Assembly (NCBI GenBank): GCA_003971905.1
Contig: RSEE01000010.1
Span: 248,001 to 312,000, forward strand
Length of the DNA: 64,000 nt
Reading direction: 5' to 3'
Source of the DNA: Moniliella sp. 'wahieum'
Lineage: Eukaryota
The notes beneath the pieces were generated by a model. It made no database searches and was not told the DNA's origin. It worked only from the letters and a program-made list of their open reading frames with translations. This document shows positions 1 to 64,000 of this stretch, piece by piece. Within the stretch, counting starts at the first letter, position 1. Each line of letters opens with the position of its first letter. The translations under genes were made by a program, and so were the position numbers.

Positions 1-378
1 GTTGTGCTCCGCCCTGACATTTTGCGTGACCACCAAGAGTACGTCAAGAAGCAAACGGGCTCTACCAAGGAGAACCCTGTCTTCCTTGTCTTCCACGGCG
101 GCTCGGGCTCCACCAAGGAGGAGATCCACACGGCCGTCAAAATGGAGTGGTCAAGATGAACGTGGACACGGACACGCAGTATGCGTACCTCGAAGGCATC
201 CGCGACTATGTGAACAAGAAGAAGGACTACCTTTCGCAGCAGGTTGGCAACCCCGAGGGGCCCGACAAGCCCAACAAGAAGTACTATGACCCGCGTGTGG
301 GTGCGCGAGGGTGAGAAGACCATGTCGAAGCGTGTGACTGAGGCGTTCGAGGACCTTGGTACGGTCAACCAGCTCTAA
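1..378 (+). CDS. FBA1: Class II fructose-bisphosphate aldolase, 3' part (runs off window start; apparent indels)
   Basis: Manual translation across frames gives LVFHGGSGS..NGVVKMNVDTDTQYAYLEGIRDY..QVGNPEGPDKPNKKYYDPRVWVREGEKTMSKRV..., the typical fungal Fba1 C-terminus; stop TAA at 376-378. Confidence 0.95.
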
Positions 379-1545
379 GGTGCGATTCATTGGCAATGGC
401 CTGTGACATGTGACATGTGACACATGACATGTGATCGTGCCGTGGGTCGTCTTGCCCGTGTTACCAAGGCCCCCTAGCTCAATGCATGCATCTCTCAATT
501 GTCCTTTGTTGCTCAACTCACCCCCTGGACGGGAACGTCATCTTCGACGTTTAAATAGGCCATAGGGCAACCCTTGCTGGTTGAGCGGGCCCACTGGCCA
601 GTCAAAACTCACTCAGAACACAGAACTTCAGGGGCCGCGGCTTGCGCTTTAAGCTTAACCGGTAACCGGTAACCATTGACCAGCTTGACCGGCCGTTGAA
701 ATACATGTAGGGCCTATACGCTTAGGACGGGAACGCCTCGCCCTTAAACTCTTAAATTGCTTGCACTTCCCCTCTGCACGGAACGGAACGCATGAACGTC
801 CTGAACGCACGGCACGAGCGCCGCCGATGGTGTGTGCTTCCATGCGGATATCAGGGTTGATCATTGATCAGGAGTTGGGTTGTTACATGTTACAAGCTGA
901 GACCCGAGGCTCGGGCCCGAAGACACGAGTTGTTTCGATGAGCCCTCTCCGCAACCGCTTGCGTGTAATGTGTAACGTGTACGGGACACAAAACGTATCT
1001 CAGATCTCAAGTCTACAGCGGGCGATGCTCGATGCAGTCTTTGGCAAATCAAAACGTATCCTGGCAGTGGCACGACGAGAGGGAAGATCGGTGATCCGTG
1101 ATCCGTGATCCGTGATCAATGATCAGTGATCGATAATGAGATCCTGCTTAGGCAGAGAGGAGGGCAACGACAAAAAGACAGAGACAACAAGAGCACAAAG
1201 CCACCACACAGCACACACCACACAGCAAGGGATGGTCTGCCAACGACCGAGGGCAGGGTGCGCCACGACTGGTAAGAGGTTGGAACGTGTCAGGGCGAGG
1301 GCGAGCGATAAGGAAGACAGAGCAGGTATCAGATCGCAGATCGCAGGGGGCACACAGGACCGGCACTTCTGGCACGACGACGCACGACGCACGACGCACG
1401 ACGCGGACGCGGGACGAGGCAAGGTACGCAAGGTACCGAGACCAAGCAAGATAACTGGTACCTGGTGCCCGGTACCTGGTAACTGGTAAGGTAAGGCGCA
1501 AGGCGGGATGGCAGGGCAAGACGCAAGACGCACGCAGCCAATCGA

Positions 1546-4500
1546 TTATACGCGGGAAGCTTGGGGTGGTTTGTGGATCGATTCTGGGGCCGGATGGTCG
1601 CGTAACCGATGAGCAAACTTAGCTTTAGCCTTGAGCTGCAGGCGCATCGGGACTGCTTGCGCTTGCGCTTGCATTTCCATCTCGTCCTTCTCCACAGCGA
1701 CGACGCTCGAGGTGGAAGGGGTGGGACTGGATGCGATGATGGGGCTCGAGGAAACGCTGGGTTGAGGCTCGGTACTTCCAGTCAGGGGTACGGGTACGGG
1801 TTCGGGGACAAGTTCTTCGTCAATGTCGCGAATCGCAGGCCAGGTAGTTAGCTTGGGCTCGGAGCTGGGTGATGCTGTGGGTACCGGGTCCGAGGTAGCC
1901 AGTACTTCGCTCACGTCCTCGTCCGATTCCGGCCGCAAAAGCGCATGCGTCTCAAGTGCGCGCGGGATAATCGGACCAAGGTCAATGTCCGATTCGGGTT
2001 CGTCCAAGTCGGACGCATCGGAACCGTCATCGGCCGTATCATCCCCATTCCTCCTCCTCCTCCAACGCGTCGTGCAAGTCCCATGGCCACACTGCACCAG
2101 CGAGAAGCGCAGATCGTGTCGCTGCCTCGTCCGTTTCCGTCGCCGGGACAGGAGGAGCAGACGCAGGCGCCTTAAACCAGGCGACAACGCCAATAAACTT
2201 GTACAAGTTGCGTGAGGGTGTCCGCAGCGTTTCGGTTCGCAATGCTTTCAGTCGATCCTTAGTCTCCTTTGCGCGTCGCGCCAACGACTCCCCCGCCATC
2301 GGCTCGGAACCAGGAGGACGCAGAGCAACCGAACTGGCCATCGGCAGCGTCGTGACCCCGATTCGTTGGCAGCGCAGCTCTACATCCGAGAACTTGACGC
2401 TCCATATGTCCCGCTTACTACCCAACGTGGGTGTCTTGCCCGCCCCACTATCAGACGTCAAGAAGGAGCCCAATAGACCTTGACCCAACGCAGAGAGAAT
2501 GCCTCCACCGCTCGAAGACGGGGCAGAGGGACCTGGGAGACTGTCTTCCCTCGTGCGCAAGACACCAGGCACAGGATGATCGAGCAGATCAGACAAGCGC
2601 CGGAAGGAGCGCTTGGTCTTGATCGTTGATCGTAACTGGGTTTGTAAGCTGCTCGTGGCCGTAGTGGAGCTGGAGGGAGAAGGGATTGGATTGGAGTCGG
2701 GCCGGGGTGGAACGGCAGATGTGGAGGATGCGGTGGACTCGGTCCGGGAAGAATGATAAACGGGGGTCTCAGTAACCAACGTCCGCGTTTGAGACGGCTT
2801 GAGCAGCTTGCGGTCCGTGATGCCCTCGATCCGGGCCATGGCATCCAATGTGGCATCCAACGCGTCGGCCGAAACTTTTTGGGCTTGGACCTTACGCACC
2901 AGAGCCTCAATGCCAGCAACCATGTCGACCGTCGCTTCAAACTCGGAAGTGCTGGGGTCGGTTTGAAAAAGTAGATTTTGAGCCAAAAAGGGTATTTGAG
3001 CAAGCGTTGTAACGGTCGAGCCAGCGCAACCGAGAGACTAGGCACGGTACTAGAAGAGATCCCGTTGGGACTGCCAGGAACAGCGGCCCGACGTGAATCC
3101 GACGCAGCGCCTTCCAGCTTTGCTACCGCCCGACCCAACAGTACGGTATCTGCCAACGCTTGGGCTTCCTTGCGGAGAGTCTTGCCCCGTAACGCACGAG
3201 CCATTAGGCGCGCTTCGTCGAGCTGGGTCAGGGCAGCGCCAAGGGAGGCGGCGTAGGTGGCGTAGGCGTCCAAGAGGGCGTGGGCATGTGAGGCAACACA
3301 TCGGCTAAAGAGCGAACAAGGGGGTACTGTGATTCATACCGTTGTCGCAACGCATTGGCAAGGGACGTATGCACAGCCACCAGTCCCTCTGGTCCAGAGA
3401 TGGCTTCCAGTACAGATCGCACTGCAGGTGGCAGGGGCACGGCAATACCCAGTTCGAATGGGTCCTTGGGTGCCCGTGCTTGGGATGAGCGGCCTGCAAG
3501 TTTTTTGGGCTCGGTTTTGTCATTGGAGGTAGCAGATCCTGCCGATTTTCGACCGAAAAGGCGTTTTCCACTGGGGGCGGAAGTCGTTTGGGACTGGGAC
3601 TGGGCTGAGGTTCCTTCGGGGGTGAGGAAGCATGCTGGAGCTGGGTGAAGCGACGAGGATGAAGAAGAAAGAGAATGTACATGTCCTGGGCACGAAGAAG
3701 TTCGTCGACGTGCCTGAAGAAGAGCAAATATACCGATCAGTACATTGGGTCATGGCAGGCACACACTGCGGAGGGGGGAGGGGGGCTTAAAAACGTACCG
3801 CTGTTCACTTGCAACAATTTCCCAGAGCACTTCTTGCCGCGTTCGTTCGCGCGTGCCGATGTTCATGACAAGTTCGGCGTTGGTGATATTGGCCCATGTA
3901 GCACCCATTGAGGGAGCGCCCGTATCGGAGAAAAGGCCAAAGGGGGAAGTCGAATTCATGGTGGCCAGTGTGGTAGTGCTGGGAGCCAAAGAGCCAACCA
4001 AACTGGATGCACTGCGACGTGCACTGGGAAGGCCGCCTAGGCCACCAGTGGCGGAGGAATGGGGGCCGGAAGAAGGCGGTGTCTGGGCATGATCAGGAGT
4101 CGAGAGCCTTCTTCGGGTGGGAGGCGGTGGGTGTGGGGGGAATATGGGGTGGCTCGTAGCGTGTGCCGGAGGCCGGCGCGGAGAGAGAGAGGGAGGGGAG
4201 TAAGATGGAGGTGAAGCGACAAAGGGGACAGTGTTGGTGTCATTGACCTGTTTCGCGCGTGCATGCGAAGGAGCCGGTGGAGGTACAGAGCGAGGGCCTG
4301 TACGGCTGGCATCGGAAGGGGAGGAAAGCACGGTGGTGGGCGCTGAGGAAGGGCGACAGATGCGCGTGTGAAGGGGGCGGATCAGCGGGTGTGGATGGAG
4401 CTGGAGGCGCTGGGGCTGGAGACGCTGGAGCAGAAGCGGGGAGTGAAGCGGGTGGATGAGAGGGTGTTGCTGAAGCTGGAGGCGCTGGAGCAGAAGCAGG

Positions 4501-4781
4501 AGCGGGTGCAGAGGGGGGCGGCGATGGTGGCAGGAGTGGCAGGGAGGACACAGGCGTTGGGGCGGGAAGGTGGGGGGTGCGGGGCGCAGCAGCGGGGAGC
4601 GGGGCCGGTGCTGGGGTGGAGGTCCATGCACCGGGGAGGGGTGGGTCGTCTGGTCGTCTGGGTCGTGAAAGGCAAGGCCGGCAGGGGCGGGTGGATGGGA
4701 GGGGGCGGCGGCAGGCGTGGCGGGAGGCTTGTCGTGTTGCTTGTCGGAGGGGCCGCTGAAGCGCGCCCACAGACGGCGCAT
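1546..4781 (-). CDS. Dbl-homology (RhoGEF) domain protein with Pro/Ser-rich N-terminus; split by an intron and frameshifts
   Basis: DH helix 1 ERTRQEVLWEIVASEQR|HVDELL..LLHP is joined across a GTACGT..CAG intron (3714-3798). The DH C-terminal motif LARPLQRLLKYP..LLFQTDPSTSEFE follows, then a PH-like segment and an acidic tail. Assembled from ORFs 3750-4781, 3305-3727, 3228-3440, 2458-3273, 2039-2986 and 1546-2193. Confidence 0.8.
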
Positions 4782-4822
4782 GGTGGTGGTGGTGTGGTGG
4801 TGGTGGTGGTGGTGGTGGTGGT
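4781..4822. repeat. (GGT)n / (ACC)n microsatellite immediately upstream of the RhoGEF start
   Basis: Directly visible imperfect trinucleotide run. Confidence 0.9.
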
Positions 4823-5331
4823 GCGCGTGCGGCCTGCTGGCGGCGAGAAGCGGGCGGCGGTGTGCCGAGGGTTAGCGCGCCGACGCAGCCCAGGCGCCCC
4901 TTGCCGCTGCGGCAGGCGGCCGGCGCGTCGCTTGAAGCTTGAAGCTGCAAGGATCAAGCTCCAGTCGCTTCAATCGCGATCGGCGCCCAGCAGCCCAGCA
5001 CAGGCGAGCATGCAGCCTGCATGCTGCTTGCGCCGGACGTTGGCCGCACAGCTTACCGCCCCTTGCTGCACCCTCGCCGTGTCACATGTCACAGCCCTCG
5101 CCCCAGCGCACCCACATGGGCGCTTAGCTCAGCAGCCACCGCCCCCCACCGCCCACCCACCACCGCATCACCTGTGGCATGTGGCATGCCCGCCCGCGTC
5201 CCAGCGCGGAATCCGTCGCGGAATTGCTGTCTCCCTGGCGCCGCCTCGCCGCCCCTCCACTGGCCTGCCCTCCACGCCCCTCGCAGCCGCCTCCGACATC
5301 GTGCCCGCCGCCCCGCCCACCACCACCACCA

Positions 5332-6073
5332 ATGCCACCCGCACCGCCAGCGTCTGACGCACGCGCCGAGCGTAAGCTTCCCGTTCCTCTCTCTGTGCCG
5401 TGTGCCATCCTAACCGGTTGTTCTTCCGTCCCTCAGCAGCGCCTGCGTCCGCCGCGCCTGCCCCCGCCCCCGCTCCTGCCCCATCCGAATACGTACCCCG
5501 CATCAACCTCTCCACCTGGCCCAAAGACCAACTCGCGTCCTACCTCAAGGCATACGGCCTTGCACCCGACTGGCCCCCTCCTCTCGTCGGAGTCAGCGCG
5601 CGGCCGCATCCCCATGCGGTCATCACCGATGCCCAGAGAGACCTCGCCTTGGTACGTCAAGCCCAAGAGGCGCCCCAAGCACAGCACGCACACCCGACCT
5701 CGGAGGAGCGTCCGCCCTCCAGTCCCCAGGCCAAACGTCGTCACTCCTCCGTCGAGGACGATGAGGCACTGGCGCGGGCTCTGAGTGGCGGAGTGGGCTC
5801 GCGCGCTGCGGCCACAGCAGCTACCAAACGCATCAAGGAGGGCATCCAACTTCCCGAACCCACTCCGTTGACTGCCAAGCCGCCGCCACGTCCCACCGAC
5901 CAAGGCGATGTGAGGGTGAGCGAGCTGAATGAAGCTACGGAACATGAGCGTCTCTCCCATTTGGCCAACAGGCATTTCTCTGAAATGGCTGCCCCAAGGA
6001 GGGTGAAGTGGTGGTCCACTTTCTCTACAAGTGTCGTACACGCGGCCAAGTTCTTCGCATCCCAAGTCCGTGA
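5332..6073 (+). CDS. SAP30-like protein (Sin3-binding domain), histone deacetylase complex subunit
   Basis: ATG at 5332, intron GTAAGC..CCTAAC..CAG at about 5372-5437. The C-terminus, read across one frameshift, is LSHLANRHFSEMAAP-EGEVVVHFLYKCRTRG, matching the SAP30 Sin3-binding pattern (HF..E..V...F.Y). Confidence 0.6.
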
Positions 6074-7376
6074 TGCATGCGTCGTGCTCCTTAGCTTGAC
6101 CTCCAAGTCGCAGATCCTATATCGGTCATCATGCATCGCATGCATGCGGCATGCTCGCCTGCTGTTCCTCCTCCCTCTCCCCCTCCCCCTCTCCCTCTCC
6201 CTCTCCCATTTGAGAAGGCAAATGTGTGTTTGTATCTAATCTGTACGTCCACGAACAAAAAGAAAATAAGCTCCCACCAGTTGTGTGTGTCTGGCGGTGA
6301 AAGGATGTGAAAGGAGGTAGCCGCCTGCCGCTGGGTCACGTCCTTCTGCCCGATAAGATCGAGAAGGCCCCATTTCCTTGTCCCGATGTCGCACGCTCTG
6401 CACGTGCCCCCTCTCTGGAACGGGTAGAAATCCATGTGCGCGACCAGACTGTCATGCATGTCATCACTATTGCATCGGAATCGGAATCTGAATATGCATA
6501 CGACCAGCCCAGCCGCACGTGGGGGGGCACTAGGGCGGCCGAAGGGGAAGGCGCTGAGGCTGGGGCGGCTGGGGAGGCCGGCAATGTGGAGATGGCAGAC
6601 AGAACCTGACTGAGATGCGCGACATACTTACTGATGGGGCGGAGTGTCGCGCTTGATATTGATCTGCTGTTGGGTGCGTGCAAAATGGGAACGTGGGGAG
6701 AGCGGACACTGCCTCTGTGCGTGGGATCGTTGAAAGGACGGGCGGCAAGCGGTATTTCTCCTCCGAGGACAGCACGAGCCCTGAGGCCTCAGGGCCTCAC
6801 AGGCCTCATCCGACCAGAACGCCTCTCGGCACTTTTGAGATCTGCCACGAGCGCCACCACTACCGCCACAGTGCCCACGTCGAACGTCGAACGTGGGTTG
6901 TGTCTTGGGCGTCAAGCTCTCTGCCAGTGGACACCCTCGCTGCAGTTACTAGTTACTAGTTATCGTATCTCAGATCGCATGGCCCGTGCACACGTTTCTT
7001 CTCGCTACCGGCTCCACCCGCTACCCGGCTGTTGTCCGCACGCGCAACCGAGACGCAGTGGTCCTTGCTGCATGTACCACAGCCCGTCGACAGGGGTCCT
7101 GCCCCATTGGTTTGCATCACAGACGGGCGGATAGGCGTGGTAGGTGGGGGGATACGAAGGTAGAGGCGTGCGTGGCTGTGAAACATGCGTACGATCCCCT
7201 CCCCACTCTTTCCTGCTTCGTCTTGCCGGCCCGCACACCGGAAGAGTCAACGGCAAGGTTCTCCATGCCAATGCAATGACCACGTGCTGGGCCTTTGATC
7301 CCACTTAAAGTCCATCCCCTCGTCCTCATGCCAGCCTTGACCGTCCTCTGTTCTCGCCTCTAACCCCATCAGCACG

Positions 7377-9825
7377 ATGGGTACCAAGATGTTCGATTGG
7401 CGAGCAGTCCAGGCGGCTGCACCGCGCTACGCTGCCCATCTGAGTGAGCGTGTTGGCGGGGCAGCTGCGATTATCCTAGCCTGGCTGGCGCTCTGTGCAG
7501 CCCTGATTCTGCTCTCGTCGCGGGTGCGGGCGGTGGTACTATTTGCGTGGGGGTGCTTCCTACGTCCGTTGGGCAAGACCAACACCCAAGCCGAACGACT
7601 CGACCGGTTTTACGCTACCCAAGCCAATGTGTACGACATGACTCGTTCCCGCCTTTTGCGGACGCAAGACATGCTTCAGCTTACCGCGCAGTAATCTGCT
7701 GGACATGCGCCGTCAGCACCCCAACAAGCCCCTGGTTTGGATCGATAGGCGGAGGCACCGGATGGAACATTGAGCAGATGTCCGAGTACATGGATCTGTC
7801 CCAACTCGAAGCCATCTACCTGATTGATCTTTGTGAGCCATTGCTGGACGTGGCTCGCGCCCGGTTCCACGCGCGAGGATGGAAGAATGTGCATGTTCTT
7901 TGCCAAGATGCCGCGTCGTTTTCCGTTCCGGGTATGGCGTTGGGAGACGCGGCTGGTATCAAGGCCGACCTGGTGACGATGAGTTACTCTCTCTCGATGA
8001 TTCCTCCGTTCTATGCTACCCTGGATCGGGTAGATTCCATTCTTGATCCCGAGACGGGCATGGTGGCAGTTTGTGACTTTTATGCTGCGCCTCCGTCCAA
8101 GTCGGACAAGGGACGCGGGTGTCACCCGTTGGTGCGCTGGTTCTGGACATGGTGGTTCTCGTGGGACCATGTGGACCTTCACCCGGCACGAAGAGACTAC
8201 CTCGAGCATCGATTCGGAACAATCAAGTGCTTCAACGGACGTAACCACTTCCTCGTCCCTGGTTTGATCCAAATGTGAGTGGTATAATCGTACAAGTGTC
8301 CCATCTTATGCTTTTATTGTCCAGAGTACTAACTTGCTCTCGTTCCCACCAGCCCGTATTACATTTGGCTCGGTTGCTCCCGTCTGCGCGATACCAGCGA
8401 GGCAGTGCAAGCGTTCGAGGTAGAATGTGGCAACCGCACTGTCGTACCTCCTTCGTTCCCCGAACTAGCATGGAACGAATTGAACCAACCAGTTGCATCG
8501 GGCGCTTCTGTGGCGAGCACCAGCTCGCGGGGCAAGGTGGCTGGAGTGCCCTATCCGGCATCTTCGTTCCACTTTCAAAAGCATGTGTGGCGGGTCCCCT
8601 TTATCGATACGGCGTTTACCGATCTGTTCCGAACGTGGGTGTATGGATTTGTATGGGAGGATCCGTCGGTGGACATGCGGCTGTGTGGAATTGGTCCGAA
8701 AGACACCGTTTTGTGCATCACCTCGGCTGGGGACAATGCACTACATTATGCGATCGAGGGCAAGCCGCAACGGATCCATGCGGTGGATATGAATGCTTGC
8801 CAGGGACATATTCTTGAGCTCAAGCTTGCCATGGCTGCTGCCAAGATCAGTCATGAGCAGGTGTGGACGCTGTTTGGGCAAGGCCAAGCGTCTGCCCGTT
8901 CGGGACCGGGCAGTTTCCGGCACTTGTTGGACACGCAACTGGCACTCCACCTCTCATCGCATGCCTATCAGTTCTGGCGCAACCAAACCACCGTCTTTGA
9001 CCGCAACTTTTACTTCCGTGGCTATTCGGGCCATGCGCTACGCTTGGCCAAGATTGCATTTAGCGCCATTGGGGTCGGAAAGGATGTGAAGAAGATGTTG
9101 CCGCTCGCCCTCGATCCAAGAGCAAGGTCGTCTATGGACCAAGCGCGTCCGCTTGCTTGCACACCCTCCTCACCCACCCGCCTCGCACTGGCCAATCCCG
9201 CCTTCTTGTGGAACGCACTAGGAGTGCCCCGCAACCAACTTGCCTGTCTCACTGCCGACGGTACCAGTGTAGCCCAATTTGCCTCTGACACCCTCGACCC
9301 GGTCGCGTGCAAGACCAGCTTGGCTACCGACAACTACCATTACCATCTCTGCTTGGCGGGGAGATACAGCGAACAAGCAGCTCCTCTTTATCTTCGCCCG
9401 GAAGGGTGGGCAGCGCTGTGCGAACCGGGGGCGCTGGACGCGTTCCGCCTGCACACGGACGCGATCGTCACGGTTCTCCGTGGTTTGCCCGATGGGCACT
9501 TGACGCGGGCCATCCTCATGGATCACTTGGACTGGTTCCCTGTGATTGCGGCGGAGCGGCCAGCGCCGACGCTAGCCCAGGCCAGGGACGAGACCGACAC
9601 GTCGTTGGCGAAGCTGACCGGGAAATTGTCGAGCTGTTCCGGGCGGTTGCACCTGGTGGTAGGGTATTCTGGCGCTCGGCGGGTAAGTACCCGTGGTACT
9701 CGCACCGCTTTGAACGCGCTGGGTTTGTCAATGTCAAGCCATTGCAGATCCGCGAGTCGGGCAAGGTGATTGACAACGTCAACATGTACGCTTCCTTTTG
9801 GGAAGCCACCAAGCCGGCCGCCTGA
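7377..9825 (+). CDS. BTA1: Betaine lipid (DGTS) synthase, fused methyltransferase + DUF3419 (BtaB/BtaA-like)
   Basis: N-terminal TM segment, LDRFYATQANVYDMTR, IGGGTGWNIE, IDLCEPLL, VTMSYSLSMIP, YGFVWEDP, LCITSAGDNALHY, LMDHLDWF, GGRVFWRSA, DNVNMYASFW. Intron GTGAGT..CTAAC..CAG at about 8276-8352; several frameshifts. Confidence 0.92.
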
Positions 9826-12800
9826 TCACCTCTTTTTGCCAATTTCGGCCCACAAGAGTGCTAGTGACTTCATCGGGCCAGTCCTCTCCTGTCGAAGGGA
9901 CCTGGAGCGTTGACCGACCGAAGACCCCCCCCTCCCCCTTCCCTCCCGTATACGCGCCAATTAACCCACACACATAGCAATGCCTTTGCTAAATCTGCCA
10001 TAGTAGGACTGTGCTGGCAATTATACAGTCGATGTTTATATCGCGTATTAGACCGTCGCGGGTGCATGCCAGATGAGACCTGTGCTGAATGGCGACCTGC
10101 TTGCGACATGGAGAGGTGTATAAATATAACCCCCAATCCTGATCCCCCCCCCCCCCCCGCGTTTCCATTGCTGGAATAATGGCACCATATCCCTCGTCCT
10201 CAGCAAACACAGTCAAGCATCTGTGGGGAGTGCAGTCCAACGCCAATAAGTACACCAGTTCAAGATGTCCAATAAGTAAGGAGAACCCCACCAAACTATA
10301 TTTTCCTGCCACCAATATCCCCAACCTGAAGCTTATTGGGGCTATTATGTACTCCTCGCGCTGGTGAGCCTCAGCACGCCGCACACGCCTCTGCAAAATC
10401 ACGGTTTGGACGATCTATATTTCTGTTGTGCTGTCAGCGTCATCACGCATGCCGCTGATCGATCTGATCCCACACACGCCTCGCGCCTCGCCCTGTTCTA
10501 CCCGACTCTCCCCTATGTTCTGCCCCCCAACGGGCTCCTCTCTTGGAATAGACTCATCGTCTTCTCTCTCTCTCCTCTCTCTCTCCTTCTCTCTTTCACA
10601 CAAGTGTGCTCTTATTCTTTCTCTCCGAGCAGCTCTTTTCAGAGCTTCGCATACGCCCCAGGCAGCAGAAACAGAAAATAGAGAGAAGAGGCCAGGGGAA
10701 AACCCAGACATGAGAAGGAATCTCGGTCGTGTCGGAAAAGGAGATGGGAATGCGAGGTTGAAGCTTAAGCTTGAGCTTAAGCGTGAGCTTGAGGTTGAGC
10801 TTGAGCTTGAAAAAGTAACGCCAATTTTACTCGCCCCTGCCATGCATGGGACATGTACACAAACACACTGTCTCGGGGCTCTGCCAGCTGGGATGCATGG
10901 GAGGTGGCATGTGCGTGACACGCACGCTCTGAGACACGAGATTCGGAGGGAGCCTGCGCTGTGCAGCCGGGGGCAGCCTGTCGGGCGTGCCGCGTGGTGC
11001 AGGGAGCCCCTGGGCCGGTGGACTGCACCAGACTGACCGGTGACCACGTACTCAGTCTGAACCCTACCCCGCTGCAGAGCGCTGGCGCCGGCGGAACATC
11101 TGCGTCCGACAAGGCGTGCATAGCCTGTGCTGTGCAACGCAGCTTCAACATTGCAAGTCACGTCACGCGTCACATGTCACAGCCTGGCGGCGACGGCAAG
11201 CGTGTACACTTAAAGTGCACCCTACCCGATGCATGACTCCATCCTGAGGCCTGACACTGCGTACTACTCAGTGAGTTACTCATGCCACATGCCACTTGTC
11301 TCACCTGCCACATCCCATCCAGTACTCAGTACTCAGTAGCTGTTGTCGTACGTATGTATTTCTGTCGTATCAATATCATCAATCATCTGCGGGGAGCGGT
11401 GCGAAAGGTTGGTTTTGTTGTTGCGTTGACTCACCTCCTTGTTCTCAGCACTGCCTCGACCTCCAACAGCCTGCAAGGGTGGTAATTGGGAAAGTCGGCC
11501 GGGCCAGCAAGGGGCCAGACAGACACGAAGAACAGCAATGCTTATATTGACCCCAAATCATTCTGGGAAGGATTTTCCATTCTTTGTGTAATGGGAAAGA
11601 GAAGGAGAGGGAAAGGTCCACACTTGTTTTCTTGTCATGCTTTTTTATTCTGTCCAGTTGATACAGTTGCTACATGCCGAGACTGTACATATGATGTGGG
11701 CATGGACAGCAGAGGGTGTTACAAATTGTAGGAGAATCGATTTCACAGGCATCATTAATTGATGATCTGAATGATAGTTCCGTTCCCCCCCTCAAAACGT
11801 GTTCGGTCCCGCAGGCCTTCAACAAGCTTCAAGTTTCGCAGGCCTTGCGGGTTGAGATCAACGCTGAGATCTGAGAAGCCCCACTAGAGCCTCTGAAGAT
11901 ACGCACAGCAGATGGGGCACTGGTTGAACCCATGACAAATGTAGATCGCTATCCTGCTATAGCGCCCGCCATCATCATAACTTTCCAGAGGGTCATCATG
12001 CATCACACAAGTGGAGCTACTAACATTTGAGAAGCTAAATGCAGCTGTGACATGTGACAACAAGCAGCTGGGGTTGTAACAGATTTAACGGTGCCCGAAG
12101 AGAAGAGGTTGCTGTGTTGTTGACGCGCAGAGATCGAGCATTTGGCGGGGCTATTCTTATTAGAGTGAGGCCTGAGGGCTCCCTTGACATTCGTGAGCGC
12201 TCAGGCTGACCGGCTCAGCAGCTCAGCCTACTTGTATCTCGTGTAACATGCAAACGGCAATTATGCACGATGCATTTTGGGGCATTGGGCTTGTTGTTGC
12301 CGGTGGCGCAGAGGGACTGACAGGGACTGGCGGGAAGCAGAAGACAAACATGCATCCGTGAGGCACCTGTCAAAAAAGTGGTCTGGGGCAAATTGCATGG
12401 CAGCGGTGTTTCCTGCACAGCCCGGGCAGGGCCTGGCAGGGCCCAGGCTGGCTCAGGCGCTAAGGCGCTCAGGGTGAACCGTGAGCGTGATGCATGATGC
12501 ATGATGGCCACACCTGGCAGCTAGTAAACAAGATTGGTCGTACGCCGTACCGGTGACGCGCGACGCGTGACAGGTAACAAAACAGGGTGATAACTGCATG
12601 TTGTCTGAGACTAAGACCCAAGGCCAAAGATCTAAGAAAAGGCATGTCACGGGTCAGTCACCGATCGCACTGACCGAACGAGAAAGGCACAATTTGCAGT
12701 AAGAGTGCCCCTGTGCCCCAGCCTGAGGTCAGACGGGCAAACGTGGCGCCAAACACCCAGGAACACGCAGCAATAGCTGAGTTGCTGCTATTCTGATTCC

Positions 12801-14434
12801 GATTTGATGATGCAGATGGCAGAAAGAGAGCGCCCCACTTGAAAACACTTCTGGGCGCTCGAGACACTGCGAAAGTCTTACTCTCTGCCGCGGTGACCGG
12901 TGAAGGACTGGTGAAGCGCTGAAGCTGAAGAACATACCCCCACGCACAGCACCCTCTCTTGCTTGTGAATGCGAGCGGGAAGATAGTCTCGATCGCGTCC
13001 GCAGTGTGCAGCCAGCACGCTTGACGAATGCCTACTACAGTCTTATTATAACGCCCCCCCCCCCTTTCCTTCCCCTTGGCGTCTGTTCGGCTCTGGACAA
13101 AAGTTAGGGCTTAGCGCTGCTCAGCGCTCAGTGTGTACATTCTCCCCTCTCCTTCTTACACAGCTCTGCCCTCAGAGATATGCATGAGAATGATTAATGA
13201 GATACCAATGCGCATGCACCTATCATACATCATCCATCACACATCACCTACTATATCCCAGCACGCCCCATCGCTCACCCACTACACTTCTTCCTACTTA
13301 ACCTCCCCCCACACCGTTCACCTTCAGTTCTTCTCAGCCCCCCTTCCCAAACGTCCTGCTCCCCCATGGACCAGTAGCCTTTGCCTGCCCCCACCCTACC
13401 ATCAATCAGCTGAAGCACATCTGTGGGACACCTGCACCGCATCCTCCTCGCCCCACCATCCTTTCTGCTTGCCATTAGCGCTCTGAGATCTGATTCGCAC
13501 TCGCACGCCAGAGCTACCCGAGCCATTTGTGCTGCCTGTCCTCTCTCTGCTCGACCACAATTTCCTCGGGTGCATCGATTCTTCTTCGTATACCCGCTCC
13601 CCGCACAGCAAACCTGAGTGGCCGGACGCAGCAACCGCTTCTGTTCCATTTCCCATTTTCCGTTCTCCACTCTCCATTCTTCCCTCTCCCTCCTCCTCCT
13701 ACCACACTCTCAACATGGGCAGCGTGATCCATGTCCAGGTCTGGATCGTGAGCCAGCACCAAACAACCGCTGTGCCCACGCGCTCGCTCCGCTGGGCAGA
13801 CAATGTGGTACGAAGTGGGATCGTACCGGGCGTTACGTTTTCCGCGTCGGGCAACTCGGGCGAATATGTGGGCGGAAGACGCAAGTTCACTGGCGCAGTT
13901 TGCCATTGCGCTTCTCACCTGACACCAGTGCAGGACCTACACATCTCACCATGTGTGGTCCTTTGACGGGTGGGGCGGCTGCAGAGAAGGGGAGTCCGCT
14001 CCCAACGATCCCAATCTCATGTCCCCCTTCGTCATCCACCCCTACTTTCCCACTTCCTTCTTCCTCTACAACGACTTTCCACGACTTTTGGGCCGACCGA
14101 TGCGTCATCCGACTACGATTCCAGTGTCCATATATGCATATCTCATGGTGCCCACCTCTCACTGCGCATGCATTCTATCTTTCCACACACGGCAACTTGG
14201 GATTCTGGACAACGTGCTGTCTCCTGCACTGCATGCAAACGTACCATCCTCCCTCCCTCCTACAGCAAGAGCGATAGATTAAGTGTGTTTTTATAGGAAT
14301 CTTGTCGAAGTCAAGTGTCTCTCTATAGGACTCTTGCGGAGGACTCTTGTGGGAAGGATGATTTTATCGATTAAAGCACAGACAAAACCAGGAGATAAAT
14401 CAGGTGATTAGCATACGGACAACGTTGCTCAATC

Positions 14435-14522
14435 GGATCCTTAGCTCAGTGGTAGAGTGTTACTTTCCGGCTACGCCAGGAAGTCATGGTAATGGTCGTC
14501 GGTTCGACCCCGGCAGGATTCG
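14435..14522 (+). tRNA. tRNA-Arg(CCG) with 16-nt intron (14471-14486)
   Basis: Folds by hand: acceptor GGATCCT/AGGATTC, D arm GCTC-AGTGGTA-GAGT, anticodon stem TTACT/GGTAA with loop TT-CCG-G[intron]T, T arm GTCGG-TTCGACC-CCGGC. Followed by a TTTTT Pol III terminator. Confidence 0.9.
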
Positions 14523-15384
14523 CTTTTTGCGCTCGGTTCCACGCGAAGGGACCAGCACGTCTTGTGCTCTCGCTCTCTTCCTCGGACCTTATCCCCCCTT
14601 CCGGCCCCAGGCGGAGACGCCTTTGCTCGCTGCCGTATTTCCCCCTGGCTTGCACGGAGGATCCGTAGCGAATGCCATACAAGACGACTATCTCGCCTCC
14701 TCCAACCAGGAGAGAGCGAGAGGGGGGCGGTGGACCATGCGGTAGTTCCAGCGGCGGGTGGGGTTTGGTTCCTGCCCAGGTCGCACGGATAGGTCTCATC
14801 TGTCGTTCTGGGCTCACCACCATCGAAGCTATTAGGGCGGGGGGGCTTGCCGCCCCCCTGAGTGCACGAATGCGGACCTGGGTGGGATGTATAATAGGTG
14901 GAGACTACATAGCATGCCGACCACTTCGCCCGGGCATTGCGTGCGCCTGTTTCCTGTTTCCTATTTCCTTTGGCCTATGCCGCAGTCGAGGAAGAAGAGG
15001 CGGAGAATGGAAGGTAATGGAAGGTAATGGAAAAGGGGGGGTAGGGCAAGCCAGGATCGACATGGAAAAAGGGAAACATAAAGACATGAACAAGGAAACA
15101 CATACGAAGGATCAACGATCAAAGACGAATGGGAGAGGGGGTGAACCGTGAACCGTGAAATGAGGTATCGTCGGGGCGGAGTGAGAGGGGAGGGGGGGGG
15201 GCACCAAAGACGGGTACCGGTGGGCATGCAGCCGGGCAAAGCGCCCGACCAGCACGGGCGGCAGGCGAAATATACATACTGCACCCCTTGCTCTCTTGGG
15301 TCCCACAAGAGCAAGAGGTAACAAAGAAAGCAAGATGGTCTCATCAGTCCATGAGGGCAACGGGCCAGGGGCCAAGGGAAACGG

Positions 15385-15447
15385 GCCAAGAGCCAAGAGC
15401 CAAGAGCCAAGAGCCAAGAGCCAAGAGCCAAGACCCAAGACCCAAGT
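15385..15447. repeat. (GCCAAGA)7 heptamer tandem repeat plus 2 variant units
   Basis: Directly visible; the same unit recurs x4 at 19143-19170. Confidence 0.95.
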
Positions 15448-15461
15448 ACCAGAGGAAGGCA

Positions 15462-17678
15462 TCAACGCAGCGACGGGGCACCATCCAGATGAGTGTTGAC
15501 ATGGACAGTGGGCGAGACTAGCGCGGGGGACTTAGGTCGGCGCACGGCAACGGCACGGGGGATACGAATGGGTTGGGCAGAGACAGGCACAGCGGACGGG
15601 ATCAGTGTGGCTGGTGATTTGGCGCTTGAGGCGGGGACCGTCGTGCCCGTCGTGCCCGTGACCATGGCCGTTGCTGTGGAGACGGAGCGAGCGGAGGGAC
15701 GTATCGGTTGCTCTCCCCCCTTGGGCTGGTGCGGTGGGACGGCAGGACCGGGCAGCGGACGTGTTCGAGCTGAGCGAGCGCGAGCCAGGGACGAGGGGAC
15801 CAAAGGGTTCTCCTTCTTTGTCCTGGGAAGGAGTAGGGGAAGGGGAAGGGGAAGGGAAGAGGAAAAGGGGAAGGAGATCGGGATCGGCGCGCCTGTCCGC
15901 GGGAGGAGGAAGGGCGGGAGGGAAGAAGAGGAGCGGGCGCGGGCTCGGGTCCGGGCCGCGGCCGGGGCCGGGGTGGGGGTGAGATTGCCCAGTCCCAGTC
16001 CTAGATGCAGAGAGAAGAACGAGGAGCGTCGGCTCGGGGATCGGGAGATACTGTGTGGTTCGAATTCGGCGCCTTCGAGTACCAAAGGTCGTGGGTCAGT
16101 CGAGGTGGGCGAGGAAAGGACGAGCGAAGGTGGTGTGGGGCGGTGTTGGCGCGACCCAATTGGCCTAGGTTGCGCTGTAGGTTGGTCCTGTTCCTCTGTG
16201 CGTTTCCCCGATGGCAGGGCGGCATTTTGCGCTTGTACTTGTGCCTGTGCTTCTGAGGTGGCAAGCGCACTCTCGGGAGGCCAGTTGGCCAAGGCAGCTC
16301 GAAGAACTTCGACCGAGTGGTACTTGCGCAAGTGGGGGGGTAGGAGACAGGAACTGTTGCGCAAGGCAACCGCCTCTTGTGGGCTCAACACGGGTCCGGC
16401 AGCAGGGGAGGAGAGGAGAGCATGGATGCGCGTTTGGTCCCCAGCTGACCCGGCAGAGGAAGGCGCAGGCAAAGGCGTCCCTCGGGCCAGGGGGATATTA
16501 TTTGTCCTCCTCGCACTGGTAGATGGAGCAGGGGGTATAACACTGGATGCGTCACTCAGTACTTCCATCGCAGACTCGTCGCCCATTCCCAGGAAATCAG
16601 GGGTGCCATCCTGGTCATCATGCAGGACCACGCTTGCGCGCCACAGATTGTTTTTGCTTCCGCGGCGCAGGGGACGGAGCCGAGACAAATCAGAGGGCGT
16701 CATCTGTCCAGGCAGGACAGGGGCGGAGACTCGGTAATCGTTTGCACAGGGGCGCGAGGACGGATCGTACGATGCAGGTCGGGGCTTTGCGACTAATAGG
16801 GTGACGCAGGCGAGGCTGACTGCCCGGAGCTTGAGGGGGAAGAGGGGGCGACCTCCGTGAGCTCCCATCAGATGGAGCAGGGGAAGGGGGACTGGCTTGA
16901 CCAGCCCCATCGCTGGGACACCAAATGTCTTCCTCATGCAGCGACCGGCGCTTGCGTGCGCTCTCCACAATGTTCTGGGATCCAAGCTGATCACTTGAGG
17001 ACGGTGCGCGAAATGGAGAGAACCCTTGGTCAGGGATTTGCGGTCGCCGGGCGTGGCGACCGGATGCTGCTAGATCCTTGTCCTGGGTCCAAGCTAGCAC
17101 GGCAGCCGCACTCAACGGTCTTGACGGTTGTGAGGTGCCCCCCTGCAACACACGAGGGCGTAGCCGAGGCGTGTTGAGTGGCGCCGCGGAAGGGGGATCG
17201 GGTTTGCGCCACCACCACTCGGATATGCGGCGGCCTAGTCCGGGCCGATTGTCGTCAATCACACCAAGGGCAGGACGAGAAAGAGGAGCGGCAAGGGGAG
17301 GTTGTGGATTGGGAGGAACAATTGATGGCGTATGAGACGATGTATGAGAGGCATCCGTGCCGGGCTTGGGCTTGGGCGTGGCTTGAGTAGGTTCGCCATT
17401 CTCGTTTTGGTTTTGGGTTTCGTTCTGGTCCACGTTTTCTTCGTGGTCCTCATTTTGGGAGGCGGCGCTAGCAAGGCCGGGGCGAAGGGAAGCGGCGGTG
17501 GGGGTGACGATGCGAGTTTCCTTGTACCCTGCTTGGGCAAGCAGGTCCTGGAGGGAATCAAAGGCGTCTTCGGTTGGTGGGAGGGGCGAGGGGCGGCGCG
17601 GCGGCGGAGGTCGAGGGGTGGGACGGGGGAGGAGATGGCGGGGGGCGAGGGCTTGGACATGGACATGGACATGGGCAT
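15462..17678 (-). CDS. Hypothetical Pro/Ser/Arg-rich, probably disordered protein (frameshifted)
   Basis: Long overlapping ORFs 16690-17850 and 15462-16994 contain an ordered-looking motif DAFDSLQDLLAQAGYKETRIVTP. Start is uncertain and no domain was recognised. Confidence 0.55.
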
Positions 17679-19499
17679 GAGGATGCGGATGCGGATGGGA
17701 ATGGGGAGGGGGAGGGGGAGGGGTATGGTGCAGAACGGGGCAACACCGTGTGCGGTGGTGCAGGCCCGGCGTTGGCCAGGGGGCGGGCGGAGGGCAGGCA
17801 GTGGAAGCGGGCGGTGGTGGCAGGGAGAACAGAAGCCAACAAAACAACACAACACAATTGGGTGATGGGTGAGCTGGTGAAAGGAGGTGGTGCGCGGGTG
17901 CGAGATGAAGATTTCAGTGGTGAGTGCTGGGTGGGTGAGCTAGTCAGCTGAGCGCGGCAAATGGCGTACCGCAGATTAGTCACTGGTCAAAGTCAACGCA
18001 GCGCTGTGCGCGCTCAGGCCCAGCATTCAACTGAATGTTCAAGTTACGTTCAACATAGACATTGCATTGCACCCGTCGCTGCAACGCACCACCGCATCCA
18101 CAACTCACACGCGTTCTGATCCATATTCAATGCCCCGTTCCTCTCGCCTCGCGCAGCTCCCCCGGTTCCTGCTGGATTCTACGCCGACCGAAACCGATCA
18201 GCACCACGACCGGTATGCCCGCGTCCCACGCGTGCCTACAAGCTTGGCTGGCCGCCTCGCTCTCACTTCTCACATCTCACATCTCACATCTCACTAGTCA
18301 CTGTCTCCCCGCAGCAACCTTGCTATTATCCTGGCAAGGGGAGTACTCAGACTGAGTCCTCACTGAGTGCTTACTAGGATTGGGGCCCACCCGCCCTCTG
18401 TCCACCACCACCTGCCTCCCCTGGTCCGCCCGACGCCCCAGGTTGCCAGAGCAACGGGCAACAGACAGAGACGACACGATAACCACATTCCGCCCACTTC
18501 CTACCCAGGTGCAGTTGCGCTGATTAATGATCGATGATCGATGGATCCCATTTCTCATTTCAGTTAGTTGTTCGATCAATATCAATCTTCAGATCTCAGA
18601 TTACATAACCGGTTACCGCTCACTTGCTTGTGTGGCGTGCATGGCGCATGATGCATGATGCATGATCGGTGGGAACCTCCCTGGTGGTTGGTACATGGGT
18701 ACGTGGCAGCCTGTAATGTATAGGTTTTGAGATCTCTTAGATCTTAGGTCTTATAGATCTCACATCTTACCGGCGGTACATCATACTTGTGGAAACCACC
18801 TTAGCAAGGGGACGAGACAAAGTGGCTCAGTGGCCAGGCCAAGGGGCTAGGGACTGGGGACGTAGAAGGGAGACCAGAGCGCCAGGCGGGGCATCGCGAC
18901 CCGCTCTCTACGACCACAGGCCACAAGCCACAGGCCACAGGCCACAGGCCACATGGCATAAGGCAGAGGGCATGGGCGTGGGCAAGTCTGTATCGAGCAC
19001 GTTGAGCGCGGTGCAGCCTGCGGGTTCTCCAAACCGTCATCATTACGCGTCGACCATGCATGCACGCGAGACGTGGCTGGGAGAAGGAGGGCCGGGCTAC
19101 GAAGGTCCTAAAGCCAAGGTCCTAACGCCAAAAGGGCTACGGGCCAAGAGCCAAGAGCCAAGAGCCAAGAGCAAAGGGCTACGGGCCAAGGAACAGGGTA
19201 CAAGACCCGACGCACCCGAGGGGCTTGGACCGCAGGGGAGCAAGCGAAACTGACACGATACAGCGAGGTGGGAGATAGACCTAGTAGGAAGGAATGGAAC
19301 CAAGTTCATTGCGCGCTGTTCAAGCTCAATAAGCTCAATAAGCTCAAAAGCTCAAGCACAATGCAGATTGCAGAACAACGGCTAGTAAGTACTACGGATG
19401 CAGCGGGACCTTCCATCTAACGGTGACAGGGGCGAGGGCGACGGGCTCGCGGGGGGAAAAGAGGGCATACAGAGAGAGAGGGGGTAAGCAAGTCATGGG

Positions 19500-21578
19500 T
19501 CATGGTACTGCGCCGTCCTCTTGCCAGGCCATTTCGAGCAGTTGGGCTTCAAGGTCCGGCGGGTGCGGGGGGAGAGAGCAAGCTGCCCCTGCTGCCCCCG
19601 TAGGGTGGGGGGGGAAGGGAGCAGGTGACCTGCTCATTGGTGCAGGGGAGGCAGTAACGTACGCCGTTGGGTCCAGGAGGACCGGGGTAGCGGCTGACGG
19701 TGCCAGTACCGGTCGGGGAGCACAAGTTACCGGCAAGCCAGCTGTGTCCGTGTGCTCCATCGGTAACGTATATTGGGCTTTAGCTTCCTTTCTCTTGGTT
19801 CTCCATCGTGCATGGCGTACATAGCGCACCGAGTGAACCAGCACCAGGGAGCGTAACGCCGATGAGACCAGGATGGCCATCCAGAGGGGAGGAATGACGC
19901 GGTGGCGCACGTTGAGTGCGCATTGGGCCGAGGCATAATCCAAATTGGACAATTCAGATAGTAAGCCCAAAGCGGCTGAGGAAGTGGACGAGGACGAAGA
20001 CGAGGTAGGGGAAAGTGGTAAGTTGGCCATGCTCATGCCCACTGGTAAGGGGGAGGCCGGTACCGAGACATCCCGGCTCGTGCGTTTCTCCGCGCCAAGG
20101 GGGGGCGAACCCGAGGGCGAAAAGAGGTAGCAGACATAGAGTTGCATAGCGGGGTGGTAAAGCGATACGACGAGGATGATGGCGTCGACGAGAACAATGG
20201 CAAAGTCTGCGCCCTGCTGGACCACATAGACCAAAAATAATCGCCATTCGTCCATCATCACGCCCATCAAGCCTGCCACCGCACAAGCGAGACCAGTGAG
20301 GGCATAGATGCGCAACAGGTCCGGGTACAGAGTCGAAGTATCCTTGCGCACACCTGCAGTTTCCTCCTCCGCCTCGGACCAGGGGAACGATCCGGCAGAA
20401 AAGGGTACTTCATCTTGCATCGCAGCGGGAACGCTTTGCCACTGATCGGGAGAAAAAGGTTCCGAGGGCGCGAGGTTAGCCACACCCACACCAGGGGTAC
20501 CGCTCCTGCCCGTTTGCGCGTTGGAACCGGCAGCTGCGGAAGAGCGCCAAGACCAAAGTTTTTCCAAGGACCAAACGCCTGTCGAGGACGAGGAGGGAGG
20601 GGCAACGGTGGAAAGGGGGGCAAACGAGGGGCTACCCCGCGAGGGGGTGGCAGCAGAGGGCGGGAGAACGCCGTTCAGCGTAGCCGAAGCCGAAGGAAAG
20701 GGGGGTTGAGGTCCTGTGGGTACCCAAACGGGATCCCGTGACATAAAGGGAGTTTGTTGCCGCGGTGCATGACCACGAGCCGCAAGGACAGGCAGGGCAG
20801 CAGCGCGAATATCCAGTTTCCACGCTTGGGCAAACCGGTACAGGGCCCAATTCCACGCCAGCGAGGCCAGGCAGATGGTCACTACAATCCAATGGCGTTG
20901 GAGACGGGACCAAGGGGTGTGGGTGCGCCCGATCCGTTTGAGAGAAGACCTACGGGACCGATGTCGGCGCGGGTGGCCACGAGTGGCCAAAGTCGTGTCG
21001 CCTGAGCTTCTGGGCAGGGGGGGGGGTGGAACGTGGTATCAAGGCGGAGGCAAGCGAGACGGAACGCTGAGGAGTGCGCCGATCAGGAACGGTGTGAAGG
21101 CGATGATGGGAGCGCTTGGACGAATGCGCACGGGGACGGCTGTGGGCACGGGAGGCGGGGCGTGAACGGTGCTGAGAGCCAGGAGGGGCGGAGAAGAGTC
21201 GGCCAAGGCAAAATCGTCTTCGGATGCACGGCGCGCGACGGGGTACACCAGGCGGGTGGAACGACGGGGAGGAAAGCGATGGGCACTGGTTGTGCTGGTG
21301 CCGCAGGGGCGGGAGGCAGGATCAGGCTCGGCCGTGTCCAAGGCGCCGTGGGGGCGGGATGTTGAGAGGGACAACATGCGCTGGCGCTGCTCAGGGTCAA
21401 CCAATGCGCCCGACCAGTCAAGAGAGACAGCGCGACGGGAGGCTGCCATGGAAGCGGACGTAGATGGCGGGGGAAGCGCAGACGACTCGGCCGGCAGCAG
21501 TGTGTGCGGGACCAGGCGTGGGGCGAGAGAGGGGCCTTGTCCGGGCGGGACGGCGGCGGGGCTGGGATGGATGGACAT
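19500..21578 (-). CDS. Hypothetical multi-pass membrane protein
   Basis: 496-aa ORF 19500-20990 with about four hydrophobic segments (WIVVTICLASLAWNWAL; IYALTGLACAVAGLMGV; FAIVLVDAIILVVSLY; LWMAILVSSALRSLVLV), plus an upstream low-complexity ORF probably joined by a frameshift. Confidence 0.6.
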
Positions 21579-24500
21579 GCTCGGAGAAGCGTGAGGGCAG
21601 CTCACACCCGCCCATACACAGCCGCTGGCCCTGGATGGCGCTGTGGGGGAGGGGAGGGGAGGGGAGGTGGTGGTGGTGGTGGAGACGGCTTGGCAGGTGG
21701 AGGGGCAGGCAGGCACACACGCTCCTCTGCGGCTGGGTGTGTGGTTGCTTTCCCGATCGAGCTAGGCGTGTAGGCGCACCGGTTGATTCCGGTGTGGGCG
21801 GCTTGGGGTTGGGTTTCAGGGCGGGCAGGGTGGGCGCTGGACAGGGCAGTGCGGCCCAGGAAGGGACGACTGGGAGTGTACTCAGCACTCATTCATGCTC
21901 AGCGTACTCAGCGCAGCTGCAACTAGAGACGCTCGACTCAGCACAGATTAGGCGCTGGGTCCCGCGTGCGGCTACGGTTACGCGTTACGCGTTCCGGCAC
22001 TCAAGTACTGAACACCGACTGAACGTTGAACGTTGAACGGACTCACCGACGGGTGATGCGGGACAGCACTCAAACGGGTGTGCCCAGGCCCAGCATCATC
22101 CATCAGCTCGCTGTGCTCATGCGCTCATGATGGAACAGGCAGCTGGCAAGTGTGAGCCACTCGGTCGCAGCACAGAGCCACCGCCCACCAGCGCCCAACA
22201 CCACACCCCTGCCGCTTGCATCTGTCCCGTCTGCTCGCACTCGACATGAATATGAAGATTCCCCTGCCCCTCCGCCCTCCGCTGCCTTCCTCGGCGGGCT
22301 GGGCAAGGGCATGCGCATGAGGCCAGAGGGCAGACGCTGCGGTCACATGCCATGTCACCCACACGCCCAAGACGAGCGCTGAGCGTGCTGACGCATGTCA
22401 TCATTCTCATCATGATATGCGCACCGCGGCCAACGTGGCGGCGGCGTGGGAGAGGCGGATGTAATGATGTTTACGTCCGTGTTGCTAGCTCCGCCATCGA
22501 TCATCGATCATCGATCTGATCTCCCATCCATGCCGCGTGTCACCTGTCACATGCATCACAGGGCACGCGTCACGCGTCACGCGCCACGGGTCACATGCAC
22601 ACGAGCCCGCACAGCCTCGCGCAGCGCGAGTTACAGCCTGGCACATGTTACAGCGACCAAGCCGCTTTGTACGCCTCAGGCCCCTCAGGGCCTGAGGCTC
22701 AGGGCCTGAGGGTATGACCGACTGACCCAGCTTCACTAATGAGGAAAGCTTCAAGCTAGTCATACTGACCAACTGGCCGCGCCAGCACCGGCCCACACTA
22801 CACGTACTACCTTCAGGAAATTAAACCCCTCACTAACACTAGTCCCTCCAGCTTCAGCCACTAGTCACTAGCTACTAAAAGTCACTGCTTCGCTACATGT
22901 ACTCCACCTCGGTTGCGTCGTTCGTCCGGCGCGGCACGTGGACGAGCGTGGGGTGGGGTGGGCCGGAGATCGCTTCTTAGATCTTACGTGTTACAGCAGC
23001 CCCCTTCCCCACAGCCCTGTTGAGGCTCACTGTGAGCGCGTGAGCCCTTTTGCGGCGCGTTTTCATTCGCCCACTGTTCCTGCTCCCAGCTCCACGCCGA
23101 GCCCGTCCAACCCATACTGCCACCCACCTCAATTAAAAGTTCTTTGGAGTCTTCCTCTTTGGCCTTATAGCCGCAGACCGTCATCCGACGTCGGAAGAGA
23201 AGGCTGCTACCCCCCTTTGGCTGGCACATCCCTCTACCCATCACCCTGCCATGCGTTGTGCCATGCTTTCCCCCGCAATTGAAAGGACTGCACACATGAC
23301 GGGTACCGCGCGGTTACGGGTATTCTCCCCAACTTGCCATCCCCAGGCCTCCCGACAACGGCCTCGCATGTCTCGATGTCATGGCTGCACGGCCGATGGA
23401 GCGCTGGGATGCCTGGACCATGCCCGCCCGTGCCAACGTGTGCGATAGGAACTGTATGCGATCGGACTGCCTGGGGCCACGGAGAAGGGGGAAAAGTCGA
23501 ACCCCCCAGACTGAGCCAGAGTCTCTTTCGCTTTGATTCTCGCTATTGCCTGGTCCGGTTCCGTCCGGATGCGTCCGATTCCGTCGGCCGAGCTATGCCG
23601 TACAGTGACGATTGCGTTTGACGGATGGATAGCCTTGCGAGCGCCACTCAATCTGAGTACTACTCATGCACTCATGCCCAAGCGGCAGCTCTAAGACGTA
23701 CCGTCTGCCCCAGGCTGATGAGAGGTATGGAAGGCATGGATAGGCCGCGCATGCTCGGACTTACCAAACCGGTGGACATCCCCTCGTCATGCTCACCAGC
23801 GCAACGACCCGTGGGATCAAATGCAAACAAAGGTGTGGATCCACCAGTCGCGGCTTCATTTCCTTTAGCGCCCATCTCTCCCCGCCATAGTACTTGACAC
23901 TACGCTACTAGGGAGGCAAGGAACTTCGGGGCCGCTGGGAGTGAATTGGCCGAACCCCATGGTGGTAAAATGCTAGGGAGACACGGAGGTGATGGGTTCT
24001 TACTCCGCATATCAGGCACACTGACTGAGGCCAAAACATTTGTAGTTCCGTCATATCAACGTAGGGGGTGATAGCCTTCCCTAGCCCCTTTCTGTTACCC
24101 CTTTTCCTCGACAGTGGTGCCCAGCTTCCTCACCACCTCAGGGCTGTTCCGTGTCCTTTCCTTCTGACCTCCTTACTCATCTCGACCACTGCGACCGACC
24201 CGCAGCCACCGCTTCTGCAGACTACTTGTCAAAGAGTGTCCTTCACCAGCTGGGGAGGAGAGACACAACCGCAGGCACCGCAGCATTGTGGGCCTATCGC
24301 CTCTCTGGCTGTCTCTGCCAATGTATCCAACGCTGCACCAAAGACGGTCTATCCTTGCCACCCATCGAATGCTACGTGGCGCGTGGGCCCTCTTATCTTG
24401 ACGCAGCACTGGTGCCGTTCTCTGGCACCAAGCAAGGAGTTCTACGTCGTGGTATCATGTACCAACCATGCACAGGAATTTGAATGAATTATGTCGCCGC

Positions 24501-24650
24501 TCCTGGAGCTGCGGGATGGAGAGGAGGAAGCATCATAGGTTCAAAGCGTCCTCCAGTCCATCTTCAGCTCCAATGAGAGGGAGGAATGGGGTGCATGAGA
24601 ATAACGCACATGAATCCCAATCCCAATCCTAACACAACACCGACACTGTC

Positions 24651-25946
<1,296 letters not shown>

Positions 25947-27492
25947 GGTGGCAGCGGACTGGAGGTTGGTTGGGGGAGTTGGGACGGGGAGGAGGGGGTG
26001 GTGGTGGGATCAACGTTGAACGTTGAACGTCAAGCAATTATCGGTACCCCAGCAAAGCGGGAGCAGGCGCTATCGAGGCCGCGTTGCGATGTAGATGCGC
26101 ACACTAGGCGCTGTCCCATCGCCTGCCATCGCGCACGGCCCAGTTGGATGATCGATGATCTCGATGATCGACGATCGCCGCCGCCCAACACTAGGCCACT
26201 GTAGAAGAGGGCGGAATGCAAGAGTTCACTTCCGCCGCTCGCATTCCGCCCCTGTCAAATGGCGATTGCGGATGGGGGGCTGAGCAGCGGCCGCATACCT
26301 GCTAGTAGCGACTGCGAAATAAGATCTAAGACCCTGACGCGTGATGCGGCGCCATCGACCATCGGCCATCGGCTCTGCGGCCAGGCGATGATCGATGGCG
26401 ATCTAATCGGTTGCTGATCTCAACAACTTACTTGGACGGCCCATTCTGGCGACGTAATGCAGCTGGGGGCACTCGGCGATCCTACGGATCAGCTGCAAGG
26501 CAGCCTTCAGGCCAGGAGTAGTGAAGCTTGAAGGCAAGGGGCGAGCCACAAGTCTTCAAGCAACGTCGGAAGGAGACAGGAGAGAGAAGAGGAAGATGGA
26601 GTGAGCAGGGGGTGCACAGCCGACGGCCCGAAGGGCCATGCAGGGGAACCCTAGCACTACCCTCCAGCACATCATCCAATGGTCACCGGTCACGGTCACC
26701 CTCTCAGCTGCGATGGGCGCATGTCCAATGAACGACATCGATTGATCGATGGTGGTACAACGAAACAAGACAACGTTTTGAAGCGTGGAGCTGGAATATT
26801 GTTGAGGTATGCTGGCGAGCCAGACCAGGTCAAGCTTCAAGCTTCAAGCTTCAAGCTCAAGGCCGAGTGAGTGGCAAGCCAAAGTGCCAAGCAGCAAGAG
26901 GGTTCTAAGTGGAAGCTGGCGGTGCACGCAGCGTGGACAGAATCCATTTAGGTTGTGAACCTACGGCCGTCCTCGGAACTTGGTGGTGGGCGAGGGCAGA
27001 GTGTGTGGAGGCGGCGTGGGCGTGTGGCAGGCTGTGGCGGTGGCTCGGCTGCTGGACCTGCGGTGCCTGCTGCCCCACCTGGCGTGCGCTAGTGACCAGC
27101 GTGAGCGGTGTGCTTGCGAAGCTAGTGACTAGTGACTCGTGACTGGACGAGTGACAGTGGCTACTAGGTACGAGGAGGAGATGGTGGGGGCACTGTGCTA
27201 CGTGCATCCTAGGAGGGAAGCGATGAATCAGGGGTGACGGTGACCAGTGACTCCACCAGCGACCGGTGACATCACATGACCCGCCATGCCCGGCCGCAAG
27301 CCTCGGGCCTGAGCCTGAGTTACTGCGTTACTCAGTACTCGTGTACTCACTCGGATGATTGGAAGCTCTGAGCGGCTGAGCGCTTGAGCGCAGGTGGACC
27401 ACAGACCCTTCCACACCAGTCTCCGTGCAAGCTGGCTGTGGCTCCTTTGGCTCACACTTGGCCAGCACACGTTCCCTTCCACTCCTTCCGCT

Positions 27493-27580
27493 TCACTTCC
27501 ACTTCCACTTCCACTTCCACTTCCACTTCACGTCCACTTCCACTTCCACTTCCACTCCCACTTCCACTTCCACTTCCACT
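27493..27580. repeat. (TTCCAC)n hexamer microsatellite
   Basis: Directly visible imperfect run upstream of the methyltransferase-like gene. Confidence 0.9.
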
Positions 27581-28550
27581 CCCATCTCACCCCGTCTCCC
27601 TCTCCCACCCCCACCCCCACCCCCACTCCGGACGATGGGACGGTGGTGAGCATGAGCGGCCAGCGCGTCTCCCCCCCGTCGAGCCGCCCCGCGGCCCTCC
27701 GCACCCGCGCCCACACCAGATCCAGCTGCCCCCTCCGCCCCCCTCGCCTTGGCTGTATCTGCGCCCCGCCTCCGCGGGCCAGCCACTGCCCCCATCCTCT
27801 CCCACCCGCTCCTGCCGCCTTCCACCTCCGGCTCCCCCGCTGTCTCCCGCACCCCATACCCCACCCGCAGCGTTCCCCCTCCTACACACGCATCAGTACT
27901 TCCGCCGCCGCCCAGCGCCGCTCCTACCCCAATCGTCCCCATGAGTCCGAGGTAGACTACTTTTCGCTTCCACAGTTGAGTCCTACCGTCTCCACTGGGC
28001 TGCAGCTCGGGCTCGGCCGCCCCATTCGACGCAGGCCCAAGCGGACTTGCGCTTTGTCCGGCCCTTCACCCTCAATTCCAACCAGCTCGGCCAATTGACC
28101 CAACGAGCGGCCTCGCGCAACCTCAGTCTCTCCACTTCGCTCTTCTCCCCTTCCCATCTCCCTGCTTCCCCCACATCACTCTGGCCCACCCCGGGCCGGA
28201 CAGCCACGCACCTGGTCTCAGTCCCTGTCGCCAGAAATGGACCGCTCGCGGCCTTCGTCCGCTCGCTCCTTGACCGCAAGGACCCCTAGTCGGAGTGCCC
28301 TCTCGTCCACGTCGGTCCCAGGACCATCCACAACCGGCGGGCCCCGGGGGACATCTTCTTCAGTTAATATTCCTCCTTCTTTCCCCCCTGCCGATACGGC
28401 ATCCCAGTCGTCCAAGCCACCACATAGCCCCTCCGATCCACGAGACCCCAATTACATCTCGGTCTCTTCCCCCCGCCCCTCGCTCGGATCCAGAGTTCGT
28501 CTCGGCGAGTAACCGAGGTTGGCACCAACCTTTCCACCTCTCCCGCTGGG

Positions 28551-29969
28551 GTGGTGCGAGATGGAGCTCTGACTTCTGCTGGAGAAGCGGCGGATACCCT
28601 CGGTGCCCCGCCCGCGTTCTTTCAAGATGCGCCAGGTCTGCATGGGCTCGGCGGCGGGACCCAATTTGGTGCAGCTGTACGCAAAAAAGTGGCTGACACA
28701 CTCGATTTGTTGATCCAAGGAGGTGCCCTGCCACCACGGGATCCAAGGCAGATCGTACAGGTGGCTGAGTATGGTGCGGTCAATGGAAGAGGCTATCCTT
28801 TGATTCAAGCCATCATCACCCGCCTGGCGGAAGCGATGGCAGAGCGCACACGCACTTCTTCCTCGTCCCCTGGTCGCCCACACGTTCCTGATGGTGATGG
28901 TGCCACTGAGTTTTGGGTGATGCACTGCGATGCTCCCGGAACCGACTTCCGCGGACTGATGGCCGCGCTGGAAACCGATCCCGACTCTTATTTAGCCCCT
29001 GGGTGGGCTGCGCGAACTCGTGGAGTCTCTTCTGATGGCGTTTACCACTCCTTTACCGACCGACCATTTGGAGCATGTGTAGCTCCCAGGTCAAGTATCG
29101 ACTTTGGTGTCTCCATCATGGACCTCCATTGGGGGCACAACCTCCATGGTCCACCCTCCGCCTCGGACCGAGCCAACACTGTCATTGCTGATACAGAGCT
29201 CACCCAGTTCCTTCGGGCCCGGGCGACCGAGTTGAGGCCTGGGGCTCATTTGGTGGTCGCCTACATTGCCCGGGGCGAAACTCCTTCGCGTCCAACGTCC
29301 GTCTCCAGGCGGCGGCATACCGACACCCCAGGTCCAGACCACCTTGATCGCTCAGGATCAACGTCGGATGTATGGGCCGTGCTGGGCGAACTGCTGGGCC
29401 CGAGCATTCAGCGGCTCGTGTCGTGCGGTATGCTCCAAGCTGATGTGGCACGCTATATGCTCACCCTTCCGCTGTATCCCCGTACCACAGCTCAGTCGGT
29501 TGCCACGCTGCGGGCTCAGAAGGACTTGTGGAAGGTTGATTGGGCTTGTGGGTTGGGCGACTACCCCAATGAGTCGGTCCCCTGCTCCAACTCCATCGAT
29601 ACCCCTGCCCCAGAGTCCTCTGTACCCACGTGTGATCCCTCGGCATGCGACTCGGCCCCGTTCGTCCAACCGCCTCGCCCCGTAAGCGATCCAGAACCGT
29701 TGCGCCTGCCCCACCCAGCGTGGGTCTCCTATAACGCGGGTGCACTATCGCGGGTGGCGTATTCGGAGCATGTCATTGCCCTGATCAAAAACCTTTACGA
29801 GGCGCATTGGCGCAAACTGCTCTCGTCGCGTGGACGCCTGAGCAAGGGCGCAGTGGCCTTCACCCTCGATTCGATTTATGATGTTCTGCAAACCCGCCTC
29901 GACTCGCCCGATGTACCGCTGCACCGAATCGAGTTTGAGATCTGCATCTACCTCCTCCGACGCAGGTGA
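28551..29969 (+). CDS. SAM-dependent carboxyl methyltransferase (SABATH/Methyltransf_7)-like protein; a low-complexity N-terminal extension probably starts near 27652
   Basis: 472-aa ORF with QVAEYGA.NG (degenerate IADxGxxxG), MHCDAPGTDF (like DLPxNDF), SIDFGVS.MDLHW (like SxxxLHW) and FLRARATELRPGAHLV (like FLxxRaxELxpGG). Confidence 0.65.
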   Translation: MVRDGALTSAGEAADTLGAPPAFFQDAPGLHGLGGGTQFGAAVRKKVADTLDLLIQGGALPPRDPRQIVQVAEYGAVNGRGYPLIQAIITRLAEAMAERTRTSSSSPGRPHVPDGDGATEFWVMHCDAPGTDFRGLMAALETDPDSYLAPGWAARTRGVSSDGVYHSFTDRPFGACVAPRSSIDFGVSIMDLHWGHNLHGPPSASDRANTVIADTELTQFLRARATELRPGAHLVVAYIARGETPSRPTSVSRRRHTDTPGPDHLDRSGSTSDVWAVLGELLGPSIQRLVSCGMLQADVARYMLTLPLYPRTTAQSVATLRAQKDLWKVDWACGLGDYPNESVPCSNSIDTPAPESSVPTCDPSACDSAPFVQPPRPVSDPEPLRLPHPAWVSYNAGALSRVAYSEHVIALIKNLYEAHWRKLLSSRGRLSKGAVAFTLDSIYDVLQTRLDSPDVPLHRIEFEICIYLLRRR

Positions 29970-31176
29970 GGGCGGCGCCGATCTAGCATCCCTGCGCTGA
30001 TCTACCTTTCTTTTCGGCTGGTGCTGGCCGCTCGCCTCTGCCTGCGTACACTTGACCCTTCACGCCTCCATTCCTTTTTTTACTACGACTCTGCCTCCTT
30101 TGTGGGCTTGGCCTCGCCGTTGTCTCTTACTGGGGAGACTGCACTTTGTCACCGATCCTTCCGGTTTTGATTTCCCCTTGTCATGACTTTTCGCAGCGCA
30201 TCTGTGTTTCCTTGCGCCCAATCACTTTCCGCTCACTTGCCCGTCTCTTTTTGTCCTGCTTCCCCCTCTCTCCTCTCTGGTCTTACTAGGTTACTCCCCA
30301 CCCTTTTTCTCCTCCCTTCCATCGCCACCCAGCGCGACGCTGTCCTCTTGTCCTCTTTTTGGCTCTCTTGTTCTTGGTCACACTCTCTTGCCGATATGGG
30401 CCTCTCACTTCGACTTCTTCTCAGCTTGCTGTCTCTGGTACCTGTTGGTCATTGTTATGGATGTCTTGCTACTGCCAGCAGGGATCGATTGGCACAGCAC
30501 ATAATGCACCGGCGACGGCGAAGCGCAACTGATATGCGGCTGTAGGAGTTTCGCCCTGACACGCCTCCCCCTCCACCTTCTGGGGCTGGCCGTCAATGGC
30601 ATGATGGCGGGGGGTCTCGCGCGGGTCAAGGATGCAGATGGGAAAGGTGACGAGATATTCCTGCATTGAGAAGTGATGGGTTTGGCATCGCCTTTCCGGG
30701 CGAGTGCAAGCCGTAGGAGCAGCCTCAAGAAATGGCAACACGCCGGCGGTGGTACTGAGTATTAGATGGATGCGATGGGGGATGGTCCGAGCGTCAAGCA
30801 GATTTGGGGCAAAAGCAATAAGGTAGTGTCGAATTGGGAAAACCAGCATTTTCACAATTGCACGCATCCAATTTGATCGATTCGAAGCAAGGGATAATAT
30901 GGTCTACTTGGCTGCTCCTGCTGTTCCCTCGGCCACCTGACCGGCCGAGTTGTTGACACCATCAACGAACCATCAGACCAAGCTAGCCCCGGTGCGGCTG
31001 CATCGCTTTTGCCATGCCGCTCCTCCCCGCCTCTTCGTTTGCCGCGCCCCCCTTCTCCTTCTCTCCCGCCCCCGCCGCCACATCTCACCCGCCTCCTGCG
31101 ATCTTCCCGACGCCTAAGCTGCCACTGGCAACGTCAACTTCTCCCACCCTTGCCCAAGAGCAAGCATGTTTAGGTC

Positions 31177-34100
31177 ATGGCGATGACGACCTTGCTCGGG
31201 TCGAGCAACGCGAGCATCACGTCATCTCCCATTTGCACGCTGGATCCTACCCCGCCCTTCTCCCCAACGTCAGCGTCGTGCCGTGGGCTGGCCCCGTCTT
31301 CATGCGTGTCATCAACTCCCACCGGCTCGTCCGCGGGCATGTCAGAGACGATACTCGATCGGATGCACGCTCTCCGCCTAGCACCTGAAAGTCCGGGCTA
31401 CCCGTTATCTGATATGACCGAACCCGGTCTCTACGATTTGGCTCCGGATTGGTGCGCGGATGCCGCCCGCAGGGAACGATGGCAGCACTCGTCTGTTTCG
31501 ACCCCGCTTCCCCCCTCAGTAGCGACCCAGACGCCTCTAGCTCATGAGGCAGCCCCTGTGCTTACGAACCGGATCCCTCGGTTGGGCTCGAATGGTGCAA
31601 TTGCCAGTAGGAGAGCAACCGAGGATGCATCCTCTCCGCCAACGCCTCACTCTGTTGAGCATGGACGGTGGAACTCCTCTGCCAAAACAAAGATCAATGT
31701 GCTCTGGCAGGATGCAACACTACCATGTCTTTATCGGGATGGGGATCGATGGTCAAACCATGCGGCCTTTTCGTGTCGGAAACCAGCGCTGGTGGAACGG
31801 GAGCCACCGCCATACCAAAATGCTGGTGGGGTTGTTTCTCGGGCCAGTAACTGCTTTCGTCCAGTAAAGTTGTGGCAAGATCTTTGCCCCTGTGTTGAAC
31901 CGGCGACGAAGGGTGTGGGTCGCCTGTTGGATCCGACCCCATTTTCCTTCTCTTCGGCACCTTCATCTTGCCGATCCGAAACGCGCCCCCTTCCTGGCGC
32001 CAAATTCATCTCGCCCATCAAAGCACTAACCGCCTATCTCCACCACACGTACCACCTTGTCAACCCGGACGGGTTTTTATATGATCTTCCTTTTCAACCG
32101 CGAAATGTCTTGACCCGGTCTTCTACCCCACGACATAATCGTTCTCGGGACAACGGAACACATGACCTCATCCTTTGGACACATGGGTGCATCCCAGCCC
32201 ATGCTTTGGCCCCTGACACGAGGCCATGCGCAATGTACGATAAGATCGGCTTGGCGGCTATGGTGGAGCAAGATCGGGAAACGCCTGATGGTTTGGATAA
32301 GTTGGAGCCTGGTCCACGACCCAAGTACCTCATTCTGTCCATGCTTGGTGCCGGAACATTTGGACAGGTGTGTGAAAGCCCAAGAAGTTCACACCAAGGC
32401 CGTTGTAGCCGTCAAAGTGATCAAGAACCGATCTGCATATCGGTCTCAGTCGGCCCAAGAAGCCCGCCTGCTTTGGTATTTGAATCAAGTATGGGACCCC
32501 GACGACCAGCATCACATCCTTCGCCTTGCTGCTCCGTTCCCGGAGCACCAGTCCACCGGCTTCACATCCGCAGGGCACTTGTGTATCGCCACAGAGCTCC
32601 TCTCGGTCAACCTATATGACCTTCTAAAGCAAAACCATTTCAAGGGACTCTCTATCGGCTTGACGCGGGCTCTTGTCATTCAGCTTCTAGATGCTCTCAG
32701 TATGCTGAAAAGAACTGGCATCATCCATTGTGACCTCAAGCCAGAAAATATCCTGCTCGCCTCGCTGCAGCCGACCAAGATCAAACTGGTTGACTTTGGC
32801 TCGGCGTGCTTCGAGGACCAATGCGGGTACAACTATATCCAATCGCGCCACTACCGTGCTCCCGAAGTCTTACTCTGTGCAAGTTATGGCGCAGAGATTG
32901 ACATGTGGAGTGCTGGATGTGTGGTGGCAGAGCTATTTCTCGGCTTGCCGCTCTTTCCCGGCTCGTCGGAATTCAACCAGGTGACGCGCATTGTCGAAAT
33001 GCTGGGCATGCCTCCGGATGGGATGCTGCAACGCGGGCAAGAGACAGGCAAGTACTTTACATCCTCCCTTGACCCTCGTCGGGGGCAAGTACGATTCCAG
33101 CTCAAAACACTCGCAGAGTGGATCTATCAGCACCCCAACCAACAACCACCTGAACAACCAAGTCATCGCTACTTTGATTCTACCGACCTGGACGACCTCA
33201 TTCGTAACCAGCCTCTCCAGTCTCTTCCTGGCGGATCGGTAGACATGGAACAAGGTGTGTTGACCCATTTGTCTCCCATCTCCGCTTGGTTCCCATTGGA
33301 CTGACTGATGCGTTTTGGATAGAATTCCTAGAGCGAGCCTGCTTGAGCGACTTTTTGAGGGGCCTCTTGACGCTGGACCCGGACCATCGATGGGTCCCAG
33401 CCCAAGCACTACAGCACCCATTTATCACCAGGTCCCGTTTCACCATCCCATTCACCCCCCCTCTACCAGCCACAACTCCGCTATATTCTCTCGCCCGCGC
33501 TTCCCAGAGTGTTGATTCGGGACCGACCTGGTCCCGATCTGAGGTCGCCTGCTCGTCGGTCTCTCCTACGGAATCTCCCTCGGAGAGAGCAGGCGAACAG
33601 GTGGCCGTCCGAGAGTCCTCACCCATCGGCCCGAACCAATCGGCTGCTCACGAGCTCCCTATGCACGCAGATGTCCAAGCCGTGGTAGCCCATGCTGCGG
33701 CCGAGGCTCACCGGCAAGCGGCGGTGGAGGAACAAGTGCAGTACCAAATTCAGCTAATGGAGTCCCAGGCGCATGAACGACACCCCGCCTCTTCGGTGAT
33801 CAACACGAGCGTGGTACCAAGCTACCCATTGGTAAGCGGAGAGGTCTGTCACTTTACTACACCTCTGCCCCTCCCCACCATGGCGTGGGCAGCCTTGCCA
33901 TTGGACAATGGCCCGGATCGCAATCCCATTGGGTGGACGCCGGATACGGTTCCAGCCGAATTGAACTCGTTGCTGCATGAAGCCCAACAACCTTTCTGCT
34001 CTCCTCCCATTTCTCCTTCGCCATCCACCACGGCCTACGCTAACGCTCTACGTGGGGAGGAGCTGCCGTCCTATTGGGACGGCTCCTCCTCTGGCTACGG

Positions 34101-34209
34101 TTCCCTTTCCGAATGGCGTTCGGACGAGGATGATGCGACGCAGGAGCTGGGGGAAGGACGCACATTCTCATTTGATCCAGGCGGGGAGCATTTTCACCTT
34201 GCCTTGTAG
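31177..34209 (+). CDS. DYRK-family (Yak1-like) dual-specificity protein kinase
   Basis: LGAGTFGQV, VAVKVIKN, IIHCDLKPENILL, DFGSAC, YNYIQSRHYRAPEV, PLFPGSSEFNQV.RIVEMLG. The upstream ALTAYLHHTY..NP..F.YD..RNVLTR segment resembles the Yak1 N-terminal region. Frameshift near 32370; probable intron at about 33255-33330. Confidence 0.88.
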
Positions 34210-35611
34210 GCGTCAGCGCAATTGGGGGATACGAAAGAATATACGTAGTCCCCTCCCACTCCGCCCGTCCCCTATCCGACCATGATGCTACTATTTTCCT
34301 CTTATTGTTCACGAGAAGAGTCAGGCAACAGAAGGCGCGTTGGACCACCGAGCGGTGGATGGAGGGGGGGATAGGGATCCCTGGTCCGCTTCAGATGCTG
34401 TCGCTGTTCGCGATGCGTACCCTTCCTTTTTTGACGGACGAGAAGAAACCTATAACTCTTCCGTGTTTTGCTTGATACCCCCAAGGTCTCCCTAATTCTT
34501 CTCGGTTCCTGTCTGTATTGAAGGCGTTCATGTGTTTGCTACCAACATGCGTTGGCCTGTCGATCTGTACCTCGTTCTCTTGCTCGTATATGCTCTGTGC
34601 AATGCATGCCAATCTGTTACATGTGTTCCGTTCATTTTCCCTACACGAACGCAGTGAAACGGAAATGCTGACCTCATGTCATGGAGGTGGCATGTATGTC
34701 CTACCATAAAGCCCGCCGTGATCTCATCCTATCCACTCGGGCTGAGTTCAACTTGGAAACGAATGGCGCCAGCCAGAGGTCCTGTGGCCGCCGAGGGCAA
34801 ACTACTATATATATCTCCTGGGGATCCACGCACGTTCAGTCCATATTCATATTGGACGTAACAACAGTTCTCATCATGCAACGAACATGCGGAGGGCTGT
34901 ACGCGCATGTGGGGCCACGTGCGTTGTGTGAGCCACAGTCGCCTGCGCGTTGTATCGTAGTCATCGGGAAAGTACTACGACACTAACGAACGGGGAGACT
35001 TATCGCGACAGTGCCTTTATTCTTATTTCGGTTTGTCGAGGCTAAGTGAAAAGGAAGCGACGAGGAACTTCCAACGTACTTTTGCTGAGAGTTTCTTTGC
35101 ATGACTATATCATTATTTTTACTACAGACGAGAATTCCACAAGGGGCGGTAACAATGGGCTTGGACGACCCGAGGCCGAGCGCAATCATTAATCGAGAGG
35201 AAAATGTAGCCTCCACTGTGGATGTCTGCCCTCTCTGCTGACCTATTACTCTCTGTTTTTTTCACTGCATTTTGTACCCCCCCTGCCCGCGACAACACTA
35301 GCCAGTCCCCATCATTCAATGGTCCACGTGCACGTAACCTTTTGATTACTTCCTTTCATTGCATCAGGGGAAGAGGGAAGGAGAGGGGGAAGGTGATAAG
35401 CGGCCAAGGTGGGTAGATACATCATGATTTCAAACCCCCTTGTACACGTTACCTCCATAGCAGTGTCCCTTCATACCAATTCTCACGGGCACGAACGATG
35501 CAAAAGACGCTGGTGGGAGGTCCTGGGCTTGAAGTACACGAGTCGGATGCCTAGCCTTGAGCTCTCAGGGGGATGTGGTAGACGAAGAAGGAAGTGCGAT
35601 GAGGGTGGCGG

Positions 35612-36703
35612 TCAAGATTCCTTGCTCGGGGGTGGCGGCGTAGCATGACTTGGGGCCCCGTTCGGCGTGGCTCCCTGTGCGGAGGTGGATGTGCGGCGGA
35701 TGTGTTCCTCTTGCCGCTCCGAAGCGGCCTGACGTGCATGAGCAATGATTTCCTTCCCCTTTTCCGTCTGCCAAGGGCCCGCATTGGACAGGGAGCACCC
35801 CCCTGGGCAGAAGCATGTACCACCCAAGGCTGCCGGCAAGTTCTCTGGTGGAATTTGCTTGCGCAGCACTTCCTCGTACCCGCTTCCGAGAATGTTAATC
35901 TTGTCCACGGTGACTGGGTCGAGCCACCCCTTGACAACCGACCATACCGTGGTAAAGATGTAGGGAGCGTTGACAATGTAGAACTTGCCCATTGTCTCGG
36001 GGTAGTAGCTTTGGCCAATTTTACTGGCCTGCTGCACATATCCCGACACTTTCCAAAACTGGGACACGCCCACATTCTTCAAGTCCATAATTGTGCAGCT
36101 CGTCTCGATCAGCTCCCCGGTCTCGGCCGAGCACACTGGCAAACGCTCCAGTCGCATCCGCTCGTACTCAACCACCAAGCGCTGCAATTGCCGTTCTGGC
36201 GTTGTCACCTCATACAGTGCCTTGAGATCCAACTTGCCCAGTTGCTCCACGTAGATCGGACGGCCATCCTTATCGGTCTTGTGGTAGTACTGGGGGTAGT
36301 ACTTGTCCACCTCTTTGGCCTCAGGGTAATCAAAGCTCTTGTACAGCTCGTCCACACCAAACGTCCTTCTCCATTCCTCAGCCTCGACAATCATAGCCAG
36401 CGCCGCGTCCAGGTCCCACTTGCGCGCACGAAGAAATCGGCACACTGGTGTTCATACAGTGTTCATACGCACGTCAGCTTCCCCACGCTTCCCCACCCTC
36501 TCCACCCAGGTCGTCAGCGCACCACTCACAGTAGGCATCGTCCATCCGTTCCGGCACATACAGACCGCGTGCTTCAATCTCGCTGCGGAACTTGGTGAGC
36601 AGGTGTTGCTCGCCGGGGGTCAGCTTGCCTGGCCGACCGGTCTGTGGGGCGGCGGGCGGGTAGGCAGGACGGGGGTGGCAGAGCGAGACCACGATCCCCA
36701 CAT
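35612..36703 (-). CDS. SEC14: Sec14 phosphatidylinositol/phosphatidylcholine transfer protein (CRAL-TRIO)
   Basis: RMDDAYL|CRFLRARKWD across intron 36445-36529; YPQYYHKTDKDGRPIYVEQLG, CTIMDLKNVG, YYPETMGKFYIVNAP, CPGGCSLSNAGPW. Confidence 0.93.
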
Positions 36704-38425
36704 CGTCAGACAGACAGGATCCAGCGGATGTGGCGAGGCGAGGAGCAAGCGCGGCGACGGGGGGGAGCGCTCGTCTGCCAGCCGCGCAGAAGAGCAGATG
36801 GGGCTGCGAACGGCGGACGCTGCCCCGGCCTCTCTCGACACCGACGTGGTCCCCCTGTCGCTGACGTAATCCCGCACCTCTCCGACCCCAAACCCTAGAC
36901 ACACGACCCGGCAACTAGCGCCCATCGATACGCATGCTGTACGAGTGGGCGGCGGCGACTGCCTGCTGCTGGCGGCGTGCTGCTGCTGCTAACCGGCAGG
37001 TTATGAATACAAGCCACTGGCATGGGACAGACCAGGCCACCCACCACCACCAGCCGTCCGCCTGGCCACCCAGTGTGAGTGGCCAGAGTGAGTGGTATGG
37101 GTGCGGGCAGGGTGGCGGCCCCTGGCAGCGCCGTGGATACGCGGATACGGGGGATTCGTGATCATCGATTTTAATGACGCTCGTCTTGCCGGCTGGCCAA
37201 GATGAGCCAAACGAGCACTGAGAGCACTGAGATACGAGAGACGGCTGTGGCCTGGGGTGACCGGCCGGTGGCTGGACCATGACTCGGGGCGATTGCTCCA
37301 CCCCAAGACTGTGGTTACGCGGTTACGCGTTACGCGCGTTACGAGAGTCTGCTGCGTCTGCCGGGCCAGGCTGCGCAGTCGCGAGGGGGCTATTGCACCG
37401 GTGCGGCGATCGGTGGTGGATGCAAGTGAGTTGGACGTCAGTGAGTCTGCGTGATGCTGCGAAGCATGGTGTCTGGTGTCTGGTGTCTGCCACCCGGCAG
37501 GAAGCGCTGGTGGGTGCTGAGCGGTGGAGCAAACTTTCAGGCGGCAAGGCAGGCGCTGTGCCTGTGCTGCAAGTGTGTGCTTGGCACATGGACGCACGAG
37601 TGGGGAGGGTAGCAGGCGGAGGAGGAGCGTGCAAGCGCTGATGGCCAGTGGCGGTGCGCCTGGCCCAGCGCAGGCCCACCAGTGCCCGCCCACCGCCCCG
37701 CACCCGCCCCAGCCGCAGACGGTCCAACAAAGCGCAGCGCCAGCCTCGGGTCTCGCCGCGGGCGGAAAAAAAACAGGATTTCCGCCCCACGACCACGTCA
37801 GCACATTCACGCCGCACACTGGCCCCCTGCTCGGCCATGCATCGGGGCAGTGTGAAGACGCAGGCCGCCGGCGGGCTGGTGGAGGCGCACGGGGGCAGTG
37901 TGCTGTGCGCTGCTCGGGGCCGGGACGCGCGCGGGCAGCGGATGCAGGGCCGGGGCGAGGCCGGCACTGGCGCTGGCTCTACGCCTCCATCTCCGCTGTG
38001 GCTGCTGAAAGTGCGCTGCTGCCTGCCGCTGTCGCCCACCGCCTAGCTTGCGCTGCTGCCTTCCGTCCGGCCACCACACCAGAGGACACGTCGCCTGCCC
38101 CGTGCTGCCCTCCGCCCTCCGCACCACCCCCGCGCCGCCGCCTCCGCCTCGCACCACCCGCGTCTGCCGAGCCCCTGCGTGAGTACTGCCCTCCTTGCCG
38201 CGCCCTGGGTCTGCCCTGGCCCTGACGCACCTGCCTCTGGCCCCGCGCAGGCCCCCGTGCAGGCCCCCGTGCAGCACGCGCAGGCCTACGCTCACGCCTC
38301 GCCTGCGCGCGTCCGCGTCACCGCCACCGCCACCACCACCGCTGCTGCCTCTGTACTGACCATCATGCTCCCTCCCCAGCCCAGACCCTCTGCCCATCCC
38401 CGCCAGCCCCATCCCCACCCTCACC

Positions 38426-39709
38426 ATGGACGACGGATCGCAAAGCTACCCCTTCAACTATGACCAGCAGAGCTACAACTATGCCAACATGCCCCCTGGC
38501 TACCAGCACATGTACTACCAGCAGATGTACGGCAACTTCAACATGGTCACCCCCTCCATGATGGCTGCTGGTGGCGGTGCCAGCCAGGCTGCACCCCAGG
38601 CCCCGCCCAACGCCGCCGTGCCTGGCTCTGTTGCTTCCTCGGCTACTGCGTCCGACCCTGCTGCTGCCGCTGCCGCTGCGGCCGCCCAGCACTACATGCC
38701 TTACGGCCACCCACAGTACTTTGCCGGCATGATGCCCCCCGGTATGTCGCCCTACGACACGGGCGCCGCCTCGGCCGCTGCCGTTGGTTCAAAGCATCCC
38801 AAGATCAAGGACGCCATGGGCGGCCTGGATGAACGCAAGTTCAAGAAGAAGGAGATCCCTGTCGTCAAGAAGCCTGCCCGGCCGCACGTGCGGCCGCCTA
38901 AACAAGCTCCCTCGGCCTGGCAAATCTATTTCAACGAGTTTTTGGCCGACATGCGCGCTAAAAATCCGTCGGAGCGTCTGAACGTGTCCCATGTGGCCCG
39001 TGGTGCTGGCGAGCGGTACAATGCGTTGCCCGAGGAGGAGAAACGTCGGTATTACGAGGAGTCTCTCCGTCGCAAGGCACAGTGGGAGGCCGACGTCCAA
39101 GCTTGGCTTGAAAAGCTGTCTCCTGAAGACATCAAACTGGAGAACGCGTACCGTACTCAGCAGCGCAAGTCGGGCAAGTCGCGCAAGTCCAATCTGAAGG
39201 ATCCTCACGCTCCCAAGAAGCCCCTGTCTGCTTACTTTTTGTTCCTGCGCTCTATCCGCGCTTCGCCTGAGATGACCAAGGAGGTCTTCAATTCGGAGAA
39301 CGAAACCACCAAACAGAGCGTTCTGGCGGCCACCAAGTGGCGCGAGCTCGACGAGGAACGTAAGCAACCGTATCTCCTCAAGGCTGAACAGGACAAGCAG
39401 CGGTACGAAGAGGCGCGCAAGATGTACGACTCGGCCACGTCGGTTCCTGGTGTGGATGCGTTGGTTGCCCATGAACAGGCTCAGCAGGCTGGCAAAGCAG
39501 CTGCGAAAAAATTTGCCGAGACGAACCCCCAGGTGCAAGAGATCATTGCGCAGGGGCGTGTTCCTCCTGCGCTCACGTTTGATGTGGATGAAGAAGATGC
39601 CCAGATGGCGGCTCAGGCGGCTACCCACAAGGACCATGGCCGTCACGGTCGCAAGTTGGCAAGCACCAAACTTAGCGAACTGCTTAGCGAAGCTTCCGAA
39701 TCGAAGTAG
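38426..39709 (+). CDS. Tandem HMG-box DNA-binding protein (Ixr1/Abf2-like architecture)
   Basis: Intact 427-aa ORF with PKQAPSAWQIYF and KDPHAPKKPLSAYFLF HMG boxes and a Q/Y/A-rich N-terminus. Confidence 0.9.
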   Translation: MDDGSQSYPFNYDQQSYNYANMPPGYQHMYYQQMYGNFNMVTPSMMAAGGGASQAAPQAPPNAAVPGSVASSATASDPAAAAAAAAAQHYMPYGHPQYFAGMMPPGMSPYDTGAASAAAVGSKHPKIKDAMGGLDERKFKKKEIPVVKKPARPHVRPPKQAPSAWQIYFNEFLADMRAKNPSERLNVSHVARGAGERYNALPEEEKRRYYEESLRRKAQWEADVQAWLEKLSPEDIKLENAYRTQQRKSGKSRKSNLKDPHAPKKPLSAYFLFLRSIRASPEMTKEVFNSENETTKQSVLAATKWRELDEERKQPYLLKAEQDKQRYEEARKMYDSATSVPGVDALVAHEQAQQAGKAAAKKFAETNPQVQEIIAQGRVPPALTFDVDEEDAQMAAQAATHKDHGRHGRKLASTKLSELLSEASESK

Positions 39710-40429
39710 ACGTTGCCTTGCTCGTCGCTGCGTCCATGTCTCTTCTCTGTTCTGGTGTACTATTTCCTGCTGCATGATCTTGCACCCCTTGAGGAGGGGG
39801 CACACTTATAATTCTTTCTCCTTTTTTTTCTCTCTGCCCCCTTTGCCTCTACTTGCTTCCTATGGCCCCACCAGTTGTGGCTGTGGATTGCAATAGGTAT
39901 GTTGTTTGTACATTGGCTCTCGGAACTTGGCTGCCATGCACTATATGATTCCAGTTCTATACTGAACTATGCTATAGGTGTGGGCTTGGTGACTTTAGAT
40001 TTAGACCATTTCTGTCTTGGCCCAGACGTTCGTAGCCATTCATATTCGGATTAGCATCGTGCATCACCGGTCACCGGTCAAAATGCGTCATGTTTTGAAG
40101 GCTTGTACTTCTACAAACCCCACACCAAGAGGGACGAATCTTGTCTTCTCTCGAATGATGCAGATGATTGATGCCGGCCTGGCTACTACCACTGGCTGGA
40201 TGTGAGCACTCAGACGAGTACTGGACGACGTCTTGGACCTAAGAAGCTTCTGCAACTGAAGCATACGGAAGACTGGTGCGAGCTCTCGGAAGGAAGGCCT
40301 GACCCGCGTGACTCGGGGTCAGTGCGGCGGACCTTGGGCGCATGCCAACACACTCGGCCATGACATTTTGAGATGGGATGCAAAACAGACCGAAGAGAGC
40401 AGGATCTCTACGGAGGCTTGAGGCCAAAA

Positions 40430-40515
40430 AGGACACAGCCGGGATCGAACCGACGACCTGCGGCACTTTCAAACTGACGTCGAAAACCGCCACTCTTCCA
40501 CTAAGCTATGTGTCC
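40430..40515 (-). tRNA. tRNA-Arg(TCG) with 14-nt intron
   Basis: Reverse complement folds: acceptor GGACACA/TGTGTCC, D loop AGTGGAA (A20), anticodon stem GCGGT/GCCGC, loop TT-TCG-A[intron]T, T arm GTCGG-TTCGATC-CCGGC, then an oligo-T terminator. Confidence 0.92.
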
Positions 40516-40795
40516 TTGGTGGAGCCTGACGAGCTCGCAGAATTTATATACACCCTACTGGAGAATGTCGAGAAGAAGTGACTGATCGTGTTGTTGGGCG
40601 TTTGGCAGACCTACTTTGGAAAGGTAAACTGACAGTAAATGCAGGCCTCCCCCGAGGAGGGTGGTGGGTAGGTGAAACAAGACTGCAGGATCAAGAAGTT
40701 GACAAGATGGTGAAAAGCGCATCCTAATGAAATGCAGATCATTGCCGAAACCAAGCGTGGTCCGAGAGTGTGAGGGAGAGCACGCAAGAATGAGT

Positions 40796-41737
40796 CTAGG
40801 GAGATGAGCATGAGCATGGGGTGTGGGCAGCAAGGTCGAAGGACAGATGTGTGCGTCCGATCAAGTGGAGAAGTTGCGTGCGATGGGGGGTACCGGGACG
40901 CGAATGGGTCGGGGATGGGGGCAAGCTCTGCAGTGGCGTAGAGGAGGGCATGATCTTGAGACGCAATCGGTCCAGCACAGGCAGCTTAGGGAACACCCCA
41001 ACGAGGGTAGCAATAAAGTCAATCGAGAAGGCCCATGGGTTGTAATGCGTGTAGTGCGTAGCAACGAGGAATCTGGGCAAAAAGAGACGCACGTCAGCGG
41101 ATCGATTTCCACCCTCACACCAAACAGACAAAACGGCCGAGAAGGACGAACAAAATAATGGGCAACGATGTCAGCCACTTTTTGTGGGGGTAAAGTGAGC
41201 ACCATCATCAATCTGCTCCCACAGCGTCAGGCCGTCGTACGCGCCCGCGTTCGACTCAAACGGCGTGCCGGTCACATAGTGGAAGATGATGTAGGATACC
41301 TTAGAAGAAAAACAATAACAACAAGCCGAGTCAGTACTTGCCCCGCCCAGATGGAACGCTGGTACTCACCACGGCGTAGCCAGCGCAGACCAATGTCCAG
41401 CTCAGGTCGGAAGTCATGCCCGGCAGGAGGTCGAGGATGATTTTGGACAAAATGATAATCACGACGTGGATGATCCATGCGCCTGGTGGGAGAGTTAGCA
41501 AAAAGTAATACTAATCTGGTACAACGAGCTCAACTCCACCTCACCCTTGTAGTTGACCCAATCAGCATTCGCATTGAAGCCCGCGTTCTGGTCGAGCAGT
41601 TGCTCTGGCGTCTCCTCCACCTTGGTAACAGTCACCAGCGACGGGCGGGCGTCGTGGCCAGCTGCCAAACGATGGGTAAGGGTGGCATCGGTGATCTCGA
41701 TGCGCGGCAACGCAGGACGGGAGGACGGTGGGGCCAT
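40796..41737 (-). CDS. ORM1: ORMDL-family sphingolipid homeostasis protein, three introns
   Basis: DQNAGFNANADWVNYKG|AWIIHVV.., FHYVTGTPFESNAGAYDGLTLWEQIDDGAHFTPTKKWL, FLVATHYTHY, PKLP. Introns at about 41483-41544, 41300-41369 and 41073-41151. Exact 3' end is uncertain (40796 or 40861). Confidence 0.93.
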
Positions 41738-42794
41738 CAGGATGTCGGGTGGCAGGAGGAGGGCGTTGAACAGAGGAGGGTGGTAATCTGTGGTAGCGAA
41801 GAAGTGGAATGAGAATGAGAAGTCAACGTCAACACTCACTAGTCAACGTTCAACTTGACTGCTGAAGTTCAGCTTCAACGTTCAACTTCAACATTGAGAC
41901 GTTGAACAGTCACTAATCAACGTCACACGTCGCGCGTCACACGTCAGTGCTCACAACACGTTAAGAGTCGCCCAGTCAATGCGCTGAACGCAGTCCACAG
42001 CAGTCCACCTCAGGCTGAGGCCCTCAGGCCTCAGGCCCTCAAACTGAGACTGCGCTGAGGGCGCCAATCAACGTGCTGGCCAATCATTAATCACTGTATA
42101 TTTGTTGGTCTACCTGGACCGAGGACCGCTGATTGAGGCCGCTAGGGTTGCTGCTTTTCTGTTCTGCTTTCGATTGCAACGGAATGAGCATTTGGCCAAG
42201 GGGTTGTTACGCGTTACGCGCCCCCATCTTTTTTTCCACAGCTCGACTTACGATCTGGCACCCGACGTGACCATGATACACGTTTTCTGTCCGCCCCCCG
42301 ATAGAGGCAAGAAATTGGCTAAGAGTAGAGTTGAGAAGTGCCACGTCCGCCCAAATAAATCGATCTCCATCAATGAGATATTTTCGGCGGCAGCTTTTAG
42401 CCTGTATGAATCAGACTTCGAGAGGCCCAAACCATCTGATACAGCCTCTCTGTACGGCAAGTGTGGCTCCCTGGTTGGACCACATGCTGCTAGCACGTAA
42501 ACCTGGCCCTTTCTGGTCCCCCGGCCACAGGGCATCGATGCTTTTCTGTGCCCCAATCCATTCCACCACAGCACTTTCTTGTGGTCATGTGAGCCTATCG
42601 ACGCGCTGGGGAGGAGTAAAGCTAGTAACTAGAAACTGACCCGTGAACATTTCAATAAACAAGTGTTGGCTTTCCAAGTATCGGGTGATCACCGATTATG
42701 CAGTTGGGGATAAGCGCGAAGCGTAAGCGACGCGACTGCACTTGTGTCGTACTTGAACCGCACGTTCAATGCACCTTTCCCTCACCCCACCACC

Positions 42795-43194
42795 ATGGCT
42801 GCGCGCACGACCGATGCCGATTCGATGAACAGTATGTTTCCCAGCTCTTATGGTGCTCTGCAGGAACTGACGTGTATGGGGGGCAGTTGCACTGGACCTG
42901 GCAAAACTGCTTGACACGGGGTTGGACGCCGACCAGCTCACCGCGTGCTTGAAGCTGATTCAAGATGGAGTACCCCCTTCAACGGTGGCGGTAAGTGATG
43001 CGTTCAACGTTCAGCGCGGAGAGATGTATGTGCTGACTACAGGGTGGCTGTGACCGCGACCACATGCCTGTCGTCGACCACAGGCCATGGTGAAAACGGT
43101 GCGTGATGCGATGGCCACAGTGCCGACGCCAACGGGGACCAGAACAGCGAGCACAACTGGAAGTCACGGGTCGCGCGCAAGTCGCCTACCATGA
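42795..43194 (+). CDS. MZT1: MOZART1 (mitotic spindle organizing protein 1), gamma-tubulin complex subunit
   Basis: Not in the ORF track as such. Spliced model (introns 42832-42886 and 42991-43083) gives MAARTTDADSMNIALDLAKLLDTGLDADQLTACLKLIQDGVPPSTVA|AMVKTVR, matching the LLxTGLDxxxLxxCxxLxxxGVxP pattern. Confidence 0.85.
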
Positions 43195-43994
43195 GTACTG
43201 CTTTCCACAAGGCAGATTACGGCAATCGTGAATAGCATCGAGTAATACATATGCCGCCGGTGCGAGCAAGCGTGGGGGTTCAGAACGCACAGAGCGCAGA
43301 GGGGACGGCAGTCGAGATGGAGACCGATCATTTTAGTTGATGGTGAATGGGCGACGTGCGCTTCACTGTTTCAACGTTCATGTTTTGCATTTCAGATTTC
43401 AGATTTTACATCCCTCTTGCGATGGGTGGTATGCACATGACAACAGAGTATAGGCGACAAGCTGGTGATATAGCTACCAGCGAAACACCTGCTTGGAAGT
43501 GTCAACTGGCTAGAATATGGAGGGAGACCAGCCAACGCTAGCGGGCCCAGCTCAGGCAAAGTACTGACATAGTTTTGCTGCAGCCATTGCTGCCTATATA
43601 CCAGCAGTGCAAATGATGGAATGACTCGAATGAGAATGAGAATGTGGTTCAGGGCAATGGACGGCCGTCAGGGAGATGTGGCACATAGCATCGTAAGCGG
43701 TGCATAGTTCAGATAGGAAGTCAGGGCTCACTTGAGCACTCGCCGATCACAGACGCCTGCACCCTAGCTGCAGAGCGACGAGAGGCAGGGAACAAAATCA
43801 AGAGTGGCATGGCCATGACGGCGAGAACGAAAGCGATCCTTAGGGAAAGATAGAAGCGTCCCTTGGCCCAAATGGAAAAATGCAAAGATCACGGGGGCCG
43901 GAAAATGACGCCAAAAAGGACCGAGAGAAAAGGTGACAGACTGAAAATGCAAGAGACGAACTGAGAATGCAGGATGAAGCTGCTTCTTGCCAGC

Positions 43995-46900
43995 CTAAAG
44001 GCGCGAGCAAGATATAAGTCGGAGAGAGAAACGCTTAAAAGAGTCAATGAGACGGAGGGAAGCTGAAACAAAGATAAATGGCCCCAAAACCACCAAGTGG
44101 CCTGGCCGACGCAGGCCCTCGTACCTCCTTGGGGTACTTGTTGTGATATAGCGGGCAATTGTTGGCCAAGTCCCACTTTGCGCCCACTCAGGGAGGACCC
44201 CATATATGACGGGGGTCATTTTGATAAGAGAGGTCGTCCGAGGAGTAGGCGGTTCTGCGCGGATCCCAATAAGGAGCCACGTTGGGAATGGTGGGGTAGT
44301 AGGTGGATGTCCCTGATGTTGAGGAGGCTGACAGCACAGTCCCGTTCGAGCTGATTGACGCCTGAGACCGTGCACCCGGCCAGAGGCCGAAGCCGAAGCT
44401 TTGGCATGGCTGCCGTCGCGATGGCGCACAGACAAGCTGGCGGTGGTGGTGGGCCAGTCACGGGCAAGAGAAGTGGGTTGCACAGGGTAGTTTATTCCTC
44501 TTGGTACCGTCTCCGTCCCATTTTGGTGAGGGGTACCGTAGACGGCTGGGCTCAAGGAGCGGTCCAATAAGCCGAAACCACTCGGCCCAGACTGGCCTGA
44601 CCAACGAGACCCCACAGCTCCCACTGGTGAGCTTGGAGAGAGAGCCCCTGGTCGTTCTCCGGGACTTGATACCATGCCCGTAGCCCTACTTGCAGGGTCA
44701 TAAGCCCATCGAGATGGAATGGCCGACTGGGTGGGGGCCGGCAGGCCATTCGGGCCACGCAAGAAGGAGTCACGGGCTGTATCATAGGTTACACCAGGCG
44801 GCCTAGCGTACTCGCCGGTGTGTCCATTACTGAGCTGATCATATGGATCCTTGCTGTTGTAGGGTTGATGGACACGAAGGGGGCTTGCTGATGATTGGGA
44901 CGCCCAGGTTGCCATATGCGGGCGACGATGATTAGTACCGTTGGGAACCGGCCCCGTTGGAGAAGGCGAATGATGAGGATGCGTAGATGTACCATCGGGG
45001 AAGGAGGCCCAGGACAGGCTGCGTGGAGGTTCGCCGCTGACGGCCCTTGCTGGAAAAGAAGCACCGTGCGAGATTGAACTGGCAGGATTTGCCCCGACCC
45101 CTTCAGTCCTTGGATGGGGACTGGAGGACGGGGTGCCCTTGGTAAAGCGCGACGTAGTCAACTGAGGATCCCACTGACTAAGGGGTGCCCCCTCCATTCG
45201 AGAGGATCGGGAGGGCCGAGCCATTTCCTGCAAACCATGACGAGGTATCGAAGCAGGCGCAGGGCGGTGAGGATGGCGATGCTCGGAATGGCTGGAATGA
45301 CTGGAATGGCTGTGGCTGTGGGCATGGTGCGTTTTCAGTTTGCGGAAGCGAACAGTGATGTCCTTCACCTTTTCCTGTGGATTGCCCCGCATCTTTGATC
45401 CCTCCCCATCTCGACGGTCATAGTGCTTACGCCACGAGTCAAGCTCAATCATGGGACGAGAGGGGTAAGAGTGGATCGTCACAGTAGATACTGTCGACTC
45501 GAGTCCAAATTGCCATCGTTCATCATCCGTCAAGAGCCAGGGCGTTTGGATGTACTCCACCGGTAGGTTACGCAGACAAGGAAGCCATGTTTTGACGTAG
45601 TCCCCTCGCCAATCGTAATCAAGTGCTTGTTTGATGGCATTGAATTGACGCGAAGCGCGAGGATCGTTACCAACGCCGGCGACATATTGCCTTCAAGAAC
45701 AGGGTATAGGTCAGTCACAATTGTTCCCGTACTGATGTTAGATCGGTCAAATGATGAAAGAAACGCACCAATTGCCGTAGTTGGATGCCGGATCATAGTC
45801 TATCAATTGGCTGGCAAAAAACTCGGCACCAATGCGCCAGTCGAAGCCGAGATCCTTGGAGAGGAACGAAGCAATGTTCTGGCGCCCGCGATTGGACATA
45901 AACCCGCTTTCCCGCAATTCGGAAATGTTGGCATCGATAAAAGGGATACCCGTCCGAGCCTCTAGAAGGCGGGCGACTGGGTTATCAGGACTGTCGTTGA
46001 TAGGGTCCCACGACTTCCACCACCCCGGTGTTTGGAGCTTCTTTTCGGCTTTGCGTGGATCCGTGATTGTCTCAAATCCACCGAGAGAGTAAAGCAAATC
46101 ACCAAACTTGGCCGCAACGAGGAAGAAGTAGTCGCGCCATAGGAGCTCAAATCGAACCCAGTAAGTGCTTTGGTCCTGCCCCGACCGAGCTTCCAGGTTG
46201 TCAAGCATTTGCCAGATCTGGCGGGCAGTGATGCACCCATACGAGAGAAAGGGCGACATTTTGGTACTGTAGGCATGGCCGAGCAAGTTGTTCCTCGTTT
46301 GTTTATACCGAGCGACGGGAATCGACATTGCAGAGCCTGAACCAACGGGCACACGGCCATATGAAAAGTACCAGAGAAGTCGGTCTTGAGCAGATGTCTC
46401 GCCTCCGCGGAAGGGGAATGCAGAGGAGGGATGGCACGAGGAAATGGCGGCACGATCATTCAGAGCGTCGGCGGATTGAGGCTGGATCACGGGTTGGAGA
46501 AGTAATTTCATTAGGTCGCCCCAGGAGAAGACTTGCTGTTTGGACATCTTCGTCTCCTCCGATCCGGTGGGTTCCAACACAGCGGCTTCATACGTCGGGG
46601 GTACAGTCGCGCCTGTTGCGCTCGGATTGATGGAACCACTCAAGTCTGAACGGGGATCAACAATGAAGTTGTAGTTGCCCGTATCGTTTATGCTAGGTGG
46701 GAATGGTTTAAAGCGTTTTGGAGGTTCAGACAAAGTGCGCACCATTCGCTTTCTCAGTGACTCAACCCGCTTACGGAAGGGGGTAAAGACGTCGGGGGTC
46801 TCCTTGATGTCAAATGGAAGATCAGATGGATGAATGAGGGTCTTGCTGTAGCTAAAGCTAAGGGGGACGTTGTATGACTGCACCGTCTCGGAAATTCCTC

Positions 46901-48047
46901 GTTCCAGTTCTTGGTCATCCGATGTAGCCTCCTTCTGCATCCAGACACCCTCGACTGAATCTCCTTGGGCAATGAGGGATCCGATGAGTTCGTCCAGTAC
47001 CTTTTCTGTCTTGCCAAACCGCAAGAGTAGGTCGGACCCACGGTCCAAAAGGCGTTGACGCAAGTCCGCGATGCACTCGACAATAAATCGAATGCGAAAC
47101 CCTCCCGTCTTCCAAAACCCGTATTTAGGCGTGCGTGCCTCAGGACCGTCACGCCGATATCCAGGCAAGCCCGAGAGCTCAATAATGCGCTCGTCAAAGA
47201 CATAAAGAGGTAAGATGTACTCGGCTTGTGAGGACAGGTTCCATTCTTCCGCAAAGATGCCACCCCCATTGATACCCTGCTCACCATGGTTTGGCAGCCC
47301 GGGAGCCCACATAGCCTGGTTCAGATGGTTGGAGGCTTGCTGATGGGAAGACTGCCCCATGTGTTCGCCCATCCAGTCTGGTGGGGGATGAGGACGATCC
47401 CGATGGGCATAAGTGAACAGGGGGTTGTCAAGGATACGGAGGTCATATCGGAGGAGCAGGATGAGAATCGAATGCCCAGAGGCATTGTAAGCTGGCAAGG
47501 CGCCACGAAACCGAGAGTAGGATGCCCGCGGTACCGGCCGATGTACGGTAGGCTGGTTGAGCGAGGTGTTGGATGACTCTGGTGTAGAAAGCCCCGCCAA
47601 TAGGCTGGTCCCTGAGGTGGTGGCTGCTGTTCGAAGAGAGTTGCTTAAATGGGAAGAGCCCGTTGTTGATGTGCCTGGAGCAGAGCTTGAAATAGATCCA
47701 AGACCCGAACCCCCTCCCGCATTGCTCCCCGAGTCGGTCGTGTTGGTAGCCGAAACGGCTGAACTAGTGCGGCCACCGTGTTCACTTCCATGGCTGCCAT
47801 TACCAGTCGAGCCGCTCTGGGAAGGCATATCCACATACGCCAAGTCAGACCCAGGCCGAGAGTCAGAGCCCGTATCGTCACTGCCCGGGCTGGCAGATTG
47901 CGAATCGGATCTGACACCAGCATGGGAGCGCATGGATGGAGTCGTGACGGAAGCATCAGGGAATGATGCGTTTTCATCGTCGACCTCAGCCTCCTCCTGC
48001 TGTGGGTCGGGAAGGGGGCTATGAGGTAAAGAAGGGCCAGGAGGCAT
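43995..48047 (-). CDS. Cryptochrome DASH (photolyase/cryptochrome family) with long N- and C-terminal extensions
   Basis: LLRYDLRILDNP, PDVFTPFRKRVE, FRGGETSA, YKQTRNNLLGHAYSTKMSPFL, FELLWRDYF, GFMSNRGRQNIASFL, DWRIGAEFF..LIDYDPASNYGNW|QYVAGVGNDPR across intron 45691-45768. Confidence 0.93.
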
Positions 48048-50737
48048 GCTGAAATCGAGTGCAGAAGAAGAGGCGCGGTTCCCAGAGGAGGAGAAATCGC
48101 AGGCGATGGACCGGTCGGCACCGGGGGAGGCCAGTCGGAGGACATGGCTCCTCAAGGGACGGAGACCGGACGAGAGGAAAGACGGCGAACGGGAAAGGGC
48201 GAAAGGCGAGAGATGTAGCGTGCCGGCACACAAAGGGCGCAGAGGTGGCGCAAACGAGCCAGGAAGTGTGGTCTGAAGGGAATACTCACAGGGCTCGGGC
48301 TGAGCCCTGAGGATCAGGTGGAAGGAGGACGGTGGCGATGGCCCCGAGCAAGGAGGCAGAACAGCCGTGCCGGGCAGGCGAGAGAGGACGCAAGTCGGAA
48401 ACAGAACGCGAGTTCTGCAACCTGCAACTCACTGACACTCAGATTCAGAGGCCTCCCTGAGGCCTGAGGCCCTGAGGACGGTAGCCCCAAATGACCCTCG
48501 GCCTCAGGCCGTCAGGCGCCGATATTCAGCAACCATCGGCATCACGCACCCATCATCCATCCCCAATTCGAGCCACTAGCTGCTGCCTGCCAAACGCCCA
48601 GGCATGGCGCTACTGGCAGGGTGACCGGTGACCGGTGATGCATGGCGGTTAGAATGGCCCTTGGGGCGTTTAAGCTTTAGGCGGTAGGTCTAGGCCTTAG
48701 CTTTGGGCCTGCGGCTACGCACTATGGGCCATAGCGTGACTGGCGACCGGTGATCGATGATCCTTCGGGGGCGGGCGGCTGGGCGAACCCGAGGGCCTGG
48801 ACCCTGGTCCGTCGCGCTATAGGCGCAGCCCTCCTCGGGCAAGATCCCCATGGTCATCGGGAGACACTTTGGGCCCGCACTGCTCCAGTGTCAGGCTTCC
48901 TGCGATGGTCAGCTAAGACACACAAAGACATCGTTTAAGACGTTTAAGTGCAGCTCTGGCTATAATGACCGTCATGACCGGTGACCACCTCGTGGCCGTC
49001 ATCTGGCGATCGATGATCAGTACTCAGTAGCTGGCTAGTAACTAGGTAACTATAGTAACTCACTACTAGCTGATCAAGCTGCGACGCGGATGCTTCACAC
49101 CGCCGGTGAGCTAGTCAGTACAGTCAGTGGCTATTATGTACTGAGTGTGTCACGCACCTCATATTAAGTAACCGGTAACTGGTAACCCCGTCGGTACGCG
49201 CCGCTAACGTGGCAATCCTTCCACCAGCCCCATGCCTATACTAGCCCCCACTTCCTTCTACGTTCAACCGTTCGTGCCATTTACATGTTACAGGGCTTCA
49301 AGCTGGGGCAAAAAGTGCTGCTGCGTGTTCGTGTCAAACCAAGTAGGAAACTGTGGCAGTAAAGTCGCCGGCTGGTAATATAGTCCTCTGAGATCTGACT
49401 CCCGCCATTCGCTCTCTCAGATCTCAAATCGGATGTAGCGCGCGTGGAAATGAGCATGGCAGAGACACGTGCAAGAGGTGCGTTTATTGATCCGCATCTC
49501 TCCACTCCGCAGCCCGATCTCTTCATCGTTTACTAGTACCTCTCGGTCGGTGACGTGGGCCTTCTCTCTCACACAAGGTCCTCATGAATCCCTGATTCAT
49601 TTAACCCTTCTATTGGTTCTATTGCTGAGTGAGTAGTCGGTATATACTACAGACCTGTCGTGTGTCGACTATTACTTTTCCCCACACTGTAACCCTCTCC
49701 TCTATTTTGCTGGTTCGTTGAAAACAAACGCGTCAATACAAATTGAGAGTATCCGCCTAAGGATGATGAGCGATCAGTCTGCCTAAAGTGGAGAGTACAC
49801 ACTCATTAAATTGGACGGTGGTGAAAACCTACTCAATATAGTTCAACAGCGACATTTGTCCACCACACCCTACTGTTTTGTGCACTTACACCTAACGAGA
49901 CAAACGGTACCGAATGTATGATGAGTTGGAGGCTAATTTGAATTGGCTACTAGTAGTTGCCAGCGAGCTCGAGGCACTTTGCACTTACCCTTGGTACTCA
50001 GGGGAAGCCTTAGGTGATAGGCATGCCGAGTTGAAAGCACTTATGGGCTCTACCAAATTGCGTTCGTCGCGCCCATATATTGAGTCTCAGTTAGTATGAT
50101 ATGCTCCATGCCAACATCTTTGCCACGATTCCTAACGAGTTGCGCCACTTCTTGAATTCCCTCCATACGCGAAAAGTGTGTGTGTGCTTGGCACCTAAGA
50201 GAATTGTGTCATGTCCGTCAGTACAAATGTAATGCGCCACGGCCTCACAGACGAAAATACACCACGATAGACGTGCCCGAACATATGTCTCGTATGCCCT
50301 CATCATCATATTGTATGTAGATATTTTCTCCTCACCAAAGAGAGGCATTCTTAACATCCTTTTCGATCCATTGTTAGGTTCTTCCCAGAAGTCATCATAT
50401 CAATCCGGTTCCACTCGTTGAGTGCTGAACCGCTGGACAGTTCTCCAGCCTGTTTTGTGGGCGTCACCTTACCAGTACGCCATGTACATTCGCACTTTAC
50501 CCTGTTCACTTTATGCAAGTATCTTCGAGAGAAGTTTAGTTTTCTCTGGACACTGCTACGACTAATAAACGGTTCTCGGCCTGAGAACTTTTGCGGCCTT
50601 TGGCATGCACGTCCCATATCCCACAGGACTTTGAAGCAGCAAGCTTCCTTGCGCACAATTAAAGGAGTTTCTGGACCCATATACACGATGCGTGAGAGAG
50701 GATGGTAGATCAATGTGAGCCGTGAAAATAAGATGCG

Positions 50738-51781
50738 TTAGTCTTCCCACTTGTACAAGACTACCGCATCACTCATTGCATGAGACCAGGGATCCTCGCC
50801 TCCCGGGGCGGTGGAGGGTGTGGGGCGTTCGATCGGAGCGCCGCGCCACAGACCGCCGTCCTCTGGTTTGCTGACAATAACACAAGGTGGAACGTCAACC
50901 CGTTCCAGCGCACCCAGGCCGTACTCACAATGCCCGAGTCCAGTGATGGCCAGCACATTTCCCTGAGGAAGGAGGGCGTTGATGGAATGCGCAAGATAGG
51001 CATCTTTGAGTTTTTGGGCCAGCTCGAAACCCTTAACTCGCGGAGGAAGGGGGCGAAGGCGATCCGTTGGGTAAGGTTGACCATTCTCCGGTGGAGGCTG
51101 GATGGGAGGGAATATGGGGGGTCGGTCGGGACGGATGAGCGAGGCTAGGTACGTGGAATGTGCATGGCTGACGTTCTGCGCCCAGTCCCACTGGGTAAAG
51201 GGAGGGATTATTTGATCCCTTCTGGTTTGGCGATCGCGTTCTTCCAGTTTCACCTGGGCAAGGCCTTGTCGAAATGCTAATTGTGCCCAAGGTCGGGGAG
51301 GGAAGCCACCAACAACTTTGACGCCAAGCTCCCTAGCTAGCAGTAACAACGGAAGGTAGTGCTCGATCCTGAATCCTTCGGTACTGGCATTGTACTGCTC
51401 GATCAGCTCCGCGTCGGAAAGTTGGTGGGCAGCATGCTGGTCGAGCATGCGTTGATCGAGCAGAGAAAAGTGCTCGAGGACGAGATGTACTGGTGTGCTG
51501 GAGGCGCGCACGAGAGAAGAGAGTACAGCCAGCTGCGCGTCCAGCACCCGGTGTTGATGATGCTGTTCCCCAAACGCAACCAGGCGTGGGGCGTGGGAGG
51601 CGTGCTGGAAGAGGGCATCCAATGCCTGGGGGAGATGCACAGGGACATCAGGAACGAGATTGGTCCACCACACCTCTTCTCCCTCATCGGGATGTGCAGG
51701 CCAGACGTAGCTGGAGCGGAGGGTAGGGAGGCGGGCGTACCCAGAGATGAAGCGCATGCGCAGCGACGCCGGCACCGGCAT
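50738..51781 (-). CDS. ChaN/PhuW-like heme-binding (Cofac_haem_bdg / DUF399, Tiki superfamily) domain protein
   Basis: Intact intronless 347-aa ORF with VAFGEQHH, LVLEHF....Q..LD, YLPLLLLARELG, Q.LKDAYLAHSI and VLAITGLGHCEYGLG, following the GExH / LExF / Y.P / D..MA / G.gH pattern of this family. Confidence 0.75.
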   Translation of the reverse strand: MPVPASLRMRFISGYARLPTLRSSYVWPAHPDEGEEVWWTNLVPDVPVHLPQALDALFQHASHAPRLVAFGEQHHQHRVLDAQLAVLSSLVRASSTPVHLVLEHFSLLDQRMLDQHAAHQLSDAELIEQYNASTEGFRIEHYLPLLLLARELGVKVVGGFPPRPWAQLAFRQGLAQVKLEERDRQTRRDQIIPPFTQWDWAQNVSHAHSTYLASLIRPDRPPIFPPIQPPPENGQPYPTDRLRPLPPRVKGFELAQKLKDAYLAHSINALLPQGNVLAITGLGHCEYGLGALERVDVPPCVIVSKPEDGGLWRGAPIERPTPSTAPGGEDPWSHAMSDAVVLYKWED

Positions 51782-52349
51782 CGGCGACGACTCGCTCGCT
51801 TGAACCGTGTGAGCGAGGGGCGTGAGTAGAGAGGAAGGCAGATGTGATACGGCCTGGGACAGTGCGACTTCGAATACGTTGAGGGATGCAGGATGCCGTC
51901 GGGGTCGATTGAGGCAGATGGCTTTTGGTAAGATCTAAGATGAGATGGGCACTAGGCCTTGAGACGACTGAGAGCGATCACTGTGATTGCTGATGGATGT
52001 CGACGATTGCTGATGGCTGATGCGCTGATGGCTGATGCATGATGGAACTGCCTGGCTGGCACATTTCGAAAACTGCAAGCCCTCGGGAGGCACGTGACTA
52101 ATGACTAGGGCATGTGACAGTTATTTGCGACAGCGTCAGCATCGGTGACGGCGCGGCAGTAAAGCTAGCAACATGTAACGTGTAACATGCATATGACTGT
52201 TGGACTGAGGCAACGTGGGACGCAGAACGCTCCTCTTGGTACATGAAACCTGTGTCGATGACAGCTTTACGCGTGTGCGCCGCATCCATTTTAACGTGGA
52301 CGGCTCCTCGAAAAGCTCCGCAGATCTTGTTGAGAAACTTGCTCGACGC

Positions 52350-53357
52350 CGTCACGGGCGGGCGCCGCCAGGGAGCCCGCCCGCGCGGGGGTTAAGGGGG
52401 ACAATCCCTTGGATGTCACGGGCGGACGCCGCCAGGGGCCCGCCCTGGGGGTTTTGGGGTACAATCCCTTAGGCGACGGTAGGTCGACTCACGGTAGTTT
52501 CGGGCTTAGGCTGGTTGGTGCGTCCGAGCGGAGCTAGGGACGAGGAGAGGCCTTTGGTGGGGCGGCTGCACGTGTGGCAAGGCTGCGTCTGCACCGGCTT
52601 GGGCCGTAGTAACGTGTCTGAAGCCTCCGGGACTTAGGGACGGGAGGAGGCAGAGGCGGACAAACACTGCCTCAACAGAGACTGGGAATCGCCGCGACCA
52701 GAGGAGGGCTCGCGCGATTGGACTGACGAAGGGCTGGAGGACGAGGTCGGAGGAGAAGTCGGACGCTAACAAGAGAAGCTGCCTGTACTGGATAAATTGG
52801 CTGGAAACGGGCAGGAGCCGGACAGGATAGACGGGAAGGCGAGAGGATGACGAGAAAGGACGAGAAGGACGAGAAGGACGAGAAGGACGAGAATGGAAGG
52901 TGGGGGAAAAGATCCCCATCAACCAGGGGTACAGGCAGGATCAAAAGGGAAACGGATACAAGAGGGGGTGTAGAAAGGAAACATGTCAAAAGCGGGGTTG
53001 GTCGCCGCAGGCGCGACCGAGAAAGGAAAAGGAAACGGGAACGAGGCGGCAGACGCCGCCACGGCATTGGAAGCTCGGTGGCCTTATTTAGGCCGGCCGA
53101 CGTGGACTTGGGCGGGAGGCGACTGTTGTCGCGCTGAGCATGGCCCTTCGGCCACGATACTTAATTTAGCCAACCATCATCACACTTGGTTGGCCTGCGG
53201 AGCACGCTCTACTGGGCATGTGCGGAGCAGGCGGGCCTTAGCTTGGGTCGGACCATCTCGTGTCCGCCGCAGCCCGTGACATTGGAGGTCTTAAGGCCTA
53301 AGGTAATCTCACGGTAATAGTTACGCGCTTGTGGGCTAATTGGTGGATCCGAGCGGT
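52350..53357. mobile_element. Older related LTR remnant interrupted by the solo LTR (pieces 52350-52413 and 53287 to about 53357)
   Basis: 52350-52410 closely resembles the first ~60 bp of the younger LTR. Similarity resumes after the right TSD (CTCACGGTA, TGGTG..TCCGAGCGG). Confidence 0.75.
52414..53281. mobile_element. Solo LTR, 868 bp, with 5-bp target-site duplication
   Basis: Begins TGTCACGGGC and ends GCCCGTGACA (10-bp perfect inverted termini, TG..CA). Flanked by TTGGA at 52409-52413 and 53282-53286. No coding capacity recognised. Confidence 0.9.
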
Positions 53358-53736
53358 GCATGCGCTACGTTCTCTTCAACGATAAAGGTTACCTCGCATT
53401 GAAAACGCGCGGCGCGGGTCAGCGAGACGGCCTCGTCGCGTGGTATAAGAGTAATACCTCCCTTATTCCTTGAATCGAGGAGTGGCAACGGTTGAGATGA
53501 TGCCGATGATAGCGAATAGACAACCGATGCTTCCTATGCTGATTCCCTCTGCGTATACTCTCCTTCCAACACACACCACTAAAATAGACACGACCATATT
53601 GGCCAAGCAAATTACCCCGCATATTTGAGTCGGTGCAAAGTTAGGGTTGACGTGCAGGCGGCCAGCCCCCATCCGTACCATCTCCAAGCTGTCCATCAAG
53701 CCAACTACAATCTCCGACCATCGCCACGCCACCGCC

Positions 53737-56212
53737 ATGACCGAGGCGTCGCCCGAGTTGGGGTTCTATCTCCCGCACCTCCCACCAGATCTGGAGCCCA
53801 TTGCTTCGAGCCTGTACCGTCGCCTACTTTACATTCACGGCTCGCTCATTCCTTCGCTCTTCGCCGGAGAAGATTTGCCGTCGACTGAAGGGGACTTGCA
53901 AGCAGCACTTGCCGAATGCCAGAGAAGCTCAACGAGCTCGACCTTGTGACCGAAGAGTATGATCCGCCTGAAAGTGACCGCATCCATGCTGTGTTTGAGG
54001 CGGGTCAAAGGGACCTGATGCAACTCCGGGAGAGCGCGAAGGAGGCTCTGCTGACAGCCAGACGAACAATCAGGGCCCAGGCGAAAGCCGAGCCTATGTC
54101 TGGGCTAAAGGCGAGGGCTGTCCTGGGTCTTGATACTGGTGGCGCATATCGTTCTCGTAGAACTACTACTGAGTACGTCTCCATTCGAATCTGCGGGCTA
54201 AGCTGACGTATTACAGGGGGGGCGACCAAGTCGCCCAAGCTTCTAGCGATATGACCACTGCACTGGAACGGGCTGTGACGCTCATGTCGGAGGAACTATC
54301 CAAATCGACATTCAGCGCCGAGTTGTTACAAGAATCGAGCGACGCTATGGCTCAACTGGGCGGGTCCTACACCTCTTTTGAGGGCTTGCTGCAGACCTCT
54401 CAAGCAATGATCAAGAAGCTGAAGAGGCAAGACGTGCAAGACCGTATCGCGGTCTTGTTGTCGTTGGCGTTCTTCATCTTTTGTGTGCTTTATATTGTAA
54501 AGCAGCGCCTCGTCGATCCCACATTTGGTGGTATCTTTGGTCTTTTGCAGGGGACGTACAAGTCCGTTAGATGGGGGACGAGCCTCTTCCGCTCGGGCGC
54601 CTCTCCAGAGTCCCGCTCATCCCTTGCTCCTTTAACCAGCGCTGCGTTGACTGGAGGAGCCACCCTGGCCGCTGCCACATCGGCATTTTCGCCCTCCGCC
54701 GCTCTGGTACAGGAAGCGCAGCAGGTTTCACCCCCTGCGCCAACAGGGAACAACTGGATTGATCCCGAAAGGACGGAATGGATTTGGGAACACGATCCGG
54801 TCCTTGATGCGGAATGGGGGGGGGCGATGTGGAGATGACTCCATCTTCGTCTCAATCTCATTCTTCCTGGACGGAAACCCACAAGCCTATCATCGACGAG
54901 AAAAGGGAGGCAACGATTCATGATGATGACAAATATGACTTCCCTTCCCAAGACGGAGTGAGGGACCCAGAAGAATACAACACGGCCCACCTGTTTGAAT
55001 CAGACCGAGGTCATCTTGCATCTCAAAAGAATTCGGTGACCGAACAGACCGTTCCACAGTGGGGGCGGAGGCTACCATTGTTCCATCCCAATCCCAGGAG
55101 TTTGCACCCATGGATGAGTTTATGGAATACAAGCCCCCTGGCTCCGATGGACAGCACAGCCGATTGTTCGTTGAGGAGCCCTCAGCGGAGGTTGTTGACC
55201 CCGCGATAGAGGCGTTTCCCATTGAGGTCACCTCTGACTCTCAGGCGAAAGAACCTCGTTCTGCCCCAGCGGTTCAGGAGCAAGTGGAAGGGGGCTCACT
55301 CGATACGCCTGCCCCTCCGAGAACAGCATCCGAGTCCCAGGTGAAGGTCGAGAACGAGACTAAATATGACCCGATTGCCGAGATGGAGCCTACCTCCAAG
55401 GTGGAACCTATCTCTGAGACGCAGCCCTCCGAAGCAGATGCTACGACCCAGGTGGAAGCTTCTATGGTACCTCTCCTCAGGGAAGAGCCTGACCTTGAGG
55501 CAGTGCCCATTTCCCAGGCTGTGTCTAACCCAGTGCTGGAACCTAGTCAGGAGGAGAAGCCCACACATGAACCACAACCCACTGCTCCAGTTCAAACTCC
55601 TCCAGAAGTGGAGCCTTTCCCAGAAGTGGAGCCAGAGGCGGAACCTACCCCAGAGGTGGAGCCTACCCCAGAGGTGGAGCCTACCCCAGAGGTTGAGCCT
55701 ATCCCAGAGGTTGAGCCTACCCCAGAGGTGGAGCCTATCCCAGAGGTTGAGCCTACCCCAGAGGTGGAGCCTATCCCAGAGGTTGAGCCTACCCCAGAGG
55801 TGGAGCCTACCCCAGATGTTGAGTCTACCCAAGAAGTCGAGACTACTCCAGAGGTTGAGCCTACCCCAGAAGTCGAGACTACTCCAGAGGTGGAGCCTAC
55901 ACCAGAAGTCGAGACTACGCCAGAGGTGGAGCCTACACAGAAGTCGAGACTACGCCAGAGGTGGAGCCTATCCCAGAAGTGGTGCCTGCCCCAGAGGGGG
56001 AACCGACTCTAGAAGCGGAGCCTACCTCGGAGGTGGTGCTTACCCCGGAGGTAGAGCCGATTCCCGAAGATGAGAAAGAGGAATCCCGGAACTTGGAGGT
56101 ACCCGTTTCCCCTGTCTCTCCGACTGATTCTACGGTCGTTCCAGGCGACGCACCTGCAGCTGACCCTGGTGTCCTCCCCGAGGTGGAGTACATTGGCCAC
56201 GAGGACTTGTAA
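53737..56212 (+). CDS. SEC20: Sec20-family ER SNARE with long acidic luminal tail ending HEDL
   Basis: Sec20 coiled-coil + [72 protein letters not shown]. Intron 54173-54216. The downstream frames (54814-55209, 55059-56012, 55961-56212) join via apparent indels and end GHEDL*. Confidence 0.8.
55605..55980 (+). repeat. 18-bp coding minisatellite (GAGCCTACCCCAGAGGTG; EPTPEV units)
   Basis: About 20 tandem EP[T/I]PEV or ETTPEV units visible in both DNA and protein. Confidence 0.95.
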
Positions 56213-56774
56213 CGATTGCTCATTTTCTTACAACCATGGCTGTTGAAGTATATATACATGGGAAACAGGATGAGTCCGAAATGGGAGGCTGGGCCCGATA
56301 AAACTTGAAGACGTGTCCCCCTATGAGGCATCATCAATACCCTTGCTGAAGCAGATCAATTGCACGGGCTAGGCGCGGGCTTGTCTTCGTCATGATATGT
56401 AGAGGCGTGTCTTCGTCATGTGTGAAGGTTTTTGACCTCTTTGGCGACCTTTCATCAGTACCCGGTTGCTCTCTTACGTCCTCGCCCTTTTCAGTCCATC
56501 CACACCTCCCCTTTATCAGATGTATCTCTCTTGCTCTCGACTTGATACTTGAATCAATACTCGCTGGCTCGTGGCCTTCTGCGTCGCTCCAGAACCGGAC
56601 TAAAACAACCAACATTGATTCTACATAGCTGAATCAATATAGATTGACTCATCGTATCCGCAAGGGGTATAAGCACCACCAAGCGGAAGCAGAATGAAGC
56701 GAAAGCTCCGGCTGAGCGTCGGTTGCGAGAAGAATGACAAAAAAAGGACTCGTACGAATAGGGGGGCTGATCAG

Positions 56775-58119
56775 CTAGTAATACACTGTCTGGTCGTAGC
56801 CCTCGTCCTCCGCATACTCAGGATAAGGATAGCCATCGATGATCTCCTGAATGGCATCCGAGTCGACCGTCTGTGTTTGGTGTTCGGTGACGATGGGCAG
56901 AGCAGTGGGCTGGACAAATCGGACATCGTACTCATACAGCACTTCGGATGCTAATTTTTCGCGTTGGGCCAGGCGCGCCTCTCCAAGCACAATGAGAACG
57001 TACGTCTGCGCTGATAGCAGGAGCATCCCTACCCAGCCCCAAAGAAGCGACCAGCTTATTGCCCGTTCGTACCCATGCGCCGCAGCTTCGTACCACAGGC
57101 TGTGTAGGGAGAGTAGGCGCCAAAGAAAGATAGGCAGGCTGCAGGCGGGGTCCAAATCTCCATCGTCCGGCTCGATGGGGGAAGAACCGGATTTTCAGTC
57201 TCCTCCTCGGGAGGTTGGTCGAGACCCGAGGGAGGCGCTAGAAGGTAGTACCACACCGAACGCAAAAGCCAGCGAAGTGCCGCACTTCATAATGTCAGCC
57301 TTCTAATAAACGAAGCATTGGGGAAAATACGTACACGCTCCACCGAAGTGTAGTCTTGCCTCCCAGCCAGATTGCTTTGGATATGGTCAAAGGGGCTTGG
57401 GCTTCTTTAGCACGTTCTTCCGCCTCAGCCTGAGCGCGATCACCAGGGACTAGGCCAATCCTCTTGGTATAGGAGCGATAACTTGCTTGGCTGAACAAAG
57501 CATACGAATTCAAACCAGAAAGGAAGAAGAGGCTCATCAAGCCCAGCACGGCAAGAGTAGAAATGCTCCAAGCAGTCCCTGGGGTGGAGATACGAGAGGT
57601 GGTCGGGACTGCTTGAAAGTGCAAGGTCTGGGTCTTAGAGCGAGCACCGGCGCCGCGCCGAACAAGTAAGAGAAAGAACGAAAGAACATGTGCTGCTGCC
57701 GCTGCTTTCCCTCCGGTCTCGAGAGGGAGCGCTGTGATGTCTGCTCGCCATTCGGCGGTAGCCTGAATTAGCGCATCCCACATTTCCCGGGGGAAGGAGC
57801 TGATGCGATCGTACAGTCCGCGGCGCCGCACCTTAACCTGGCGACGGAGGGAACTGCGACGACGACGTTTTTGGTCTTTGCTTTCTTTGTCCTTATGCAT
57901 GGGGGAAGACTGAATGGTCGAAAGGTTGCCCAAGTCGGAGCGGACAGAGTCGTCGTTGTCGGGAATAGTGTTGGTGTAAGAGGACAGGCGGCTGCGGCGT
58001 GGGCCGGCATGGGCGAAAGGCACGTTGCGCCGCATAAAAGCCGAGGGGGGAGCGCGAAATGCCGACATCTGTCCGGATGATGCCCGCGAAGAAGCAAACA
58101 CGGAGCCCGAGCTGGTCAT
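56775..58119 (-). CDS. Nuclear rim protein Nur1/Mug154-like (DUF2418)
   Basis: Two N-terminal hydrophobic segments, intron at about 57285-57334, MEIWTPP...FFGAYSP and LASEVLYEYDVRFVQP..TQT, as in DUF2418 (W.P..FSP; EV..EY..KFV.P). Frameshifted. Confidence 0.7.
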
Positions 58120-58559
58120 TGCGTTGCGACGAGCGATGGCGATGGTGGCGGTGCTTCTGTTGCTCGCTTCGGTGTTGACGCGCTGATCACAAGTGGGTCC
58201 GACGCCACAGAGGTGACGCGGGTCACGTGTTAAGTTTTGTAACGTCAGCGCGTCATCAGTCGGACATGAAATAGCAGTCCTGGAAAAGAACGACAGCCTA
58301 AAGGGTGCCTCTTATGATCTTTTTGTGCTCGTTTTGCCGTGGTTCGCAGCGCTCTTCGACGTGGCCAATCTGTCGGTCATATTGAGCAGGTACGTGGATA
58401 CAGGTAAAGCGAAAAATGGAGCAGTGGTGAGGCGACATATACGAAGTGCGCAGGAGGGAAGGAAAAAGGAGCATGTGTGTGTCTGTAACAGCGTGGGCTA
58501 TATCATACCGGCCACAATATGAATGCGTACAGCAGCTTTACTTGTATTCACAACACATC

Positions 58560-59348
58560 TACTGGTCAGGTCGGGCTTTCATGGGCCTAGCCTCGTTGTA
58601 GGATGCTTTGGAGGAATCATGCTGGGTCTTCTCCCGGCTGAGAGTAGCCACACAGAGGACCATCAAACATTTGTGGATTATACAACGAGATACGTAAGTA
58701 GCGGTATATGAGGGCTGAGCAGCCTTGTGGAATAATCAAGGGGGCACAAGGAAAGGATGGAACGAGATAGGGTATATTTGGAGCAACGTAAGCCGCTACC
58801 CTGTTCTTCTTCTAGTTCTTTCTCATCATCGCAATCGGGGGTTCGTTCTTTTCACTCTAATACCCCTGGGAGAGGGACGCGGAGTGAACAAAAGTCCCCT
58901 ATTAGGAGAGAGAGTTATGGAAGTGATAGTGTGGTGGGAAGTGGTGGTGTCGACCTCGGTGTCATAAAGGGGGGGTATGGCGTACGGTGGTTCTGGATCG
59001 TTGTTCGTAACACCTCTTGGGGAAAGACGAAACTGAGGCCGAGGCCGGAACGACACCCCACTAAACTGACATTTGGGCTCTTCTCTTTTCTCTTTCTACT
59101 CTGAGTGAAAATGGACGAGGATCATAGCTCCATGCAGGGAGGCCACGAAGCTCGGACAACCTCTTGTGCACAAAGTGCAGGAAGGTCATATCCCTGGCGG
59201 GAGCTACGGATATGCTGGTGGAACGGACAGAAGAACGGGAGCCTAGCTGGTGTGTGGTGAGTTCAGATCGGACTCGCACATCTTTAGGAGCTTCTTCTAC
59301 GCTCCTTTCTAACCCATGCAGCAGCCGAGATGGTGATGAGAACGACAA
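58560..59348 (-). CDS. Possible small hypothetical gene (fragmented)
   Basis: Consecutive short minus-strand ORFs (59061-59348, 58826-59056) with coding-like composition; no motif recognised. Confidence 0.2.
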
Positions 59349-59818
59349 TTCTCCGGCCTGAGCTACAATAGGCTAATCCCTCCCTTGCGCTGCCGCGTTC
59401 GGGGCCAGTCCTGGCACAGGTGGCCGGGGACCAATGTCTATTGCTCGCCGACGTAAAGGACATTTGATCCGACTTATCGACTTATCTTTGCCCTGGGTAC
59501 AATAAACACCCAGCGCGCCGATGCAAACTAGCACAGCCGAATGGGGCCTGAGCGCTGAGCCCCTTCCTAAGCCTGAGCTCGAACCCCATAACCATTACCG
59601 AGAGCTTATACTTCCCCGAAGGCTATGCTATCACCACCTCCACACCAAGTGCACAATTGGCGTTGTTCGCCCAGGATAAAGCATTGGTAGGCATCATGAT
59701 GAGTGGGGGCTAGATAGAGGACAGAACGACCTCCCTCTAGGATCTCAAGAGTTTGGCTTGCCGGGTGCGCGGGTAAGGATAAGGGGGGGGGGGGGGGGGA
59801 GGCGGCCGCGGAGAGGGG

Positions 59819-61008
59819 TTAAGAAAGGGTGAAGTGCTGCACCGAGCGACGCTTGTCAATGTCGATGCGCAACAGCCGCTCAGGCAGCGCATGCGCAATC
59901 ACGCCCGGGTCTACTTCGGGGGTCTCGTTCGACGGGTGTGACCTCGCTTCGAGGGCGTAATCTGACTTCAGCCACGGGTCCACCTGTCCGCCCGGGCCGG
60001 GTCCAACAGGGGAGTATGGTGCCAACTTGGCAACTTTCCCTGTTGATGCCCATAACTCGTAGATGGGCATGCAAGAGGAAATGAAGCTCATGTCCATGTG
60101 GTCGTTATCGGTGGCAGCACGCGGTGTGCCATGCCGCCACTCAAATACCAAGTCCCATGCAGGCAGCTTGGCGCGGGAAATGTCTCCCTGCTGTAACGCT
60201 GTGCGCACTCCGACCACAGGCCAGAGCTGAATGAATGCGTCGAGATGAGAGACCCAGCGCTGAGCATACTCCGACACGGCAGCATCGATGGTTTGCAAGT
60301 GGGCGAGCGAATGCTGGAGGAAGAAAGGTGCCTCCCCCCCCTCTAGCACCTGGCGTTGAGCCTCGGCATAACGCACCGCCAATTCATCTCCCAGGGGAGC
60401 CAAGCCAAGGCACCATCCCTCCAGGAGGAACACATCCAGCTGGCGAGGATTTTTGACCACGTGGCTCACTACCACTCCAGCTTCAACGTGAGGCAAGTAC
60501 GCCGCCTCGGCCGATTGGGTCAATTCGAGATTGGATGTTTCCACGTCGGACTCCCAAAGCGGAGGCTGGGGTTCGCCCCGTAGGTTGCACAACATCCGTT
60601 CTCCAAAGGCCACGTCATGCGTGCCTGGTACTCCGTTGGTCTGAATGAGGGTATTGGTTGGATCGCGTCGCTGGATCGTGTCGAAGGCCACTGTGGGCAA
60701 GCGAAGGTCATCGATGCTGATCACGGAGACGCGGAGGCTATAACCTTCTGCGCTGAGCTCGGAGGCAAGGCGGTGCGCCAGCTGGTGTTTCCCTGCCAGA
60801 AAGTCAGTTGAGTCCGACAGGAGAGCGGGGACGTACCGCTTCCCTGTGGGCCCTGGATGCCAACGATGAGCGGGCGGTCGCGCGCTCGTGCCGGACGATT
60901 GGCTAGCTGGGAAAAGACGAAGTTGCGGCACAGCTGCCATGTGGCGACGGGCCACATCTCGGAAGCATCGCGCTCGCGACTGGTTGGCGCACGGCGGGGA
61001 CGGTACAT
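59819..61008 (-). CDS. Tda10 / D-glycerate 3-kinase-like P-loop kinase
   Basis: RPLIVGIQGPQGSG|K across intron 60793-60836, VISIDDL, GVPGTHDV, FLLEGWCLG, VFEWR, FISSCMPIYE. Confidence 0.8.
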
Positions 61009-61994
61009 GCTGGACGGAAGGCGGTGGAGCAGAAGACTGGGCTGGGAAAGAGTTGAACCATTCACAGCGCCTGGCCTCAGATCATCGATCATGCCTTCGT
61101 CCCCACCGCGGGTGTGCCACGCCTTGCCACGAAGCCAGGGGGCTGAAGTGATTTGAACGTTTGCATTTTGCGCGCCGTCATCCGCTCCCGCCACGCGATT
61201 GTGTGGCAAGGTTGGGTTTTCATGTCACAGTGACATGTCTGCCAGCTATGCAGTCTGCAGGATGGGCGAAGGGCGAAGCGTGTCCGCAGTCCTGCGGTCC
61301 CAGGCTGTCCCCTGTCCGGGCCGGGCAAGCTTTGCGCATCCCCACCCGCCCCGACTGCGAATCCACCGCACGGCACAGCGCCCAGGTATGCGGCAAACGC
61401 GTGGCCCGCCATGCTCGCTCGCCTGAGCTCAGCTCAGGCGCTCATCCGCCGTTTGCCAGCAGCGTCACGGCACTCTTAGGTAATCCCACACCGAGTCGGG
61501 CCAAGACGAGTAGATCCAAGTGGGCCAGGGGCCAAACCACCCGCACGTGATTCACAGACTGCCATTCTCGCTTGGGGCTCAGGCGATAAGCTCCTTCAAG
61601 CTTCAAGCTTCACCACCTGCTCTTCTTTTTGGCCTTAAAACTAGTTCAAACCAGACAAGACCACCTGCCGCCCCGTTTTGGCGCGAATGGAAAGGGAATA
61701 GTCCTTGCTAAACGCTCGCCGGCGTTAAACGTTAACCGGTAACCGGTAACCCCCTCCCTTCCTCCCTGTGCATGAGACCCATGATGCATGACGGCGCCAG
61801 TGCCCACCTCGCCTTCCCAGCGCCAAGTATAGGGCGAGCCCCACTGAGCGTATCCAAAAGATGGCGAGACACACTCATACCGACGGCACATTGAACCCTG
61901 CGTCGAGCATCCACCGTGCAGATAGATGGGGATGGAAGCCTTCCCTCTCAAAGCCTGACCCGTGTCCACTCTTTTGAGCCATCACCGGGTGGCT

Positions 61995-62336
61995 CGTGCT
62001 TTGGCCAACGTCCCTTCAGTTCCTCCTCAGGCCTAGGAGCTCCGTTGTCTTCTCTCTCCTGTTTTTCCTTGTCCCGTAGCTTAGCCTCTGGTGGCGACTC
62101 GCTGTTTGATGTTCCTCTGTAGCCAGGTGTTGCTCGTTGGCTTAGTCCCCCCCCACCACCAGTGCAATTGCATCACCCTCGAGGACCATCCGGACTGCCA
62201 GGTCTCATCACACTCGCCACGTGCCAAGGACGACACGGAGTTGGTTTATAACATTTCGGGGATGCTTATACCGGCCACATGTACAACTTCCCAGTAGGGT
62301 TACTACCGCAGCACCAGTAACAGTGGCGCTGTGACA
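61995..62336 (+). repeat. Dispersed repeat copy A, LTR-like end (..CTGTGACA)
   Basis: 61995 to about 62220 aligns by eye with the reverse complement of about 63780-64000. Confidence 0.8.
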
Positions 62337-62449
62337 AATTAATTGCGCTGAGCGGCTGAACATTGAAGCAACCCTATTTTGTCTGGGCGCGCACCGAGTC
62401 GAGTTGCGTGGCTGCTGCGCTCGTCGTTTCCCCCCCAGCACTTAACAAG

Positions 62450-63009
62450 ATGGCGCCCAAGGCTGACCCCTCGATCCCTGTGACGGTGATCCTGCGTGCG
62501 ACTGGTGGTGAGGTTGGTGCCTCCTCTGCGCTCGCCCCCAAGATCGGTCCTCTTGGTCTGGTATGTTTCCCCTAGCCCAGTGTGCGAGTGGGCAGATGAC
62601 TGATACCTATGCCGCTGTCACAGTCCCCCAAGAAGATTGGTGAGGACATTGCCAAGGCCACGGGGGAGTGGAAGGGTCTCCGTGTGACTGTCAAGCTGGT
62701 TGTGCAGAACCGTCAGGCTGCGGTCTCGGTTGTTCCCTCGGCCTCCTCGCTGGTCATTCGTGCGCTCAAGGAACCTCCCCGTGACCGCAAAAAGGAGAAG
62801 AACATCAAGCACGGTGGTAACATTCCCTTTGACGAGATTGTTGAGATTGCGCGCACTATGCGCCTCGCTCCTTCGCAAAGGACCTCTCAGGTGTGGTGAA
62901 GGAGATCCTCGGCACTGCCCAGTCGGTCGGCTGCCGCGTCGACCGCCGCCCCCCGCACGACATTATTGACGCCATCAACGAGGGCGAGATTGAGGTGCCT
63001 CAAGAATAA
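62450..63009 (+). CDS. RPL12: 60S ribosomal protein L12 (uL11)
   Basis: [71 protein letters not shown]; intron 62561-62623; one apparent indel near 62865. Confidence 0.97.
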
Positions 63010-63619
63010 ATTCCACTGTGAGAGGTCACTCCCTTGGCAAGGGAACATTCTGCACGTATTGATCAGAGTGGTGCCCTTTGTTACCTCTGCCTGTGCTGAT
63101 GTTGTGCGGCACGCCGAAAATATATGGTGCATGACCATGCTTTCCCTGCTTCTCACCATTTGTAGCACAGGGTTTACACCAGGCCAGGGAGATGGAACCC
63201 CAAGCGTATCGCAGGAATCTGTCCAAGCTCCCATCTATCTCGTCACTCTGTATGGAGGCGTATTTAAAGCAATGCTGCTAACTTGGTTGAGAGCTAGGAA
63301 GGGTTTTGCTGCTTAGAATTTGCGAAGCATTACCTTTTTTATCATGGCGAGTGCGCAATGTAGTCATGGTTGTAACCAAGATCGCTAAAAAGAGGTGATC
63401 ATTATCCCGTTTATGGGCGCTAAGGAATGCCTGTTGTGGAGAAGGGGCGGGTGGGCGCGGGGGGCAACTGTCCCGTTGGTCGGCGCAACATTGAGTGCGG
63501 ATGTGGCGCACCGACACGTCTTCGCCTTGCGCTACTATCATATCATGTCCAGGTGGGAGGCCAGCCCTGGTTCATCTGTCCTTATTCCAGTGCCTAACCA
63601 AACTCCCCGCTACCACATC

Positions 63620-64000
63620 TGTTACAGGCTTGGCACTGTGCGGGAAGCCTTGCGATTAGATGCTACTTAGTGAGAACAAACGAGGTGGACGCTTGCGTCT
63701 TGGCTCTCTTCCCTCACGTCGTTTTATTGCCGAAGGCGTCTACCAAAACCCGCCCCTTCCTTGCTAGCTACGACTGCTTGTGGCTCTTGATGAGACCTGG
63801 AGTCAAGAAGGTTCGTCGAGGGTGATGCATTCGCACTGGTGGGGTGGTCTAAGCCAACCAGCAACGCATACAGAGGAACATCAAGCAGCGAGTCGCCACC
63901 AAGGCATAAGTTGCGGAACAAGGAAAAACAGGAGAGAGAGATAAGGGAACTCCCAGGCCAGGGCCTGAGGAGGAACTGAAGGGACATTGGCCAAAGCACG
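63620..64000 (-). repeat. Dispersed repeat copy B, LTR-like end (..CCTGTAACA on minus strand), runs off window
   Basis: Inverted, diverged copy of repeat A; terminus TGTTACAG at 63620 on the plus strand. Confidence 0.8.

Follow-up and report, generated by a model that had tools for sequence, protein, structure and literature searches.

Stereotyped 7-bp insertions at TNA sites in intergenic DNA of Moniliella sp. 'wahieum', probable footprints of transposon excision

Intergenic DNA of the smut-related fungus Moniliella sp. 'wahieum' carries stereotyped insertions of 7 bp at sites of the form nnTNAnn, by which TNAxy is converted to TNAxy-y'x'-TNAxy, or to the mirror form. The window, i.e. the whole stretch that was analysed, comprises 64,000 nucleotides (GCA_003971905.1, contig RSEE01000010.1, forward strand 248,001-312,000; coordinates below count from its first letter), and contains 61 such loci representing 74 events, a density of about 1 per kb. 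These TNA scars are probably, with a likelihood of about 60%, the footprints left by excision of a cut-and-paste DNA transposon located outside the window.

A preliminary description of this DNA had reported tandem arrays of hexamer palindromes that begin with A and end with T, each followed by one base. All of the arrays cited were found at, or a few bases from, their reported positions, with the qualification that the ATTAAT-G array placed at 18523 is just one TGA-TTAA-TGA unit without flank duplication. Exact tandems of at least 14 bp were counted in the window and in 100 dinucleotide-preserving shuffles, revealing 63 period-7 tandems against a shuffled mean of 3.43 (maximum 7). Tandems with a hexamer-palindrome rotation numbered 28 (0.39 in shuffles), and those composed of an A-NNNN-T palindrome plus one base numbered 27 (0.09 in shuffles), as opposed to 0, 0 and 1 for palindromes beginning with C, G and T, the sole T-initial case being TGATCA-T at 857-870. 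Tandems of period 5 (90 versus 53 in shuffles), 6 (83 versus 13.6, with a palindromic unit in 1 only), 8 (9 versus 1.03) and 9 (8 versus 0.2) were counted also. The comparisons that had been proposed, with shuffled sequence, with other initial bases and with periods 6 and 8, thus bear out the period-7 A-NNNN-T palindromic arrays, which are confirmed as a real feature. Similarly, 13 of the 16 possible A....T cores are present, and AAATTT, AATATT and ATATAT are absent, as described. The inference of a common generator also stands, since independent microsatellites cannot account for a period, a symmetry and end bases that the arrays have in common. Sorting of the 63 period-7 arrays by eye showed that 25 have no TNA, among them the longest of all, GCCAAGA x7, and five with at least three units; these 25 lie outside the reach of a model based on excision at TNA.

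The elementary event at a single TNA consists of 5 copied and 2 mirrored bases, giving an incomplete, 12-nt structure (5+2+5). A search for any 5-mer repeated across two mirrored bases returned 155 matches, 99 of which start with T-N-A (0.25 expected from shuffles), with every other class contributing 10 or fewer. Scar array lengths peak at 12 and 19 bp, that is, at 5+7n. The cores may be any 4 nt, T and A being the only constant bases, and direct copies of the centre base N outnumber inverted ones, 75 junctions to 4. TNA pairs with the same N at +7 are right-mirrored in 28 cases, left-mirrored in 23 and both in 24 (right versus left, p 0.58), whereas the control centres ANT, CNG and GNC gave 0-2 each. 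Single incomplete units make up 50 of the 61 loci; the other 11 are multi-hit, versus about 9 expected for independent hits at the local rate of 61 per 811 TNA sites. Palindromic targets are weakly enriched (13/61 scar loci versus 87/750, p 0.04). Around 40 more loci are one change off the TNA rule and look like products of neutral decay. The scars, together with related arrays, are as follows (none is assigned a strand).

402-422: TNA scar array, core ACATGT, 2 events
656-674: scar array, core ACCGGT, 2 events (19 bp = 5+7+7)
881-894: scar, core ACATGT, 1 event, palindromic target
998-1009: single scar, core AGATCT
1091-1117: TGA-centred non-palindromic heptamer array (exact 7-bp duplications), then TGATC units with varied 2-nt bridges
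4931-4944: scar, core AAGCTT
5080-5093: scar, core ACATGT
6944-6962: scar array, core ACTAGT, 2 events
11034-11045: single scar, core ACCGGT
11161-11181: chain, cores ACGCGT and ACATGT at one TCA, one event left-mirrored, one right-mirrored
11243-11254: single scar, core AGGCCT
11324-11337: scar, core AGTACT
11865-11876: single scar, core AGATCT
11994-12005: single scar, core ATGCAT
12046-12059: scar, core ACATGT
12166-12177: single scar, core AGGCCT
12488-12506: scar array, core ATGCAT, 2 events
12892-12903: single scar, core ACCGGT
13119-13130: single scar, core AGCGCT
13189-13200: single scar, core ATTAAT
13482-13493: single scar, core AGATCT
18268-18294: TCA-centred non-palindromic heptamer array, exact 7-bp duplications
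18291-18302: single scar, core ACTAGT
18528-18539: single scar, core ATCGAT
18589-18600: single scar, core AGATCT
18647-18665: scar array, core ATGCAT, 2 events
18735-18746: single scar, core AGATCT
18914-18953: array with off-consensus ACA centre, following the 5+2 rule of TNA scars
21978-21989: single scar, core ACGCGT
22020-22038: scar array, core AACGTT, 2 events
22499-22512: scar, core ATCGAT, in array 22495-22516
22568-22581: scar, core ACGCGT
22975-22986: single scar, core AGATCT
26015-26028: scar, core AACGTT
26147-26160: scar, core ATCGAT
26320-26331: single scar, core AGATCT
26522-26533: single scar, core AAGCTT
26681-26692: single scar, core ACCGGT
26830-26855: scar array, core AAGCTT, 3 events
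27124-27137: scar, core ACTAGT
37323-37334: single scar, core ACGCGT, chained with +8 and +9 junctions
40064-40080: scar, core ACCGGT
41843-41854: single scar, core AACGTT
41875-41886: single scar, core AACGTT
42022-42035: scar, core AGGCCT
42082-42093: single scar, core ATTAAT
42207-42218: single scar, core ACGCGT
43002-43013: single scar, core AACGTT
43389-43406: TCA-centred non-palindromic heptamer duplication
48456-48469: scar, core AGGCCT
48620-48638: scar array, core ACCGGT, 2 events
48751-48762: single scar, core ATCGAT
48975-48986: single scar, core ACCGGT
49017-49028: single scar, core AGTACT
49281-49292: single scar, core ACATGT
49387-49398: single scar, core AGATCT
49415-49426: single scar, core AGATCT
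51929-51940: single scar, core AGATCT
52009-52037: TGA-centred non-palindromic heptamer, two exact pairs with a +8 junction between
52033-52044: single scar, core ATGCAT, terminal part of chain 52009-52044
53292-53303: single scar, core AGGCCT
59549-59560: single scar, core AGCGCT
61080-61091: single scar, core ATCGAT
61594-61612: scar array, core AAGCTT, 2 events
61724-61751: chain, cores AACGTT then ACCGGT, 3 events
61780-61791: single scar, core ATGCAT

Rarer than the +7 events are +8 and +9 junctions, in which both full 7-mers are intact and 1 or 2 bases have been added. Where full nnTNAnn 7-mers are separated by 1 extra base, this is the mirror base in 6/7 cases versus 10/37 for other centres (p 0.006); where 2 extra bases are present, they are mirrored in 5/8 versus 9/102 (p 0.0007). 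Mirror lengths rank with 2 commonest, 1 next, and 4 or more rare.

12213-12227: +8 junction, full 7-mers separated by 1 non-mirror base
22115-22129: +8 junction, non-palindromic full 7-mer twice, 1 mirrored base between
22674-22689: +9 junction, full 7-mer twice, 2 mirrored bases between
23662-23676: +8 junction, 1 mirrored base
26154-26169: +9 junction, 2 mirrored bases, right-flank origin
37313-37327: +8 junction, 1 mirrored base
37328-37343: +9 junction, 2 mirrored bases
48463-48477: +8 junction, 1 mirrored base
48933-48948: +9 junction, non-palindromic 7-mer, 2 mirrored bases, right-flank origin
49113-49128: +9 junction, 2 mirrored bases, left-flank origin
52016-52030: +8 junction, 1 mirrored base, within chain 52009-52044
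59472-59486: +8 junction, 1 mirrored base

There being no gene models for the window, coding DNA was approximated by stop-free ORFs of 200 aa or longer, which together take up 51% of its length. Only 6 of the 61 scar loci fall within these ORFs, close to their edges, versus 31 expected (binomial p 1e-11), in keeping with the scarcity in coding regions noted previously. Scar loci occur in both 3' and 5' intergenic DNA, including a 3'-3' stretch at 379-1548 (orientation inferred from ORFs).

The +7 rule, the direct copying of N and the +8 and +9 junctions point to target duplications of 7 bp and to flank hairpins that were mostly opened 2 nt from the tip, a combination that in turn suggests repeated insertion and excision of a transposon. 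Insertion of the element would involve a cut staggered by 7 bp around a central T-N-A (target a-b-T-N-A-x-y), duplicating the 7-mer, and its excision would leave both flanks as covalently closed hairpins with tips exactly at the duplication ends. A host nuclease of the Pso2/Artemis type would then nick both hairpins, usually at 2 nt from their tips, to yield 4-nt self-complementary overhangs, x-y-y'-x' and b'-a'-a-b, of which end joining would retain one and lose the other. The result would be abTNA-xy-y'x'-TNAxy or abTNA-b'a'-ab-TNAxy, longer by 7 bp and with a new A-xyy'x'-T palindrome. Since the new TNA would lie in a palindromic 7-mer, later hits on it would add perfect units, building (A-NNNN-T + N)n arrays. 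Of the three generators suggested in the preliminary description, excision footprints fit best, although the duplicated target appears to be the 7-bp nnTNAnn with TNA at its centre, rather than TNA itself.

Several observations sit less comfortably with the transposon model. When the window was searched for terminal inverted repeats of 14 nt with 7-bp repeats on either side, the only match lay within the scar arrays themselves. No transposase families were seen in Pfam scans of window ORFs, which covered the first 150 (coordinate-sorted, to ~25 kb) and 60 of the other 172 from 322 ORFs of at least 90 aa, as well as 24 stop-to-stop frames. The +11 product with both overhangs kept, which the model predicts, had 0 candidates in the window. 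The enrichment of palindromic targets among scar loci, given above, is weak. Moreover, 74 events in 64 kb imply tens of thousands genome-wide, which is very many for an unseen element and counts against the model.

A transposase-like enzyme with the same action is an alternative maker of the scars. A host enzyme could make 7-nt staggered cuts at nnTNAnn, a domesticated transposase of the hairpin-forming kind being one example, and repair would leave identical scars; the very high scar density and the lack of a visible transposon or transposase in the inverted-repeat search and Pfam scans of the window would suit this explanation. It nevertheless seems unlikely, since insertion (the duplication) followed by excision (the hairpins) is the simplest source of a direct 7-bp duplication combined with mirror bases from hairpins, whereas a nuclease alone would require two separate chemistries at one site, and no candidate gene was identified. 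Somewhat less likely again are replication errors, i.e. template switching in quasi-palindromes followed by polymerase slippage favouring 7-nt units. The arrays are capable of hairpin formation, the 25 of 63 heptamer arrays without TNA, including the five with at least three units, are compatible with slippage, and among long simple repeats those of 7 nt rank first in abundance in many bacteria, where they were ascribed to polymerase slippage (Mrazek 2007, as cited in PMC4679880). However, fold-back copying would invert the centre base, yet 75 junctions retain it and just 4 show the inversion. Together with the restriction of mirroring to 2 bases, this also disfavours the hairpin or template-switch expansion proposed in the preliminary description. 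Furthermore, the elementary event, 5 copied and 2 mirrored bases at one TNA, differs from a unit slip, slippage leaves unexplained both the T-N-A requirement (0-2 at control centres) and the mirrored bases of the +8 and +9 junctions, and the multi-hit frequency agrees with independent hits.

A cis-regulatory or chromatin role under selection, with the arrays bound by a factor that recognises shape or palindromes, is improbable, even if their intergenic location, symmetry and 7-bp phasing, with 3 units spanning about two helical turns, would suit it. The use of 13 of 16 cores with only T and A constant, the predominance of single incomplete 12-nt units (50/61 loci), the ~40 seemingly decayed loci one change off the rule, and the presence of scars in 5' regions and also between 3' gene ends, as at 379-1548 going by its ORFs, all argue against such a factor, including the shape-reading promoter factor suggested earlier. 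An assembly or sequencing artefact is hardly credible. The assembly does carry small indel errors, as illustrated by an essential class II aldolase (1-378) that needs two frame changes in ~160 bp, one at an A run, but homopolymer errors do not yield rule-bound 7-bp insertions with mirrored dinucleotides, and would neither spare long ORFs (6/61 loci versus 31 expected) nor give decayed copies.

The literature search found no description of palindromic heptamer scars at TNA sites, and the heptamer repeats of smut fungi mentioned in the preliminary description were not found in print. The proposed transposon footprints resemble those of Ac/Ds and other hAT elements in plants, S. cerevisiae and Candida albicans, for which PMC5873905 describes persistence of both target-duplication copies after excision, small palindromic (P-nucleotide) insertions derived from flank hairpins, and one or two dominant footprint types per host. 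The duplication is usually 8 bp in hAT, as opposed to 7 bp here, and hAT palindromes are odd, centred on the complement of the element-adjacent base (PMC5873905), whereas TNA scars have even palindromes, their axis falling between y and y', indicating a hairpin tip exactly at the duplication end. In addition, the hAT footprints described there were studied at single loci, whereas TNA scars occur about once per kb and are stacked into arrays. Symmetric hairpins are a feature of V(D)J coding joints and of RAG, Transib and MULE elements, with equal-armed flank hairpins shown for the MULE Muta1 (PMC5499845). Artemis:DNA-PKcs is reported to open exact hairpins mainly 2 nt from the tip, so that the 4-nt overhang is self-complementary and 2 P nucleotides result; opening also occurs at +1 and, rarely, at +3 or +4 (PMC2175297). 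The mirror-length order in TNA scars (2, then 1, then at least 4) agrees with this preference. RAG and Transib duplicate 5 bp and MULEs 8-10 bp, versus 7 bp at TNA scars, and no RAG, Transib or MULE genes were seen in the window by Pfam scans of part of its ORFs. Fungi are not known to have DNA-PKcs. The hairpin opener would thus be Pso2-like, Pso2 being named in PMC5873905.

Basidiomycete transposons with 7-bp duplications are described in PMC12730594, namely hAT7 (Pucciniales, rusts) and Kyakuja (Agaricomycotina, mushrooms), both cut-and-paste DDE families from the same phylum; that source reports neither from Ustilaginomycotina, no target consensus or footprints were noted there for them, and no copy of either was seen in the window. 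Intergenic arrays of 7-bp period, often with T-N-A, are also known from bacteria, as with the TAACTGA direct repeats of Beggiatoaceae and Cyanobacteria (PMC4679880), and metagenome contigs contain at least 121 stretches with three or more ACCGGT+N units. In these arrays, as far as described, one sequence family dominates per genome, unlike the 13 cores of TNA scars, and the repeats are long and exact, without 5+2 single events, which indicates conservation of a word, in contrast to the conserved construction rule of TNA scars. Indeed, a second palindrome core was present in just 4 of the 120 metagenome ACCGGTN loci examined.

Short tandem arrays in which a hexamer palindrome starting with A and ending with T is followed by one spacer base were present at the positions cited in the preliminary description, and comparison with 100 dinucleotide-preserving shuffles showed that this palindromic period-7 feature is real and far above chance. 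Exact period-7 tandems of at least 14 bp numbered 63, against a mean of 3.43 and a maximum of 7 in the shuffles, and those with a hexamer palindrome in some rotation of the unit numbered 28 against 0.39. The bias towards A-initial, T-final palindromes proposed in that description was borne out, both against shuffles (27 arrays against 0.09) and against palindromes with other first bases (C, 0; G, 0; T, 1), as was the use of 13 of the 16 possible A....T cores, AAATTT, AATATT and ATATAT being absent as reported. Among the control periods, period 8 gave 9 tandems (1.0 in shuffles), period 9 gave 8 (0.2) and period 6 gave 83 (13.6), with a palindromic unit in only one of the period-6 tandems. T-N-A is missing from 25 of the 63 heptamer arrays, the longest included, and these may be ordinary slippage repeats, since they exceed shuffles to a degree comparable with the tandems of periods 8 and 9. 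Two arrays of the unit GCCAAGA lie within a short dispersed repeat common to both places, and fall outside the TNA rule:

15385-15433 (stretch also given as 15385-15446): GCCAAGA x7 array, no T-N-A, the longest heptamer array
19143-19172: GCCAAGA x4 array, no T-N-A

The hypothesis tested for the elementary event was a 7-nt insertion composed of five copied and two mirrored bases. A search for any five-base word (W5) followed by the reverse complement of its last two bases and then by W5 again returned 155 matches, against 10.5 in shuffles; W5 had the form T-N-A-x-y in 99 of these, every other class contributed 10 or fewer, and many of the non-TNA matches are alternative registers of the same arrays. 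The exact 12-mer rule TNAxy-y'x'-TNAxy, where primes denote complements, is expected only 0.25 times from shuffles, and its 99 matches fall at 61 loci. Array lengths concentrate at 12 and 19 bp, i.e. 5+7n, and stepwise removal of units resolved 74 events (518 bp), with 50 loci carrying one event, 9 carrying two and 2 carrying three. Period-7 runs with exactly five matched positions numbered 90, of which 17 were right-mirrored and 17 left-mirrored, with approximately 5.6 of each expected. A further 40 loci differ from the rule by one change (51 matches, against 8.45 in shuffles), and are most simply regarded as older decayed scars or minor junction variants.

The symmetry of the event was examined in 214 TNA...TNA pairs spaced 7 bp apart, with mirror and duplication classes counted among pairs having the same centre base.

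Structures of TNA...TNA pairs 7 bp apart (214 pairs; the remainder have differing centre bases and no mirrored structure)
Right-mirrored (TNAxy-y'x'-TNAxy): 28 pairs
Left-mirrored (abTNA-b'a'-abTNA): 23 pairs
Mirrored both ways: 24 pairs
Exact 7-bp duplications, non-palindromic: 7 pairs
Single flank duplicated, bridge not mirrored: 31 pairs
Mirrored bridge alone: 8 pairs
No listed structure, same centre base: 29 pairs
Analogous structures, centre base complemented: 4 pairs

Control centres (ANT, CNG and GNC) yielded between 0 and 2 mirrored structures. Since the centre base is repeated directly in 75 cases and complemented in 4 (p 5e-18), the duplication of the centre base is direct. Two bases only are mirrored, a third being the T itself, and the left- and right-mirrored types are equally frequent (p 0.58); both occur at a single TCA at 11161-11181, indicating that the target is symmetric about N. 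In the dominant scar form five of the seven duplicated bases are kept on one side. The target logo shows T(-1) and A(+1) as fixed and the other positions, N included, as near background, with only a weak G(-2)/C(+2) preference beyond TNA. The 5+2 rule is also followed by the array at 18914-18953, whose centre is ACA, suggesting that targeting is somewhat relaxed. At 1091-1140, TGATC occurs six times at a 7-bp period with two-nucleotide bridges of CG, CG, CG, AA and AG, none being the expected mirror GA; these bridges may represent untemplated or mutated junctions.

The length of the target duplication was established from junctions in which two full nnTNAnn 7-mers are separated by filler bases, and is a new result. 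Matches with 0, 1 and 2 bases between the 7-mers numbered 31, 7 and 8, respectively. The single-nucleotide filler (+8 junctions) complements the adjoining flank base in 6 of 7 cases, against 10 of 37 at other centres (one-sided Fisher p 0.006), and the two-nucleotide filler (+9 junctions) equals y'x' or b'a' in 5 of 8, against 9 of 102 at other centres (p 0.0007). Since several of the 7-mers in these junctions are non-palindromic (e.g. at 22115, 23662 and 48933), the outer two bases are truly duplicated and a 5-bp duplication is insufficient; the target duplication is 7 bp. This '7-mer plus one' structure accounts for seven of the window's nine period-8 tandems, and a chain at 52009-52044 contains, in order, exact, +8, exact and mirrored +7 junctions. 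Mirrors of two bases are the most frequent, followed by one, then by four or more. The junctions thus show what an excision footprint should leave at an empty site, namely both copies of the target duplication, as full 7-mers with 0-2 bases between them, and P-nucleotide-like bases at the join, a mirrored dinucleotide being present at 75 junctions.

We consider it probable, at roughly 0.6, that the arrays are stacks of footprints left by the excision of an unseen element of the hairpin type, whose target is the 7-bp nnTNAnn. Staggered insertion at abTNAxy would duplicate the 7-mer, and excision would leave both flanks as hairpins with their tips exactly at the ends of the duplication. Nicking 2 nt from each tip would then create four-nucleotide self-complementary 3' overhangs, xyy'x' and b'a'ab, and retention of one overhang with loss of the other would give the right- or left-mirrored +7 product. 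A hairpin opened at +1, or one opened at +2 while the opposite flank stays intact, could yield the +8 and +9 forms, and the rare inverted-centre forms could come from openings at +4 or beyond. Where the context is palindromic, the two overhangs would be cohesive, and later hits would for that reason add perfect units. What is new in this scheme is that the overhangs would account for the gain of two bases on one side and the loss of two on the other. Pso2, a protein related to Artemis, is named as the enzyme that opens hairpins in yeasts (PMC5873905).

Independent hits also fit the build-up of the arrays, which is a further new result. Among TNA sites within 300 bp of scars, 61 of 811 (7.5%) have been hit; with independent hits and two TNA sites on offer after one event, about 9 of the 61 loci should have been hit again, and 11 were, so that the TNA-class arrays need no length-dependent expansion. 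Slippage, in which whole units are added to a chance proto-repeat whose sequence is unconstrained, does not fit this class: the rule is specific to TNA, and 50 of the 61 loci consist of one 12-nt 5+2+5 structure each. Arrays of transcription factor sites were set aside on the grounds that there is no conserved recognition sequence, T(-1) and A(+1) alone being fixed across the 13 cores. That diversity of cores within the window also tells against a single-word heptanucleotide family of the bacterial type, with which the fungal arrays have the 7-bp period in common (PMC4679880), whereas the bacterial repeats, like the ACCGGT+N arrays found in metagenomes, keep to one family of words on each contig. 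Three or more ACCGGT+N units stand in at least 121 metagenome stretches, and only 4 of 120 such loci had a second core. Across the 120 loci, period-7 tandems outnumber those of period 8 by 270 to 21, and T-N-A occurs in 73 of 135 non-query arrays. These arrays look like a different, sequence-family phenomenon on bacterial-looking contigs. Several of the loci (L055, at 1929-3573, L038, L057, L036, L082, L039 and others; contig G+C 0.41-0.68) have several intergenic heptamer arrays, mostly of ACCGGTG-related words together with other T-N-A-containing units in up to 11 copies, and L055, the sole metagenome locus viewed for ORFs, has dense bacterial-style ORFs.

P-nucleotide footprints are classic for hAT elements, which usually duplicate 8 bp with a consensus T at position 2 and A at position 7. 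The scars do not fit this hAT-specific pattern: the duplication measures 7 bp and carries T and A at positions 3 and 5. That departure from the canonical hAT footprint is likewise new. In Ac/Ds footprints each palindrome has at its centre the complement of the base beside the element (PMC5873905), whereas the palindromes described here are even (x-y-y'-x') and have no central complemented base. Even palindromes imply a symmetric hairpin. Symmetric hairpins are formed by RAG and Transib. The MULE Muta1 is reported to form a 43+43-nt hairpin (PMC5499845). All three systems are alike in this respect, but their duplications are 5 bp or 8-10 bp as opposed to 7 bp. Duplications of 7 bp are attributed to the basidiomycete elements hAT7 (rusts) and Kyakuja (mushrooms) (PMC12730594).

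The impression that arrays are scarce in coding DNA held when stop-free ORFs of 200 aa or more, together 51% of the window, were used as a coding proxy: 6 of the 61 loci lie within them, all near ORF edges, against 31 expected (p 1e-11). Purifying selection is enough to explain this depletion, because a +7 insertion shifts the reading frame. Scars occur in 3'-3' intergenic DNA, for example at 379-1548 after the aldolase gene (orientation as predicted from ORFs), and also in divergent 5' regions, as at 25.8-27.4 kb and 51.9-54.2 kb; clustering among non-ORF segments is marginal (permutation p 0.067).

No resident element or transposase with a matching duplication length and target was found in the 64-kb window. 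When 14-nt terminal inverted repeats bordered by repeats of 3-9 bp were sought, the single match with 7-bp flanking repeats lay inside the arrays themselves, and counts at other flanking-repeat lengths fall with length as by chance. Pfam scans of 210 of the 322 ORFs of at least 90 aa, together with 24 separate frames, returned no transposase families. The window holds no candidate for a +11 product, in which both overhangs would be kept, and the 15 cases of a TNATNA (+3) product resemble ordinary triplet repeats. It contains no paralogues usable for comparison of filled and empty sites, and no look-alike windows were found in other genomes. Neither a description of this fungal pattern nor the heptamer repeats of smut fungi mentioned in the preliminary description were found in the literature searched.

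If the footprint reading holds, this genome carries approximately one transposon-excision scar per kb, or two per kb outside long ORFs, and no published report of a comparable density was found in the literature searched. Excision footprints could then rank among the main sources of tandem repeats and palindromes arising beside genes, one repair geometry (the opening of hairpins 2 nt from their tip) could dominate in a fungus, and a rare or extinct element could leave a large mutational legacy. The scars would offer thousands of natural repair junctions for the study of hairpin opening and end joining, and an explicit signature for a transposase hunt: a 7-bp duplication, a TNA centre and even palindromes. 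More tentatively, and with the odds slightly against so broad a claim, these observations may reflect a hairpin-forming cut-and-paste system so far undescribed, whether an element or a transposase retained by the host, that recognises a 7-bp nnTNAnn target, forms symmetric hairpins on the flanks and operates in a deep-branching lineage of Ustilaginomycotina, and whose tens of thousands of intergenic P-nucleotide footprints would have generated palindromic heptamer microsatellites de novo and would constitute a natural genome-wide record of fungal hairpin opening and end joining.

The window consists of nuclear DNA from a fungus (57.7% G+C) and contains ordinary eukaryotic genes, among them those for a class II aldolase, a betaine-lipid-synthase-like protein, an aspartyl protease, a protein kinase, an HMG-box protein, a photolyase and Sec20. 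The nearest named relatives of the betaine lipid synthase are from Ustilaginomycotina (Thecaphora, Sporisorium, Pseudozyma, Malassezia and Tilletia); since identity to these is only about 50%, the host looks, from this protein comparison, like a deep-branching smut relative. Two further contigs match at 77% identity. The C-terminus of the class II fructose-bisphosphate aldolase (1-378) has two frame changes within approximately 160 bp, one at an A run near 143 and one near 300, a pattern that suggests small assembly indel errors as opposed to a pseudogene. An inverted repeat at 61995-62210 and 63788-64000 has arms of at least 215 bp that are 77-97% complementary, encloses about 1.6-1.9 kb, including a reading frame for ribosomal protein uL11 at 62600-62896, and continues past the window end in its right arm; no clean 7-bp event separates the arms, the indels being of 6, 4, 4 and 11 bp. 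A CACTTC hexamer array at 27465-27629, with a start-to-start spacing of 12 bp according to the repeat finder, lies where an ORF-rich stretch begins. Finally, an 18-bp tandem repeat of some 20 or more copies at 55578-56096, within the long ORF at 54999-56009, is probably a six-residue coding repeat.

Follow-up and report, generated by a model that had tools for sequence, protein, structure and literature searches.

Chimeric arrays of palindromic hexamers in Moniliella sp. 'wahieum' as stacks of a stereotyped 7-bp fold-back unit at TNA sites

The DNA analyzed here, in the following called the window, comprises 64,000 nucleotides (C10:248001-312000) of a 69.5-Mb assembly of 223 contigs. A class II aldolase gene begins just upstream of it, and a kinase gene within it has its best named matches in basidiomycetes and other fungi, at about 50% identity. 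Two haplotypes are present in the assembly: C56 corresponds to the first half of the window, and C45 is paired in the same way with C3 and C17 with C62. In the haplotype alignments (231,733 aligned columns) 3.2% of the positions are mismatched. Among the indels between the haplotypes those of 1 bp prevail, with 1,296 clean cases in all alignments, which suggests long-read errors in the assembly. As compared to C56, positions 19897-32373 of the window lie in the orientation opposite to that of the preceding DNA, either as an inversion or as an assembly flip at the contig end, and 16457-19897 has no match in the examined part of C56. For the genes at 28546-29969, 35610-36709 and 38422-39708, C45 and C3 carry another pair of homologues with 74-85% DNA identity, the first two being neighbors there as well; this is an old duplication.

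The original prediction for this window had been that different palindromic hexamers are joined there in one 7-bp register, and the six strings cited as examples are all found where it had placed them. Exact runs of period 7 occur 63 times in the window, compared to 4.4 in order-3 Markov simulations (a 14-fold excess). A palindromic hexamer is contained in 28/63 of these runs and in 9/89 of the simulated ones, and 27 of the 28, counted by eye, have the form A....T. Non-identical A....T palindromes at a distance of 7 exceed chance, with 7 pairs in the window against 1.2 expected (p 2.5e-4); in 302 kb there are 25 against 9.2 (p 1.2e-5). Spacings 6 and 8-13 are without excess (3-8 pairs, 4-8 expected), and spacing 14 yields 22 pairs with 6 expected. 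The claim holds for the A....T form only: over all palindromes the excess in the window is not significant (20 vs 13.8, p 0.07), and in the 302 kb, where 104 such pairs compare with 77 expected, it is confined to A....T. The arrays are thus real and beyond chance.

The repeat A-core-T-N can be read equally well as a TNA triplet followed by a 4-base palindromic core. Arrays then take the frame xy-TNA-core-TNA-uv, where the core is a mirror of two host bases, either y'x'xy (left-type) or uvv'u' (right-type). We are confident that a single stereotyped mutation underlies them, in which a site xy-TNA-uv gains seven bases and becomes xy TNA y'x'xy TNA uv or xy TNA uvv'u' TNA uv. The corresponding pattern of five direct, two mirror and five direct bases was counted 847 times in 422 kb of single-haplotype DNA, 524 times with a TNA triplet, as compared to 53 times in simulations; a mirror length of 2 with a direct repeat length of 5 is the dominant combination. 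This 16-fold excess by itself requires a process that creates the unit. Among the 349 TNA pairs 7 apart whose flanks can be distinguished, 73 enclose a right core and 61 a left core (p 0.34 for the difference); a plain duplication is found in 24 more and a hybrid in 6, and the remaining 185 belong to no such class. Over all TNA pairs 7 apart the fold-back cores number 259 and 266, and with permuted flanks 31 and 36. Pairs of ANT, GNC or CNG give 0-6 such cores. TNG/CNA pairs give 36 and 23, so these triplets are weak or decayed targets. Beyond the TNA itself the target preference is slight, with weak biases beside the triplet and none for N (164 isolated events), and all 16 possible cores were found. 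The cores are even-centred (y'x'|xy) and no base is lost. Each unit displays a 5-base target duplication directly; a duplication of 7 bases is what the mirror symmetry and the rare +8 and +9 forms, which keep u or uv (10/150 and 6/201), point to. An early idea had the cores as the terminal bases of elements from several transposon families, set within a TNA duplication of 3 bp; it was dropped, since the core tracks the host flank.

Units occur at a density of about 1 per kb (1.1-1.2 per kb in three long stretches of this genome). Of the 75 in the window none falls within the 9,120 bp of identified coding DNA, where 10.7 would be expected; they are absent from genes because a gain of 7 bases shifts the reading frame. 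The arrays and units considered individually are the following (window positions, forward strand).

647..674: CT TTA AGCT TAA CCGG TAA CCGG TAA CC, chimera of one left-type core (flank CT) and two right-type cores (flank CC); first triplet TTA instead of TAA (complementary middle base); other haplotype shorter by one right-type unit.
11034..11045: TGACC GG TGACC, single right-type unit; TGACC once in the other haplotype.
11161..11181: CG TCA CGCG TCA CATG TCA CA, perfect chimera, one left and one right event at the site CG-TCA-CA; right-type unit alone in the other haplotype.
11243..11254: CCTGA GG CCTGA, single left-type unit; CCTGA once in the other haplotype.
12545..12579: cited example but no true chimera; decayed (TGA CGCG)2 array with a chance or mutated neighbor on each side.
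18519..18546: GC TGA TTAA TGA TCGA TGA TCGA TGG, two core types; no left flank match; last triplet TGG; no allele aligned.
26505..26509: CTTCA, unhit site; left-type unit in the other haplotype.
41834..41854: AC TCA CTAG TCA ACGT TCA AC, additional chimera, absent from the original prediction; right flank matches, left flank with one mismatch.
48620..48647: GG TGA CCGG TGA CCGG TGA TGCA TGG, two left-type cores followed by a second core type; ends at the variant triplet TGG; right flank without match.
48742..48762: GG CGA CCGG TGA TCGA TGA TC, additional chimera, likewise absent from the original prediction; first triplet is the variant CGA; both flanks match.
61724..61751: GT TAA ACGT TAA CCGG TAA CCGG TAA CC, perfect chimera of one left and two right units.

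Five of the six cited chimeras therefore stand, those at 11161 and 61724 in perfect form and those at 647, 18519 and 48620 in imperfect form. The string at 12549 had to be given up as a palindrome chimera: only two of the four hexamers in it are palindromes, in the other haplotype the first hexamer is non-palindromic and the (TGA CGCG)2 array is intact, and what remains is a decayed single-core array. The window also contains long non-palindromic heptamer arrays without TNA (GCCAAGA, ACGACGC; 15385-15446, 19143-19176 and 1377-1404), which are outside the model of left and right events, except as decayed or slippage-grown arrays.

The birth of units can be followed between the haplotypes. At 11034, 11161, 11243 and 26505 a 5-base word holding the TNA occurs once in one haplotype and twice, with two mirror bases in between, in the other. 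When a fixed rule is applied to the 77 clean 7-bp haplotype indels, 19 of them add a fold-back unit where the other allele has none; by a looser rule, 37 of the same 77 lie in or at fold-back units, 10 are plain tandem copies and 30 are other changes. The two new bases are present in neither neighbor and were therefore not supplied by slippage. Since the units added in these 19 indels are absent from the short allele, the original prediction was right that slippage alone is unable to build the arrays. The added bases vary with the host flank and are therefore not the ends of an element either. Loss of a unit by slippage would yield identical pairs of alleles, and a third copy is therefore required to tell the direction of change. 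One site of a 240-bp LTR-like family is readable in 36 of 46 distinct copies, 35 of them short and one with the unit; in a 245-bp family, readable at 17 of 30 loci, 16 are short and one is long, with one mismatch in the first triplet. These two multicopy repeats show the long form as the likely derived state, two cases being few. An 868-bp LTR family (no scars in 29 copies, 24,977 bases) and recent tandem duplicates were uninformative on direction.

Chimeric arrays are the expected outcome of one left and one right event, that is, of separate insertions at one TNA site. After a left event two TNA triplets with four sides would be present, three of which would regenerate the same core, and only the outer right side would give a new one. 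An array should therefore begin with m left cores and continue with n right cores, about one quarter of the two-core arrays should be mixed, and the middle base N would be copied along as the array grows. In the 422 kb we counted 77 multi-core chains, of which 22 are mixed, compared to 0-1 in three simulations. All 22 consist of exactly two cores in two runs, never of three cores or an alternation. The first core is the one predicted by the outer left flank in 14/22 and the last core the one predicted by the outer right flank in 17/22, each with a chance level of about 1/12; both hold in 12/22, and N is constant along the array in 17/22. The mixed share for two, three and four cores is 14/61, 8/15 and 0/1; the values expected from simulations in which arrays grow by repeated random events are 23%, 33% and 41%. 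A growth model with half slippage predicts 11% mixed two-core arrays and is rejected (p 0.007). A slippage microsatellite was also discarded as an explanation, because the added unit copies no adjacent unit in 19/77 indels and the chimeric share fits repeated events.

The original prediction had further stated that neighboring units differ by paired, symmetry-preserving substitutions. Instead, the cores have separate origins, each being copied from its own outer flank. Neighboring cores differ at both base pairs in 10/22 chimeras and at one pair only in 12/22; both-pair differences are compatible with independent draws (60%, p 0.2), and stepwise compensation should mostly give one-pair differences. 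Several of the mixed arrays, including that at 11161, face a single-core allele in the other haplotype. Sites are also used repeatedly: 61 of 306 arrays have at least two cores, as compared to 0.068 cores per TNA within 150 bases, so that re-hitting is about three times above the local density.

The check that had been proposed for compensatory changes, strain polymorphism, was carried out on the haplotypes and turned out against such changes. In gap-free alignment 160 palindromic cores could be compared: 139 are the same in both haplotypes, 19 are broken (18 by one change, 1 by two non-compensating changes) and 2 are replaced by another palindrome. In one of the two swapped cores a left-type allele faces a right-type one; the second is a genuine paired change for which the flanks give no explanation, and this lone case is weak evidence, with about 0.1 such cases estimated by chance. 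Symmetry had been thought to be maintained or generated: it is generated, the core mirroring the host flank, and it is not kept up after formation.

The agent behind this mutation is, in our judgement, probably the excision of a transposon that leaves its flanks as hairpins, with a 7-bp NN-TNA-NN target and the hairpins opened 2 nt from the tip. A cut-and-paste element would insert, duplicating the 7-bp target xyTNAuv, and would later be excised. Both flanks would be sealed as hairpins without loss of bases, in a RAG/Transib-like manner, and a host nuclease would open each hairpin 2 nt from its tip, so that uvv'u' and y'x'xy would protrude as palindromic 3' overhangs of 4 nt. In end joining, either of the two would then be taken into a single 4-base slot, one strand winning as a whole. 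Two overhangs competing for a single slot would explain why the gain is always 7, why left equals right and why hybrids are rare (6). A left or a right scar alone needs just a 5-base duplication; the 7-bp target may be deduced, and the rare +8 and +9 forms are as such a duplication predicts. We infer the hairpin mechanism from the resemblance of the direct duplication and the exact 2-base mirror copy to target duplication and P nucleotides, respectively. When examined as a footprint, the unit repeats the terminal flank bases exactly and in inverted form, and the target is duplicated on both sides of the junction. The unit works like a hairpin excision footprint; membership in any named transposon family would go beyond the evidence. 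The footprint spectrum here is much narrower than the known ones, which speaks against such a transposon, as do the use of sites beyond what local density explains and the absence of scars from the 29 copies of the 868-bp LTR. Hairpins on the flanking DNA are formed by hAT, Transib, MULE and RAG, whose breaks are mended by the host with footprints as the result (PMC5499845); +2 is the main position at which Artemis opens hairpins (PMC2175297), and 7-bp duplications are known in fungal transposons, namely hAT7 (PMC12730594).

An element with an NN-TNA-NN duplication was searched for in about 1 Mb (both haplotypes and overlaps, less than 2% of the assembly), and none was found there. A strict scan for terminal inverted repeats (TIRs) with duplications gave three 7-bp matches, two of them one locus in both haplotypes and none with TNA, and none of the large haplotype indels read by eye is flanked by an NN-TNA-NN duplication. 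A profile search for the hAT dimerisation domain (PF05699) was without a match, the control search being equally silent. PF02992 was found at two loci, one with an allele in the other haplotype, and PF13963 in one weak match. Relaxed end searches at both PF02992 loci detected no convincing TIR or duplication, and the EnSpm-like remnants on C17/C62 and C34 were accordingly rejected as the agent; a homologue search with the C17 protein returned nothing at E 1e-10. A single-copy EnSpm-like (PF02992) transposase stretch without recognisable ends lies at L110:4930-5982, with its allele in L287; it is common to both haplotypes and therefore possibly old or domesticated.

The 868-bp, 240-bp and 245-bp repeats were set aside as well, their TG...CA ends and mostly 5-bp duplications making them LTR-like. 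The aldolase locus (C10 246977-250550; L028:8970-10000 to window position 2557) is bounded in both haplotypes by an inverted repeat of 14 bp, which is imperfect, and by a direct repeat of 7 bp; as an element it was judged to be chance, because it encloses the class II aldolase gene, its duplication is without TNA and its end word has two other, unpaired matches. The 868-bp repeat is present in the window as a solo LTR-like copy (52414-53281, TG...CA, TTGGA on both sides), with at least 40 matches in the assembly. Two copies of the 240-bp repeat, for which a first look gave 597 candidates, lie in opposite orientation at about 61973-62210 and from 63788 to beyond 64000, with 5-bp duplications. 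Position 30760 is an empty site at which the other haplotype carries the 245-bp repeat (L010:954-1200), copies of which elsewhere form direct pairs about 6.1 kb apart.

The same grammar could also have been written by a host enzyme without mobile DNA, either a domesticated transposase or nuclease or a TNA-specific lesion repair, by which the TNA would be cut with a stagger and the ends filled, hairpinned, opened and rejoined. We regard this as unlikely, and no more highly do we rate its stronger form, a standing mutator with a TNA-specific cut-duplicate-hairpin activity that produces about one 7-bp unit per 200 substitutions in non-coding DNA and re-hits old sites. The very narrow product spectrum and the re-use of sites speak for such an enzyme, as does the fact that units stand at about 1 per kb and account for 37/77 clean 7-bp indels, yet no element was found in the DNA examined. 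However, duplication and hairpinned ends are both required, and insertion followed by excision would give both in one package; it was roughly estimated that this many scars could stem from some tens of elements per genome, which could escape detection in the DNA examined. A replication template switch, in which the nascent strand leaves after the TNA, copies two bases of the opposite strand and restarts five bases back, appears improbable to us. As outlined for the four-point model, such switching can formally write the product, short switches occur in eukaryotes, and short inverted repeats can arise in one step and mimic compensatory change (PMC5453318). In the data presented there it has no fixed target or size, and the order of switch points needed here, with the return point before the leaving point, belongs to a class unseen in the human-chimp set, for which fragments of at least 14 bp were kept (PMC5453318). 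The switch also offers no reason for TNA: ANT, GNC and CNG are equally self-complementary yet show 0-6 fold-back cores against about 260 for TNA, and a mirror length of 2 with a repeat length of 5 dominates.

The view from which this analysis started, slippage copies that acquire paired substitutions and whose symmetry is kept by repair or selection, has very little probability left and is largely refuted. The one aligned core whose paired change exceeds what its flanks explain and the 12/22 chimeras that differ at one pair only would fit it; against it stand 19 broken cores versus 2 swaps in 160, the outer flanks that dictate the cores, the 22 chimeras without third core or alternation, and entire chimeric units that are present or absent between haplotypes. 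Just as remote is the view that the arrays are ordinary microsatellites under selection as binding sites, products of chance juxtaposition or an artefact of assembly. In its favor are the avoidance of the 9,120 bp of coding DNA by all 75 window units (10.7 expected) and an assembly rich in 1-bp indels. Against it, all 16 possible cores are present, units arise within neutral LTR-like copies, 139/160 cores are common to independently assembled haplotype contigs, and 0-1 simulated chimeras compare with 22 observed; chance is refuted.

The footprint of hAT elements (Ac/Ds, Hermes) is an odd-centred palindrome from which the terminal flank base is lost; the cores described here are even-centred and without base loss, and a hAT footprint proper was rejected. 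Tc1/mariner-type footprints consist of bases left over from the element ends, constant per family, and were rejected since the core matches the host flank site by site. V(D)J P nucleotides, made by RAG hairpins and Artemis, share with the units, as far as the cited account goes, the even-centred 2-base mirror of an end, as from opening at +2 with a 4-nt palindromic 3' overhang (PMC2175297); unlike them, the units here come with a direct duplication, at TNA sites in non-coding DNA, and with almost no trimming or added bases. The excision footprints of hAT, Transib and MULE elements are likewise described as a duplicated target with an inverted flank copy (PMC5499845), in contrast to which there is here one fixed +7 outcome in two mirror forms, at about 1 per kb and in stacked arrays. 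Among rust fungi, the hAT7 group provides 7-bp duplications in basidiomycete elements and EnSpm is grouped with Transib; the EnSpm families have 3-bp duplications, and the main text does not use the words TNA or footprint (PMC12730594). The nearest published report, by its description only, is that of 10-bp repeats in Ustilago maydis, which are numerous and scattered in a transposon-poor basidiomycete genome and were suggested to be transposon footprints (PMC4081816). Their period is 10, as compared to the 7-bp units here, and that description gives no internal grammar (PMC4081816). A literature search among open-licence papers retrieved no description of 7-bp TNA fold-back arrays.

Metagenome loci containing one array word were also inspected: in 80 with flanks, among at least 121 listed, units with a different core number 23 over 381,912 bases, as compared to the 1.1-1.2 per kb of this genome. 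Two core types occur in 3/80 of these loci among the matches listed, compared to 3-7 types in nine 8-kb pieces of this genome, and among these matches 0/80 has a core diversity like that of this genome.

The arrays offer, in countable form, tandem repeats that are born and grow by repeated break and repair and not by slippage. Extrapolated from about 1 unit per kb, a haploid genome would contain tens of thousands of scars, which may serve as a natural read-out of how fungal cells open and join hairpin ends, the outcome being much more uniform than in the footprints known so far. With each event a 6-base palindrome is made in intergenic DNA, a possible source of new binding sites. The arrays are also a warning that apparent compensatory changes may be two unrelated insertions. 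If the host-enzyme mutator were true, tandem repeats and palindromic regulatory words would have a new origin, directed by an enzyme.

Three further observations concern C45 and C3. A 5.15-kb segment is present in at least three tandem copies on C45 (about 134140-159590) and in a single copy in C3, and a 2-kb tandem repeat at about 847160-852790 of C3 is absent from C45. At about 131545-132016 of C45 (L114) lies an old 472-bp copy of a dispersed repeat with six fold-back units, three of whose sites differ from the C3 allele; this copy is a local hot spot.
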